Shown here: positions 1 through 64,000 of the stretch, in pieces
Position numbering within the stretch: the first letter of the stretch is position 1
Layout: each line of letters opens with the position of its first letter
DNA from: a bacterium
GTDB taxonomy: Bacteria; UBA8248
Assembly (NCBI GenBank): GCA_965213685.1
Contig: CBDBZY010000064.1
Coordinates: 1,120,001-1,184,000, forward strand
DNA length: 64,000 nucleotides
Reading direction: 5' to 3'
Notes under the pieces: model-generated
Seen by the model: the letters and a program-made list of their open reading frames with translations, nothing else
The model's database searches: none
Told to the model about the DNA's origin: nothing
Translations under genes and position numbers: made by a program

Positions 1-230
1 TTCGTCCTACTACATTCTTATTTCATGTTTATTAATTTTTATTAATTTTTGATATATTATTTCATATCCCTTATATCTGCATCATACAATTCTTTCTTCT
101 TTCTCACATGTTGCTATACGTGTCCTGAGTCATGGTTCATCCTACTGCATTCTTATTTCACAATTGGTTGCTATATCTGTCACCTGCTTTTGTCAGACAC
201 ATTCCTGTGTCACCTTGTATTGTAGTCCAT

Positions 231-272
231 GTTGCACTGAAGAAGGCTACTGGATAGTGGCTGAAACGTTTG
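231..272 (+). ncRNA. Minimal type-I hammerhead-ribozyme-like motif, probably from a Penelope-like element remnant
   Basis: CTGAAGA-A-[GGCTACT ggat AGTGGCT stem II]-GAAA-CGTT with palindromic AACGTT as the stem III equivalent. Stem I is only about 2 bp. Upstream sequence is T-rich and UTR-like. Confidence 0.55.
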
Positions 273-355
273 ATCCCTAGAAAAGAGTATTCTTGGCTAG
301 AGTAATAACCAATAAATCGAGATGATTGCTCCACCTAGCCACACAGGACTATTCA

Positions 356-870
356 CATTGTGTAGTCTTTATATAACTTGTCTTGCCTGCACACTGCCAT
401 CCTTATACTGTGGGTTTTGGCACTGCCATCCCTATATTTGTCTACATTTTTGGACATTTGTTTATACTTGTGTGTGTGCTTTTCAGTTTGTTGTACAATA
501 GTACACTAAATGAGGATGATATTCTTGCAAGCTTCTTTCAGAATGTGGCAAACAAATCGGTGATCTTACCTACCATAGCTAACACACTCCTTTCAGGCAC
601 AAATCAGTGACCTACGTAGTAGCCTTTGCTACGTCTATATATCAAGTGGGAAATTAATAAGTGTGACTTCACAAGACCAGCCCTCTTGTGCTTACAATAT
701 ATGCCACATGACAATTATCAGAGAGTCAGTAGACTCTATGTAGGAATGGTGTCGATGCGCCCGTAGTGCACATACATTGGAAAGCCTATTTAACTTGGGA
801 ACACTCATGTTTTAGCCTTTCTCGGCATGCGAATGGCCTATTCCACCACTTCTCTATCCAACAATACCCC
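356..870. mobile_element. Two abutting, oppositely oriented fragments of the Helentron-like dispersed repeat
   Basis: 356-715 resembles the reverse complement of the right half of 6589-7770. 719-870 repeats its hairpin terminus (cagagagtcagtagactct..atgtaggaatgg). Confidence 0.7.
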
Positions 871-1009
871 AAAAGTATGCCCAACAACAGGATTTCAGAG
901 CAATACAACAATGAGAGTAGTTTAAAAAAGCAACCAAAGAATAAAAGACATGTATGTGAAGAAAAACAAAAAATGAAAGAAAGAAACAAACAAAGAAACA
1001 GGAACAAAT

Positions 1010-2160
1010 TCTTAGTGAGAGTTTGTGACCTTGCCTTTACAGCAGGCAAGATCTATGCCATCACAATTGATTGGTCTTGCTGGGTAATGCATAGCTGATC
1101 GAGCTCCTCTCAAGCACATGATGGAGGATCGTAGGAGGGACAAGTTTGTGTCTGCATCTAATCCACTGCATTGTCTTGCTGTAGGGGCTGTTATGGTTTT
1201 CAGCAATGAGTGAGGCCAGTCTTTTGTAGACTACCACTGCAGTTGTTTCCATGCCTCTAGCAGTTGAGAACACCAGGGAAGAGAATCTTCCATGCTTTAT
1301 TTCACGGATCTGTTGGTCATATGCCCTTCTCTTCTCCATCTCATTCTTTTAAAGTGAGGTAATTGTAGTGGGTCTGTGGAAAGGGGTTGAATACCCTGAT
1401 ATTAAAAAATGCACATTGCCTACTATTTCCCTCAACAGCTACGTATATTGAGTTGAGCACCATCCTCTCGGTTTGCCATTCTGTGGGATAGCAATAGGCA
1501 ATACTGAAAGCCAACTGGAAGCACCTTTTTCCGAAGACACAGCTAATGCTCTCTGCAAATGTGTGGATAACTGGCTTGCAAATCAGCTGTCACTAGGATG
1601 AGTACTCTTGGCTCTGTTGTAGAATGAAAGCAACTAGAGGTGCACAGATCTCCTCAGACATCTGATTCAGGACTGTTGTCTGCTTGGAGGGGTCAACAAT
1701 TCCGAGTCCCCCTAATCTTGTTGGCAGAGCCATTAGTTCTCTGGCTACATCACTGAAGGGGCTTTGGCAAGTGAGAGATCACTTAATACAAGCAGGCCCA
1801 ATATATGGCTACTATCCCAATCCATCTAAAATTTGGCTGGTAGTCGAAAATGATTATCATGCAGAGGCAGCAACACTCTTTGAAGACTCTGGAGTGGCTG
1901 TCATATCTGAAGGCAGGAGACACCTAGGAGCAGACATTGGGAAGAAAACATTTGTGGAGAGTTACATCCAGCAGAAAGTCTTAACATGGACACATGAAGT
2001 GGAACATCTCGCTTCAATTGCTAAATACATGTATCACCCAGCCACATGCAGCTTATGCTGCCTTCATTTGTGGACTCAGTAGTAAGTGGTGGTATCTAGT
2101 GAAGAACCCTCCCAGGGAAAGCTGATCTATATCAACAAGCAAACATTTCTTCCATACCAT
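1010..2160. mobile_element. CRE-like (restriction-like endonuclease, RLE) non-LTR retrotransposon remnant with an inverted 5' part
   Basis: Minus strand 1010-1748 encodes RELMALPTRLGGLGI and the C-terminal EKRRAYDQQIREI..SLVFST..GM..YKRLASLIA region. Plus strand 1749-2160 encodes the upstream RT C-terminal part GPIYGYYPNPSK..EGRRHLGA. Confidence 0.75.
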
Positions 2161-2506
2161 ACTATATCCAGGTGAACTTAAGACCAATAATATCTGGACA
2201 GTAAATCCTCCCATCTTGGCTCCTCTGCTGATGGAGAGGTGTTCCAGTCGACCCCTAAAGGGGTTCTGACAGCATAAGATTTGGGGGATCTGCCTGTGAG
2301 ATTCGCCAACGACCACTGGTAGTACATAGGAAAGAATGGGGAGATAAACTCTTGTCCTGGGTAATGGCCTGGTGCTTAGTGTACTGGACTCCCAGTCTCT
2401 TGGTCCACATTTGATGCCCGGACGGAAGTTTATCCTTCCTTCCTTTCCTTCTTCACCTGTGTAAGCAGAGTAATTTTTACCATACCATCTCCAGGTGAAC
2501 TAAGAC
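2155..2506 (+). repeat. Terminally redundant ~323-bp unit: structured core plus degenerate tRNA-like domain (unit A)
   Basis: ~30-bp direct repeats at 2155-2184 and 2478-2506. Core 2205-2289 is similar to 23571-23651. Degenerate A/B-box-like tRNA domain at ~2354-2423 is closed by GATAAACT/AGTTTATC. Confidence 0.65.
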
Positions 2507-2765
2507 TTCCTAAATCCTAATACATGCAGAGTTACAACTACAAGATGTTATGCCCACTCATTGTGAGAAATGGTAGCCATACATATGTGGTTGAGAGCTA
2601 GTCCACAGTTGAGGTTGGGGTTTGGATGTGGATTATCTCCAATGTTTTCCTTCTCCATAAGTGGGGCTCAATCTCTCTGATCCTGGTGCCTTCCCAGTGA
2701 CTCTGACTCATTAACTTCTAACCTTTCCACTATGTAATACTCAAATGGCTGTTCTAGCATTGACC

Positions 2766-3057
2766 TAGTCTTTCAAGCTAGACCCTACTCCTAGCGCGAA
2801 GTGCAAGTAGGGTCTAGCAGAGGTCATTAAATTCTGACCAGTCAAATTCAGTAGAGCAGTAATTAGACGTAATATTATCCTCATGTTAAGTATGTGTGAA
2901 ACCACTGCTGGTGCCAATATAGGCCTACATAAAGTAAAGGTATGTGATAAGTGGCTGCATAAGGACATGTCAAACCTCTTGGGCAATGCATACTAATAAC
3001 ATCTGCTAGACCCTACTCACTCTTCGTGCTCGGAGTAGGGTCTAGCTTGATAGACTA
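2766..3057. mobile_element. MITE with TAGTCT..AGACTA ends and 9-bp TSD
   Basis: TSD GCATTGACC at 2757-2765 and 3058-3066. Each TIR holds an internal palindrome (GCTAGACCCTACT..AGTAGGGTCTAGC). A half copy lies at ~53245-53312. Confidence 0.9.
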
Positions 3058-3124
3058 GCATTGACCACACACCCAGATGTCTGGGCAGAGCCAGTTTTAG
3101 ATGTATCACATCCTACACCATCAT

Positions 3125-3450
3125 TGCATAACTTACCTGTCACTCTCCCTGTATATGATGAGTGACTGAATTTACCAATTCTTCTTTGCCCCTCAACCTC
3201 AGTGGCATTTAACCTTCCTAACCTCCCACAAATCGGATATGTATTCTTTCACAATGTTTTCTTCCCATAGTTCACATCCTAGCACAAATGAAGTCTTCTC
3301 AACATCACTCAAAGAATCAAAACCCTTCAAAGTCTCTCCTAGCAAGTTCATAAGTAGCTATAAATGCATACCTACTGTCTTTATACACTGGACACTCCCA
3401 AAGAACATGAACCACACTCTCACACTCAAAAGCATCACATAGTGTACACT
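3125..3450 (-). mobile_element. Degenerate LINE C-terminal fragment, same family as 46616-47455
   Basis: Shares blocks such as accttcctaacctcccacaaatcg and acactccca with 46740-47120. Confidence 0.65.
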
Positions 3451-4279
3451 CTGTCTTGCTCCCCTGTAGCAATGAGCTTCTATCAGGTTATCAAGTATTG
3501 CTCCATTCAATGGTGGAAATGAAGACTACGACTAATGTAGTACATTTAACAAATGGCAAAAATGGAATTGAACACATCTGACTTTCTCAAGTGGCCTTGT
3601 TGAACAGACCTTACAATAAAAGGAGAGGAAGATGGTTTGCAAATTGTCTGGCAAGTTTTCCTTTGTAATATCGTACAACTTCTTATACATAAAACAACTG
3701 ATGTTCTTTCATGTGTACTATTCATGGGATGATCCCTATATACTCATTTGGATATCCAATGTCCAGACCATATTAATCAAGTACTGACAAGCATAAGGAC
3801 AAAAAGCAATGAAAAGCACTAAGGTGCAAACCCTCGGCGCAGTTGCATTGCATGGTACAACAGCCTGCACAGATGAAGCAAGCATTATTGGTGTAAGTTC
3901 ACTCAATTGGGCTCCTAGTGTCCTGCCTTGTCTGGCATTTTGTTCACGTTGCAATGTTTCGTATACTCTCCGTTTCACGTCCGTACAGCCAGTGCGATAA
4001 TGGTCCCGCGTAAGCACATGCGTGTACTAGACTCTAGCATGTGCACATGTATACGCATACAACAAAAACTGACATACATGTAGTACAGTAACAATCATAT
4101 AACTTGGTGAGGCTAACTGGTTGCTACATATACTAGCTTTGTGTAGCTACTAGTCATTGGTCACCATTCAAGTGCATATATACATGTATATATATATAGC
4201 ATCATCAAACAAACAGGGTTAGTACAAACAACGTAAAATCTACACAAACTCTGGTGACAGCTTTGTACGAAACGTGCAC

Positions 4280-5560
4280 CTATACGAGTGTTCCTTCAAC
4301 TGGGTCTATTGCATATGCATTACTAAGTCTCCTCTCTGTTGGTACTGTAGAAGTGTCTCCCTCTTCCCTTGCAATTATCTCAACAGTCATTTGGCTCTGT
4401 GCGGGAACCCTAGAAGTGTCTCCATCTTGTGAGAGTAACTCAATGGAAGTTAATCTGGTCGTTTGACATTGGCTCTGCATTGGTGCTTGTGAGTCTGACG
4501 ATTCTTCCTGCGTTACCCCAGCACAGAAGTGTCCACATGTAAGAATGTAAATAAAATAATAAGGATAGCGACGAATGCTACGCCTTGTCAGAGACTGAAT
4601 GATAGGGTTGATTGCAGCATTTGAAATTATAGTGACAAAACCTATTAGGGGAATGGCTGGTGGAATATTCTCATAACCAACAAAGAATCCTGCAAAAACT
4701 ATTAAAATACCAGGAGTAAAGCAGACCAGTTGTGAAACAAGCAAGAGCGAGAATACTCTTGTAAGAGTTCTCTCATGTTGCTGTTTCTTTACATTCAGTT
4801 CAAAAAGATCTTGTCGTGTTATGGTAAATTGTTTTTGCCTCTTATGTCTTCTCTTTAAGAAGCGCTTCACGTATATCCAAGTCCATAAAGTGAACACGAT
4901 AATAGCTGTAATTGGTAGCAGAGCTTCAATGCCCACTACCACAACATACACTCGTTGTCCTATCCATCCAAAAGTGCAAACTCCCAGGGTGTCTGAATAT
5001 CTCAGCTCACCAAATCCATACAAGGGAGTAGAAGCAAGAATAAGGGGCACAATAGAGACAATGCTTGCCAAAAGAAGAGCCCTCCATGGTTTCATCCACT
5101 GCTCATACTTCACAGCAAACACAATGTAAAGGAAGCGGTCAAATGACACCAGTGCTAGCAGATGAATGGTTAGAAACAGGAATACAGACAGAAAAAGACC
5201 AACGGCTGTACACACTCCCTGTCTAGTCTCGTCTGTGTCTCCGAATATCCACCCTCCTCCAATCAACGCAGCCGTGTAAAACGGTATAGACAAAAGTGCT
5301 TCCAGAAAATCAACTACACCTAGTCCTAGTAGAAACACTGATGACGGCTGTTGTAGCAGTTTTCTGTCCTTTATAAATATGCCAATCACCAAAATGTTCC
5401 ACGAGAAGGCCAAGACAAAGATGACAACGTACGCGAGGGCAATAACCCCGGCAACGGGTTCACTGTGCGGTATCTGCCACATACACTCGTTCAGGCGTGA
5501 AGAGATCTCACATCCACAACCTCCCGAGCCATTCTTCCAGTCACAGCCAGAGACATTCAT
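4280..5560 (-). CDS. Intronless rhodopsin-class (class A) GPCR, orphan
   Basis: 426-aa ORF with seven hydrophobic segments, TM1 Asn (WNILV), TM2 Asp (LGVVD), DRF at the end of TM3, ECL2 Cys, CFTP in TM6, NPIIQ in TM7 and N-terminal N-glycosylation sequons. Confidence 0.95.
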   Translation of the reverse strand: MNVSGCDWKNGSGGCGCEISSRLNECMWQIPHSEPVAGVIALAYVVIFVLAFSWNILVIGIFIKDRKLLQQPSSVFLLGLGVVDFLEALLSIPFYTAALIGGGWIFGDTDETRQGVCTAVGLFLSVFLFLTIHLLALVSFDRFLYIVFAVKYEQWMKPWRALLLASIVSIVPLILASTPLYGFGELRYSDTLGVCTFGWIGQRVYVVVVGIEALLPITAIIVFTLWTWIYVKRFLKRRHKRQKQFTITRQDLFELNVKKQQHERTLTRVFSLLLVSQLVCFTPGILIVFAGFFVGYENIPPAIPLIGFVTIISNAAINPIIQSLTRRSIRRYPYYFIYILTCGHFCAGVTQEESSDSQAPMQSQCQTTRLTSIELLSQDGDTSRVPAQSQMTVEIIAREEGDTSTVPTERRLSNAYAIDPVEGTLV

Positions 5561-6588
5561 TTTGTAACAGTACTAGTGGGATGATGACCTTCGGCGGACG
5601 TCGTACCTAATGAATACACGCAAGTCTCGATCCCGGCCATATCCCGTCCCCACCCCGTCACGTGCGCCCACACGGAATCTAGATATCTCGTTATGAGATT
5701 AAAATTGCGGGTTCATCCCAAGCTAAGTGCCGCGTTAACCCTCTCTTCGCGCACTTTCACAGCCACTGAAACACAAGTATGCAGCACCTCGAGGTAAAGA
5801 AAGTAGATGTCTAATACTGGTATAGCTTCATACGCAAAATGCGCATTTTGGCCCATGTGTAGCGGCGTAGGGGGAAGTAGACTGTCAAAACTAAGAGCTC
5901 TTCTCACACGTTTGAAGTAACGGAGGACAGAGGCCTAAATTTGCAGGGTTCATAGAGAGGGTTGCACCTGGGATTCCCCCCTGAAAATCTCTAACATCAT
6001 TAGATTTTAAGCATTGTGATAGCAGACGGGAATTGGTAGAGCATCCGTTTCCATAGGAATTTATAGCTACTCACGAGTCGGCTTAGTTCATACAAATTGT
6101 GGCACTGCAGAAAGTGTTGCACAATCCTAATTTGTGTTACAAACTAATTGGCTGCTTAGTACTTCGAGTCAGTGTTTGGTGCAATGTGAGCTTTGATCTA
6201 AAATACCAAAGGATCTAACACAGACTGCCAGTTGTGCTTACAGAATTATTCTGAGCTCCAGTTATCTCTAATTGTGCATGATTATGATGGCACAAGTACA
6301 CGTACACAGATGGAGTGCAGTGATGTGAATCAGTAAATAGGTTTAAGATAAGTCAATGGAGAGAGTGATATGTACTTCTGGCAGCTGTGGAGGAGCCTGC
6401 AAGGATATTGTGAACATCACTTTTCGAACTTTGTGTATACGTCTTTTGTGAGCGTATAGTGAAGAATGGAGCTGGGAATGGATGTGGTACAAGCCATATA
6501 ATAAGAAGTATCAGCATTCCTGAAGTTCCAGATAACTTTCACATTGAGATACTATACAATGAAGCACTTAATAACTCTAAATGTTGTA

Positions 6589-7770
6589 ATCAGAGAGTCG
6601 GTAGACTCTCTATGTAGGGATGGCGCCGACACGCCCATAGTGCGTGTACATAGGAAAGCCTCCTTAACTCGCGAACGCTCGCGTTCTAAGCCTTTCTGGG
6701 CCCCTAGCTATTCTATTCCAGTGGTTCGCTACCCAACAATACCCCCCAAGTAGCTAAAATGCATCCCTTGACTTACTACCAGAAAACTCTCCAAAGGTCG
6801 TTTTGTCTTTCTTCCTATTCTTCTTCTTCTTCTTCTTCTTAAGAGACTTCTTTAGACTAACGTATCTCAAAACTGGCTGAAGTAATCACCGTAGTTCTTT
6901 CACGGATCCACTGTAATCACTACCAAGTACGATCTGTGCTAATAAAACTCTTAGTACGTTCCCAAATGGGCAGAAACTAGAAGTCCCCGACAACTTCCCA
7001 TATTTGGGAAACCATTTTGTAATAGTTACTGTCACGTGGCGCAAACGGTAAGCACGTGAGGGCGGGCCTCGCGAAGCGTTAAGCCACGCCTATTAATTAT
7101 AGGTTCGCGAGACGTAGCAAAGGCTGCTTCATATCTGATGGCGCGTTCGAGCTGCGTCTTACTTCACTATACTATTATGTAGCGGGGATGAGTTGGCCAG
7201 TTAGATACAGTGAGGTACATATGTAGCTACTCTAGCTCAAGAATTTTTAGAGGGGCTCAGCCCCCCAACTTCAGAAATGATGGTGTTCAAGCCCCGCCTT
7301 AGCAATGGCTCTTATGACCACTGATTTGTTTGCTGGAATCTGAAAGAAGCTTCAGTGGCAAGAACAATCTACCTTTTAATGGTACCCTTGTGCTAAAAAA
7401 GGGATGCAAACAAGTATATAAAACATTTTCAAAAAATGTATAGGGATGTAGGGATGGCCATGCCAAAAACTACAGAAACTAGGTGTAGGGATGGCAGTGT
7501 GCAGGGAAGACATGTTATACAAAGACTACACAACTAACCCCATCCCTACATCTTTTTTTTTGGCTCAAAAATTGCTCTTCCCAGTAATCTTGTAGCAAAA
7601 CTCGCAGAATGATTTCAGATATAAAAAAAGATGTAGGGATGGGGTTAGTTGTGTAGTCTTTGTATAACATGTCTTCCCTGCACACTGCCATCCCTACACC
7701 TAGTTTCTGTAGTTTTTGGCATGGCCATCCCTACATCCCTATACATTTTTTGAAAATGTTTTATATACTT
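6589..7770. mobile_element. Near-complete copy of a non-autonomous Helentron/Helitron2-like dispersed element
   Basis: Terminal hairpin AGAGAGTC-ggta-GACTCTCT (6592-6611) next to ATGTAGGGATGG. That motif recurs in both orientations at the other end. At least 8 partial copies occur elsewhere in the window. Confidence 0.7.
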
Positions 7771-8127
7771 TAATTACATGTTTGCATATAACTCTATTAT
7801 CCAAAAGGGACTGGAGACAAGTAAATTGAAAAGATTGCAAATTGCGGAGGGGAGGGATTACATGAAAAGGTATGGAGACATGGCCTGGATGCAGAGTACA
7901 TGCTATAATAGACATGGGAACAATGACACGAGTATGCCATGTCTGATTACGTAATACAAGCCCACTGTTGAGCAGGTCCATATAGGAGTACCACCTAGGA
8001 AATCACAGTTCTGCATATGTGGAAATATGACAGAGACAACTAATGACCACGAACAGCACCACGAAAAGGATCAAAATACCTGTTGTTACACTCATTGTGC
8101 AATCCCTATATTACCCTCCATAAGTTG

Positions 8128-10585
8128 TGTCACGCCGTAGACGGTCCCCCGCCAAAGTTGGTCCCCCCGGACCATCCGTGGCTGCCGTATCTGGTCCCCT
8201 CTTGCCGTACTTGGTCCCACCCTCCTATTTTCTAATAATGGCTTTATAATAATTATTGTCTTTTGGATTGTGTTGTGTTGTTATACCGTTTGTTTGTTGT
8301 ACTGCCAGGCCTACATTGATAATGTTAACCGAATGTAACCGAAGCACGTCAGCTGTACTGCGAAAGGCTAGGTCAAAGGTAGAAGCGATCCAATGAGATC
8401 CATGATGATCCCAGGCGCAAGTTCTACCGCTGGTGCTTCACTTTACTGAAGATCCAGTCATGGATGCCAAGACAGAGTTGCTGCAGAATGCTGTGTTAGT
8501 GTTTCATCTTTTGCTTGGAAAGTCATCTTGGTTTTGGAGTCATCTTGGTTTTGTACAGCATGTTCACAAAGGAAGTGATTGCTTTTGTAACCTACAGCAT
8601 TGTTGTAGTGGTAAATGTTGCATATGATTTACAAACTCTACAATTCATTAATTAACGAGTTATGATCAAGCAACTACATACATGTAGTAGGTTCACATTA
8701 ACTGGCATTCGTCTGCAACTCGCGCTGTACTAATAAGAATGAGCAACCTTTATGCAGATACCAAAACCTTCTGGAAATCTGTGAAACTTTTAAACAAAAA
8801 TCGGGATACCATACCACCCCTGCAATGTTCTGATGATATATTTGCTGCAAGTGACAGAGACAAGGCAAATATGTTAAATGATTTCTTTGCTACATGCTGG
8901 AACATATCTCAACCCCCTCTAAGTGAGGATATGTTCTGCGCAATGCTCTCTGATATTCCACATGAATGTACAGTGTCTCCTGATGAAGTTTTGAAATGCC
9001 TCAATGTAAAAAAGGCAAGTTTGATGGTGTAGATGGAATATCAGCATATATGTTCAAAGCAACAGCTGAAAGCATAGCCTCTCCTCTAGCAAAAGTCTTT
9101 AGCCTGTCTCTCTTCTGTAAAGTTCCCTATGCTGTGGAAGTCAGCTCGTGTTGTTCCCATCCTAAAGTCAGGCAACAGATCAGATGTATCTAGCTACAGA
9201 CCAATTTCTCTGCTACCTATTGTTAGCAAGATGCTGGAAAGATATGTGTACACATTACTGTGGGATCATCTGATCAATCATGCTCCTCTCTCTGTCAATC
9301 AATGGGGCTTTCAATCAGGAAGGTCCACTGTAACATCACTACTTGCAACTTCTCATGATTGGCATAGATTTCTGGATCAGCGGAAGGATGTCATGTGCAT
9401 CTTCCTTGACTTTCGGAAAGCCTTTGATACTGTTCCCCATCACAGACTCATGACAAGACTGGTTGAACTTGGAATACACCCTACTCTTTTAGCTTGGCTG
9501 TGTAGCTATCTGAGCAGAATATGTCAACATGTTGTAAATGGTCAATCCTCCTCATAATACGTACTATCAGGTGTACCACAAGGCTCTGTTTTAGGGCAAC
9601 ATCTCTATGTGGACGTCAATTAATCTGATGTCTCTGAATACTGAGAAGTGCAAATGTATGCTGTTAACAAATAAAAGGAACTCCGACAACCCACCACTTT
9701 TGCTGAACAATAAAGTTCTTGAACAGGTAAAACAATACAAATATCTTGGTGTCACCTTTCATCTATCCTTCGCTGTTCCCCACATATTGAGCGAATTTGC
9801 AAATCTGCAAGAAAGAAGTTGGGAAAAATTTATAGAAACTTTTCAAACACTTCCTCATCACCTCACGTTATTCTACATCTGTATTTGTCACTCATTTGTC
9901 CATCACTTGAGTACGCTTCTCAGGTCTGGGACCCCCACTCATCAAAGGACGTTAAGGTTCTTGAGAACATTCAAAAGTTTGCTTTGAGGATTGCCACAAA
10001 ACAGTACTATGAAAGATGAAATTTTACTTAACACATTTCAGCTCCCATCTTTGGCAAACAGAAGGAACTTCTTATCATTATGTACATTTTTTAGTATTGT
10101 AAACGATTTTGTTTATTTTCCACCACTACAAGGTACACCAAAACCTCTTCAAACTCACCATCCTCACCGGCACCACCATCACCGAGCACTCATGGTCCCT
10201 TTTGCCAACCATACCACTTTGTTATCATCATTTCTTTTTAAATGTGCCAAGCTTTGGAATAACCTACCTCATGATGCTGTCTCAGCCAGTAATATACGTA
10301 ATTGTTACTTATATCTCCTTAATGTATTTATTGTTTTGGTTGCACTTGTATATTAGCTTACAGCTATTAGTGCTGCCTTGCCATGTGCAGAAAGTTATTA
10401 TAAAGAACTTTATGGGGTACGTAACTGCCAAGGCAACAACATACAAGCTCCAGTAAGAATGAACGAGCTTTTGATACAAGGGTGGGGGGCCACTTACGGC
10501 GCCACGGACGGTCCTAGGGGGGACCAAATATTCCGCCGTGGACGGTCCGGGGAGACCAAGTATTCTACTGTGGACGGTCCGAGGG
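8128..10585. mobile_element. DNA-transposon remnant with GGACGGTCC-type subterminal repeats, interrupted by a LINE
   Basis: Inverted clusters of gacggtcc/ggtcccc repeats at 8128-8220 and 10484-10585. The right terminus and TSD were not recovered. Confidence 0.5.
8700..10330 (+). mobile_element. CR1/L2-type LINE reverse transcriptase pseudogene, 5'-truncated and frameshifted
   Basis: Overlapping ORFs give WKSARVVPILKSG..YRPISLLPIVSKMLER, QWGF, FLDFRKAFDTVPH, SGVPQGSVLG, YKYLGV, LEYASQVWDP and LWNNLP. Confidence 0.92.
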
Positions 10586-10686
10586 GCGAATTTTTATCTG
10601 ACGCACCCCTTTCGAACTTTATAGAAATGCTTTAGCGTGAGGTCAAGGTTCACAATAAAGTTTGGAGGTGCGCGCAGCCGCAGTTG

Positions 10687-11290
10687 CAGCTACTACGAGA
10701 CGAAAGAGACACTTTCTCTGATGGAACTTTCTACTGGCCTTGTTGCAGCTAGACCATGGGCGTATGCACGTGGCAGAGCGGACGGATACTCTTCTACTGA
10801 GTCGTTTCCTATCTGAGATGGTGGGATGGGTAGCCCTTTCAGTACATGTTGCCGACAGCTACAGGTCAGGTGGAGGACAAGAAGCTGCAGGAACACTGCC
10901 TGAACGCTCTTTGTGTTTTTATGGGTACGGTGGGCATTATCTGGGGTCGAATGTTCACTGATGGATGCGTCAAGGGAAGTAGGACAGGGCTGCGCGACAG
11001 CTACTACGAGACGAAGGAGACATTTTCTCTGATGGTGTTTAAGTTTTGAATATCGACGGGAGGCACAAACCTGCTTATTCTCGCGAGACTAAAACCTGCT
11101 ATGCTGAACTTCTACTGGCCTTGTTGCAGCTAGACGTCACGTGGCAGAGCAGACGGATACTCTTCTACCGAGTCGCTTCCTATCTGTCATGGCAGGATGG
11201 ATAGCCCCTTCAGCACATGTTGCCGACTGCTACAGGTCAGGTAGAGGACAAGGAGCTGCAGGAACACTGCCTGAACGCTGTTTGTTTTTG
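10687..11290. repeat. Imperfect tandem duplication of a ~230-bp block
   Basis: cagctactacgagacgaa..ctactggccttgttgcagctagac..ggaacactgcctgaacgct at 10687-10910 and again at 10998-11280, the second copy with an insertion. Confidence 0.8.
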
Positions 11291-12288
11291 TATGTTCGGT
11301 TGATTTATATTTTAATTATCATGCATACCCCACAGCTGGCACAGGTCAGTCACTACATGAACTATAAGGGCTTTTTGTATTGTATACCACCATCTGCATT
11401 ACTTATCTCCTCTCACTGGGGGCTAGTAAACTTTAGTCACTTTGGTCAGTGTGTTTATAACACAGACAACATGATGTGACAGGTGAGCTTCTTGTTTCTT
11501 ACATGGGGGGTAAGAGTGGGGGGGGGGGACAGCAGGAGTGGCCATATCCCCCCACTTTTCAGCTATTGTACAGTGCTCCACAGGAAGAGACCGAAAACCA
11601 CTTTTTTCAACATTCTGTGCATTTATTCTGTGATGGTACATGGTAGTGGGACAAGCTCTATATCAAACTAATCCTCCAACATTGGGGAATAATTGGATAC
11701 GTTATCATCTTGTCATGTGACTTTCACGTGGAGAAAATGGCAGTGACATCAACACAATTCGGGAGGACGATTTAGGCATGGGATTTTTCTAAACATAGGA
11801 GTTAAGGTCTGAAAATGCGGCACAGTATTTATACTCATAAGTAGTATATGTGAACCCACTTTCATCAAGCAGACCCCAGCCACTTCTGCATGGCGACGGA
11901 AAATGGTGGTTTCGGAGGACCTCTGGCGTTAGGCACGGGAAATGGTCAATACTAGTAGTTAGGCCCAAACCTTTATGTATGCATTCTAAAGTCCTTATAC
12001 TTTCATCGCATACTAACCTTCATTTGCACTCTCGAAGTGTATTCCCACGAGCGCACCGGGGGGAGCAATAATGGGCAATTTTGGGGGGCCCGGACCATTT
12101 ATCGCGTGACAGCAATTTTCACCAGCTCGTATTTGCAAGAATTGTACGAAGCCAGATCACCTGTACCACACTTACTGTCAGTACTCACATTGCAGGCGAT
12201 GTGAAGGTTACGAGGAACAGGAGGAGAGCGAGGAGTGGTTTCAAGTCGTTCCAATTGTTGCTCACCTAACGCGTTGGTACAGAGCGTC

Positions 12289-13360
<1,072 letters not shown>

Positions 13361-15459
13361 TCTAAGTTCTGCATTTTGTTTGTTTTAACTCACTTGCTAC
13401 CCAAGAAGACATAAACATCATGAGAGTACAACAAATGCCTAGCTCTGATCCAAGAACAACATAGGTCACGATAACGCTTAGCGCATGCGGTTAAAGGGTC
13501 AAAGGTCGATGGTCACTTTCCTGTCGCCTGTTAAATATCGAAGGTGAACTAGTGCAGCAAAGAGGCTTAGCTCTCTCTCCAGATTGCACGAACGTGAGCT
13601 ATGTACATATCACACCTACGGTAGTAGGTGTATATAGGGATTGCTCAGCATCAAACCTGTACATTTGCTATTTTCACTTTCATTATGGAAGCAATCTGTG
13701 GTATCCAAGTTAAGAGCATGCCAAATGTTAAGTGTACCTCAAAAAGTGTGAGAACATATGATAATGAGGCAGGTTATACACTACCAGTCAAAAAGAATTG
13801 AACACCCACCAGAAATAGCTTTGATGCACTGATTCTAGTGTTCAGTCTGTACTCTGTGCAGGTAGCTGTGCATAAGGGTACTAGATGTCATATGGCTTCA
13901 CTGTCTGTATTGAGTGTCCTCACCCACACACATTAGTGCGCTATCCCACTGCTTTGCAATACTGCAATAAATCCCAAAGATTCTTCTCAAACAAGTACAG
14001 TGTTTCACACTAGAAGAGTACACTGGCCACTTTTTTACATTTTGTCACATATCTCCAAGGCCCTACAAGTAGTTGACACAAGTGACATATCAAAGTGATC
14101 TCCAAGGTTGGCTGTTTAATTTTATTATGATAATATGTTGTCACGTGACAGTCAGCTGCTGTGATAAGGCTCCAAAGATCGCGAAGAAAATTAGCGCACG
14201 GGGGAAACGAGACCCTCACGTAGCCACCGCTTGCATATAAAGCACACACACACATGTACATACATAAAGAGGGACCATCAGTCTGAACCACAGACACTAA
14301 TAGTAGTGGTAAATTGTAGACATGTAGTAATATCTCCAGTGTAAGTTATCACATAGTTTGTTTTGTTTCTTCTGTTCTGTTTTGTTTTGTTTTGTTTTCT
14401 TCCTCTTCTTCTGCTTCTTATGGTTTTCTATCTTGTTGCATTGTAATTTATTATTTGTCATTTTGTTTGCTTTTTTGGTTATAATATTCTCACCCTTCCA
14501 CCTTTGTGTTTCATTCCTCTGTACTGACTGCCATTATATTTTAGTTATCACATTTACATTTCTTACCAGTGCACTATTAACTCGAAGTGCTATACACCTT
14601 ATAATTAATGCCTGGATCTCTGCTAAAACCAGGCAAAAAAAGAGAGGGGACAAGTAAATGAAAAACATTTTGTAAATTGTGGAAGGGTATAATATGGATT
14701 GCATAAAAAGGAATGGAGACAAGACCCAGATGCAGAGCACACACCATAATGCACTGGGTTTCATGGGAATAGTGATGACATGATGAACATGTAATGTCTG
14801 ATTATGCAATACAAGCCCTATATTGTTGAGCAGAGCTGTACAGGAATATCAGTTAGGAAATTACACCTTTGTACATGTGGAAAGACAACTGACACTGAAC
14901 AGTACATCGGGAACATGTTCATTTCTATTACACTCACATTGTGAAACAACCCACTGAAGTACACCCAAATGTGTTATGAGCTTATGTAAATGCATAATGA
15001 TCCAACTGATCAAGTGAATGCACGCAAGGATTGTAGATACAATACCCGTGTAATAAAACATGCATGTATACTGTAGCATTTCCCATAGCAGCTTTGTAGG
15101 TAACTGCTCATAAAGAAAGGGCATTGTTTAGTAACTAATGACATTCTTTAGTAAGCAATCCTGGTAAGATAGCATACCACGACATTGTATGTATACAAAT
15201 GAAAAATGGCAATTTTGCTACAAACAGCGCCCCATACTTGTATTGCATAATCAGACATGGTATGTTTTTCATGTCATCACTGTTCCCATGAAACCCAGTG
15301 CATTATATATGGTACAATGTAAAACAAACGAAAGTAAAAAGGGAAACACAACAACAAAACAATTAAAAATATGAGAAATATGCAAGAGAAAATATGAGAA
15401 ATAAGCAACAGACGGAAGAAGTCCACCCCTCACACACCACCAATTATTATTATTATTAC

Positions 15460-16009
15460 CAGGAGCCCATAAGCGCCGCAAAGCGGCGCCAAGGAGCGTC
15501 CAACACCGCATGATAGCGTGGAACAGCGATGTACTAACCACAGCAGCCAGGTTATGCCCTTATTTGGATCGCAGTTACGTAACAGCTACTACAGAGGGTA
15601 CACAAGTGTACAACTACTACTGTAGCAACTGCCCTATATGGTCAATACTGAGAGCCTGTTTAGGACATCGCTGTTCTCCGTAGTACGCTCCTTGGCGCCG
15701 CTTTGCGGCGCTTATGGGCTTTTTTTTTTTTTTTTTTTTTTTTTTCTATACAAGTGAGATAAGAAGTACAGTACAAAGATATGGGAGGCAACATGTAAAT
15801 AGCTGTAAGCTAATACAAGACATGAGCCCAGTGCAGTAAGTTATGCTTAAAAACAGAAACAGATGATGATGATCTTATGTCTACTGGTAAAGTATTCCAA
15901 ACAGTAATAACGCTAGGTACATATGAAAAATAGAAGTAGTTGGTGCGAGAATGGAGTCTGTGAAATACAGATGAATTGTTTCTCTGTGACAAATGCTGGT
16001 GGGCTCCTG
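15460..16009. mobile_element. P-type MITE (CAGG..CCTG ends, 7-bp TSD) with its right TIR split by a LINE
   Basis: TIR CAGGAGCCCATAAGCGCCGCAAAGCGGCGCCAAGGAGCGT. TSD TTATTAC at 15453-15459 and 16010-16016. Confidence 0.85.
15721..15999 (-). mobile_element. Short 5'-truncated LINE 3' end with poly(A) tail
   Basis: T25 at 15721-15745, SRTNYFYFSYVPSVITVWNTLP C-terminus, and TGGGCT duplicated at 15715-15720 and 16000-16005. Confidence 0.85.
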
Positions 16010-16056
16010 TTATTACCAATCCATATATACACCTACTACCGTAGGTGTGATGATGA

Positions 16057-16264
<208 letters not shown>

Positions 16265-16467
16265 AGTCACCATAACAGTGTTGTAGGTGTTGGACTTGCA
16301 AATCAATGTCTACAAACAGACTTGCCGCACCACACTGTAACGTCTCAATCCTCCAAAGGAAGTGACGAGAGAACCGCTCGCAGCAGCCACGCCTTCTCAT
16401 ACATGACGAGAAGGCTTGACTTCGCTATTTGCTAGTGTGCAGCGCCGCTACCAGGTGAAGTGGGTGC

Positions 16468-16740
16468 ATGGATTTATAATATATCCCCATCGGCATTTAT
16501 AAATCCGAGGCTGGATTTACATATCTCCTAGGTATTTTTAAATCCGAGGATGGATCTCCTCAGTATTTATACATCCAAGGCTGGATTTACAAATCTCTAT
16601 TTGCATTTATGTTAGTGTTCATATATTTGAGTTTGGATTTACAAATCCTCGTCAGTATTTATTTGTCCAGGCTGGATTTACGAACGATATCAACAATTAT
16701 AAATACCAACTGAGATTATTGTGGAATATAAATCCTGACT
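16468..16740. repeat. Degenerate minisatellite built on GGATTTA(T/C)AAATCC palindromes
   Basis: Repeated ggctggatttac and tttataaatcc units. Confidence 0.6.
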
Positions 16741-17194
16741 TTCTCGCTAGTTTTGACACAAACGACACCCCATAGAGTATTAAAAGCGTCCGGCGGAGAC
16801 AGGTTTCAATTATTTACTCCGTGACAGGCAATACCGGGTACAATTATCCCTTTGACTCAATGTATGGTAATGGTTTTCACTATTCAACAACGTAGGGCTT
16901 GTACTGCATAATTAGTGGTGTACTTTCTCATATTTGCACGAACTCCAAGAGCATTGGTCTCTCGCATTCCTTTTAAAGAGGTAAAGTCGCTATCGCTTCT
17001 TCCATTCATAAAGGACGCATGGTGTGCTTCCTCCATGTACCCACAAGTTTCTTCAACGTCTGAAAAGCACCTCAGATTATTTATCAAGAGATGATCGCGT
17101 GTGAAGTGCTCCGCTGTGTGCTTGAAATTCACCGCGATCACCTCTTGATAAATAATATTTGCGGTTATTCGATTAATTAACTTGATCGTGCGAT

Positions 17195-17315
17195 CCTACC
17201 CAATCACGTGACCGCTTCGCGCACGTGCAATGGTGAGCGCTGCAGCTGATCAGGGCTAGGCTAAGGATCCGTGGGTTACAGCCGTCAGGACGCTTTCTTG
17301 CGCTACTGAGTACGT
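17195..17315 (+). promoter_or_regulatory. Candidate promoter and non-coding first exon of the CABIT gene
   Basis: CpG-rich patch with CCAAT fused to E-box CACGTG (17200-17212), a second CACGTG at 17222 and a donor-like GTACGT at 17310. It lies ~960 bp upstream of the acceptor preceding the ATG. Confidence 0.45.
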
Positions 17316-18271
17316 TTGTTGTACGTGTTAAAGTACTTCCACAAGGTTCATGACTCAAAGGCTTTAGAGTGTGAACCGTACAAGAACCTGTTTTGATCAG
17401 CATAACGTACTGGGACTGATCCTTTCCTTCTCTCCACATATTTTGGCCTTGATGTATTGCCCCTTTTTGGTTGTTATAAACCATAATGTTATGGCGAAGT
17501 GTAGTCCACTGCCTAGATTGTACAACTTAGAGGCCTCTCCTGACATGGAGGAGTAAGCTGCTACAAAGGTTTGCTGAAGAATACATGTTCCCTGGTATCT
17601 GTGGAGTGGTTTACATATGTAAAGTAGATCTTTGATATGGGAAAAGTGAGCAAGGGGACTACATGTTTTTACATGCATGCATGCTTTTGCATGCACATAT
17701 ACACATTGTATACTACTGCATCCCATGGCTGCATGTGACTGAACATGTTTATATAAATACATGTACCTAGATAAGCATGTATGATATAAGTGCATATGTA
17801 CGTACATGTTTAGTGACTTTTGTTGTAGGTGCATGGTATCTCTTCACTGGATAGTCAATTTTTTTGAGTGTCAAAGGATCTTGCAAGTAGGGTAGTGTTG
17901 CTTGTGCCACTAAAGAGAGTCACATGAGTGATGGAAGTATTTCATGGCATTGCTGAAATATTTGCACTTCCAAGTTGGTAAAATTGAAGTGTCATACTGC
18001 TACAAGGAGATCCTTGTCTACGGTGTACCTATGTAGAGGCACATGTATTTAGTGTTGGTTTTTGCTCATTGGATAGATGATAAGTTAATCATTCTGTAGT
18101 ACTGTGGATTAACCTTTGTGGCTGATTCTCTCACCACCTAAAAATTGAATGGTCAGACTGTACAGGTGTATGAATCTAACACTTGGCCAATTCAGGGAGC
18201 AAAGTAGGTGTTTTGGATGTGTCCTAGTTGCAGGTTGTCTGCTTAATCATTCTACTTTACCACTTGCAGAA

Positions 18272-18377
18272 ATGTCTGAGAGTGATGAAGAATATGAAGA
18301 CATTGACCTAAAGCTGATTTCTAGGACTCAGTCCAACAGTGTCAACATTCAAGAGTCCTTCACAAAGCAGAGATCAG
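18272..18377 (+). CDS. CABIT-domain protein, first coding exon (MSESDEEYEDIDL..)
   Basis: Acceptor ttgcag at 18269, ATG at 18272, phase-1 donor gtacc matching the phase of the next exon. Contains an acidic YEDI motif. Confidence 0.6.
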
Positions 18378-19001
18378 GTACCACCACTCTTGTTCAATGG
18401 AGCTGTTTTTTTTCCATGTGCATTAGTTTTGAAGTCTACTTTTCTCATCCCTGAAAATCATAGTTCATGTGTTAAGAAATGTGTGATTTCATTGGTTTAC
18501 TATCAGAGAGTTGGTAAATTTTATATGTACATGTATGTATATGTAGGAATGGTACTGACATGCCTGTAGTGCATGTACATGTACATATGAAGCTTTCTAA
18601 ACTTTCAAAATAATGATAGCGTGAAATGCATAACCTGTGTCCCTACATCTTTCTTTCATGTAGCACAAATACTCTTCCACATTGTACATGTTATGTCTAA
18701 CTCAGCTATCCTGACAGACACCTACACCCTATTAGTATACAAGAAATTAAGTGTTGTAGGGATTATTTTGCATGTACACATCACATGTACATATAACTTG
18801 TTCATCACCACTCCACTGGTTGCAGAGGGCTACATTTTCATCCTGTGCTTTTAGGATTGCTATTGTTACATTCCTTAACATTTATATCTATACTTTTATA
18901 TGTGTGCAGCATTAGAACCACCCTTCTCCTGTACTGGCTTTATAGTATGTATAATTTACACTGAGTAGGGCTGTATAGAAAATACATTATAATTTTAATA
19001 G

Positions 19002-19516
19002 TTATACCACGGCTACCAGCAGGTTATGGCAAATACAAAAAGCCATAGTTGCATAATCCTGAGGGCATAGCCCAAGGGATTATGCAACTATTGCTGAATG
19101 AATTCTCCATAACCCACTGGTAGCCATGGTATAATTCACTTATACCATGGTAGCCATAAAACTGGAGTCGAGCAACACATTTACCTGCCATTGTGGATTG
19201 CTGGCCGACTTGCGCACATAGACACTAGTGGTCACGTCAGTAACCAGTTTTCCCACCATCGTAGATTGCCAGTGGACTTGTGTTGACACTACCATGGGCG
19301 AGAAGGAGCATCTGACTTCCTCTGTCAGCGCTAGCATGGGGCGAGAAGGAGCGTCTGATTTTCTCCGCCAACGTACTGCGTGGGATTATCTCTACATCAC
19401 ACAGGATATATCCTGTATACCACACAGGAAACCCTGTTAAAAATCACAGGTCGTTGCGGTTATGCTGAATAAACCATGGGGCGGCACCTTTGAAAATATG
19501 ACCAACCATGGTATAA
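19002..19516. mobile_element. Non-autonomous element with a 133-bp terminal palindrome, possibly Crypton-associated
   Basis: TTATACCA(C/T)GG occurs at 19002 and 19140 and inverted at 19134 and 19516. 19002-19134 folds into one hairpin. Confidence 0.6.
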
Positions 19517-20589
19517 ACATCTGCAAGCAAGGTGGATGCAGCACTATGTTCTGAACAGCAAATTCAGTTGTAACCTGGCTACCAAGGTACATGTAGCAGT
19601 CACATTCTGTGGTGGATGGTACTTTGTATGTAAATACACGTATTGAGTGTCATGTGGATATCTAGTGCTACATGCATGTATGAACCTTGTGAACATAAAC
19701 TGTCCGCAGTACCCACCTTACTTCACTACACCACTGTTGGCAGGCACTATCCAAGGCCTCTTACCTACGTAGTTTTGACAGTAGGTGTCCGTCCCCTCAA
19801 CTGTAGACCCACGTTAATGGAGTTTGACATACTTAGCGTGGAGAGCTTGGCTGCTATGTCATGAAGGTGCAGTGCATAGTACCACACACACATGACCTGG
19901 CTCATCATAGGTATAGGCACACGGAGGATAGTGATGCAGTATGGGACTCGATAGGCACACTAGGTACCAGGCAGGGAGGAGGGACATCCAACTATCGGGC
20001 ATTGTTAACCATGCATGCACAGTTCATCACGTGCAAGGAAGGTGTGCAGACAGCGCACAGGGCAGTATTGTCAGATGACCCCCCAGCCAAAACCCATCAT
20101 CCACCTGTTAAGGAGCAGGACAGCTACAGCTGTAGATCTAGATGGTCTCCATCAACTAGCTGCGAGATGTGATAGCCTGGGCTGGCCTTACAATACATTC
20201 CAAGGAAGGGGTCTTTGTATCCCTTAGGTCACATGGGCTACTCAGTATGCATGCTCCAGGTCAACTGCATGTCACACACCTATCACATGATCTGGGTAGG
20301 CACGTGACAGTGCAAAAGTGGGCATATGAAGCCAGCAGCCAAGCTTCTCTATATGTTGATCTGTACAAGTGTACATATGCATTTATTTGCAACCTTGCAC
20401 TTTTGTCTGGATAGTTGCAATGTCCACATTTCAAGGAGTCCAGTATTAGTAGTAGACCATTTGAAGGACATGGGACCCAATTTAAAGTTGCATACATGTA
20501 CATGAACAATCATGTGCATAGTGCACCACAACTTGAAAGAAAGAAAGAAAAGAACAGAGAAGAAAGAAAGAAGAATTACACACTATAAA

Positions 20590-20920
20590 ATAGACAACAA
20601 CCTCAACGGCTTAGAAAAACATAGTTTAATATTTGGAGAACAGCCTCAACGGCTTAGAAAAATAAATATATGTAACAACCTCATTGGCTTAGAAAAATAT
20701 ACATCTGCAACAACCTCAATGGCTTAGAAAAATATATATTTTTTTAAAAAACAAAGCAACAAGCCTACACATATAAGAATAAACTCAGAACGAAAGGCAG
20801 ATGGTCCACATGCCCAACCTTGAGAAATATATATTTTTTTAAAAAACAAAGCAACAAGCCTACACATAAGAATAAACTCAGAATGAAAGGCAGATGGTCC
20901 ACATGCCCAACCTTGAGAGT
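20590..20920. repeat. Tandem repeats: about four ~34-40-bp units and two ~95-bp units
   Basis: caacctcaacggcttagaaaa repeated; aaaaacaaagcaacaagcctacac..cccaaccttgaga duplicated. Confidence 0.8.
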
Positions 20921-21599
20921 TGGAAATGGGGCTTAAAGATCTTTGATGGTGCACCAACTCTCACCACCCATGTGGACCATCTACCATCCATACACAAGAC
21001 GCACAAACACAGAGCACAATCCCAAAAACCAGGCACAAGCAACAGCTCACCTTCTAGCTAAAGACAATTCAAAAAATGATGTGCAGCTGTACATTGGCTT
21101 AGATATAGTACATAGTACAAGAGTAGTGATCACATGATAGTGTGGTCATGTTGACTGACCACACCCCTATGACCATGTACTCCAGTATCTACATGTCTAC
21201 ATAGGTCATGTCTTACTTCCAGTGGAATGCAAATCCCTTCTAATGCATGCCTCTTCATACTCACACCATACTTACTGAACAAATTTATATGTTTTCTACA
21301 TGTACATGTAGTTGGCTTTATAACAATCGTATTGCAAAAAATTAGTGTTTAATACTGTCCTGCCAGTTAATTGACTTCAAAGCCATTTGCAGATGGATGG
21401 ATGGATGGATGGATGGTCATCCACTATAGTTGTGTATGCAGCTCATTGCTGGAGGTTCTAGGTGGTTTTGCTGGAACTGTTCTCATCTTGTAGTTCTGTT
21501 TACTTTTTGCTGTATAACTGCTCCACATTCATGCCAGACCAGTGAATAATAATGTGGTAGAACCAATGAATTGTAGAGCTTTCTGACTAGGAGAATGTC

Positions 21600-22900
21600 A
21601 CACAATTTCTGCATCTGAGACACTCCTCAAAACGTTTCCTCCTGACTACAGCAGTCTGCTCAGTCCAAGTAAGTTTAGTAGTAAACAATCTTGGTTGGCT
21701 AGGTAAGCTCATGTTGCTTATTGTTCTACATACACCAGATAACTTTAATAATTCTTGCCAAACGTTTCGACCACTCTGCATGGTCCTATTCAGTGGCAAG
21801 GTACAAAACCAGAAGCAACAGTCAATTTATATGCAAGCAACTCAAGTAATTTTGTTGTCTACCATGACTGCCAGGAACCTCAAAGTGTTTCTTCTCAGAA
21901 TGGCTTGTCCATCCAAGACCACCTTGACCTCACCCAACTCCTTGGCTCATCACCTACTCAGTAGAATCTCTTCTACAGTTTATTCTTGTAAACTACAGTA
22001 ATTTGCATGGAAACCTCAGCAACATCGCTCATTAGGTTGTTTTGTAAGACAGCAGAACTGTCACTGGAGCAATAGAGGATATCATCAGCTTATATTTTCA
22101 CTGTACAGCACTGGACTACATGAAGCAAGTCATTCACATACACATTGAACAATAGTGGGCCTAGTATGGACAACGCTATATTGGAACTACTGACTTTGGC
22201 ATTGGTGTAGCCATTGGCATACTTAAATTCATCGGGTATCTGCCCACTTTCTATTCTAGACAGAAGGTAAATAGATATGTTAGATGATTCCTGGGACAGC
22301 CATCTTCAGGAGCCTAGCCCTAATATCATTCAGACTAGTAGCCTTGCTAGTGTCTAATCCGTGGAGCAGTATCTGGACATTGCCTTCAACTTTCTCTGAA
22401 CTAAAATTCCCTGCATCTTCAGTAAGCATCTCTGGCAGTATTCCACAATCAAGATCCACTAAATAATGTTCCGCTGGTCTGTTACGTAGATTTCCTTGGA
22501 GGGCTACTAGATAAATCTGTTTTCCGTTGGTTCTTGCAGCTGAGTGCCTTTATTCAATTTACTCCAGAGCTTTCTGGGATTGTGTCTTGACTCTTACTCA
22601 ACGTTGTAGTTTGGCCTTCCTCATTCTTATGACATCTTTCCCTTTCCTCATCTCTTCTGCCTGATTTAGCCTTAGCACATATACATGTATAGGTGCATAG
22701 TTTCTTGTCTTCATCAGTATCCTGATCTTTGCATCAATCCTTGAGGAAAGACTACTTTCTTCCTCACTTTCAAATGGAAACAGTACTGTTCCAATAATTC
22801 CATCTATCATGGACACCATCAGAAGAATCCATGCCACAGGGCCATGATCAAAAATCATGAACAAGAACTTCAGAATCAGATTTGCTATAGCACCTTATAT
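21600..22900 (-). mobile_element. Highly degenerate LINE RT remnant
   Basis: SILGPLLFNVYVNDL and an ADD motif on the minus strand near 22080-22170. Boundaries are approximate. Confidence 0.65.
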
Positions 22901-23370
22901 AATATCAGGACTGTTGCTTCCTTTGCATAAGCAAGGCTGTGGTCACTCAAACCTACATGTACATGTATTTCCTTGCAGCCCACAGTTATAGAGCTATGTA
23001 ATTGTACATGTAGCTGGGTCCAAACAAAGCTGAGTATATTCCAAATCTGATTCACTCTGGGTATGTGACCAATTGGGTGAGGTTAGATCAGACATTATTT
23101 GCAACCACTCAAATTTGGGTTAACCATAGGTGAAGTCACCACAAATCCTTCTTGAAGTGCTCTCTCCACTGTAATATTGTGTGCTACATGTACAGTACGT
23201 TCTGCATCCACAGTAGGGCTTGTACAGTGCAAGAGCTGCCCTTCGGTAAAAATATAATTATGTCTTATGAGATTGCCATTCCTGGATTTAAGATATACAG
23301 GAAATCAGAACAGGAATAGGGTGGTGGGTTCCTCATGATGTGAAAGTGTGACAGGTTGCCACAGATACAT

Positions 23371-23439
23371 GCCATAGCTTAGGTGGTAGAGCACTGACAG
23401 CTAAAGTCAGAGGCCCTGGTTCAATCCTGGGTGGCTGCC
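23371..23439 (+). ncRNA. tRNA-like (pseudo-tRNA) domain, 5'-clipped, with CTA at the anticodon position
   Basis: TAGCTTAGGTGGTAGAGC D-arm, CTGAC-agCTAaa-GTCAG, GGTTCAATCC B-box, followed by T7. Confidence 0.7.
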
Positions 23440-23683
23440 GGTTTTTTTACAGTTCTCTAATAATATTCCCAAGCCTTTCCTCATGCATAACGTAGCTTGC
23501 GTGTTGTGTTCGGTGGCTCCCTAGAGGGAGACCCAGCTTCATGTGCACTGCTATGAATATATAGAATATTTCATTCAGTGTGGCTCCTCCCCTGATGGAG
23601 AGGAGTTACCGGTCAATCCCTAGCAGGATTCTGACAGCACATACGGAGTGATATTGAGAATTGTGAAGGCTGGCTGTCACCCG

Positions 23684-23753
23684 GTGGCCATAGCTCAGGT
23701 GGTAGAGCACTGACAGCTAAAGTCAGGCTCCAGTTCAATCCCAGGTGGCTGCC
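23684..23753 (+). ncRNA. tRNA-like (pseudo-tRNA) domain with CTA at the anticodon position
   Basis: Acceptor GTGGCCA/TGGCTGC, D-arm, 5-bp anticodon stem with loop AGCTAAA, degenerate T-arm. Lacks U33. Confidence 0.7.
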
Positions 23754-26700
23754 GGTTTGTCACAGTTCTCTAAAAATATTCCCAAGCCTTTCTTCATGTA
23801 GTGCAAGGGAACCCAGAATTAGGATCTGCATTCATCTCCACATCACTTGAACACAAGAGCAACATCACGATCACAGCCCTAGGAGAGGACCAATATTACC
23901 ACATATAGTGACACCTCCTGCCATCAAACATAACTGGTCATCAGGCAGGTCTTGACAGAGCACTGCGATACAAACAATGAGAGGCATGATAGATACCTCA
24001 CTCAGCAACAAATGACTAGAGCAGAGAACAGCTAGGAGAATAGAGAAAATGACTCTTTGTATCTGCCATGTCTGTGCATGCTTGTACCATGGAAGCCTTA
24101 GAAAACAAAGGCACTGCCCGCAGTGTATATCCGCTAAGAGTACTAACCACAGCCTCATACATTCCATTGTCAAGGGCAACAAATTATACATGGTAATTTG
24201 CTTTCTACACTTCCGCCGGCAGTTTGCATTACTGTACCAGTTATCACTGTGTGTAGGAAGGTCACTCCAATACTACAAAGTTAATGGTACACCAGAACAT
24301 CCACATCTACATGCACTGCCCAGTTTGTATTTTTCTTGGTATTCAATGGCACTGCTGCCACTTGAACCTTCAGGGTTTGCTCCTCCATTACCACTAGTCC
24401 AAAGCGCGTTTTTGTCGCTGGTTGTGGCTGCTCCACAGTTGTGCTGATCCTGACTGATTGTAGCTGTGGTTGTACAGGCTGCTCCTTCGTTGAATTCATT
24501 GTTACATCACACTCCGAGAGTCTGGCTCACAAGACTAGAGTTCATGCACCTCTGGCAGATCTCCACATCATACACAGGTCTAAATAGCGACTGGGCCCGT
24601 AGCAATGCTCAGCAGGTCCTCTGGGTCCATGACTGCAAATGAGCTACTTCACTGCATTGTGGCTAGAACGTACACAGCCAATAACATGATCCTGTTACAT
24701 TCATGTGCACATGCTTGTACATTAGCGATGCATAAATTTTTGACAACAGGTTGTGTCAGCATTGAAACCACATTAAGGTACTACAGTGTACACAGGCGCA
24801 ACACAGGAATGTACCAGTGCTGTGACATTCCTGTGCTATACTACTGTGCATTCCCTGTGTATAGTCATGTATCGTAAATGTGTACACTCTTAGAATAGGA
24901 ATTGAGACAGGCAACTAATTTGGATTCCTTTGTTTACCTTTTAGTGTCTCTCTTTGGCTGGAATGGGGGTGCAAAGAAAGTAATAAGAGTACATACACAG
25001 TACACATTGAGAGCATACAGAAAAGTCATGTACAAAGAGCAATTTATCCGAAGTAACGTGCTCACGCTCTACAATAGTTTTAATGTCCCATCCAACAAAT
25101 GATCTATATAAAATGTTGGCAGAGGTTGTAGCCCAACTTCATTTCCAAACCTGAGGTATCCATTGATGCAATCCTGGCTTCAATCTCTTCTTTTGTAACT
25201 TTTGTGAGGTGTTCCATCAGAGATCATAGCAAATACTTGTAAGGACCTAATAGAACTGTATGAAGGGTCTGGAGTACCTGTAAAGTGTGGCAACAGACCA
25301 AACATTTTGAGACACTATTGTACTTACTGTCTATACTCAATAATTATACCTGTGAAGATCCAATGCAAGCTCTAAGAGGGCATTGGGATCTTCGCTGATG
25401 CTGTTCTTAGTGCAGATTTTTGTCCCGTTCTGTGTGCTGAGACTCTATGGTTGTCATCTAGGCAAGTGTGTGATGCATTAATCGTGGTGTCCCAATGACA
25501 GTTGGATCACCATTCCTGTCAAGCTATGTAACCATGCAGACCATAAAGTGCTGCTCAATTTCACAAGGAGTGCTCACCCTACACATCCTACAGAACAATC
25601 TGGCTGATGGGTCTGGTTATTGTGGTTTCAGAGGCACGTGGGTTATCACAGACAACACAGCTAGAACACAGGAGTAACAACAAGCACCTCATCCTGGAGA
25701 AAGGCGTCATAAGTCACCATACCTTCCTTCGCCAAACCTTTCAGCTCTTCCACAATTGGTACAGCCATTTGAATACAGTCCACCTACAAAACATAGAAAC
25801 AGTAATACTAGGTTATTCTTTTCACAAACATGTGTTGTTAGCACCTTGTTTGAACTACAAATGTGGTTGATATGTTTTGGATTTTCCACGTTTGGTAGAC
25901 CAGCAAGTTTGAGGCACCAGCTGTCAAACTTTTCCACTGTTTAGACATACATGTATTTCCACTAGTATCATCTGAGTGTAGGATTAGTGGAAGCATTAGG
26001 ACAGGTCGATCAGCTGCAAGACTTTTGTGGGGTGTGGGGTAATGTACATGTATGCACTGTACTCCTTTGAATAGACAACATAGTTTATAAAACAGTAAAG
26101 ATGAAATACAATGTAGACACTTACTTCAGTAGTCATAGCAGTACAGAGACCTGAATCAGGAAGTTGGTGCTTTATTATGGCTGGTGGAGGAACACCTGCC
26201 TTGATGGCACTCAAGTGTGCTGCTTGTATAGGGCACTGGACTTTGGCAATCATCTATCATGGCCACCGTTGTAACAATAGCACTAATCATGATGGTAACT
26301 TGCAGCCTAGTGATCGTTTGGAGTTGGATAATGCTGACCTAACAACTGCAGTGAGGTCTGTCTTGTCCCTGTGCACATCAATAGCTGAGCAGACAAGAAG
26401 GATAGAGCAGCAACTTGCAGGAGTAGAACAGGAACAGTACAGAATTACTGAGGTCGTAAAAGAGGTAGATTCCTCATGTCCCCTGAAAATGGATACCACA
26501 AAACTATTCTGCCTCCCACTCACACGAGATCCAGATTCATCAGATATCCAACAATGTCATGTTATTCCATTGGCTAACATGTACTGATCATGCTTTTTAT
26601 TATAGACGTCCGTAGTAAGAGTCATGGCGAGAATGAGTGCACAGGAAACGTTCAAAATTGAAATTGCCTTGAAGTTTGTTAATGGTAGACTGACTGAGTT

Positions 26701-26941
26701 ACGCTCTGAAGAGCAGAGGAAGAGGTTATTGCCGAGCGCCTTAGCGTGAGGCAATTAATTCTGCAGTACGCGACCTCGGTTGTTGGCTCGCCTTTGTATG
26801 TATATTTGTATATATGTGGCAATAGTTAGGTCACGGTTAGGAATGCAATTACTGTTTAAAGTTAAGTCACATGTAGGCAAGGAAACGGCTGCACTGAAGG
26901 TCAAGGCAATGGAAGAAAGACTGAGAGAGGGGGGTGTAAAA

Positions 26942-27330
26942 GCTGAAGGTTGATAATGCGGCGGCCCTTAGCCCAAGCCCTTGAAACGCAGGTCTAAGAG
27001 CAGAAGTATCACTTCAACGATCACTGAGTCCTTGTGCCTTCTGCCACCACGAGCATGCTCGAACCTAGTTTCAGAGTTTAGCATTACTACTGAAGGTGCA
27101 TGATGAGGCGACCCCTAGCTCAAGCCCTCTGCTGTGGCTTCGAAACGCAGGTCTAGGCGCTGAAGTACTGCTTCAACAGTCAGTTCTTGTGCCTTCTGCC
27201 ACCAAGAGTTCTAAGTTCAGAGTTTACCATTACTGCTGAAGGTCCATGATGAGGCGACCCCTAGCTCAAGCCCTCTGCTGGCTTTGAGGCGCCTGTCTAA
27301 GTGCTGAAGTACAGCCTCAACGGTCCATCC
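26942..27330. repeat. ~146-bp tandem repeat, about 2.6 copies
   Basis: ctgaagg..tgatgaggcgacccctagctcaagccc..gaaacgcaggtcta recurs at ~26942, 27089 and 27235. Confidence 0.85.
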
Positions 27331-27529
27331 TTACTACCCAGAGTTACATTCGGTGTGAACGAGGCATTGTAACTGTGCACTGCGTATACCTAGTTTATTA
27401 TATAGCTCAACTTCAGCAGTATCCCAAGAATTACACAACTGTAATATTTCTCTCCTGCATGGCGATGAAGCCAACGCAGAATGAATATGGATAGACTTTA
27501 ACACAATGTTAGACAATGTTAACCACTAT

Positions 27530-28754
<1,225 letters not shown>

Positions 28755-29689
28755 CACTATAATCAAAAGTTACATAATCATGGAAATATTTACAGCATAA
28801 AAAAATGTACCAATTCACATTCCAAGCAATGACATTTGCCTGAAGGTTTCCACTCTGATGGTGTCTTGCAGCAAGCTTCTCTGATAGAAGTAATGCATAA
28901 AAATTATGCACAATAATGCACTATGACTTGATAAAATAATATGTATACTTTACCTCTCACTGTTTCGTTTAGACTTGGGTGTTTCTGTACCATGGCTAAG
29001 AGTTCTAGGACGTTTCACATCAATTTTTTTGACAGACCTGTAACATGAGTGAACACTATTATATGCATGTTAGCATTTTGTAACTTGCCTTCTCGCATTT
29101 ACCAGCCTGTGCTGCATTTTCAGCAGCCGGCCAATCTACAGGCAACTGCTCAGAGCCACCTTTCTGGGCTGGTGGAGCATTTTCTTTCCCTTCGGTAGCC
29201 ATTTATACCTATAGCCTTCCTGTGCAAGCATGTTGTCAGTATTCTGTGTAACAGAGCTGATTTCATGTCAGTGTCAGTCCTGTAATTGTAAATATTGTCA
29301 CAGACCTGTACTGCCAGGCCTGTGACATGGTTGTAGCTGTGCTGGCTGCACCACACTGAACGATAGTGTAACATTATTGTACCAGAGGCATGTAACAGCA
29401 CTGCCCACTTCTGCGAATGTACCCTGACATGATAGGTACAGTCAGGGGGACCTTCAGCATTGTTACATTGCTGTTGGAAATTGGTTGCGTACTTCACTGC
29501 AATGCGGCTAGAACGTAACTGGCTAGCTCTAACCAGTATAGGCTGGTTCAAACTGGTGTTTTTTCTAAGGCTTCCATGGTACAAGCAGGTTACAGTACAC
29601 CCACTCGTCAGTTTAGTGTATATGCACTAAACCAACTTGTGGGTGTACTGTACGTAACATATTGCTAATGCTGTCTTGTTTTCTGGGTT

Positions 29690-32600
29690 GTGATTGGATT
29701 CCCTACACACATGTATTCTTTGCAAGTTACATTTTTCTGCACTATCACTGCATGCCTAAAACTAAAAGTAAGTGTGGAAGTATTGAGGACAAAACAGAAA
29801 TTAACATGAGCTATGTATTGGTGGAAGTTACAATTGAATAGTAAAAATATTTTTTCCAAAAATATAAGGGATGTACATGTACGGATGGCAGTGCCAAAAT
29901 CACAGAAACTAGGTATAGGCATGCCAGTGTGTAGGCAAGACAGGTTATACAAAGGCTATACAAGTAACTCCATCCCTACGTACATCTTATTTTTTGCTTC
30001 ACAATGCTGTTCTCGGTAATCTCACAAGTAATTCTACATGTATCCCTGCATCTTTTTCTTATACATGACATCATTCTGTGGCCTATGCTATAACCTCTCT
30101 TGCCTGCACACTTGCATCCCTACACCTACATGTAGTTTCTGGCACTGCCATCCCTACGTCCCTCTACATTTTGGAAAATTTTTTTTTGACCATAGATAAT
30201 AATATAATTTAGTGCAAGGATGAACAAAAGGACCCTGCAAGCAGGGCCCAGAAGAGAAGAACGAACCAATAGGGGAAGTAAGGCCATACACAAGGGAACC
30301 ATACAAAACAAAACATACAACCAATACACAAAGAGACAATAATTAAAAGAAAAATATACAAAGGAGGAAAAACGGTAAGACAGTTGGAAAAAGAAAAAAT
30401 AAAAATACAAAAAGGAATGTACAACAAAACTAGAACAAAAAATAGTCATAAAGCACCATCGACTGAAGGTAAATGAACAGGGCAACGACGAATCCAGAGG
30501 GCTGCATTGCCTCTCCAGAGGGCGATAGAACATCTCTGAAAAAGGTGGCGGATGGTCTCCGCAGGGGGAATCCCCAAGCACTGACCCAAGAGGCGCCCAA
30601 TGCTCGTAATGGTGCCTGCTGCCTCATCACTCCATCCCCCTAATGATTCCACCACCAGAGGGATGAAGGACACACCAACCGCACGGCAGGCTGCAGAATG
30701 AGCCATGCGTTTTCATTCAGTGCCCACCCTCAGGGCATGACCTTGCACAGTGGTAGCTCCTTCTGAGTAGAAATTACAGACACATCCAGTGCTGCAGGAT
30801 AGCCCCTCTTCCAACTTGGAAGGAAGATGTCAGCAGGACGACTGCGAGTGTTGGGAATCAAAGAAGGCACCTCTTTCCTTGGCGCAAGGGCAGCAGACTG
30901 GGCTACAGAGAAAAGTGCGTCGCGAAGAGAGTCATGCCGGTAAATCCTGTCTCCATTACCCCCACACCCCACCTGATGATCACCGAATGCGTCAGCAACT
31001 CCATGACAAACAGGGCATTTGTATCCATCCTCTGACACCTGTAGTCCCAACCAAGAGACTAAGCACAGGTGAAACTCACGGTCCTGAAGATGAAGACCAA
31101 GAGCAGTGGAAGGTACAACATTCAGCCAATCCCCAGCATGGGGAATTGACGAGGAGAGGGCCAGCGCTCTGGCACGAGAATCTGGAGCATCAGCCAAAAG
31201 AGCTGCATACTGGGCTTCATCAACAGCATGAGATAGGCAATGTTGGATGACTCAAACATTGATATCCTGAATAGAGCCCCCCACTCAGGTCTTGCAGCCA
31301 CTTGGGCCAAAGCACAGATGGCACTAGGCAGGTGTGGAGGTGCCATAGGTGAGCGATCTAGGATTCCCAAGATAAGGGGCTGAATTTGATGGAAAGATGA
31401 TATATAGGCAGCTGGAGCATGAAGAGAGGCCTTGCGAATATTGAGGCCCCCAAGGGAAGAAGGCAGGGAAGCTTTGAGCCAAGCCCAATCAGGTAGAGGA
31501 CTTCCAGCAAGATCTGAAAGAGCCTCTCGTATAAGGTCATCAAAAGCCCCCAAAGCCCGACTGATAAGACCTGGAGGACATGTACGGAGGACGTACGCAA
31601 TCTTGGGGAGGGCAAGGCAAGAATGCAGAAGAGTAGTCTCCATTTGTGAGTCCTGCAGATCACTCAACCTGTAGAGTATCTCTTGTACCTTGTTGATCCT
31701 CTTCTGGAGGGAGGCTTCACAATAGACAGCAGGGCCCATAGGGGAGCCCAACAAATCAAACCCTCCTGTAACAAGGGGGATATCACTGAGGATTGAGTGG
31801 GAGACAGGAACATCAGCCACTGCATGGAGAAGGCATTTGGATTTGTTGAGATATAGGCCATGATGAGGACCCTCAGCTTCAATAATGGCAAGAGCCACAG
31901 CAAGATCATCCAGGGAACCACACAAGGTCCCATCGTCTAAATACCAAGCATTGATGAGAAGGCCAGGGACCTCCTCCTTAATCTTCTCAACAATAGGGTG
32001 AATGGCCAGAGCAAACCCCAGAGGACCAATGGGGTCCCCTTGCTGAACCCCACAACCGCTGAGGATGACTTCATCATCGAGGTGAAGGATAGGTTGAGAG
32101 CTATAGCAGCTCTCCAACCAAGTAGCCATGGAAGGAATTCAAGCCCTCACTTCCTGAAACATAGCCCCACGCTCCACCATATTGAAGGCATTGGAGAAGT
32201 CCACAAGGAGGATGAATCGGTTCTCATGTAGAATGCTAGAATCATCCAACACATTTGCCACTGCATGAACCATGGCCTCACATCCAGCCGGTACTTTGAC
32301 ACCCATTTGCAGAGGGGGTAGCATCCTGAAGGCTTCAGACTGGACTGCTCTTACGACACATTTAGAGGTCAACTGACATAACACCTCGCCAACTGCAGTA
32401 GGGCATAACCCGCCACCCTTCTTCTTACAGGGAAAAATGTTTTACACGTACATACTTGTTTGTGTACTTTTGTAGTGCAGTAAAGGAGAATGTTGTTCTT
32501 GCAAGTTTCTTTCAGAGTCCAGCAAACGAATCATTGATCATAGAAGCTACTGCTACCCGTCAGCAACAAAGATATGGGGGGTAGGGAGTGGCTTGAACAC

Positions 32601-33432
32601 CGTCTCTTGAAGTTGGGGGGCTTTTTATACTTACTTGTGTGCTTTTTGTGCTGTACAATAGGACAGTGAAGGAGAATGTTGTTCTTGCAAGCTTCTTTCA
32701 GATTCCAGCAAACAAATCAATGATCATAGCAGCCATCACTACCTGTCAGAGACAGAGGTGCAGGGTGGGGAGGGGCATTAGCACCAGCACTTATGAAGTT
32801 GGACAGCTGAGCCTCTCCAAAACTTTCAGAACTAAAGTAGCTACCTCACTGTGTCTGACTGGCTAACTCATACCAGTAACATTCAAGTTTGTAGTACAGT
32901 GAAGTAAGATGCTGTTCAAACGTGCTCCGTTCAGACACAAATAAGCGACTACGGTAGCCCTTGCCATGTCTAGCAATTAATAGGTGTGGCTTAACGAGGC
33001 CAGCTATCACATGCTTAATATGTGTGCCACATGACAATTATTAGAAAATGGCTTCCAAATATGGGAAGGTGGCCATGGCCTCTACTTTAACTTACCACTC
33101 ATTTGGGAAGGTACTAAGATTCTGTTAGCTTAGGATCATACTTGGTAGTGGATCTGTGAAAGAACTACAGTGATTACTCTAGCCACTTTTGAGAAAAGTT
33201 ATTTGAAAAATATCCCTGAAGAAGAAGATGAAGAACGTTTATCCCTTTTCTGGCAGTGAGTCAAGGGATGCATTTTGGCTATATCACTGTGTAGAGAAAC
33301 AGGATAGCTACGTACATGTAAGTGCCCAGAAAGGCGTAAAATATGAACATTTGCAAGTTAAGAAGGCCTTCCAATGTACGCATACTATGGGCATGTTGGT
33401 ACCATCTCTACATAGAGAGTCTACCGACTCTC
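29690..33432. mobile_element. Reverse-oriented Helentron-like repeat copy, split by a CRE-like element
   Basis: Palindromic end at ~29840-30178, continuation from 32431, hairpin terminus AGAGAGTCTACCGACTCTCT at ~33413-33432. Confidence 0.7.
30179..32430 (-). mobile_element. CRE-like non-LTR retrotransposon (RT plus RLE), 5'-truncated and frameshifted
   Basis: KKKGGG, VDFSNAFN, GVQQGDP, AWYLDDG, CPVC..DH..C..RHD zinc knuckle, RPADI..ALDV and FIPLVVESLGGW. A-tail at 30179-30187. Confidence 0.92.
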
Positions 33433-34877
33433 TTTATACATACTTTGTGCCAGCAATGGTGTTAATACAGTGATTACAATGATGTTAATACAGTGATTAT
33501 ATATGTACGTATATATGACATGATGCACTTTTCCTCATTGTTTGACTCCTATACACTTTGAAACTGGCCAAGTTGTGAATCACATCATAATGTACGGTAC
33601 ATTTTTGCAGAGGGAAGTATGCATGACTGCCATGAATGTCTGCTCCTGCCTTATTCTGCTCAGGCAATACAAGTGGCTGCCCACCTAACAGCACTGAAGT
33701 ACTCATGGATAATGCAGGTCTGTGTTGTTAAGATACATATGTGAACCATGTCACTGTAGCTGATTAACATACATGTATGTGTTATATCAATTTTGAGCAC
33801 CGTCCAAAGTGTAGCCTCTTTCCCAGGTTCTCCTCCCTTGCACACACAATTAGAGTCTATGTGATTGTATGGACACAATTAGAGTCTGTTTGATTGTGTG
33901 GTCAAGAACCATGTGCATCTGGAATTGGGGGAGAGTCTTGAGTGTCACTTTTATCAGTAGTACACACATTGTTCATATATACGTATGTGCCAGCAGTGAA
34001 AAGATGTGGTACAAGCCGCAGTTATCAGAGAGTCGGTAAACTTTCTATGTAGGGATGATGCCGACACTTTCATATTGTCTGTACATACAAACCTTCTAAG
34101 TGGCCAAGCTTTAAGCCTTCATGGCCACCAAACCTTTGGTTTTAAGTGCTTATCTAACCAACAATAGCCTCCATGTAGCAAACACCACCCACTAAGCCAA
34201 CTGATAAACAATTGCCTAACAGTCCATTTGTTTGTTTTTTCCTTATTTTTTTGGCAGCCTACATCAAAACTGGCTAAAGTTATCAACTTCACTGTTTGTA
34301 CAAATCCCCACATCTGTATATGCAGTGCAATATTTTTTGTAGTTTTGCAATAAAACTGGCAACTTCAGCATTGCAGGAGTGTTGGACACAGTGTCCAGGC
34401 AGGGTAGCATGGAACAAAGAAACCCCCATTCCTACAGCTTTTATTAAAGGTAGCCTTCACAACCCCACCACGTATATACATTGACCATTGTCAGTGCTAA
34501 GCATTTGTAGGCTGCCTCTCAAGAGCTAAAGTATGTTCAGTATGCATGGCATCCTGTCACAAACAGTGTATTTGGTCATGTGTCTCGTATGGATACTCAT
34601 ATGTGTACATGTAGTGACCAGCTAAGCACTGTATATGTACATGTACGTAGTGTACATATACATATACATGTACTTACATGTATACTGTCGAGGCCTCCTA
34701 CACTGCTTTGTTGTACTTGTTATTCACTGAGTTGTTTCTCACTTGTTACACAAAGCAAGAAGTGTACCACATGAGAACAGCTCTTAAGCAAAGTATGATG
34801 CAACTATTGGTGCCTTATTGACATTATATACACATTTTCTTCATAATTATGAATGTATAACTTTAAATCTCTTGTAG

Positions 34878-35071
34878 AGAGGAAGAATAATCCAGGTCCT
34901 CCACCTCCACCACCTCCTAATGCCAGTGGTCAAGCAAGCAGGCCGAAGTCTAAGCAGCCACTTCCAAACCCAAAGCTAGTGAAGGTCAAAACACTTCCAA
35001 AGAAGTCTAGCCCAGGCAGTGTTAGCCCACAGACCCCACCTGCACCTTTGCCAAAGCCCTTTAAGAAGTCG
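34878..35071 (+). CDS. CABIT-domain protein, proline-rich coding exon 2
   Basis: Acceptor ttgtag (phase 1), ERKNNPGPPPPPPPN..PPAPLPKPFKKS, phase-0 donor gtcagt. Confidence 0.75.
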
Positions 35072-35309
35072 GTCAGTATTTGTCACTTATGCTGTATCTT
35101 GACCATGTTCTTGTACTGTATTGTGCTGCAGTTTGTCAGAGAGTCAGTAGACTCTGTATGTAAGAAAGGTTGCAACATGCCCACACTGTACATACATACA
35201 AAAGCCTTCTAAAGTCGCAAATGTTCACCCCTTCTAAGCCTTTCTGATAACCTACATAGCTATCCGATGTTCCTCAACACAATAAATGCATTGCTAGACT
35301 TACTAATTA

Positions 35310-37507
35310 CTTGATGTTAGACTCATGAAATATGCTTATTCAGCATGTCTGTATAGTCGATATACATATGTGCCTATCAATCTTTCTCTCTCTGGTCTCC
35401 ACTGGTCTCCCCCAGTCTCCCCGGTCTCTATTAGTCTCCCCCAGACTTTCTGGTCTCTACTACTAGTCTCCTCCAGTCTCTCTGGTCTCCACTAGTCTCG
35501 CCCAGTCTCTCTGGTCTCTACTAGTCTCTCTGATCTCTAACTAGTCTCCTCCAGTCTCTCTGGTCTCTACTAGTCTCCCCCAGTCTCTCTGGTCTCCACT
35601 AGTCTCGCCCAGTCTCTCTGGTCTCTACTAGTCTCTCTGATCTCTAACTAGTCTCCCCCAGTTTCTCTGGTCTCTACTAGTCTCATCCAGTTTCTCTGGT
35701 CTCTACTAGTCTCCCCCAGTCTCTCTGGTCTCCACTAGTCTCACCCTGTCTCTCTGGTCTCTACTAGTCTCTCTGATCTCTAACTAGTCTCCCCCAGTCT
35801 CTCTGGTCTCTACTAGTCTCTCTGATCTCTAACTAGCCTCCCCCAGTCTCTCTGGTCTCTACTAGTCTCTCCCAGTCTCTCTGGTCTCCACTAGTCTCGC
35901 CCAGTCTCTCTGGTCTCTACTAGTCTCTCTGATCTCTAACTAGTCTCCCCCAGTCTCTCTGGTCTCTACTAGTCTCCCCCAATCTCTCTGGTCTCCACTA
36001 GCCTCGCTCAGTCTCTCTGGTCTCTACTAGTCTCTCTGATCTCTAACTAGTCTCCCCGAGTCTCTCTGGTCTCTACTAGTCTCCCCCAGTCTCTCTGGTC
36101 TCTACTAGTCTCGCCCAGTCTCTCTGGTCTCTACTAGTCTCTCCGAGTCTCTCTGGTCTCTACTAGTCTCGCCCAGTCTCTCTGGTCTCTACTAGTCTCT
36201 CTGATCTCTAACTAGTTTCCCCCAGTCTCTCTGGTCTCCGCTAGTCTCGCCCAGTCTCTCTGGTCTCTACTAGTCTCTCTGATCTCTAACTAGTCTCCCC
36301 CAATCTCTCTGGTCTCTACTAGTCTCCTCCAGTCTCTCTGGTCTCCACTAGTCTCGCCCAGTCTCTCTGGTCTCTACTAGTCTCTCTGATCTCTAACTAG
36401 TCTCCCCAAGTCTCTCTGGTCTCTACTAGTCTCCCCCAGTCTCTCTGGTCTCTACTAGTCTCTCTGATCTCTAACTAGCCTCCCCCAGTCTCTCTGGTCT
36501 CTACTAGTCTTCGCCAGTCTCTCTGGTCTCCACTAGTCTCGCCCAGTCTCTCTGGTCTCTACTAGTCTCCCCCAGTCTCTCTGGTATGTACTAATCTCGC
36601 CCAGTCTCTCTGGTCTCTACTAGTCTCTCTGATCTCTAACTAGTCTCCCCCAGTCTCTCTGGTCTCTACTAGTCTCGTCCAGTTTCTCTGGTCTCCCCCA
36701 GTCTCTGTGGTCTCTACTGGTCTCCCCCTGTCTCTGCGGTCTCTACTGGTCTCCTCCTGTCTCTCTGGTCTCTATATACTAGTCTCAGTCTCCCCCAGTC
36801 TCTCTGGTCTCTACTAGTCTCCCCCAGTATCTCCTAGTCTCCCCCAGTCTCTGCGGTCTCCCTCAGTCTCTCTGGTCTCTACTGGTCTCCCCCAGTCTCT
36901 CCGGTCTCTGCCGTCTCCCTCAGTCTCTTCAGTATCTATTGGTCTATCCTAGTCTCCTCCAGTCTCTCTGATCTATGAGACCGGGGGAGACCAGTAGAGA
37001 CCAAAGAGACCAGTAGAGATCAAAGAGACCAGTAGAGACCAGAGAGATGGGGGGAAACCGGAGAGATCAGTGGAGACTAGAGAGACTGGGGGAGACCGGA
37101 GAGATCAGTGGAGACTAGAGAGACTGGGGGAGAGTAGTAGAGACCAAAGAGACCAGTAGAGACCAGAGAGACTGGGGAGACCACTAGAGACTAGAGAAAC
37201 TAGTAGATACCAGAGAGACTGGGGGAGACTAATAGAGACCAGAGAGACTGGGAGAGACTAGTAGAGACCAGAGACTGGGTGAGACCAGTAGAGACCAAAG
37301 AAACTGGGGGAGACTAGTAGAGACCAGTGGAGACCAAAGAGGCCAGTAGAGACCAGAGAGACTGAGGGAGACTAGTAGAGACCAGAGAGACTGGGGGAGA
37401 CCAGAAGAGACTGGGGGCAACCAGTAGAGACCAGAGAGATTGATGGGCATACATGTATAACTACACAGACATGCTGAATAAGCATATTTCGTGAGTCTAA
37501 CACCAAG
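35310..37507. mobile_element. Foldback-type element with satellite-filled inverted arms and TA flanks
   Basis: ~70-bp unique outer TIRs (CTTG(A/G)TGTTAGACTCA(T/C)GAAATATGCTTATTCAGCATGTCTGT). A pyrimidine-rich 29/20-bp array runs to ~36976, then its reverse complement follows. Confidence 0.9.
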
Positions 37508-37754
37508 TAACAACCCAGAAAATGGTCAAACCATCAATCTGTACTTAAGAGAGTTCTTTAAAATAACTTTTCCTGAAACTGGCTGAGGCAAACAGCACAG
37601 TTTTTACACAGATCCATCACATCCATGTAATATTTACCAAATGTGACCCTAGGTAAATGGAATCTTTGTACTCTTCCAAATCTGGTGAGCAGAAACTAGA
37701 AGCTCTATATGTTTCCCCACACTTAAATTTCATTTTCCAATATTGTCATGTGGC

Positions 37755-38070
37755 ACAGTGGGCTATTCAGCAGCGTGTCATTTGTATGCAACTCTTAGCC
37801 AAGAGTCTTACTGGGGAGGAGATTGCAAGGGAGTTACTATTTGTACTGCAGGCTCAGTATGGAATAGCTACTGGCTCACTAGTTGCTACTATGTGAGATA
37901 GAGCTTCAGTAAACAATCTTGCTATGTCAATTCTCTGTGTGATGTACCCTCATGTGCTAGATGTGGAGTGTTTTAGTCGTACGATTGATAATGCTGGCCA
38001 TAACTTTGCTACACCTGTCCTAGATGAGTTTGTATCCTCTTGGGTTTCATTGTTCTCACATAGCCCAAAG
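37755..38070 (+). pseudogene. hAT-like transposase fragment
   Basis: IQQRVICMQLLAKSLTGEEIAREL..M*DRASVN..DVECFSRTIDNAG, resembling the D..CxxH region. Confidence 0.6.
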
Positions 38071-39078
38071 CATGTACTAGTGTTGCTGTGCAAGCATTGC
38101 AGGGAAGACTACACAACAAGTACCCCATCCCTACATCTTTTTTATACATGACACCCTTTAGCAGGCTATGTTACATGTATGAGATTACTGGGGAAAGCGT
38201 TGTGCAGTAAAAATTTAGGGATGGGGTTACTTGCGTAGTCTTTGTATAACCTGTCTGCCATGCCTGCACACTGCCATCCCTACACCTAGTTTTTGTGGTT
38301 TTGGCACTGCCATCCCTCTACATTTATGGATGATCTTTTCTGCAAGTTTTTTGTATAATATATATGTACATGTACATGTAGTTCACTAAAGAGGATGTCG
38401 TTCTTGTGAGCTTTTTTCAGGGTTTAGGATACAAATCAGGGATTACAACAGCCTTTCCTATATATATGTCAGGGATGGAAACATGGAGGACAGGGAGGGT
38501 CTTAAGCACTCTCACTGTTTAAGTTGGGGGGCTGAGCCCCCCAAAGATTTTTAAGCTAGAGTAACTACCTCACTGTATATGATTGCACCTGGACGTCTAT
38601 TTCACACTGTAGACGTGGCACTTAAACAGGGCAGGCATTATATATGATCGTAAGGCTGTGTGTATTGTGAACTAATACTTGTCCATCTACGCTGTGTGGC
38701 TCAAGAGCCTTATGCTCTGTCTTCTCAGTAGTCCCTAGGCTTTCAACCTGGAGAACATGTCAAACAGGTTCTTCTGTGCCATCAAAATACGTGAAGTCTT
38801 ACTAGTATACATGTTTATATATATGTAGTACCACGTGATGTACTTATGCAGAAGCATGCCATGTCCCTCAGCTGGCACTCAACCCAGCATTTAAGGTGGC
38901 GGGTACACCATGCAAGCACAACAGTGGTCATTGACTGTCCAAAGTGTACAGCTAGCAGAAATCCGCTAACAGGCTTGACACAATCAGTAACAAAATTGGC
39001 CCATGTACATGTATCTATATTGGGTAGTATTTCCATATGAATGAATTCCTTTTAAACACTGCAACATAATATGTGCAG

Positions 39079-39279
39079 GTGAGTTCTGACAGCTTGAACA
39101 CAAAGAAAGATGGTGGATATGTGGTTACAGAGAATCTACCATTTTCGGAAGTGGTTAAAAACTACAAGGACCAATTTCCACTCCGAGTTAGAGTAAGCAG
39201 AGGTCACTATGGCCCATCAGAACTGACCACTGTTTCTGAAGGAGACACATACACTCTCCATTTTGTGAAGCATGCCAAG
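39079..39279 (+). CDS. CABIT-domain protein, coding exon 3 (start of the CABIT domain)
   Basis: gtgcag acceptor, LPFSEVVKNYKDQFPLRVRVSRGHYG..GDTYTLHFVKHAK, consensus donor gtgagt, phase 0/0. Confidence 0.85.
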
Positions 39280-40483
39280 GTGAGTTATGTGTTCTTGTAG
39301 GTATATACACATGAGTATTTCATGCCAGCTCTTAATGAACATATTCATCCATGTCAGCTGCATTGAACCTTGTACAATTAGGTTGCACCTTCATACGTAC
39401 ATACATACACCACACCTATGGTATTAGTGGTATATTGGGATTGGTTCAGCATCAAACCTGAAGATTTTCACTTTCACTGTGCATTTTTTCACATCTGAAG
39501 ATATTAAGGTAATGAATAGCCCAAAAGGAAACTCTTATTAAAAACCAATATATTGTACACAGTGTGAGATATTAGCCAAATGCAATATTGTAATTATTCT
39601 TCTTATTCAAAATGAATCAATAACCATAATGCCAACGATCATGAAACTGTACATGCTGGTAATAAGTGGAAACAAATCATAGCAGTATGTACGTATTTGG
39701 GATATGCTCTTTCTTTGTCTACCATTTCACTTCTTACAATACTAATGAATATCTGCATTTTTCAGTGTTCTGTACATTGCGATGCTGAATGTGCTGTAAT
39801 TGACATGATATAGTTGAAGAATCTGTGATAACTGACTAACTTGAATAGTCAATAGTGATAGAACGCTGGCATACAAGGTTACAAGTGAGCTTATACAGGG
39901 TCCTAGACTATATGATATAACACTCTGGAAATGTGCAGTGAGGATAAATGCAGGATATGATCTAAGTGATAGCATACATACGTATGTGGGTGAGCCCAAA
40001 GAGAAGTCTACAGACATACAGGTGACAAGTTGCACTATGCAGGAAGTAGGACCTAGTATGAACAAATATTGTAACTACTAGCAGTCAGTATGTCTCTACA
40101 TCTGAACAATTACTACAGAATCTACATGGAAATAGTAGTAGTGAGAGAGTTGTGCTTAGAATGGGCTTAAAAATGTTAACCCTTTCACTGCTTGTATTGT
40201 TACATTGTAATAGCTCTTAATGATCCCTAATGTCAACTGTAGGGCCACCTACTCACAGATTTTAATTGACCAATCCCCCACTCTGTGAACGTAGCTGTTT
40301 TGTTGGTCAGTATCAGCTGCATATTGGTAGCTGGAAGCACAACCCCCCTCACACCAACAAGCAGTTAGAGACAGACAGGTAGCATCATATACTGTGTACA
40401 ATTATGAATCTCATTAACACACCGCGTAACTGCTTACCAACATACAGCACAATGGTTAAGCTTAGCTTCTGGTTTGCATAGAT

Positions 40484-40536
40484 GGGCTAGGGGTAGGGCA
40501 GGGCTAGAGCTAGGGCTAGGGCTAGGGCTAGGGCTA
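40484..40536 (+). repeat. (GGGCTA)n telomere-like tract
   Basis: About 8 imperfect hexamers. Confidence 0.85.
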
Positions 40537-41022
40537 ACCATGTTTCAAAAGTATACGATGCTAATGGTCTGTCTCAATGGCTTGTCTCACACCACCCTTC
40601 AGGCTTACTGTAGGGAAAACATGGTAGCCCAAAGTGCTGTGTCTACAGTGCTATCAACAGGCTTACACTGCTTCCATGTAACAAGCTGGCTGCTCTACCA
40701 GCTGGGCAGGTGTTACACTTTGGTGCGCATGCACAGAGGAGTATACCATGTTGCACCAACACACTATCATAAATCTTACGTTTTCTGTGGTTTGAGGATG
40801 CTGATTGCTCTGGTGGTGATAGTGTTGGTGGTGGTGGTGGTAGTGGTGCAGTACATTGGGAAGGTGGGGAAGGTGGTGGGGAAACCCAGCTCTCAAGTTT
40901 GTCTGGAAAAAGCCTCTCAAGTTTGTCTGGAAAAAGTCTGTAATACCTCTGAAGTACAATTGTTTAGCTATTAGTTAGAGTACATGTACATGTACATGTA
41001 TGTACATAACAGGAGGTTAAGG

Positions 41023-41841
41023 CATAGATTCTATAAACCACGTAACTGGGATTGGAAACTAGATAATTATTGTGTCACATGATCATTATGGCTCAGAGGT
41101 GGGAGGAGAGTATTCGCTTGGGAGTGAGAACGCAAGTAGTCAGCTGTCTGCACGTATAGTCCATACCTTCGTTACAATTTGGAGTGGGAATGTTCATTCT
41201 GACTAGGTGGAGCCACCGCAGCATTATAAATCCATTCACGTATGTAAGCCTGACACAATACGTGAGAATACATGTTACAGTCTCATCCTTCATATCCTAG
41301 CAAAAGATCTTTCTAGTTTAACCACTATAGTCTAATCCCACATAGCCATTATAAAGCTGCCCAGTTCTGTCTGGACAGAGCTCTCTGTCCTGGCGTTGTC
41401 ATGCAGCATGTACACAAAGCTAAGACCATCCTTACCCTGTTGTGGACACGAGGCACACCGGAGTCAAGTACTTTAGCCTAATCCCCCATACAATGGAAAG
41501 GAAAATATGCGCTGGTGGCCTTTTTAAGGCTATGTTGGCAATGTACCGCTCTACAAAGGTACACAAAGTGAATGGAAGAGAAGTGACAGCATATTGTGGG
41601 GAAGAGCATGCTTGCGGAATATGAACACAGCATAGGTTGCAGACTTGGCTAAACACTCTTCGCGAGTCTATACTGCTTGAAACTAACAAGTCCAACCGTA
41701 GAATATACGTCCTTCTCTAAGAAAGTTTGTTAGGCGCCTGTAAATGTCCATAACTATCATCACACACGGACGCTTATACGCGCATACTGCACATCACATG
41801 AGTAGTTTCCAATCCCAGTTACATAGTCTATAGTATCTATG
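41023..41841. mobile_element. P-type non-autonomous transposon (CATAGA ends)
   Basis: ~39-bp imperfect TIR CATAGAT(T/A)CTATA..GTAACTGGGATTGGAAACTA. Flanks GTTAAGG and ATTAAGG form a 7-bp TSD with one mismatch. Confidence 0.8.
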
Positions 41842-42569
41842 ATTAAGGTACTTAATGGGCAATTATACACGCAAGCTATTCAAAGCATACTGTGCGCATG
41901 TGGATAGCTGCATCTACTAAAGGGGGAAGGGCTGGTTGCAAGTGTGTGCACACGTGTTAATTTACACGTACAGTTTTACTTACCTTCCTTGTTGACTAGT
42001 TCCACATCCCACCTCTTTCCCTTTGTGTGGAAAGGCCACCACACAATCACCTTGCTGCCACCAAGGTACATGTAGTCCATTAGACTGCAGGAGATCTTGT
42101 GGACTTGGCCGTGGTACATGGAGTCTGGGCAATCCCAGTGCACAAACACCAGGTCTGCTTTGTTGGACGCCATCAATAGCTTTACTTGCTACTGGTTTTT
42201 ATCAGGTGATGCACAAGCGAAGAGCTAAGTTTTATAGTCACTGACTCCATGAAAACCTACATGTTGCAATGTGCATAGGCAAATTGAATATTCATTTGCG
42301 ATACATGCGTAAATACGTGAACAATTCGTGATTCTAGTGTTACCTTTTTTGTGGCACATACTGTATTTCTGTCTCAAAAGTCCAATTACCTTTCAACATA
42401 AATTCGTACTTGGGAGAGTTGATGAGATGTATGTATCCACTTCAAGTTGAGATAATTGTTTTGAATGGTGGCTTGACTATTTTTGCACAGTAGAGGCCAA
42501 ATGACATTAAAGCCATGATCAGCTAGCACTTGTTTTCCAGGTTGAAGTTTATCTAAAATCTCACAATTT

Positions 42570-44100
42570 TCAGTAAGATACTTGTCTGAAACTCTACTCC
42601 TCCAACCCTTTGAAATACCCCTTGTGGGTTATTGTGTGTATTGTGGTGCTTATAAGTAGAATATGTTTCAGCTCTTACCTTCAAGCCACTTGGACGCTCA
42701 CAGAAAACTTAAAAACAGTCTATTATACCTACACATTTTCCTGAAGTTCTGTTGAAAAGCCCGTGGCATTGTTTTTATTAGTTGCTCTCAAGCTGGCCAT
42801 TTAATCAGAGGCTTTAAACAGAAATTAATCCACTTCCTCCAAGCTTTTGAGATTGTAGCCTGGCTGACTCCAAATCTGTATGCTATGTCCTGGTTAGAAA
42901 CATTGAGGCGGAGCTCCATTAAAGTCACAACAAAGTGCTCGAATTTTGGCAACAAACAGTGGTAAGTGAAGTGCTATAAAAATTATATATTAAAATGGTA
43001 AACGATGGGAGACCTGTATAAAATTTAACCTTGTCAGTTTCCAAAGTTCCAACACTGTTTGCTCCACTGATTCCATCGGTTTGCACTTTTCTTTCCTGAG
43101 GTGACAACACTCATCCTCCAGGCTAGTAATAGAATGCATGAATAAATCGAGAACCACAACTCCCTAGGCCACGAACAGCCCTTAGGCCTAGATGTTAAAC
43201 AGTCACCCAATGTGCAGGACGCATTTTGGCTAATATCAGGCCTCATCAGCTGCGCTGGGGTTACTGGGAGTGTGGCCATTACACGTCTTGCACATGCAAC
43301 ACAGATGGCTGTCCTTAGGTCTTCACAGTCACACAGCTTGGTAGCTAATAGTCGTGCTCATCATCTTCAGTTAAGCTTCCTCTTCAGAGTGACTAACCAT
43401 GTGCATGCGAAACGCTTGTACCAAGGAGCTATTATTGTACTGTAACAAACAATAGACAATGTAACAAACAAAAGATAACAAGGCACATGGTAGACTACAA
43501 ACTGACAACAGATGAACAATGTATGTTGTGTACAAGTACATATGTAGGTGTGATGTATGTAGGCTTGGTTGAGACAGACTAATAACACATGGAGAACAGA
43601 GCCAACATGTAGCATATTATGTGTGGGCAAATAAAACTTAATACGTAGATCAGTCTGTGTTTCCACTTCACATGTAGATGGTTCATCAGTTATAGTAGCA
43701 ACACAGCATAGCTCTAGACACACTTCACTGACACAACGCAACTGCAATAGTGACCTGTCAGCGGCTTGTTCCCTTTGAATTGCAGCCTCATGTTTCACGC
43801 GAGCATGTTTTCTACGCTCAAATGCAATTAAGTCGTTTTCTCGCTTTCTTTTAACTGAACTACACACATAGTTGAAGATACTAGGAAGATAGGCAGGTGA
43901 CAACGGATTGTCACTCTTCTAACTGCAAACAAAGTGGGCACTGCACAGCCAGGTATGCTCTGTTGGCACCCAATCCTTCCGATTAATAGCGGCAATCCAA
44001 CACTGACACCATTCGAGGTCAGTGAGAAAGTGGTAGAAACTGATTCCACAGCCCATGCTCCAATGGTTAGCAACCCAACAGCACAGCAGCTTTTCGCCAT
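42570..44100 (-). pseudogene. THAP plus Harbinger/ISL2EU-type DDE transposase pseudogene
   Basis: MAKSCCAVG..WIAAINRKDW..WLCSAHF..PAYLPSIF (THAP, frameshifted), then VKFYTGLPSF, LRLNVSNQDIAYRFGVSQATIS, LIKWP, YKHHNT and RVSDK. Confidence 0.85.
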
Positions 44101-44399
44101 ATTCGGTAGCACATATTCAGCACATCTTTTCGCCACTCAAAATGGTGCCCTAGCAACGCAGTTACGCGTTGCCATCTATAGCCAAACTGGTTTGTGGAAT
44201 AGTGTCTTCCACCTTTTCATGAGGTCAGTAGTGTGTGGAGAAACAGATACTGACACAGATTTAGACACAGGCATACACAGTATAGTAACATGTGGATAGA
44301 TCTACAGGTGTGTAGGTGTAGCTAGGTATGTAAGTACATATTGTATGAGGACTAGCTATATTCTTAGAGTGTCTGTTTTTTGCTAGTTGGTAGATCCTG

Positions 44400-45300
44400 A
44401 ACTAGCAGAGGTGGAAAGTGCAGAACCAAGGAAGAAGTTGAATGAGCACCCATTAAAAGTTGCATCAGGAATGCTGAGACCACGGATGATCTTGTTTGTG
44501 AGATTAGCGGTGTTGGGAAATGTTCGTAGATGGCTAATGTTGAGCAGGTTCTACAGCATGTTCTGTGGCCAAATGGACAAAGCACCATTGCAGGTCATCC
44601 ACATTGGCATGCTGGACAACAACTTTGGGTTTGGTGTTTCTACCCTTCAGTCCTCCTGGTCAGTTTTCGATACATCCTCTGTGTACCACAGGAAAAGCCA
44701 TTCTCCAGGATGCTCAATCAACTCAGTCTGGCATGGACTACGATGTAGTTGGCAATGCTTCTTTCCACTTCGAAGAGTGAAGTAGTACCCAGTGTAAAAA
44801 ATCATAGTGTTCAGCAGTGCGTGAGGACTATGGTCTCCAAACAAACCCTTTGCCCAAAGGTTGTCCTGTGTCTCTGATAGTGTCTCTGCCTGTCTCTTGA
44901 TGAACCCACGCCTTCCTGCTGGAGTCTCTTGATCTCCACATCAAGAGAACTATGAAACTGGGCAAACACAGGGTCTTTCAGAAAGTCGATGTTTGGCTGC
45001 CTAGACCACCATATATGCCTTATTAGGCCCATGACAATGTGGTGGAGGGTGTTGGGGGGGATAAACATTGCCACACTTCTTCCTGACCTCCAGTACAAAC
45101 CTCATCAAGCAGTAATTCAGTTGTTGTTTTGTCATTTGTGTTAGGCTTGGAATGGTTGCTTCTGTTGTTTGTATTCTGTGTATTCTACATTCATCAAATA
45201 GTCGAACACAGTATTTAGTGTTTGCCACAGATTTGGCAGGAACAGCCCTCTGTCGAACGCGCTCTATCTCTTCATCTGTATGTGGCTGTACAGAGTGGAC
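44400..45300 (-). pseudogene. Crypton tyrosine recombinase (DUF3504, ZMYM2/QRICH1-like) pseudogene
   Basis: TKYCVRLF..LNYCLMRFVLEVRKKCGNVYP, LDVEIKRLQQEGVG, GDHSPHALLNTMIFYTGYYFTLRSGKKH and YTEDVSK. Confidence 0.85.
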
Positions 45301-46169
45301 GGAGTGGGTGGGGGTGGTGTTACGGCCCAAGTACAAGCTCCAGTGTGGTTGTTGCACACGAGTGAGCGCAGTTTTCCAGTTGAGGGGTGGAGCTCATAGC
45401 TCTTGCTAGCAGCTGCAAGTAAGCAGTCTATGTAGTTGTTGTCAAGGTTGCCATCACCTTCACTGTTGTACGGAAGTTGCTGCTTGAAAGAATTTTGCTC
45501 CCAAATAGCTGTTCGCAATCTTGTTTCTAAGGCATTTTCTGTTACTAGGGTGTTTAATGGGTTTCCTTAGCTAAAATAGTTAGACACCTCGTCCAATGAC
45601 ACTCGGACACTACAGCCCAGGCCCCTGGCCCTATTAATTCCCGTAGTTTTCATGGACTCAGTGTCTATCTATTATATATATATATAACCCCTTGATGCTA
45701 CTTGTATGAGTAAGGCAGTCACATACATGCAGTGAGGATGTTATAGGCCTGAAACTTTTTGAGGGGCTCAGCCCTTCTTCCACAAACACACTATCATACA
45801 TGCATACTAAAGTGTTGGTGCTCAACTTCGAGAACGACATCTTCCTGTAGGGTACGGTGGTACAGCAAAAATGCACACAAACAGGAATGAGAAACATTTT
45901 TCCAAAAATATAGGGGTAACTTGGGTAGTCCTCCTGTGCCCTGTGCTGCCTGCACACGGCCATCCATATATCTAGTTTGTGCAGTTTTTGCCACTGCCAT
46001 CCCTACATCCTCTGCGTTTTTGGATATGTCTTTCATTCTTGTAAAAATATCAAGGCACATTATAGCCAGTTTGACCTTTGGTATACAAGCCATGACCATT
46101 GAATCTGAGCTGCTTGCCTCTCCTGTAGCAGGTACTGATGCTGTAGTAAACGGGGCACAGCCCCATTTC

Positions 46170-46600
46170 CATAATTGAAGTGATTAGTTGCCTTGCATTG
46201 TACTGATAAAAACTTCCAATAGCGTAGCACTCACTCTCCATCGCCTTCCTTTGTGGCATGATGAAAACCATGCCAAAGAAGACCAAGTGTGACAACATCA
46301 AGAAAATACAGGTGAACACGACATGCTGCTATAGCAAAATCTTCACTTGGCTCATTCTCTGGTAACTTCATGAGTGTGGCAACCACATATTCTACATAAT
46401 CTATGTTGCTCAATGAGTACAACATATGAGCAACAGCAATTATGTGTGAATGGAGTATCAAGAAAGTCTTCAGATGCTTAGCTTTTTGATGGGTCAGAAC
46501 AAACAGCTGTGTGATTTATGAGTGTTTTCAGCTGGGACAGTGTTCCTCTTTCGATTTGATCGAGTTGCCAAATAACCTATTGTGTTACAACACAAATGAA
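46170..46600 (-). pseudogene. Academ-like (DUF6589-type) transposase fragment
   Basis: LGLLWHGFHHATKEGDGE followed, after a frameshift, by VLRYWKFL. Confidence 0.55.
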
Positions 46601-46615
46601 TGAGCACTGTAAACA

Positions 46616-47455
46616 CTACATTTGTACATTGTAGTAATAATCATAATACTCGAGAGGCTGCCCTAGCAATCCTGCCATTGACCACGTGCCCAGTGAAGGC
46701 GGGGCCAGTTTACATGAATCATCAGTTATACATGTAGATAACTTACCGGTCACTCTCCCTGAGTGACTGAACTTACCAAACTTACCTCTTCTCTGCCCAC
46801 CAACCACAGTGCCATCCCTCGGATCCCCAGCCGAGGACTGAGACTGAGGCTGGGTAGAGCATGGTTCTCCATATAATTTGACCTTCCTAACCTCCCACAA
46901 ATCGATTATGTACTCTTTCACTAAAGCAAGCATAGAATCAAAATTCTCCGTCCAAAGCTCACAACCTAACACAAAAGAAGCCCTTTCAATATTATCTAAT
47001 GCTTCAAAGTCTTTAAAAGCCTCTCCTAATGTGGACCTGAGCTTAATCATGAACTCTTCTCTACTATCCTTGTAAGCAGGACACTCCCATAAAACATGGA
47101 CAACACTCTTGCACTCATCGCCAGATAAAACACACTCAGTCCTGCCATTCCTTCCCCTATGCCTACCGAACTCCTCATTCAAACCATGTGTTCCTGACCT
47201 AAATTTAAACAAGAGTCTAGTTCCGGCATCACAATCCCATATGGTACCTTTTGAACTCTACTTGCTTACTAAATGCTTTATACAACCCTAACTTAACCTT
47301 GCTATTCAATCCTTCCACATACTCTTTATTTTCTCTATTAAACAGTCATTCACATTCGATAAAAACAGGCTTAATGGACATTGCCCCTTCCTAATATCAT
47401 CTAACAATTCACCTTTAGGCAATCCTAGCACATCAAATAATTCATCTACATACTT
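46616..47455 (-). mobile_element. LINE C-terminal zinc-binding region and 3' end
   Basis: FKFRSGTHGLNEEFGRH..ECVL..ECKSVVHVLWECPAY. Confidence 0.8.
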
Positions 47456-50400
47456 ATTCCAAGGCTGACGCAAGATTGAGCATACAACACAAGATGGAGC
47501 AACTGGAACAGACCACCTTGCAGGCGTGGCTTAGGTGGCCGATGAGTGATTCGAGTTCCTTTCTTGTGCAGGCCCGCCTATCACCCCACTGCTGCAGGAG
47601 AGCCTGGACCCAGTGTAGCTTGTTAGCCGGCAACCTGAGTTGGCCTGCCACGGTGTCTACCTCAATCCCTAGGTAGCACAGACATGTTATGGGGCCGTCT
47701 CGCTTGTGGTTAGCAATTGGGACCCCCAGGGAACGACATTCATGGTCCAGTAAGGCCAATGAGTCACTGCACTGATTTGAGTCCAGTGGTGCGACTATAA
47801 TGAAGTTGTTGAGATAGTGTGGAATTAGTGGTATGCCAGACTGATGCAGATGCCAGCGGAGTGCATCAGCCACTTAAAAATCTTTGGAGCTGACCTTAGA
47901 CTGAACGGCAGCATCATATCGATGTACACCCGGCCCTTCAAGCACATTACCAGCAAGGGGCGGTCGTGTGGATATACGGGGATCAGATGATTTGCCGATT
48001 CGATATTGCCTTAGCCAGGAGTGCCCCACAGCCCAGCCTTGTGACCAGGCCGGTGACTTCGTCAACGGTTGAATAGGTCAGCGAACAGAGTGATGGGTAG
48101 ATCCCATCGTTGACACTGTGCCCGTGTGGGAACGACAGATCGGTTATGAGCCGCCACTTCCCCTGGTCATGACCCTTGGGAAACACTGAACCAGTTAATC
48201 TGGAGATGAGGGAGATTCGATAAGCCATCACCACCAAATGGGCCTAATAATCAGGCGAGTGACAACTCCTTCAGATAGTCGGATACCACCAACAGATGCT
48301 CAAGGGCCAAATGCATGTTATCTGGGGCCGACCATAAGTGGAATGTGCCAGAGAAGCCAATGTGAAAGCTGAACCTCATTCCCACACAAATATACCGAGC
48401 AAATGCCCTGTCCGGATGGTGGGATAGTGCCCGAGCCCATGCTTCCACGACCAACAGCGTGGAGACTAGCTCAAGCTGGGGTGACGTGCATGAGATTGCT
48501 CAGTGGCAGGAGTTGAGGCACAACAGATCTGTTGTATACTCATACAACAATATTTCTGTGGCATCACCTGTGGGATAATGGAAGAGGGATCATGCTCAAG
48601 CGCTACCTTAAGGGTGGCCCCGATGGGCCGTCACACCCTTGGGGTGGAACCTAACTACCCTAGCTGATTGACTGATACCCCCCTTTCCCAATGAATCAAC
48701 AATGATATCATTAATTTTACAAACCACCATCATGAGTAAACATGCAGTGCTGCACTACATACATGTATACTAGCTAAGCTACCCGTGGACTGTTCCCTAT
48801 GATCTGTGATCCGTTGGGATGAATCGACACACATATCATTAATTTTATGAACCATCATCATGAGTAAACATGCAGTACTGCACTACTTATACTAGCTAAG
48901 CTACTCATGGTCTGTTCCCTGTGATCCGTCGAGAGATGGGGGAGGGGCAATTGTTTACTGGCAGGAACCGAGGGGAGTGCCTTTAGCTGGGATATGATCC
49001 AGCGGGAGGTGGGGTGAGCGGCTCCTGACTGGCTGGCTCCTTGGACAGTTGATGAGAGGGTGACCTGCCCCGCAATTGCTGCACTGGTGCCGGTATCAGC
49101 ACCAGGGAAATCAGCATTGGCCCTCGTTAAAACAGCGGCAGATCTCGTTGCGACCTTGCTGCGGAGCTGCACTCATCGCTGGGGACTGCAACGGCCACGA
49201 GGAGGGGACAGGGAGCCAACTAAACAACGGCTGATCTGGGTTGCGAGGGCAGTTTGCGTCTCCATGGTCGTCCTGGAGACAGAACCCGCACCGGGTGATA
49301 GACCGTGCTCATTCAGTGAAGGCCTCACTGTACAGCTGTGGGTCTGGGACGGACCAATTCAGGTCTCCCCTCACAAGGGCCTCCCACCTGTACTCTCCAT
49401 CATAGGCTACCCACCGTTTCCCTTCGTAATTACGTTTGGCTTGTACAATTGAGGCTTGATATGCAAACATCTCATCCGCCTTCTCCGGGCATTTCGTGCA
49501 CATGACTGTTGCCATCAACGAAAATCGCTCAATCCATTGCAAAATGTCCGTGATTGGGAGCCTAGCAGGAGGTGGTGGCTGGCCCAAGACTTGTGTGGCC
49601 ATATCATTGACGACCACCTCTGCCATCTCGACGAATTCTAAGTCGAGAATTCGCTTGACCTCCTTTGGGGCCAGGGATGCAGCCAGATTGAAAGGCCCTG
49701 GTTTTGCCAGGAGAGCCCTGCATGTGACCTTGGCTGTCTCATCCCCCGATCCACCGTCAACCTGGGCTATCGCATTAGCCAACATATCCAGACTGCAGCT
49801 CATCCCCTGTTTGGGGGAGAAGATCGGGACTGAGTGCTGGACCAGCGAGGTCTGGGCGTCAGTCTCTGCAATGGAGGGGGGGGAATTTAATTTGAGGGAA
49901 GCATTGTCCGATAATGCGACAGGTTACACGTTACACAATTGCCACATGTACGTGGGATCCTGGTGCCGACCAGGTACGGTGATTAACAACGGCCCATTCG
50001 CGCTGCACATAAGTACATGTGTACATGCGTACGTACATACCGGCCTGCCACTGATTATGTAATTTAGTACATAGGGGCATGCGGGCCTTGCATACTTGCT
50101 ATGGTTACTGAATCGCCGGCTGGGTACAGCCAGCCTGTATCCAGGAGTTGGCAGGTACTGGTACCGGGTCCAGGTACAGGTATGGGTACAGGTACTGGGT
50201 ACGGCGGCGTTGCACCGGGGCCAGCAGTGGGCACATGGGCCCTGTGAAGCATGAGCAGTGGTCGCCCGGCATATGCACTAAACCCGGGTGACTGGGCCAG
50301 CATGGCCCACCCCTAATACTGACATTCGCCCCTGGCCATCGAAGCTATCGCTCCCCTTGTGACTGTACCTCGGTACTTGCCGAGTGACACAAGTGGGGTG

Positions 50401-50800
50401 GGGCTCAAGAGGGGGCTGGGCATGTCTCGCAAGCATACGATAAGTAAAAGGCTCCGTGGCGTGTAGTGTTAGAGTGTGAGGTGCCAGCTATGCTCTTACC
50501 TGGCTGCGGGGTCCTTTGGGAGCCCATGGCTTCCTTGTCTGCGTTGGGAGCGGACTGGGACCGAAAGCATTCTTGAGCCAGGCCACTTGCTGGGCCGAGA
50601 ATGGCGGTGCAGAAGACTGCGGAGTCTCCTCAGGCTCATCGCCCATGACATAGTCGGTCCCAAATGCTGTAAGAAGTGCTCCGAGAAACCGACTCCCCGC
50701 TATTCGAATTGCCTGGCAACTGTCGCGCAGCGCCTTCAATCGACCTTCACTACATGCATGCACGCCAAATGCGACTAGTATAGTGGCACGTGACGAGCCC
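47454..50800 (-). mobile_element. Ngaro/DIRS tyrosine-recombinase retrotransposon remnant (gag and RT/RH part)
   Basis: gag-like LEFVEMAE..WIERFS..AYQASI..WVAYDGEYR, and pol KWRLITDLSFPHGHSVNDGI, HYLNNF, CYLGIEVDT and LESLIGHLSHA. Confidence 0.88.
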
Positions 50801-50977
50801 GAATCCTGCCGTTAACTATGTTTAACTCCATTAGTTCTTGGCCATCTCCTTAGAAAAAGGAATAGGTATGTTCCATGGCGTGATCTTGAAACTCAGGCAT
50901 GTGTTGGAGTATCATTCAATCACACAATATACGTACATTAACATAAAATACTCACATGCACAAACAAGGAACACATA

Positions 50978-51448
50978 CTGTATTTCCTCGAATAGACGTC
51001 CCGGCGTATATTTCCTTCACGACTCTGCGGACCCAGCGTTTAAATGAGGCCAGCGTTTATACGGGGCCGGTGTTTATTTACTTTACATATTGCTTGCCCA
51101 CGCCCACCCACGCTATGTAGCGCACGCCGAGGTTGAAATTCACTTCAGTTCGTGCGACCGTATGGCAAGCCAAGGGACCAACAGGCACACTCAATAGCCT
51201 TTAACTTGAAGGACACGTCAAAGCATCTCTTCTGTGCCATCGAAGTAGCAGTAGGTGAAGTTCAGCTATCCCCTTTGAGTCTACTGCGCGGTGCACATGG
51301 ACTACGTGCCATGCCCCCAAGCTGGTACCGGGCTGACCCGGCATCTAATCGAGGCCCGGTGTTTATTTGCTATACTGCCCTTAATACCCCCAGCGGTTAA
51401 ACGTGGCCAGCGTTTATTCGAGGGAGGCGTCTATTCAAAGAAATACGG
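50978..51448. mobile_element. Tc1/mariner/pogo-type MITE
   Basis: TA-CTGTATTTCCTCGAATAGACG..CGTCTATTCAAAGAAATACGG-TA. A partial copy lies at ~53186-53243. Confidence 0.85.
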
Positions 51449-51699
51449 TACATACCTTGCCACAAGAATTTCACACTCATGGCATACTTTGGTTATGTCA
51501 CAAGAAGGTAGGAAGGAATGTAGTAGACTTGATCACAGGCCTTTGTGGTGGGCAATGATATATGATTATGCAGTCTTGTTACATGGATACACACACCTGT
51601 TTGCTGGTACCATTCCTAAACAGTGCAACTGACATTGCTCGCTGTACTTGGGATACCTTTGTCTCAATGTCTGTGACATAATGAAACATATTGATGGCT

Positions 51700-51960
51700 T
51701 ATTACATTCATGCAGGGCTAAGTCTTGCACGTTGTTTCCAAACTTATGTAAGATAGCTACAATCAGTCTCTCAATCCCTGTCTCAGCAGCATTGGTAGAA
51801 AGAAGCATTTCCCAGATGAAGTTAATCAAGACCCGATTACGAAGCAGCCTATATGACAAAAGTCTTTCTCACCTGATGCAAATTGCTATTGAGTTCCCAG
51901 CTGAACTACCAGACAGTCACTTAGAAGAAGTGGTTAATGTATGGAACAGAAAAATAACAG
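51700..51960 (+). pseudogene. hAT C-terminal dimerisation-domain fragment
   Basis: FPNLCKIATISLSIPVSAALVERSISQMKLIKTRLRSSL. Confidence 0.85.
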
Positions 51961-51991
51961 TTTACGTAGGTATTAGTATACTGATAGTACA

Positions 51992-52994
51992 TGTCTAATG
52001 CACCTAGGTCTTGCACTACTCCACAGGCGCTTATCACAGACTCGGAGACTAACTTACAAGAACATACAGACTGTATAAATGGGCCCAATGTGAAGCGCTA
52101 GGATGGGCCTAACCTACTGTACATACACACTGACATGCACACTAATGACAAAATGAGTTCAAAATTCAACATTTCCCCACTCCTATCCTCAGCTCATCCT
52201 CAAGTTGATGGGGTCTCAGTCTCTTCCCCCACACTGCACCTCCTCTCTCTGGCTGCGCCACCCCAGGGTCCTCCATCTTCTGCCCAGGAGGGTGACTATC
52301 TAGAGCATCATCCAGTCCTCCCGGCTCTGCCTCTTCATCTTCACTCCCAGACTCTGAAGTTCTATCTCACTTTGCAGGCTGTACTCGTCCGCTGTAGTTC
52401 TCACAGTCTCCAGTGTCTGTTCTGTCTGCGCAAATCGCTCTGTCATCTCTTCCATCTGCCCTCTCATTGCCGCCTTCTCGCTGGTTAGAGTCTCGACAGA
52501 CTGACTTAGTTCTTCCACCCTCTCCTCTGTCTCTTGTTCCCGCTGGCGCATGGCAGCCTCCAACTGAGACACAGCTTGGGATAGACGCAGGTTCTCAGCC
52601 TGCATTTTCACCAACTCGTGCTCCAGGTGCATGGCCGTGGCCACCGCTGGGCACTCCTTCCTGAGTTTACGGTTTTTGGGCGTTGCGCTCCACTTGGAGC
52701 GCGTCTAGTTGAGTTCTTAGAGTCTCTGTTGTACTCATCTCGGTTTGGCTCTCATCTCAGGCTTCGAGTTCGGGTTTGGCTTTACGGTTCACTACAGCAA
52801 TGTTGCAGATGTGATTCCAGACTGGCCCCCAAATGTAATGCACCTCGGTCTCGCACTACTCCACAGGCCGCGCTGAGCCCAACAACAGACTTGACCAGAG
52901 TTATTACAGACTCAGAGACTAACTTACAAGAACAATGTCATACAGACTGTATAAATGGGCCCAATGTGAAGCCCTAGGATGGACCTAACCTACA
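51992..52994 (-). mobile_element. Internally deleted LTR retrotransposon (two short LTRs, PBS, gag N-terminus)
   Basis: Direct repeats at 51992-52118 and 52834-52994 (TGT..ACA). Minus-strand TGGGGGCCAGTCTGGAAT next to the right LTR resembles a tRNA-Pro PBS. Coiled-coil ORF at 52300-52644. Confidence 0.8.
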
Positions 52995-53912
52995 TGTAAA
53001 ACTGTTAACACTACTGTTAATGGCTCACAAAAATTAATGGTTATACTTTCAGTTATGTTAAAAACTAAGAGTCTAGTCCCATAATGAGTGTTGTTATATT
53101 TTAAAGGGGGGTAGGAATCATGATGCCAAAACTGCAGAAACTATATAAGTGAAATGGTAGTGTGCAGGCAAGACAGGACATACATACTGTATTTCCTCGA
53201 ATAGACACCCAGGCATTTATTTCCTTCGCGACTCTGCGGACCTGGCTAGACCCTACTCCGAGCGCAAAGCGCAAAGCTTCGCGCTCAGAGTAGGGTCTAG
53301 CTCGATAGACTAGCCTACACTCTGCCATCCCTATACCAAGAATCTGTGGTGTTTTGACACTGCTATCCCTACATGTTTCAGGGAAAATAAGAACTTGTGT
53401 AATTGTAAGTATAAATGCTAGTTTTCCTTCTTTGGCACACTTACTATGACTCATGCGGTCCCTTTGTTGTAATGAGAGCACAAACAGTCAGTGAACCAGT
53501 TGTTTCTCGGTAGTATCTTTTTCTCCTCAATCTGTAATCATATGAGCTGCATTGGTTCAATAGAACAGTAATGATGCCCAGGGTTTTTCAAAATGTACTT
53601 TGGATGTTCTGTACAGAATTCAAACTTCCTTGTCATCTCTGTGTGTTGAGATCCTAATGTGCATATCCTCTCATTCTATAAGCTACCAGCTGGTTTTGCA
53701 GTGGTGTCTCTCTTATGTAGTAGAATAGCCATTTTTCTAGTAGCCATTAAGACAGTTGGAGGAAATACTTATAACTGCTATGCGCTGTAATAGATGCACA
53801 TACATACATATACGTATACATGTATGTACATACGTATGCAGACAGTCTTACACATGCAAGCTATATATTACAGTGTACGTGGTGCTTGTACCTACATCTC
53901 ACTTTTCCAAAG

Positions 53913-54014
53913 GTTGCTAATGCAATGGATGAATATGGTATTTCCTACAAGATCACCCTTAATTCTGCTGTGGAGTTTGGAGTGGTGTGGGATGCTCCCA
54001 CTGAGGAGGGAAAG
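53913..54014 (+). CDS. CABIT-domain protein, coding exon 4
   Basis: ttttccaaag acceptor, VANAMDEYGISYKITLNSAVEFGVVWDAPTEEGK, donor gttagt, phase 0/0. Confidence 0.8.
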
Positions 54015-54049
54015 GTTAGTTTCTCTCTGACACATACAAATACACATAT

Positions 54050-54606
54050 GTGACCGGATCTGCGAAAACCGACCACCTTGTAAAATATGTACATTAGAGA
54101 TACGGGCGTTTGAACGCGGTCATGTAGTTCCAGACCCAAACTTTTTTTATTATGCCACTGTAATCTTGGGTCCTTTAGCTACATCGTGGTGGAGTTTGAC
54201 AGTCATCAGCGCTTCCGTTCGAGCGCTATAGCGTGAAACATGCAGCCTATTCAAGCGCCCCGTTATAGTCTAGTATAGTATACGATGTGCGTTGCTAAGC
54301 CGAAGAACATGATCTACAAGCTACGCTAACGACTTGTAGCTTGCCTAATGGCTATATCGTATGGAGAATCAGTCGATTACAAGTAAACACGAGTACTCGT
54401 GTAAAAACTGTAAGTATCGCGGAAGTATATGGACTACGCAAAACACGCCCTAGCAACCGCAATAAACGCCCTTTTTCCGGAAACTATACAGGCGATCGCT
54501 TCCAAATTTTCACCAGACCTAGACCACACCTCAATGACATCATTCATTGCGCTATCTCGATTTCGATAGCGGGTACAAGGTGGTCGGTTTTCGCAGATCC
54601 GGTCAC
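54050..54606. mobile_element. Young MITE with perfect TIRs and ATAT flanks (Sola1-like)
   Basis: Perfect 33-bp TIR GTGACCGGATCTGCGAAAACCGACCACCTTGTA, ATAT on both sides, CpGs retained. Confidence 0.85.
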
Positions 54607-55700
54607 ATATTTTGCATTGTCTTTGATATGTGGAAAAGTGATCATGAACAGTAGTTCAAGGATGACCCATGTTCCTCCTCAATCCTAGCATCAAGAAGGG
54701 TTTGGCTTGCACTATGGGCGTATTGTCACCATCCCTACATAGAGAGTCTACCAACTCTCTGATAAGCCACTGCTCACTGCAAGTTTCTCATGTGCCATGA
54801 CCCAGTCACAACATGCTCACTATTATCCCATGCACACATATACGTACATGTATGTACGTACCTGAATAGCAACGCAATGAAATGTTATAATGGGGTAACT
54901 GCCTTGGCAAAGTACAGATCATCCCAGGTCAACAATACTTCCAGTTCTCTTGCACACCTCCGTCATAGTCGGTGTTCTGCCATGGGGATTCATACTGCAC
55001 AGGCGTGATTACATACGTACTCCTGTAAGGATGTGTGTGCATACATGTGTCAAGTGAAGCTTGGAATGGGTCAGAAACCAATGTTTGAGCGAAAAAGATG
55101 CCAGTTGTCATGGGTGCATTAGAAACTATAGTAAGTCACATGCTGGTGTTGTGTAGGGGTGAGTTCTCTCATCTGACTCTAGCTGTGCATGAGGTTTTCT
55201 GTGCATTGTGTCAGGGTGCAGGAGTAATGCACAGATGCCCTGAAACCAATGCATGATTCTCTTTAGGATACTTTCAATGAAGCATCCTGCATATACATAT
55301 GTGTACACTGATATAACTTTTACCATTAGTTCACCATGCTGTCTGAAAGTATGTACATGATATCCGATTGTTGGTGGCTTACTCTGTCTGTTTACAAGTA
55401 TAAATGACGTCTTCCAAAGCAACAATGGATGGCAGTGCCAAATAACACAGAAGCTAGGTGTAGGGATGGTGTATGCAAGCAAGATAGGGCATAAGGAATG
55501 CAGAAGGAAGCCCATTCCTACACGTTTCCTTTGGTACATAACATCCTTCTGCCCAATTAGGGCAGTGCTGGTTTTGGTGCTGTATCCATGAGATATTGGA
55601 AGCAGCATGGTGCAGTAAAAAAATGTAAAGGATTTAAGGATTGGCCTCTGTTATATTCTTTGTATGCCTTGTCTTTTTATCATGTTTCATTGCTACACAG

Positions 55701-56195
55701 GGTGCTGAAGTATTCTTTGATCGCGTAGCAGATTTGCTTGCATTGAGTTCACCACCCAAAGTGGTACGTGCAATGAAGCAGTGGAGGGGGAGTGGCCCAG
55801 ATTCTACTGTGGAAGAAAATGAGCTGTTTGCCATTCAAAAAACCTCCAAAGCTAAATTAAAGAATGCACGAGTTCTCAAAGTCTACAGTTTGAAGTATAA
55901 GAAAAAGAAGATATTGCCTGAGCACTGTGTTGGTGGGTTTTCTGCTCGTCCATACGATTGCCGCCTGTTCCTTCCAGAAATAACAGAGCTAATACGTGAT
56001 AACCTGCCAATTAAAGTTATGCTCTTTGTGAACTCTGAAACAGCCCAGGAACTCCCTCAGTCTCTTGCATCTTCCATGGTTACTATTGAAGGTTTCAGCA
56101 CTGAGACCACAGTGGTATGTACCACTGTACTCCATGAGGGTCTCAGAAATGATAAGCTGGTGGACATCCCCATCGATCTTGACATCAGTGTGCAG
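55701..56195 (+). CDS. CABIT-domain protein, coding exon 5; the gene continues downstream
   Basis: acacag acceptor, FDRVADLL..PKVVRA..ILPEHCVGGF..LPIKVML..LVDIPIDLDISVQ, donor gtacat, 495 bp, phase 0/0. Confidence 0.88.
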
Positions 56196-56309
56196 GTACA
56201 TACACACGTGTGAGCCCTTCTACATGTATTTATACAAATCTTCCACATTCAGTGCCTGTCAGCAGTTATTAACCCTTGGCGCATATGCACTGGAGGGTTA
56301 TGGTACTTG

Positions 56310-56479
<170 letters not shown>

Positions 56480-56599
56480 CTGTTACTATGTTTGTGGCGC
56501 TATCATCATCTTCTATGCTCGAACTAAGGTACTTGTAGTTTTAGTATGTACATTATCTCAACCTTTAATTGAGCGATTCTTGAAAAAAATTTCCATCAA

Positions 56600-58030
56600 G
56601 TTAATTCTACAGAGCATATAACATAAACAGTTTAAGATATGAAGGCCATGCTCACTCCCCTGAACAAATTCATTACCAATTGCATTTAAGTCTAGGCTGT
56701 CTTGTCTTTCTTTGTTCAAATGAAGCAGCATGAGATGGTTCAAATGTTTCTGCCCCATTGAGCTTCTCCGGTATGTATTTAATCACCTTATTGCAGAGAA
56801 GCTTTACTCACTGAGTGTATTGATCGCTGGGATGACAAGGAGATCAGCTGAGCTAAGTAGCATACTTCTCTGAAAAATGTGCATTCTTTCAGCTGGACTG
56901 CTGCCTTGTTACTTCCTTTGCTTGAAAACCAAGTCCCAAGGATCTGAAGCTACACCTGCAGCTCTGCAGCATTGAAGTCATCTTTGTAGAAAGACACTAC
57001 CTTTCCACAGAAATCTTCATAATTCTTTCCTCTTGCTGCATTGACAAGTAACTCTTCGAGATTCCTGTAAACTCCATAGCCTGGTTGATCAATAATACTA
57101 AAAACTGCTGTGCCAAGGACTTTGAAATACTTGAAACAGTAGTGGTCCTCAGCAGTAGAACTGTGAAAGCCACCACTGCTACCAACTTCCAACTTGAAGG
57201 GTGCTCTTCTCTGAAGGCAACACAGGCTCACTAACGCCCATCTTCTGACAATTGGTGTCAACAAAACTATGTATAGAATAGCTGAAATTTCTCACCACTG
57301 CCATCTGCTTTAGGGTGGCTACTGCGTAATCAGCCATTGTCTCTTTCTGCAGAGTCCTGCTCCGATTGTCAATGATCTTCAGGATTGATTTGCAATGATA
57401 CAAACCGAAGAACAGTTTGTACTGCATCATCTGGCTTTATGACCCTGCCCTTGATATCAGTATCCAGCCTTGTATCCAGGCACTCATCCCACAGCAGTTG
57501 GAGTATGCTGTAGTTCCTCAAACTGCATCACCTTGCACAGTTTAGCAAATAGGGCAGAAAGCATGGATGCCAATGCTGGATCCTCCTCCTTCTGAAGCTG
57601 CTAGCTCTGCTTTGATTCAATTAAACACAGCATTTTTTGCTTTGGAGAGTAGTGAGTTATTTCAATTGCCAAATAAAAAGCACCGGTCTTCAATTGCTTC
57701 ATTACATCTCCAACATCCAGGCTAAGTGCATGAGCATAGTAATGAGTCAGCACAGCAGGTGATTAGTTTGGCTTGGCAGCAACTCCATGCTTGCTACATA
57801 CCTATCATGTTAGATGCCCCATCATAGCATTGTCCACGACAATCTGAGAGCTTTATGTCTGCAGAAACAGATCTTTATAGCATCAGCCAAGCAATTTGCA
57901 TCTATTGTTTTGACATGTCTTAGCCCAATTACATCTTCATGATCAGTAAGGTTTTCATTCACCCACCTGATGCAGATGGTGAATTGCTCTGTGTTGGAAG
58001 CATCCATGCATTCATCAGCCATCAGCTGAA
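56600..58030 (-). pseudogene. hAT (ZMYM1-like/DUF4371) transposase pseudogene
   Basis: MADECMDASNTEQFTICIRWV, THYYAHALSL, QPGYGVYRNLEELL and MGQKHLNHLMLLHLNKE. Confidence 0.88.
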
Positions 58031-58069
58031 GATGCAAGCAAATGATGATAATATATGTATATGAACATA

Positions 58070-58812
58070 TGTTCCGCCCCAATGCACAACCCAGTCACTT
58101 GATCAACTGGATGCCGGTTAATCAACTGAATACCCAGTTGATCAACTGGCTGTTTGAATACCCAACTCTACAGTGTAATATGCCCGGTTGTACAACTGGA
58201 TGACCGTCCAGTTGTGCAACACTGTGCCCTTATGCTCGAGCAAGAAAGTATGCTGTCTGCTTGATGTACGTAGATCTAGATGTGCACTCAACTTATCTGA
58301 CTTGTACACCAAGATATATTTTTGCTGTTTATGCCAGTTGATCCATACCTTGCCTATGGTTGCACAGCCGGGCAGTGGTCTAATTGTTCAACCAGCTGTC
58401 TCAATGCTCAACTGGTGAATGTGCACAACTTGGTTTGTAAGGATATGTGGTCGGCTCTGTCTGAACACACAGCAAGCTAACTTGAAGAGTTCAAGAGGGA
58501 CAGCTAAGAAGGGCGTGACTTTTGTTAGTTTGTCTGATTTGTTCACCACCACAATGGTATGGCAAGCCTACTACTTATCATGATCTGTAGAGGGTGATCT
58601 TGGATAGGTTTTGTAATTACAGTACATTTGGAAAACGGTCTTGTAATCGCACTATCATTCGCTGCTAACCAACTCTTGTCATTTCCACTGACCGGTAGAT
58701 TCTCAGTACACAAACATATCATCTGGTTGATTAACTGCACATCCGATTGGTTTAACTGGATATCCAGTTAGTCATTGGGGATGGTGGTTGCACATCGGGG
58801 CAGTTAGAACAG
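58070..58812. mobile_element. Degenerate TIR element with CAACTGG subterminal repeats
   Basis: tgttc..gccccaatgcacaacc at the left is inverted as ggttgcacatcggggc..gaaca at the right. Confidence 0.55.
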
Positions 58813-59508
58813 CACCTTCCTATATGGTGTACTATTGTACAGCAAAACAAACAAGTAAATAAAACATTTTCCAAAAATGTAGAGGGATGTAGCCGTAGGG
58901 ATGGCAGATGCTCTTCTTTCAGGCACTAAAAAGCAATTTTTGACAACAGACAGCTTTTCCTACGTATGTGTCAGGGGCTGGGAGTAGCAAGAAGAAATTG
59001 AGGACCACCACTTGGAGTAGGGGCTGAGCCCCTTTAAAAAAGTCCTAAGCTACTCACTGCATGTATGTGACTGCCTACGTCAAACAAGTATCATCAACAT
59101 TTGTTGCTTACAAACAGAAATCAGCTGCTACAGTAGCTTTTGTAGGTGTTCTAGCGAGTAAAAATAATAGGTTGGCTTTAATAGTACAGTGAAGTAAGAT
59201 GCTACGTACTTCTAAACAGCTAGGCCTTATATCTAGGGATATAAGCTTGGCTTCGTGCACACGCACAGGGTCATGCTCAAAGTTCTGCCACGTGACATTA
59301 TATTAGAAAATGGCTTCCAAGTGTAGGGAAGAGTCTGGGGCTACTGTGTTTTGCTCGAAGTCAAACCAAGAACCAAACATGCTGGTAGTAAAAGGCACTA
59401 TGCACACAGGAAAGAAGGACATACATACAAAAGCCACCATGATAACTTTAGCCAGTTTTGCATAGGTCAATTTAGAAGAATCAAGAGAGTCAGTAGACTC
59501 CCTATGTA

Positions 59509-60234
59509 TAGTCTCGTGCCCAGACCCCACCCCCAAAATTGGAAAGGGTCTGGGGACATTGCTCGGAATTCTTGGTTGTGCTGACACAGCAGTCATGTGA
59601 CTGCCGCATGTGATTTGCACGTGTACATGTACATGTGGTGTGCATGCATATCAATATCTAGCTGTGTAGAGCTGGCCTGCTATCGCTCTGCAACTTACTA
59701 GAGCTCTAGCTAGCTAGAGTATTGGGTGCATGTACATGCTAGTGCCCTCTGCTCCTCTGTTGATTTCTCGTACCCGAGTGCTTGTACAGCAAGAGTAATA
59801 CACTTAGTGAGCGACTTTTCTGACACACTTATGTCAAAACAAGGCACATGTACGCAAGCCATGGCCTACTACCATGATTACACAGTTTCGCTATCACAGA
59901 GACGTCTAGTCATATCTAGCTCTAGTCGTTCTATAGAGGGCTAGCTGCGATACACCATAGATACTATACCTCCGTAAGGTATAGTATCTATGGATACACT
60001 ATACAGCTCTAGCAACACTTAGTCTCACTATTGATTGCCATGGCACACACATGTACATTAGTACTATAGTCCAAAGTCCACATCCGCACGTATGTACACA
60101 TACGTACACGGACCGCACGCACATGCAAATCTCACGCAGCCATCACATGACTGCTGTGTCAGCACAAACAAGAATTCCGAGCAGTGTCCCCAGATCCTTT
60201 CCCATTTTGGGGGTGGGGTATGGGCACGAGACTA
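59509..60234. mobile_element. MITE with TAGTCTCG..CGAGACTA ends and 9-bp TSD, inserted in a Helentron-like terminus
   Basis: ~110-bp TIRs. TSD CCCTATGTA at 59500-59508 and 60235-60243. Confidence 0.92.
59956..59992. mobile_element. 37-bp P-type remnant (probable excision footprint)
   Basis: CATAGATACTATACC-tccgtaa-GGTATAGTATCTATG flanked on both sides by GATACAC. Confidence 0.85.
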
Positions 60235-60756
60235 CCCTATGTAGGGATGGTGCCGACACACCCATAGTGTGCATACATTAGAAAGCCTTCTAAGCTCTTT
60301 AGCGCTCATGTTCTAAGCCTTTAGGTACCTAGCTATCCTATTCCAACCTATCTTAATCCCCACACGTAGCTAAAATGCATTGCCACACTTGCTGACAGAG
60401 AACCGCTGAAAGGTCAAATTGTTCATCTTCTTCTTCTTAAAGATTTTGTCAAACGGCCTATGTCGGAAGTGGCTGAAGTTTTAACCGTGGTTTTCCCACC
60501 AACGGCCTTAATTCGTGTGTGCGCAGTGCCTTTTACTAACAAATCGATGGTATCTTGGCAAACCTTGGTGAACAAACGCCAGTCGCTTTCCCATACTTGG
60601 TCTATAGAAGACATTGTCTAATAATGTCACGTGGCATAACTTTGAGCACGTGTCGTTATTACAACTTCCTTTATATTTGCACAGATTAGCCTCAGAAACT
60701 TGGGAGCACAGAGCAGCTTGTCGATAGGCCTCTGAGACACAGGAGGAGAGAGCAGC

Positions 60757-61225
60757 TTGTCTGTTGCAGGCTTCGGCTTTCCCCAACCGAGTGCTCCACT
60801 ACGCCTCCAGTCTGCGTGGCACCAAACACGTCAGCGGAGTCGCCTCCTCTTCATGGTTGACACACTGGGTCTGCCCACAATCTTCTTCACTCATAGTGCA
60901 GCAGATCTCCAGTGGTCAGAGCTGGCACAGCTTATCTGTCCTGACAACCCTGACTCCAGAGCTGCCCGTGCCAAGGCAGTTATCAAGAACCCAGCCCTTG
61001 CAGACTGGTTCTTCTACCACCGAGTCAGGGAGTTCATCAAGGCCTTGTCCTCAGAGGTACTGACTACTGGCTACAGTTCGAGTGGCAGCACTGTGGGAGC
61101 CCCCATGTGCATAGTCTAGCATGGCTGCTAGACACACCAGATTTGGAACAGATACTTGTTGACACAAGTGATGACTGATGACCTGAAGGAAGAGATTGTC
61201 AAGCATGCTGATCAGCTTGTGTCAT
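60757..61225 (+). pseudogene. Helitron/Helentron Rep (HUH endonuclease) fragment
   Basis: LGLPTIFFTHSAADLQWSEL..NPALADWFFYHR then, after a frameshift, YWLQFEWQHCGSPHVHSLAWL. Confidence 0.9.
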
Positions 61226-61233
61226 GACATATA

Positions 61234-61279
<46 letters not shown>

Positions 61280-64000
61280 CAAACTCTCCGAGATTTAATG
61301 TAGTGACCTACTCATCATGCAAGCAAAACTCCCAACCTTCATTGATTAATGGGTTGGGGGTTGGAGGTGTCGTGCAAGGGTCATTATTGCAGGGACACCA
61401 ACTGTAATTAATTATTACAGGGGCCCAGCCCTATCGCCAGCCTAGGACCAATTGGCCTACTCTGTCATTATCAGCTCTAATTGGCCCCTTTGAGGAAGCC
61501 CCTGCGATAATTATGCCCACCTCATTTAATTGCCCCCTTCTTACGCACAACACCCCTTAATGGACAAGGTGGCGCATGGGGTATCCAGCCAGCAAGGCTG
61601 ACAACCCACCCATAAAAGCTGGGCTACCAGCTCACCCCCATGCTCACCTTTATTCCCCCTTTTTCCTAGCCCCTTTAATACATTATTTAAATTTTTAGTC
61701 TATTTTGGCTAATATTCATATTTAACCTTTTTTTAAAATAATTATGCACAATGCAATTTAAGTGAACACTACAAAGGCAAGAAGCTACTAGTGAGATCCG
61801 TGAGCCAGTGCCCGGGAGACATTTGCCAGCTGTGCACAGGAAGCTTAATGTATAGTTTGTAGGCGTCGCTACGCCACCGCCCCAGAGTTTGGATGAGAGA
61901 GTCTTCCAGCCCACGCTGTGTTGCTGTTGTCGCAGCGCTGATCCGGAAACTGTGTCCATTGTAAGCTGTATCATCCAGGCCAGCCTGCCTGAGAGCTGCT
62001 TGCAAAGAGGATACAAGATATGCCCTGGTAAGGGGTGCTCCTGTGGAGCGCACGAAAAGGGGGCCCGGAGACGCTGGTCGAATGCTGATATATTGCAAGA
62101 GGGCCTAGATTGGGCAGACATCTGTTCCCAACCGGCCCATAAAGATTTCCATGCCCCGACAGTACGGGTCTGTCTTACTCTGCTTTAGCACCAGCCTCAC
62201 CATCAACGACTCAATATGGCTGTCCAGTGCCACATCACTGAGGCTCAGGTGAGTATCTGGGTCGTAAGATTCAGCTGATGGCACTGTAAACTCGCCTGCT
62301 CAAAGAAAGCCAAAAAACCCTGTGCACGCTGCGGCCCAGAGCATAACCCCATCAGCCACAGTAGGCTGGGCCAGCCACACTCTGCGCAGGCACTAGAGGA
62401 TCTCCATGGTTATGGGGAGCCTGGCATGTGACACGCTGCCACCTCTGGCCTCAACCTGCTTAATGCCCGTGAGGACATACTCCAGTCTAGGGAGAGGATT
62501 GGAGAAGGGATTGCCCAACCCTTGTTGGATCTGGAGGCAGCGAATTCCGGACAAATACGATTTATTGACCAGTGTTTTAGACCATCCTTAGCAAGGAAGG
62601 CTACGTATCTGCATAATGTGCCCTCCTGGAGAGGGTACGGGTTAGCCACTCCGTACTTCAAGCAGAAGGCTCCGTATCAGCGTTGTGCTGATTTGTAAAT
62701 CACACGAGTGGCAGGTGTAATGCAGTCTCCCAAGAAGCCCTCAACAGCAGCATCCAGCTGGGTGATGTCCAGTGCAGGTCGCGGTTGAACACCAGCTCTC
62801 GGAGCTCTACTGGGATAATTGCTGGCACTGGAACGCCTGTGGGTTGAGAGAGAAAAACAAATGGAGGCGGTTACAAGACAACGCGTCAGCTGATGCATTT
62901 TTTACCCCAGGCAGGTGATGTGCAGTAATGCGCATGTCTCAAATCGCTGCCAGGAATGCCAGTATCCTGAGCAGGTGCGACAGAGTGGGGTCCCTAGCTG
63001 CGCCCTTGTTTACCGCCCTGACGACTGTGGCATTGTCGCAGAGGCACTGGACATGTCTGCCTGCCCACTGTGGGCCCCACAGAGTGGCTGCTACAACTAT
63101 CGGAACCAGTTCCTTCGGAACAATAGAGACTGCAGCCCATGATTCAGGCCACTGGAGCTGGAACCAGCAGTTGCCATGAAAAGCTCCACAGCCCCATGCC
63201 CCAGAAGCATCTGACACCAGTTGGAGGGGGGGGTCCTGCCGGAGGCACAATGCTGGTTCCACTCCACACACTGAGGAATGTGTGCCACCAAGCCAGGTCT
63301 GCTCGCGCTGAGCTGTTGAGGTGGACCCAGTGATCAAGCTCTTTACTGCCACTGCTGCATGAATGAGACTACACAAGAAGGCCCTCCCCGGTCTGACTAC
63401 GGACGCTGTATGGTGCAGGAGGCCTAGCAATGAGAGTAGGTCCCGTTTCTTCCCAGAGCTCTGCGGTGTTGGCTGCTCAGACCGACTCATCCATGCAGCA
63501 ATGGTACCAGTTAACCAACCGAGCTTGTCTTGTGGAAGGCGGATCTATTGCTGCTGGGTGTCAATCTCGATGCTAAGAAATGTGAGTGCCGTTGTGGGGC
63601 CTTCAGTTTTGTCTTCGACCACTAGGAAACCCAACTTGTCGCAGAGTGCCAGAATCATCAACAATGCCGTGCCACATGCAGGCTGATCAGGGTGACCCTG
63701 GACCAGAAAGTCATCGAGGTAGTGTACAGTTGCATGTACACCCCGATCCCGGAGAACCCACATCATGGCATCTGTCAGGGTTGAAAACAGTTTGGGGGCT
63801 GAGCGTAGGCCAAAAGGTAGTGCCTTATTGAGGTAGGATGTGCCATTATATGACACTGCCAACAGCCGCTGATCGGACAGGTGTACCGGGACTGCCCTGT
63901 AGGCCTCCTTGAGGTCAAGTTTTGCCAGCAAAGTGCTTGGCCCTAGCGACTTGGCCAGCTCAAAAGCATGGTCCAGTGAGGCATAGGACACCGAGCAGAG
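61280..64000 (-). mobile_element. Ngaro/DIRS retrotransposon (RT, RNase H, tyrosine recombinase), running off the window
   Basis: AKLDLKEAYR, LPFGLRSAP, HYLDDF, SDASGAWGCGA, KELVPI, CDN, and recombinase motifs GHSFRI..TLGRWRSDAYKLY. Confidence 0.93.

Follow-up and report, generated by a model that had tools for sequence, protein, structure and literature searches.

We found that A and B, two short, non-coding and non-autonomous repeats met in a 64,000-nt window (the whole stretch of DNA analysed), are candidate new SINE-type families of a sponge-like genome. That they are SINE-type retroposons with a shared structured domain is very probable, and to the full statement, which adds mobilisation of the Penelope-like element (PLE) type, we give roughly even odds (about 0.5). 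The RNA of both is modular, with a 5' leader, a ~85-nt three-way junction (helices P1, P2 and P3), a long stem that holds tRNA-derived sequence in B and a long hairpin in A, and a 3' tail particular to the family. Only the junction module is common to A and B, and in its behaviour it resembles the “highly conserved central domain” found in SINE superfamilies. The preliminary description, which rightly took A and B for non-autonomous retroelements, had also considered circular permutation; the anatomy of the copies is that of retroposons, and the “terminal redundancy” is a partial upstream copy that accompanies full-length insertions and not the trace of a circle.

Anatomy of the A and B copies

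In both units of the window (A, 2155-2513; B, 23371-23800) a partial copy precedes a full one, and the parts are as follows.

2155-2184, + strand: A, upstream partial copy of the A 3' end, 30 nt; direct repeat with 2478-2506, spacing 323
2186-2513, + strand: A, full unit, ~328 nt (blastn against the genome; folding)
2328-2449, + strand: A, long hairpin domain, previously called tRNA-like (inverted repeat with 33-nt arms; folds)
2340-2350 / 2427-2435, + strand: A, stem arms of the long hairpin domain
2408-2418, + strand: A, degenerate B-box-like motif inside the long hairpin domain
2450-2513, + strand: A, subfamily-specific 3' tail (13 tail matches, every one within A copies)
23371-23487, + strand: B, upstream partial unit T1 (Rfam tRNA, 30.4 bits); direct repeat with 23687-23800
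23488-23800, + strand: B, full unit, ~313 nt, ending ..CTTCATGTA (129 HSPs in 109 loci, about 110)
23656-23770, + strand: B, long stem enclosing the tRNA-like T2, arms 23656-23666 / 23760-23770

The terminally redundant units of ~320 bp noted earlier were recovered, with direct repeats spaced 323 nt in A (2155-2178 and 2478-2501, 92% identity) and 313-316 nt in B (23371-23410 and 23687-23726, 98%; 23443-23485 and 23756-23798, 91%). T1 comprises a tRNA-like module (23371-23435) together with a T7 run and a tail of 45 nt, and begins a few nucleotides from the tRNA-like 5' end, as do three other independent long copies.

The 3' end of B is fixed (..CTCATGTA, often followed by (CATGTA)n), with 88 HSP ends at one position, while its 5' starts are scattered over the whole unit in a graded series of truncations. 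The proposal that units start at different points of a cycle holds for the two window copies but not for the families, which have a common 3' end and a variable 5' end; fixed ends, which the preliminary description had itself named as speaking against its reading, are what we observed for B. On our own reading of the alignments, a 5'-truncated unit lies directly upstream in 16 of the 20 B loci that reach the unit start, or in 12 of 15 when six loci of contig C18 with a common flank are collapsed. An extension of 13 nt precedes one more of these loci, and two lack any.

The A family accounts for ~30 of 55 blastn loci in the genome, the other 25 being the core of B copies, and different tails are found on other A subfamilies. 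All inspected A copies that extend to the unit start are preceded by either a partial unit or a short extension, with one exception (contig C64, 1082k) in which an inverted partial copy abuts the start. Head-to-head inverted A pairs occur at five loci, and the contents of their arms overlap. The segment 2155-2184 is a short extension of the pLTR-like kind; target-site duplication was rejected because homologous extensions precede other A copies.

B is associated with microsatellites. At least 8 nt of (ACATGT)n were found in 41 of 110 of its 5' flanks and 27 of 78 of its 3' flanks, against a background of 429/20000. No such association was seen for A at the same threshold (5' flanks, 1/29; 3' flanks, 0/8), which counts against the PLE-type reading.

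A possible explanation, if on the unlikely side, is that A and B are ordinary SINEs that have a conserved central domain and depend on a LINE. The LINE would be of the stringent type (e.g. CR1, L2 or Rex-like), with (CATGTA)n as its tail, and the partial tandems would come from three sources: fresh insertions into the microsatellite tail of older copies, template jumping by the enzyme and unequal recombination between repeated modules. Graded 5' truncation and short repeats at a fixed 3' end are indeed classic LINE/SINE features, and short-tandem-repeat tails are also usual in LINE-dependent SINEs, which counts against PLE-type copying. Moreover, nested insertions are seen at microsatellite tails (B beside a third family, H; two B copies with CATGTA between them), and the segmental-repeat copies on C18, with one or two units, suggest recombination after insertion. 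Sections of PMC11481361 describe tandem-like and palindromic arrangements for LINE-dependent SINEs of bivalves, but at a frequency of ~3% at most, whereas the upstream partial unit, with a near-constant junction, is present in the 12 of 15 independent full-length B insertions, only one of which carries an extra CATGTA unit. Also, the arms of the inverted A pairs overlap in content, which is not the pattern of twin priming of one RNA, A has short homologous extensions yet no microsatellite, and no LINE sharing the tail was found within 4.9 Mb.

The junction module and the long stem

Similarity between A and B is restricted to 2217-2274 versus 23581-23639 (81.4% over 59 columns, E 1.7e-11), in agreement with the ~60-nt block first reported. 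The common block measures 58 nt, and the stems flanking it differ in sequence yet pair in both units.

2205-2289, + strand: A, three-way junction module; P1 2205-2218 / 2275-2289, block 2218-2274
2222-2239 and 2247-2270, + strand: A, junction hairpins P2 and P3 (folds, pairing tests)
23571-23651, + strand: B, three-way junction module; P1 23571-23582 / 23640-23651, block 23582-23639
23584-23605 and 23611-23635, + strand: B, junction hairpins P2 and P3 (pairing tests)

The pairings proposed in the preliminary description were upheld. First, the P1 flank duplex that closes the block reaches -13.2 kcal/mol in A, compared to -6.2 ± 2.3 for shuffles (12/2000 as low), and -11.3 in B, compared to -3.9 ± 2.0 (7/2000 as low). 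Second, the further long stem pairs in both units (A, -8.2, 29/2000 shuffles as low; B, -14.8 kcal/mol, 0/2000). Third, P3 differs between A and B yet pairs in each, with a U-A/C-G double change. Pairing within the module holds in 88.4% of cells (28 sequences) or 88.6% (36 sequences) and drops to 37-52% with slid partners; both-side changes affect 8 and 9 pairs, respectively, and one old A-like copy shows a C-G to A-U change of its own in P2. The covariation is mostly a single A-versus-B split and so represents few independent events, and variation within families is mostly CpG decay of dead copies.

As the bases of the junction and loops are retained and the substitutions in P1 and in one P3 pair are compensatory, the module appears, from its sequence, to be selected at the RNA level in source copies, in line with the earlier view of a structure-conserved RNA module. 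It would likely serve as a binding platform for a reverse transcriptase or an RNP/stability factor. The full units fold strongly as well (A, MFE -109.9 kcal/mol, z -2.48 with 100 shuffles; B, -116.8 kcal/mol, z -3.74).

The conserved junction and loop bases and the covarying helices would suit either a catalytic or a protein-binding RNA, and the core had been proposed to be a ribozyme. It is nevertheless very unlikely that A and B are retrozyme-like, that is, spread via unit-length, possibly circular RNA with the junction as a self-cleaving ribozyme or processing signal, or, in a variant, with cleavage of the tRNA-like module by RNase P or RNase Z. Their strongly self-paired units of ~320 nt compare with the 170-400 nt given for animal retrozymes in parts of PMC7229834, head-to-tail unit junctions are present as DNA in 4/4 runs, and an RNase P cut could yield the four long B copies that begin at the tRNA-like 5' end. 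However, the CUGANGA hammerhead core is absent from both strands of both units, and no Rfam ribozyme matched at E<=10 in the window or at E<=5 in 10 further copies, although this silence is weak evidence given that the hammerhead-like motif of family H went unnoticed by Rfam too. Unit ends fall upstream of the block, by ~20 nt in A and 85 nt in B, and so away from the module, the longest arrays reach ~2.2 units, and a single fixed 3' end with graded 5' truncation means no circular permutation. Finally, hot spots of 5' starts lie at ACATGT-similar stretches and beside microsatellite flanks, which points to microhomology joining and not to cleavage.

A tRNA-like domain had been claimed for both units, and it was confirmed for B only, with Rfam tRNA scores of 30.4 (T1) and 21.3 bits (T2, 23684-23753) and 47 bits in a copy on contig C53. 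The A domain was not called a tRNA by Rfam (E<=10 for the window copy, E<=5 for five A copies elsewhere) or by ARAGORN, and blastn gave no match at E<=1 among 199 ARAGORN-called tRNA-like sequences. It folds as a ~45 bp rod (five copies), its tRNA trace being limited to a T-arm/B-box-like GGTTCGATGC motif. Transcription driven by Pol III, as suggested earlier, is doubtful for B since T5 directly follows the tRNA-like module in 45 of 58 copies; this leaves transcription unexplained and counts against our favoured explanation.

The strong fold and conserved structure would also suit retropseudogenes or copies of a structured host ncRNA gene (Pol III, with a tRNA-like part). This idea, or that of segmentally duplicated satellite-like DNA, is the most improbable of those weighed here. 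Several A copies on C64 (39k, 51k, 131k, 144k and 185k) and six B copies on C18 do lie within larger duplicated blocks. On the other hand, over 100 B loci are dispersed, 5'-truncated and flanked by unrelated sequence, A and B differ in their tails and in their tRNA-like or hairpin parts, and no Rfam family other than tRNA matched. Also, summed contig depth over the element in run X1 is 880 to 17000x that of the flanks, a value that is not a copy number and indicates a very abundant repeat.

Host contigs and the candidate copying enzyme

The assembly is a mix of bacterial and sponge-like DNA, and both families sit on its eukaryote-like contigs (22 contigs, 4.9 Mb, <56% GC; other contigs, ~65% GC). 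These encode a rhodopsin-type GPCR and RT fragments, the stretch is present in runs labelled “sponge metagenome”, and the shared block is absent from bacterial relatives (0/43). GIY-YIG ORFs of PLE type are found on these contigs, and there are also 98 RVT_1 matches on them, so that many non-PLE RTs are at hand for LINE-dependent copying. The commonest hexamer array there is (ACATGT)n, with 303 arrays compared to 35 for the runner-up.

We favour copying of A and B by a PLE-type reverse transcriptase/endonuclease. Such an enzyme could produce the 5' truncation, the pseudo-LTR-like partial tandems, the short extensions and the head-to-head inverted copies, and, for B only, priming may occur in (ACATGT)n microsatellites via the CAUGUA 3' end. 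By analogy, the insertion anatomy (partial tandems, inversions, short extensions, microsatellite bias) matches that of PLEs, for which portions of PMC8557442 and PMC8969392 report a bias towards microsatellites and copies that are truncated at the 5' end, inverted, joined in tandem to a truncated copy (pLTR) or extended by 30-40 bp, with hammerheads missing in Naiads and most Chlamys. In the 6 kb downstream of 69 RT or GIY-YIG loci, A and B were present solely as independent nearby insertions; no autonomous element with an A or B tail was found within 4.9 Mb of host genome, and A and B showed no similarity to the 3' regions of the two canonical PLEs inspected.

Family H, with 81 loci, has a hammerhead-like motif of type I whose helix III is palindromic; we identified this motif by eye, and Rfam did not call it. 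The 3' end of H, ..GGTTCTCGATTTACTCATGTA, is followed by (CATGTA)n as in B, and its flanks contain the microsatellite in 17/81 and 10/51 cases. As a link of B to PLEs, H offers a common 8-nt terminus and a common target, not a common enzyme.

Comparison with known systems

Like the animal non-LTR retrozymes described in parts of PMC7229834, A and B have a ~300 nt unit, high self-pairing and head-to-tail copies. Retrozymes, as covered there, carry a type I hammerhead in each monomer and occur as arrays that range from dimers up to large multimers, whereas A and B lack the hammerhead core and stay within ~2.2 units; the hammerhead-like motif of the sponge-like genome belongs to H. A retrozyme-PLE link is proposed in passages of PMC7229834 and bioRxiv 10.64898/2026.07.22.740005. 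The insertion anatomy of A and B resembles that of PLEs, the group tied to animal retrozymes, and to this extent the earlier proposal is supported.

With PLEs and their non-autonomous derivatives that form pseudo-LTRs (e.g. MRC1 of Chlamydomonas), as far as the accounts consulted extend, A and B share 5' truncation, a truncated tandem beside the full copy, adjacent inverted truncated copies and short extensions; the microsatellite insertion bias is shared by B and not by A. Unlike PLEs, they have no ORF, contain a tRNA-derived part and show no sequence similarity to the PLEs examined.

The tRNA-derived CORE-, V-, Deu-, Ceph- and MetaSINEs are, like A and B, short, non-coding, multicopy and modular, with a ~60-nt block common to otherwise unrelated families that differ in tRNA part and tail, and with copies that are 5'-truncated and finish at a fixed 3' end carrying short repeats. 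MetaSINEs, according to sections of PMC4824008, have the tRNA promoter at the 5' end and the domain immediately after it, whereas in the units described here the tRNA-derived sequence is placed 3' of that domain, within a long stem, with T5 after it in B. The same sections state that the function of the central domain is not established for the described superfamilies. A further difference is that in A and B the helix flanking this domain covaries, hence a fold can be proposed, and most full-length copies carry an upstream partial unit.

Host origin and copy anatomy of families A and B

We consider, with a probability of about 0.9, that the non-coding units A (2155-2513) and B (23371-23800) are SINE-type non-autonomous retroposons with a common structure-conserved central domain. 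The assembly that holds them consists of two kinds of contigs, one at ~65% GC and the other made of 22 contigs below 56% GC (4,895,517 bases in total), among which is the assembly's largest contig, C64 (1.6 Mb, 44% GC), the source of the window. The <56% GC contigs carry animal-type genes, reverse transcriptases (RTs) and SINEs. The window itself contains RT fragments and an animal-type receptor gene:

4280-5572, minus strand: intron-less GPCR ORF of 430 aa, rhodopsin-family domain 7tm_1 (107.7 bits)

Since these genes are accompanied by the absence of the block shared by A and B from all bacterial relatives examined (43/43), and since several public runs containing the window stretch (no RNA run was among those listed) are labelled 'sponge metagenome', we treated C64 as host (sponge-like) DNA, the ~65% GC contigs being treated as bacterial and the <56% GC contigs as host DNA binned with the bacterium. 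In practical terms, host contigs were binned into a bacterial assembly and the window derives from them.

The terminal redundancy that the preliminary description had reported for both units was recovered by repeat search. A repeats 2155-2178 at 2478-2501 (spacing 323 nt), and B contains three collinear repeat blocks, 23371-23485 versus 23687-23798, spaced by 313-316 nt. In the 4.9 Mb of host sequence, B gave 129 HSPs in 109 loci (109-110 by count) with unrelated flanks. Its 3' end is fixed, with 88 HSP ends at one position (window 23800, ..CCTTTCCTCATGTA) and CATGTA repeats often beyond, and its 5' starts occur all along the unit, with peaks where ACATGT-like stretches adjoin microsatellite flanks. 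Thus, the copy ends speak against the circular permutation considered earlier and display the anatomy of a retroposon.

At 16 of the 20 loci that reach the B unit start (TAACGTAGC..), a 5'-truncated unit with a complete 3' end lies directly upstream; once six loci of contig C18 sharing a flank are collapsed, an upstream partial unit is found for 12 of 15 independent full-length insertions. Among the other loci reaching the unit start, a 13-nt extension is present at one, and microsatellite alone lies upstream at two. The partial/full junction is nearly constant, one copy having an extra CATGTA unit, and of 13 upstream units, 4 (the window copy among them) begin where the tRNA-like module does at its 5' end, 6 in the 3' half of this module and 3 further upstream.

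Family A counts ~30 loci in the same 4.9 Mb, the other 25 of the 55 loci matched being B copies found via the shared block alone, and its 3' tails differ among subfamilies. The inspected A copies reaching the unit start are preceded by a piece of their own subfamily's 3' end (window copy, 39k, 51k, C4, C56 and C41). The window copy has 30 nt of it, copies of three other subfamilies have ~20-27 nt, and the piece is longest, at 60-118 nt, in two duplicated groups. At the one exception, C64:1082k, an inverted partial copy (1082369-1082511, minus strand) abuts the start of 1082510-1082823 (plus strand). Head-to-head inverted pairs, with arms overlapping in content, were found at 5 A loci and none was seen for B. 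No empty site was found for the A copy at C64:51k, the search returning its three filled paralogues alone.

The longest arrays reach ~2 units for B (C64:1536121-1536635) and ~2.2 units for A (C64:39141-39778), in assemblies that may collapse longer ones. Summed contig depth over B, which is not a copy number, was 880-17000x that of the flanks in four DNA-like runs and marks B as a highly abundant repeat. The head-to-tail (back-) junction was present as DNA in 4/4 runs, all of them sets of contigs of which none spans the element. In addition, the C18 loci at 82035, 302189, 405620, 456807, 605809, 671552 and 715256-716518 are copies of one segmental repeat that differ in B unit number, some having a single unit and others a full unit with a partial one, and one of them has a 774-bp insert at the junction. 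These differences point to post-insertion recombination between the repeated tRNA-like modules.

The shared domain and the tRNA-like module

Sensitive pairwise blastn found similarity between A and B in one stretch only, the shared block of 58 nt (2217-2274 / 23581-23639, 81.4% identity, E 1.7e-11). The flanking blocks of 14-16 nt on each side are wholly different between A and B, yet they pair within each unit, at -13.2 kcal/mol in A (12 of 2000 shuffles as low) and -11.3 kcal/mol in B (7 of 2000). The earlier observation that the stem closing the block differs in sequence and pairs in both units therefore holds, and the stems named around the downstream domain pair as well (-8.2 in A, with 29/2000 shuffles as low, and -14.8 in B, with 0/2000). 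Whole-unit folding also beat shuffles (z of -3.74 for B and -2.48 for A), and the minimum-energy fold of A recovers the three-way junction formed by the helices P1, P2 and P3.

Pairs were counted in 28 aligned copies, of which 20 were B-type and 8 came from diverged A-type subfamilies, with a 27-pair model of P1, P2 and P3. We found 88.4% of cells paired versus 38-52% when the partners were slid by 1-3 columns, and changes on both sides at 8 pairs. After Infernal realignment of 36 copies, 88.6% of cells were paired and 9 pairs had changed on both sides. Since most of the double changes (U-A/C-G in P3 and, in P1, three inner and two outer pairs) separate A from B in a single split, they amount to few independent covariation events. 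One old A-like copy (C64:1329k) has a C-G to A-U change of its own in P2, and the alignment read by eye gives CCACCC/GGGTGG pairing in the C4 subfamily versus CCUCCC/GGGGGG in the window subfamily; within-family variation consists mainly of dead copies decaying from CG to TG or CA. Together, these data support the three-way junction fold, short of proof. For six A copies, the structure predicted by RNAalifold further includes a middle hairpin and a long rod, 5 of its 93 pairs being compensated.

The P3 portion of the block recurs in degenerate form in the 5' region of B (23511-23529 versus 23610-23628, 74% over 19 nt, spacing 99), which suggests an old internal duplication. An nhmmer search with the 58-nt block for distant families bearing it gave 80 matches at E<=10, the 12 new ones all being noise-like (E>0.6). 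Two exact block patterns had no match in genome and metagenome contig collections, which are prokaryote-centred and uninformative on other animals.

A tRNA-like domain had been proposed for both units; this stands for B and is not confirmed for A. The B module matches the Rfam tRNA model, scoring 30.4 and 21.3 bits for the two occurrences in the window and 47 bits for a better-preserved copy, and is called by ARAGORN with a CTA anticodon. ARAGORN run on the whole window made 0 calls. One B subfamily reads CTT, which makes tRNA-Lys a plausible origin of the module. The module sits 3' of the shared domain within the unit and is directly followed by a T5 run in 45 of 58 copies, which is like a copied pre-tRNA with its terminator and speaks against Pol III reading through efficiently from the module. 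For A, neither Rfam nor ARAGORN made a tRNA call in the window copy or five further copies, and blastn at E<=1 gave no match to the 199 ARAGORN-called tRNA-like sequences of the <56% GC contigs. The A domain folds as a ~45-bp hairpin, in which a T-arm/B-box-like GGTTCGATGC is the sole remnant.

Further tRNA-like repeat families are present (C18, C2, C41 and other contigs), the ARAGORN calls including Ala-AGC (30), Ser-AGA (27), Thr-GGT (23) and Thr-AGT (22). In representatives of the Ala and Thr-GGT types, an extended GAGCTGCCTCGG/CCGAGGCAGCTC stem encloses the tRNA-like part, which a T run follows; the Ser type has a similar stem. In the Ala, Ser and Thr-GGT types, the copy alignment runs 50-100 nt upstream of the tRNA-like part as a leader, and the Ala-type family ends in (CATGTA)n. 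Since these families place the tRNA-like part behind a leader, and the Ala and Thr-GGT representatives have it in a stem before a T run, the layout may be a habit of this genome, not special to A and B.

Microsatellite target, family H and the ribozyme reading

The palindromic (ACATGT)n is the commonest hexamer array of the <56% GC contigs, with 303 arrays (3 units or more) versus 35 for the next hexamer. It adjoins several repeat families, in the window for example at ~23800. At least 8 nt of (ACATGT)n were found at 41/110 (37%) of the 5' flanks and 27/78 (35%) of the 3' flanks of B, versus 429 of 20000 random windows (2.1%). Family A has no such association (1/29 5' flanks and 0/8 3' flanks). 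Elsewhere in the window, a large satellite-like array of CTAGTCTCTCT.. units, with a periodicity of 29, 78 and 107 nt, occupies 35402-37439; near 36970 it switches to the reverse-complement orientation.

Hammerhead-like motifs, sought by regular expression, were found at 7 sites, which led to another repeat family, H, with 81 loci (e.g. C41:265388-265527) and 5'-truncated copies. Its type I hammerhead-like motif combines CUGAUGA, a 4-bp helix II, GAAAC, a palindromic ACGCGU replacing helix III and a long helix I, a layout that we take to be the minimal, dimer-acting type of PLE (Penelope-like element) hammerheads. H ends 3' in ..CTCATGTA or ..GGTTCTCGATTTACTCATGTA followed by (CATGTA)n, and lies at the same microsatellite as B at 17/81 and 10/51 flanks. 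The window has a decayed copy:

~43134-43400, minus strand: decayed H copy, GAAAC changed

Rfam gives no call for the H motif, which weakens the hammerhead reading of H and, at the same time, lowers the value of Rfam silence on A and B. As the tRNA-carrying B and the hammerhead-carrying H have both their 3' terminus and their palindromic (ACATGT)n target in common, they offer a natural comparison within one genome.

The junction and loop bases of the shared module are invariant, including two CUGAYGG motifs, and its helices covary. The module could be a new self-cleaving or enzyme-guided processing motif, in which case A and B would be hammerhead-less sponge retrozymes, the module and the tRNA-like or hairpin domain releasing a unit-length, possibly circular RNA from multi-unit transcripts. 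We regard this as very improbable. First, the CUGANGA hammerhead core is on neither strand of A or B. Second, the unit ends lie away from the three-way junction module. Third, no known self-cleaving class was matched by Rfam, which likewise missed the H motif: Rfam 15 gave 0 matches in the whole window at the gathering score, and at E<=10 there were 0 matches for A and only tRNA and chance matches for B. Among 10 further copies, tRNA was found in B copies only, and no ribozyme. The miRNA-like Rfam matches in these copies were rejected, as they correspond to the palindromic microsatellite and to the hairpin of A. To our knowledge, judging by eye, nothing supports a hammerhead, HDV-like, hairpin, 5S or 7SL origin for A or B.

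Animal retrozymes are described as ~300 bp tandem repeats, each with a type I hammerhead, that form arrays from dimers to large multimers and are expressed as circular RNA (PMC7229834). Unlike these non-LTR retrozymes, which carry a hammerhead per monomer, A and B have none by CUGANGA search or Rfam. A 2026 preprint argues that animal retrozymes derive from PLE pseudo-LTRs (bioRxiv 10.64898/2026.07.22.740005).

Proposed mobilising partner and comparison with known elements

The host contigs carry PLE remnants with the GIY-YIG endonuclease domain and, in one of them, RT ORFs:

C18:31864-32382, plus strand: PLE remnant with C-terminal GIY-YIG, 3' region to ~32850, CUGAAGA..GAAAC hammerhead-like motif downstream
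C41:164647-165315, minus strand: PLE remnant with C-terminal GIY-YIG
C64:192572-198553, minus strand: PLE remnant with N-terminal GIY-YIG then RT ORFs (Naiad-like order), interrupted by other repeats, 3' end indefinable

Downstream of 69 RT or GIY-YIG loci in the 4.9 Mb of host sequence, no A or B tail was found on an autonomous partner, nearby independent insertions being the only matches. The same holds for the PLE-type (RT + GIY-YIG) ORFs of the <56% GC contigs: none has an A or B tail, and no 3' similarity between A or B and an autonomous PLE was found there.

In several other respects, A and B are like PLEs. PLEs show 5' truncation, tandem truncated copies forming a pseudo-LTR (pLTR), adjacent inverted truncated copies, 30-40 bp extensions and a microsatellite bias, and Naiads are without hammerheads (PMC8557442, PMC8969392). 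Likewise, A and B have a full copy with a tandem 5'-truncated copy (pLTR) and general 5' truncation, 5 A loci have an inverted 5'-truncated copy adjoining the 5' end, and B, unlike A, has the microsatellite insertion bias. A LINE partner could also have mobilised A and B, and tandem-like or palindromic arrangements are reported for up to ~3% of bivalve SINEs (PMC11481361). However, the upstream partial units of A and B are frequent and regular, A has inverted pairs, short extensions occur, and B has its terminus and target in common with the hammerhead-bearing H. For these reasons we favour PLE-type mobilisation, for which we see an even chance, over the LINE partner, which we hold to be possible on a tentative footing. 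If the partner is a PLE, A and B would be tRNA-bearing, hammerhead-less PLE dependants that widen the class of PLE-driven non-autonomous elements.

Whatever the partner, A and B are like SINEs in being short, non-coding, interspersed and multicopy. B also has a fixed 3' end with a tail and 5'-truncated copies, and the tails of A vary by subfamily. The shared block has no resemblance to the CORE, V and Deu motifs as we know them. Among the papers listed by literature searches on sponge SINEs and PLE-dependent tRNA SINEs, none was on such an element, and a search with a 12-nt motif returned primer matches only. In SINE superfamilies, a central domain of unknown function is common to several families and lies directly after the 5' tRNA head (PMC4824008). 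In B, by contrast, the tRNA-like module is 3' of the domain, though the module is where 4 of the 13 independent long copies begin. A and B bear on the question of why a central domain is retained in SINE superfamilies: two otherwise unrelated families of an early-branching animal lineage have kept one domain while the flanking helix was replaced with its pairing preserved. The three-way junction, in which the junction bases are invariant, thereby provides a definite fold that is open to mutation and RT/RNP-binding tests.
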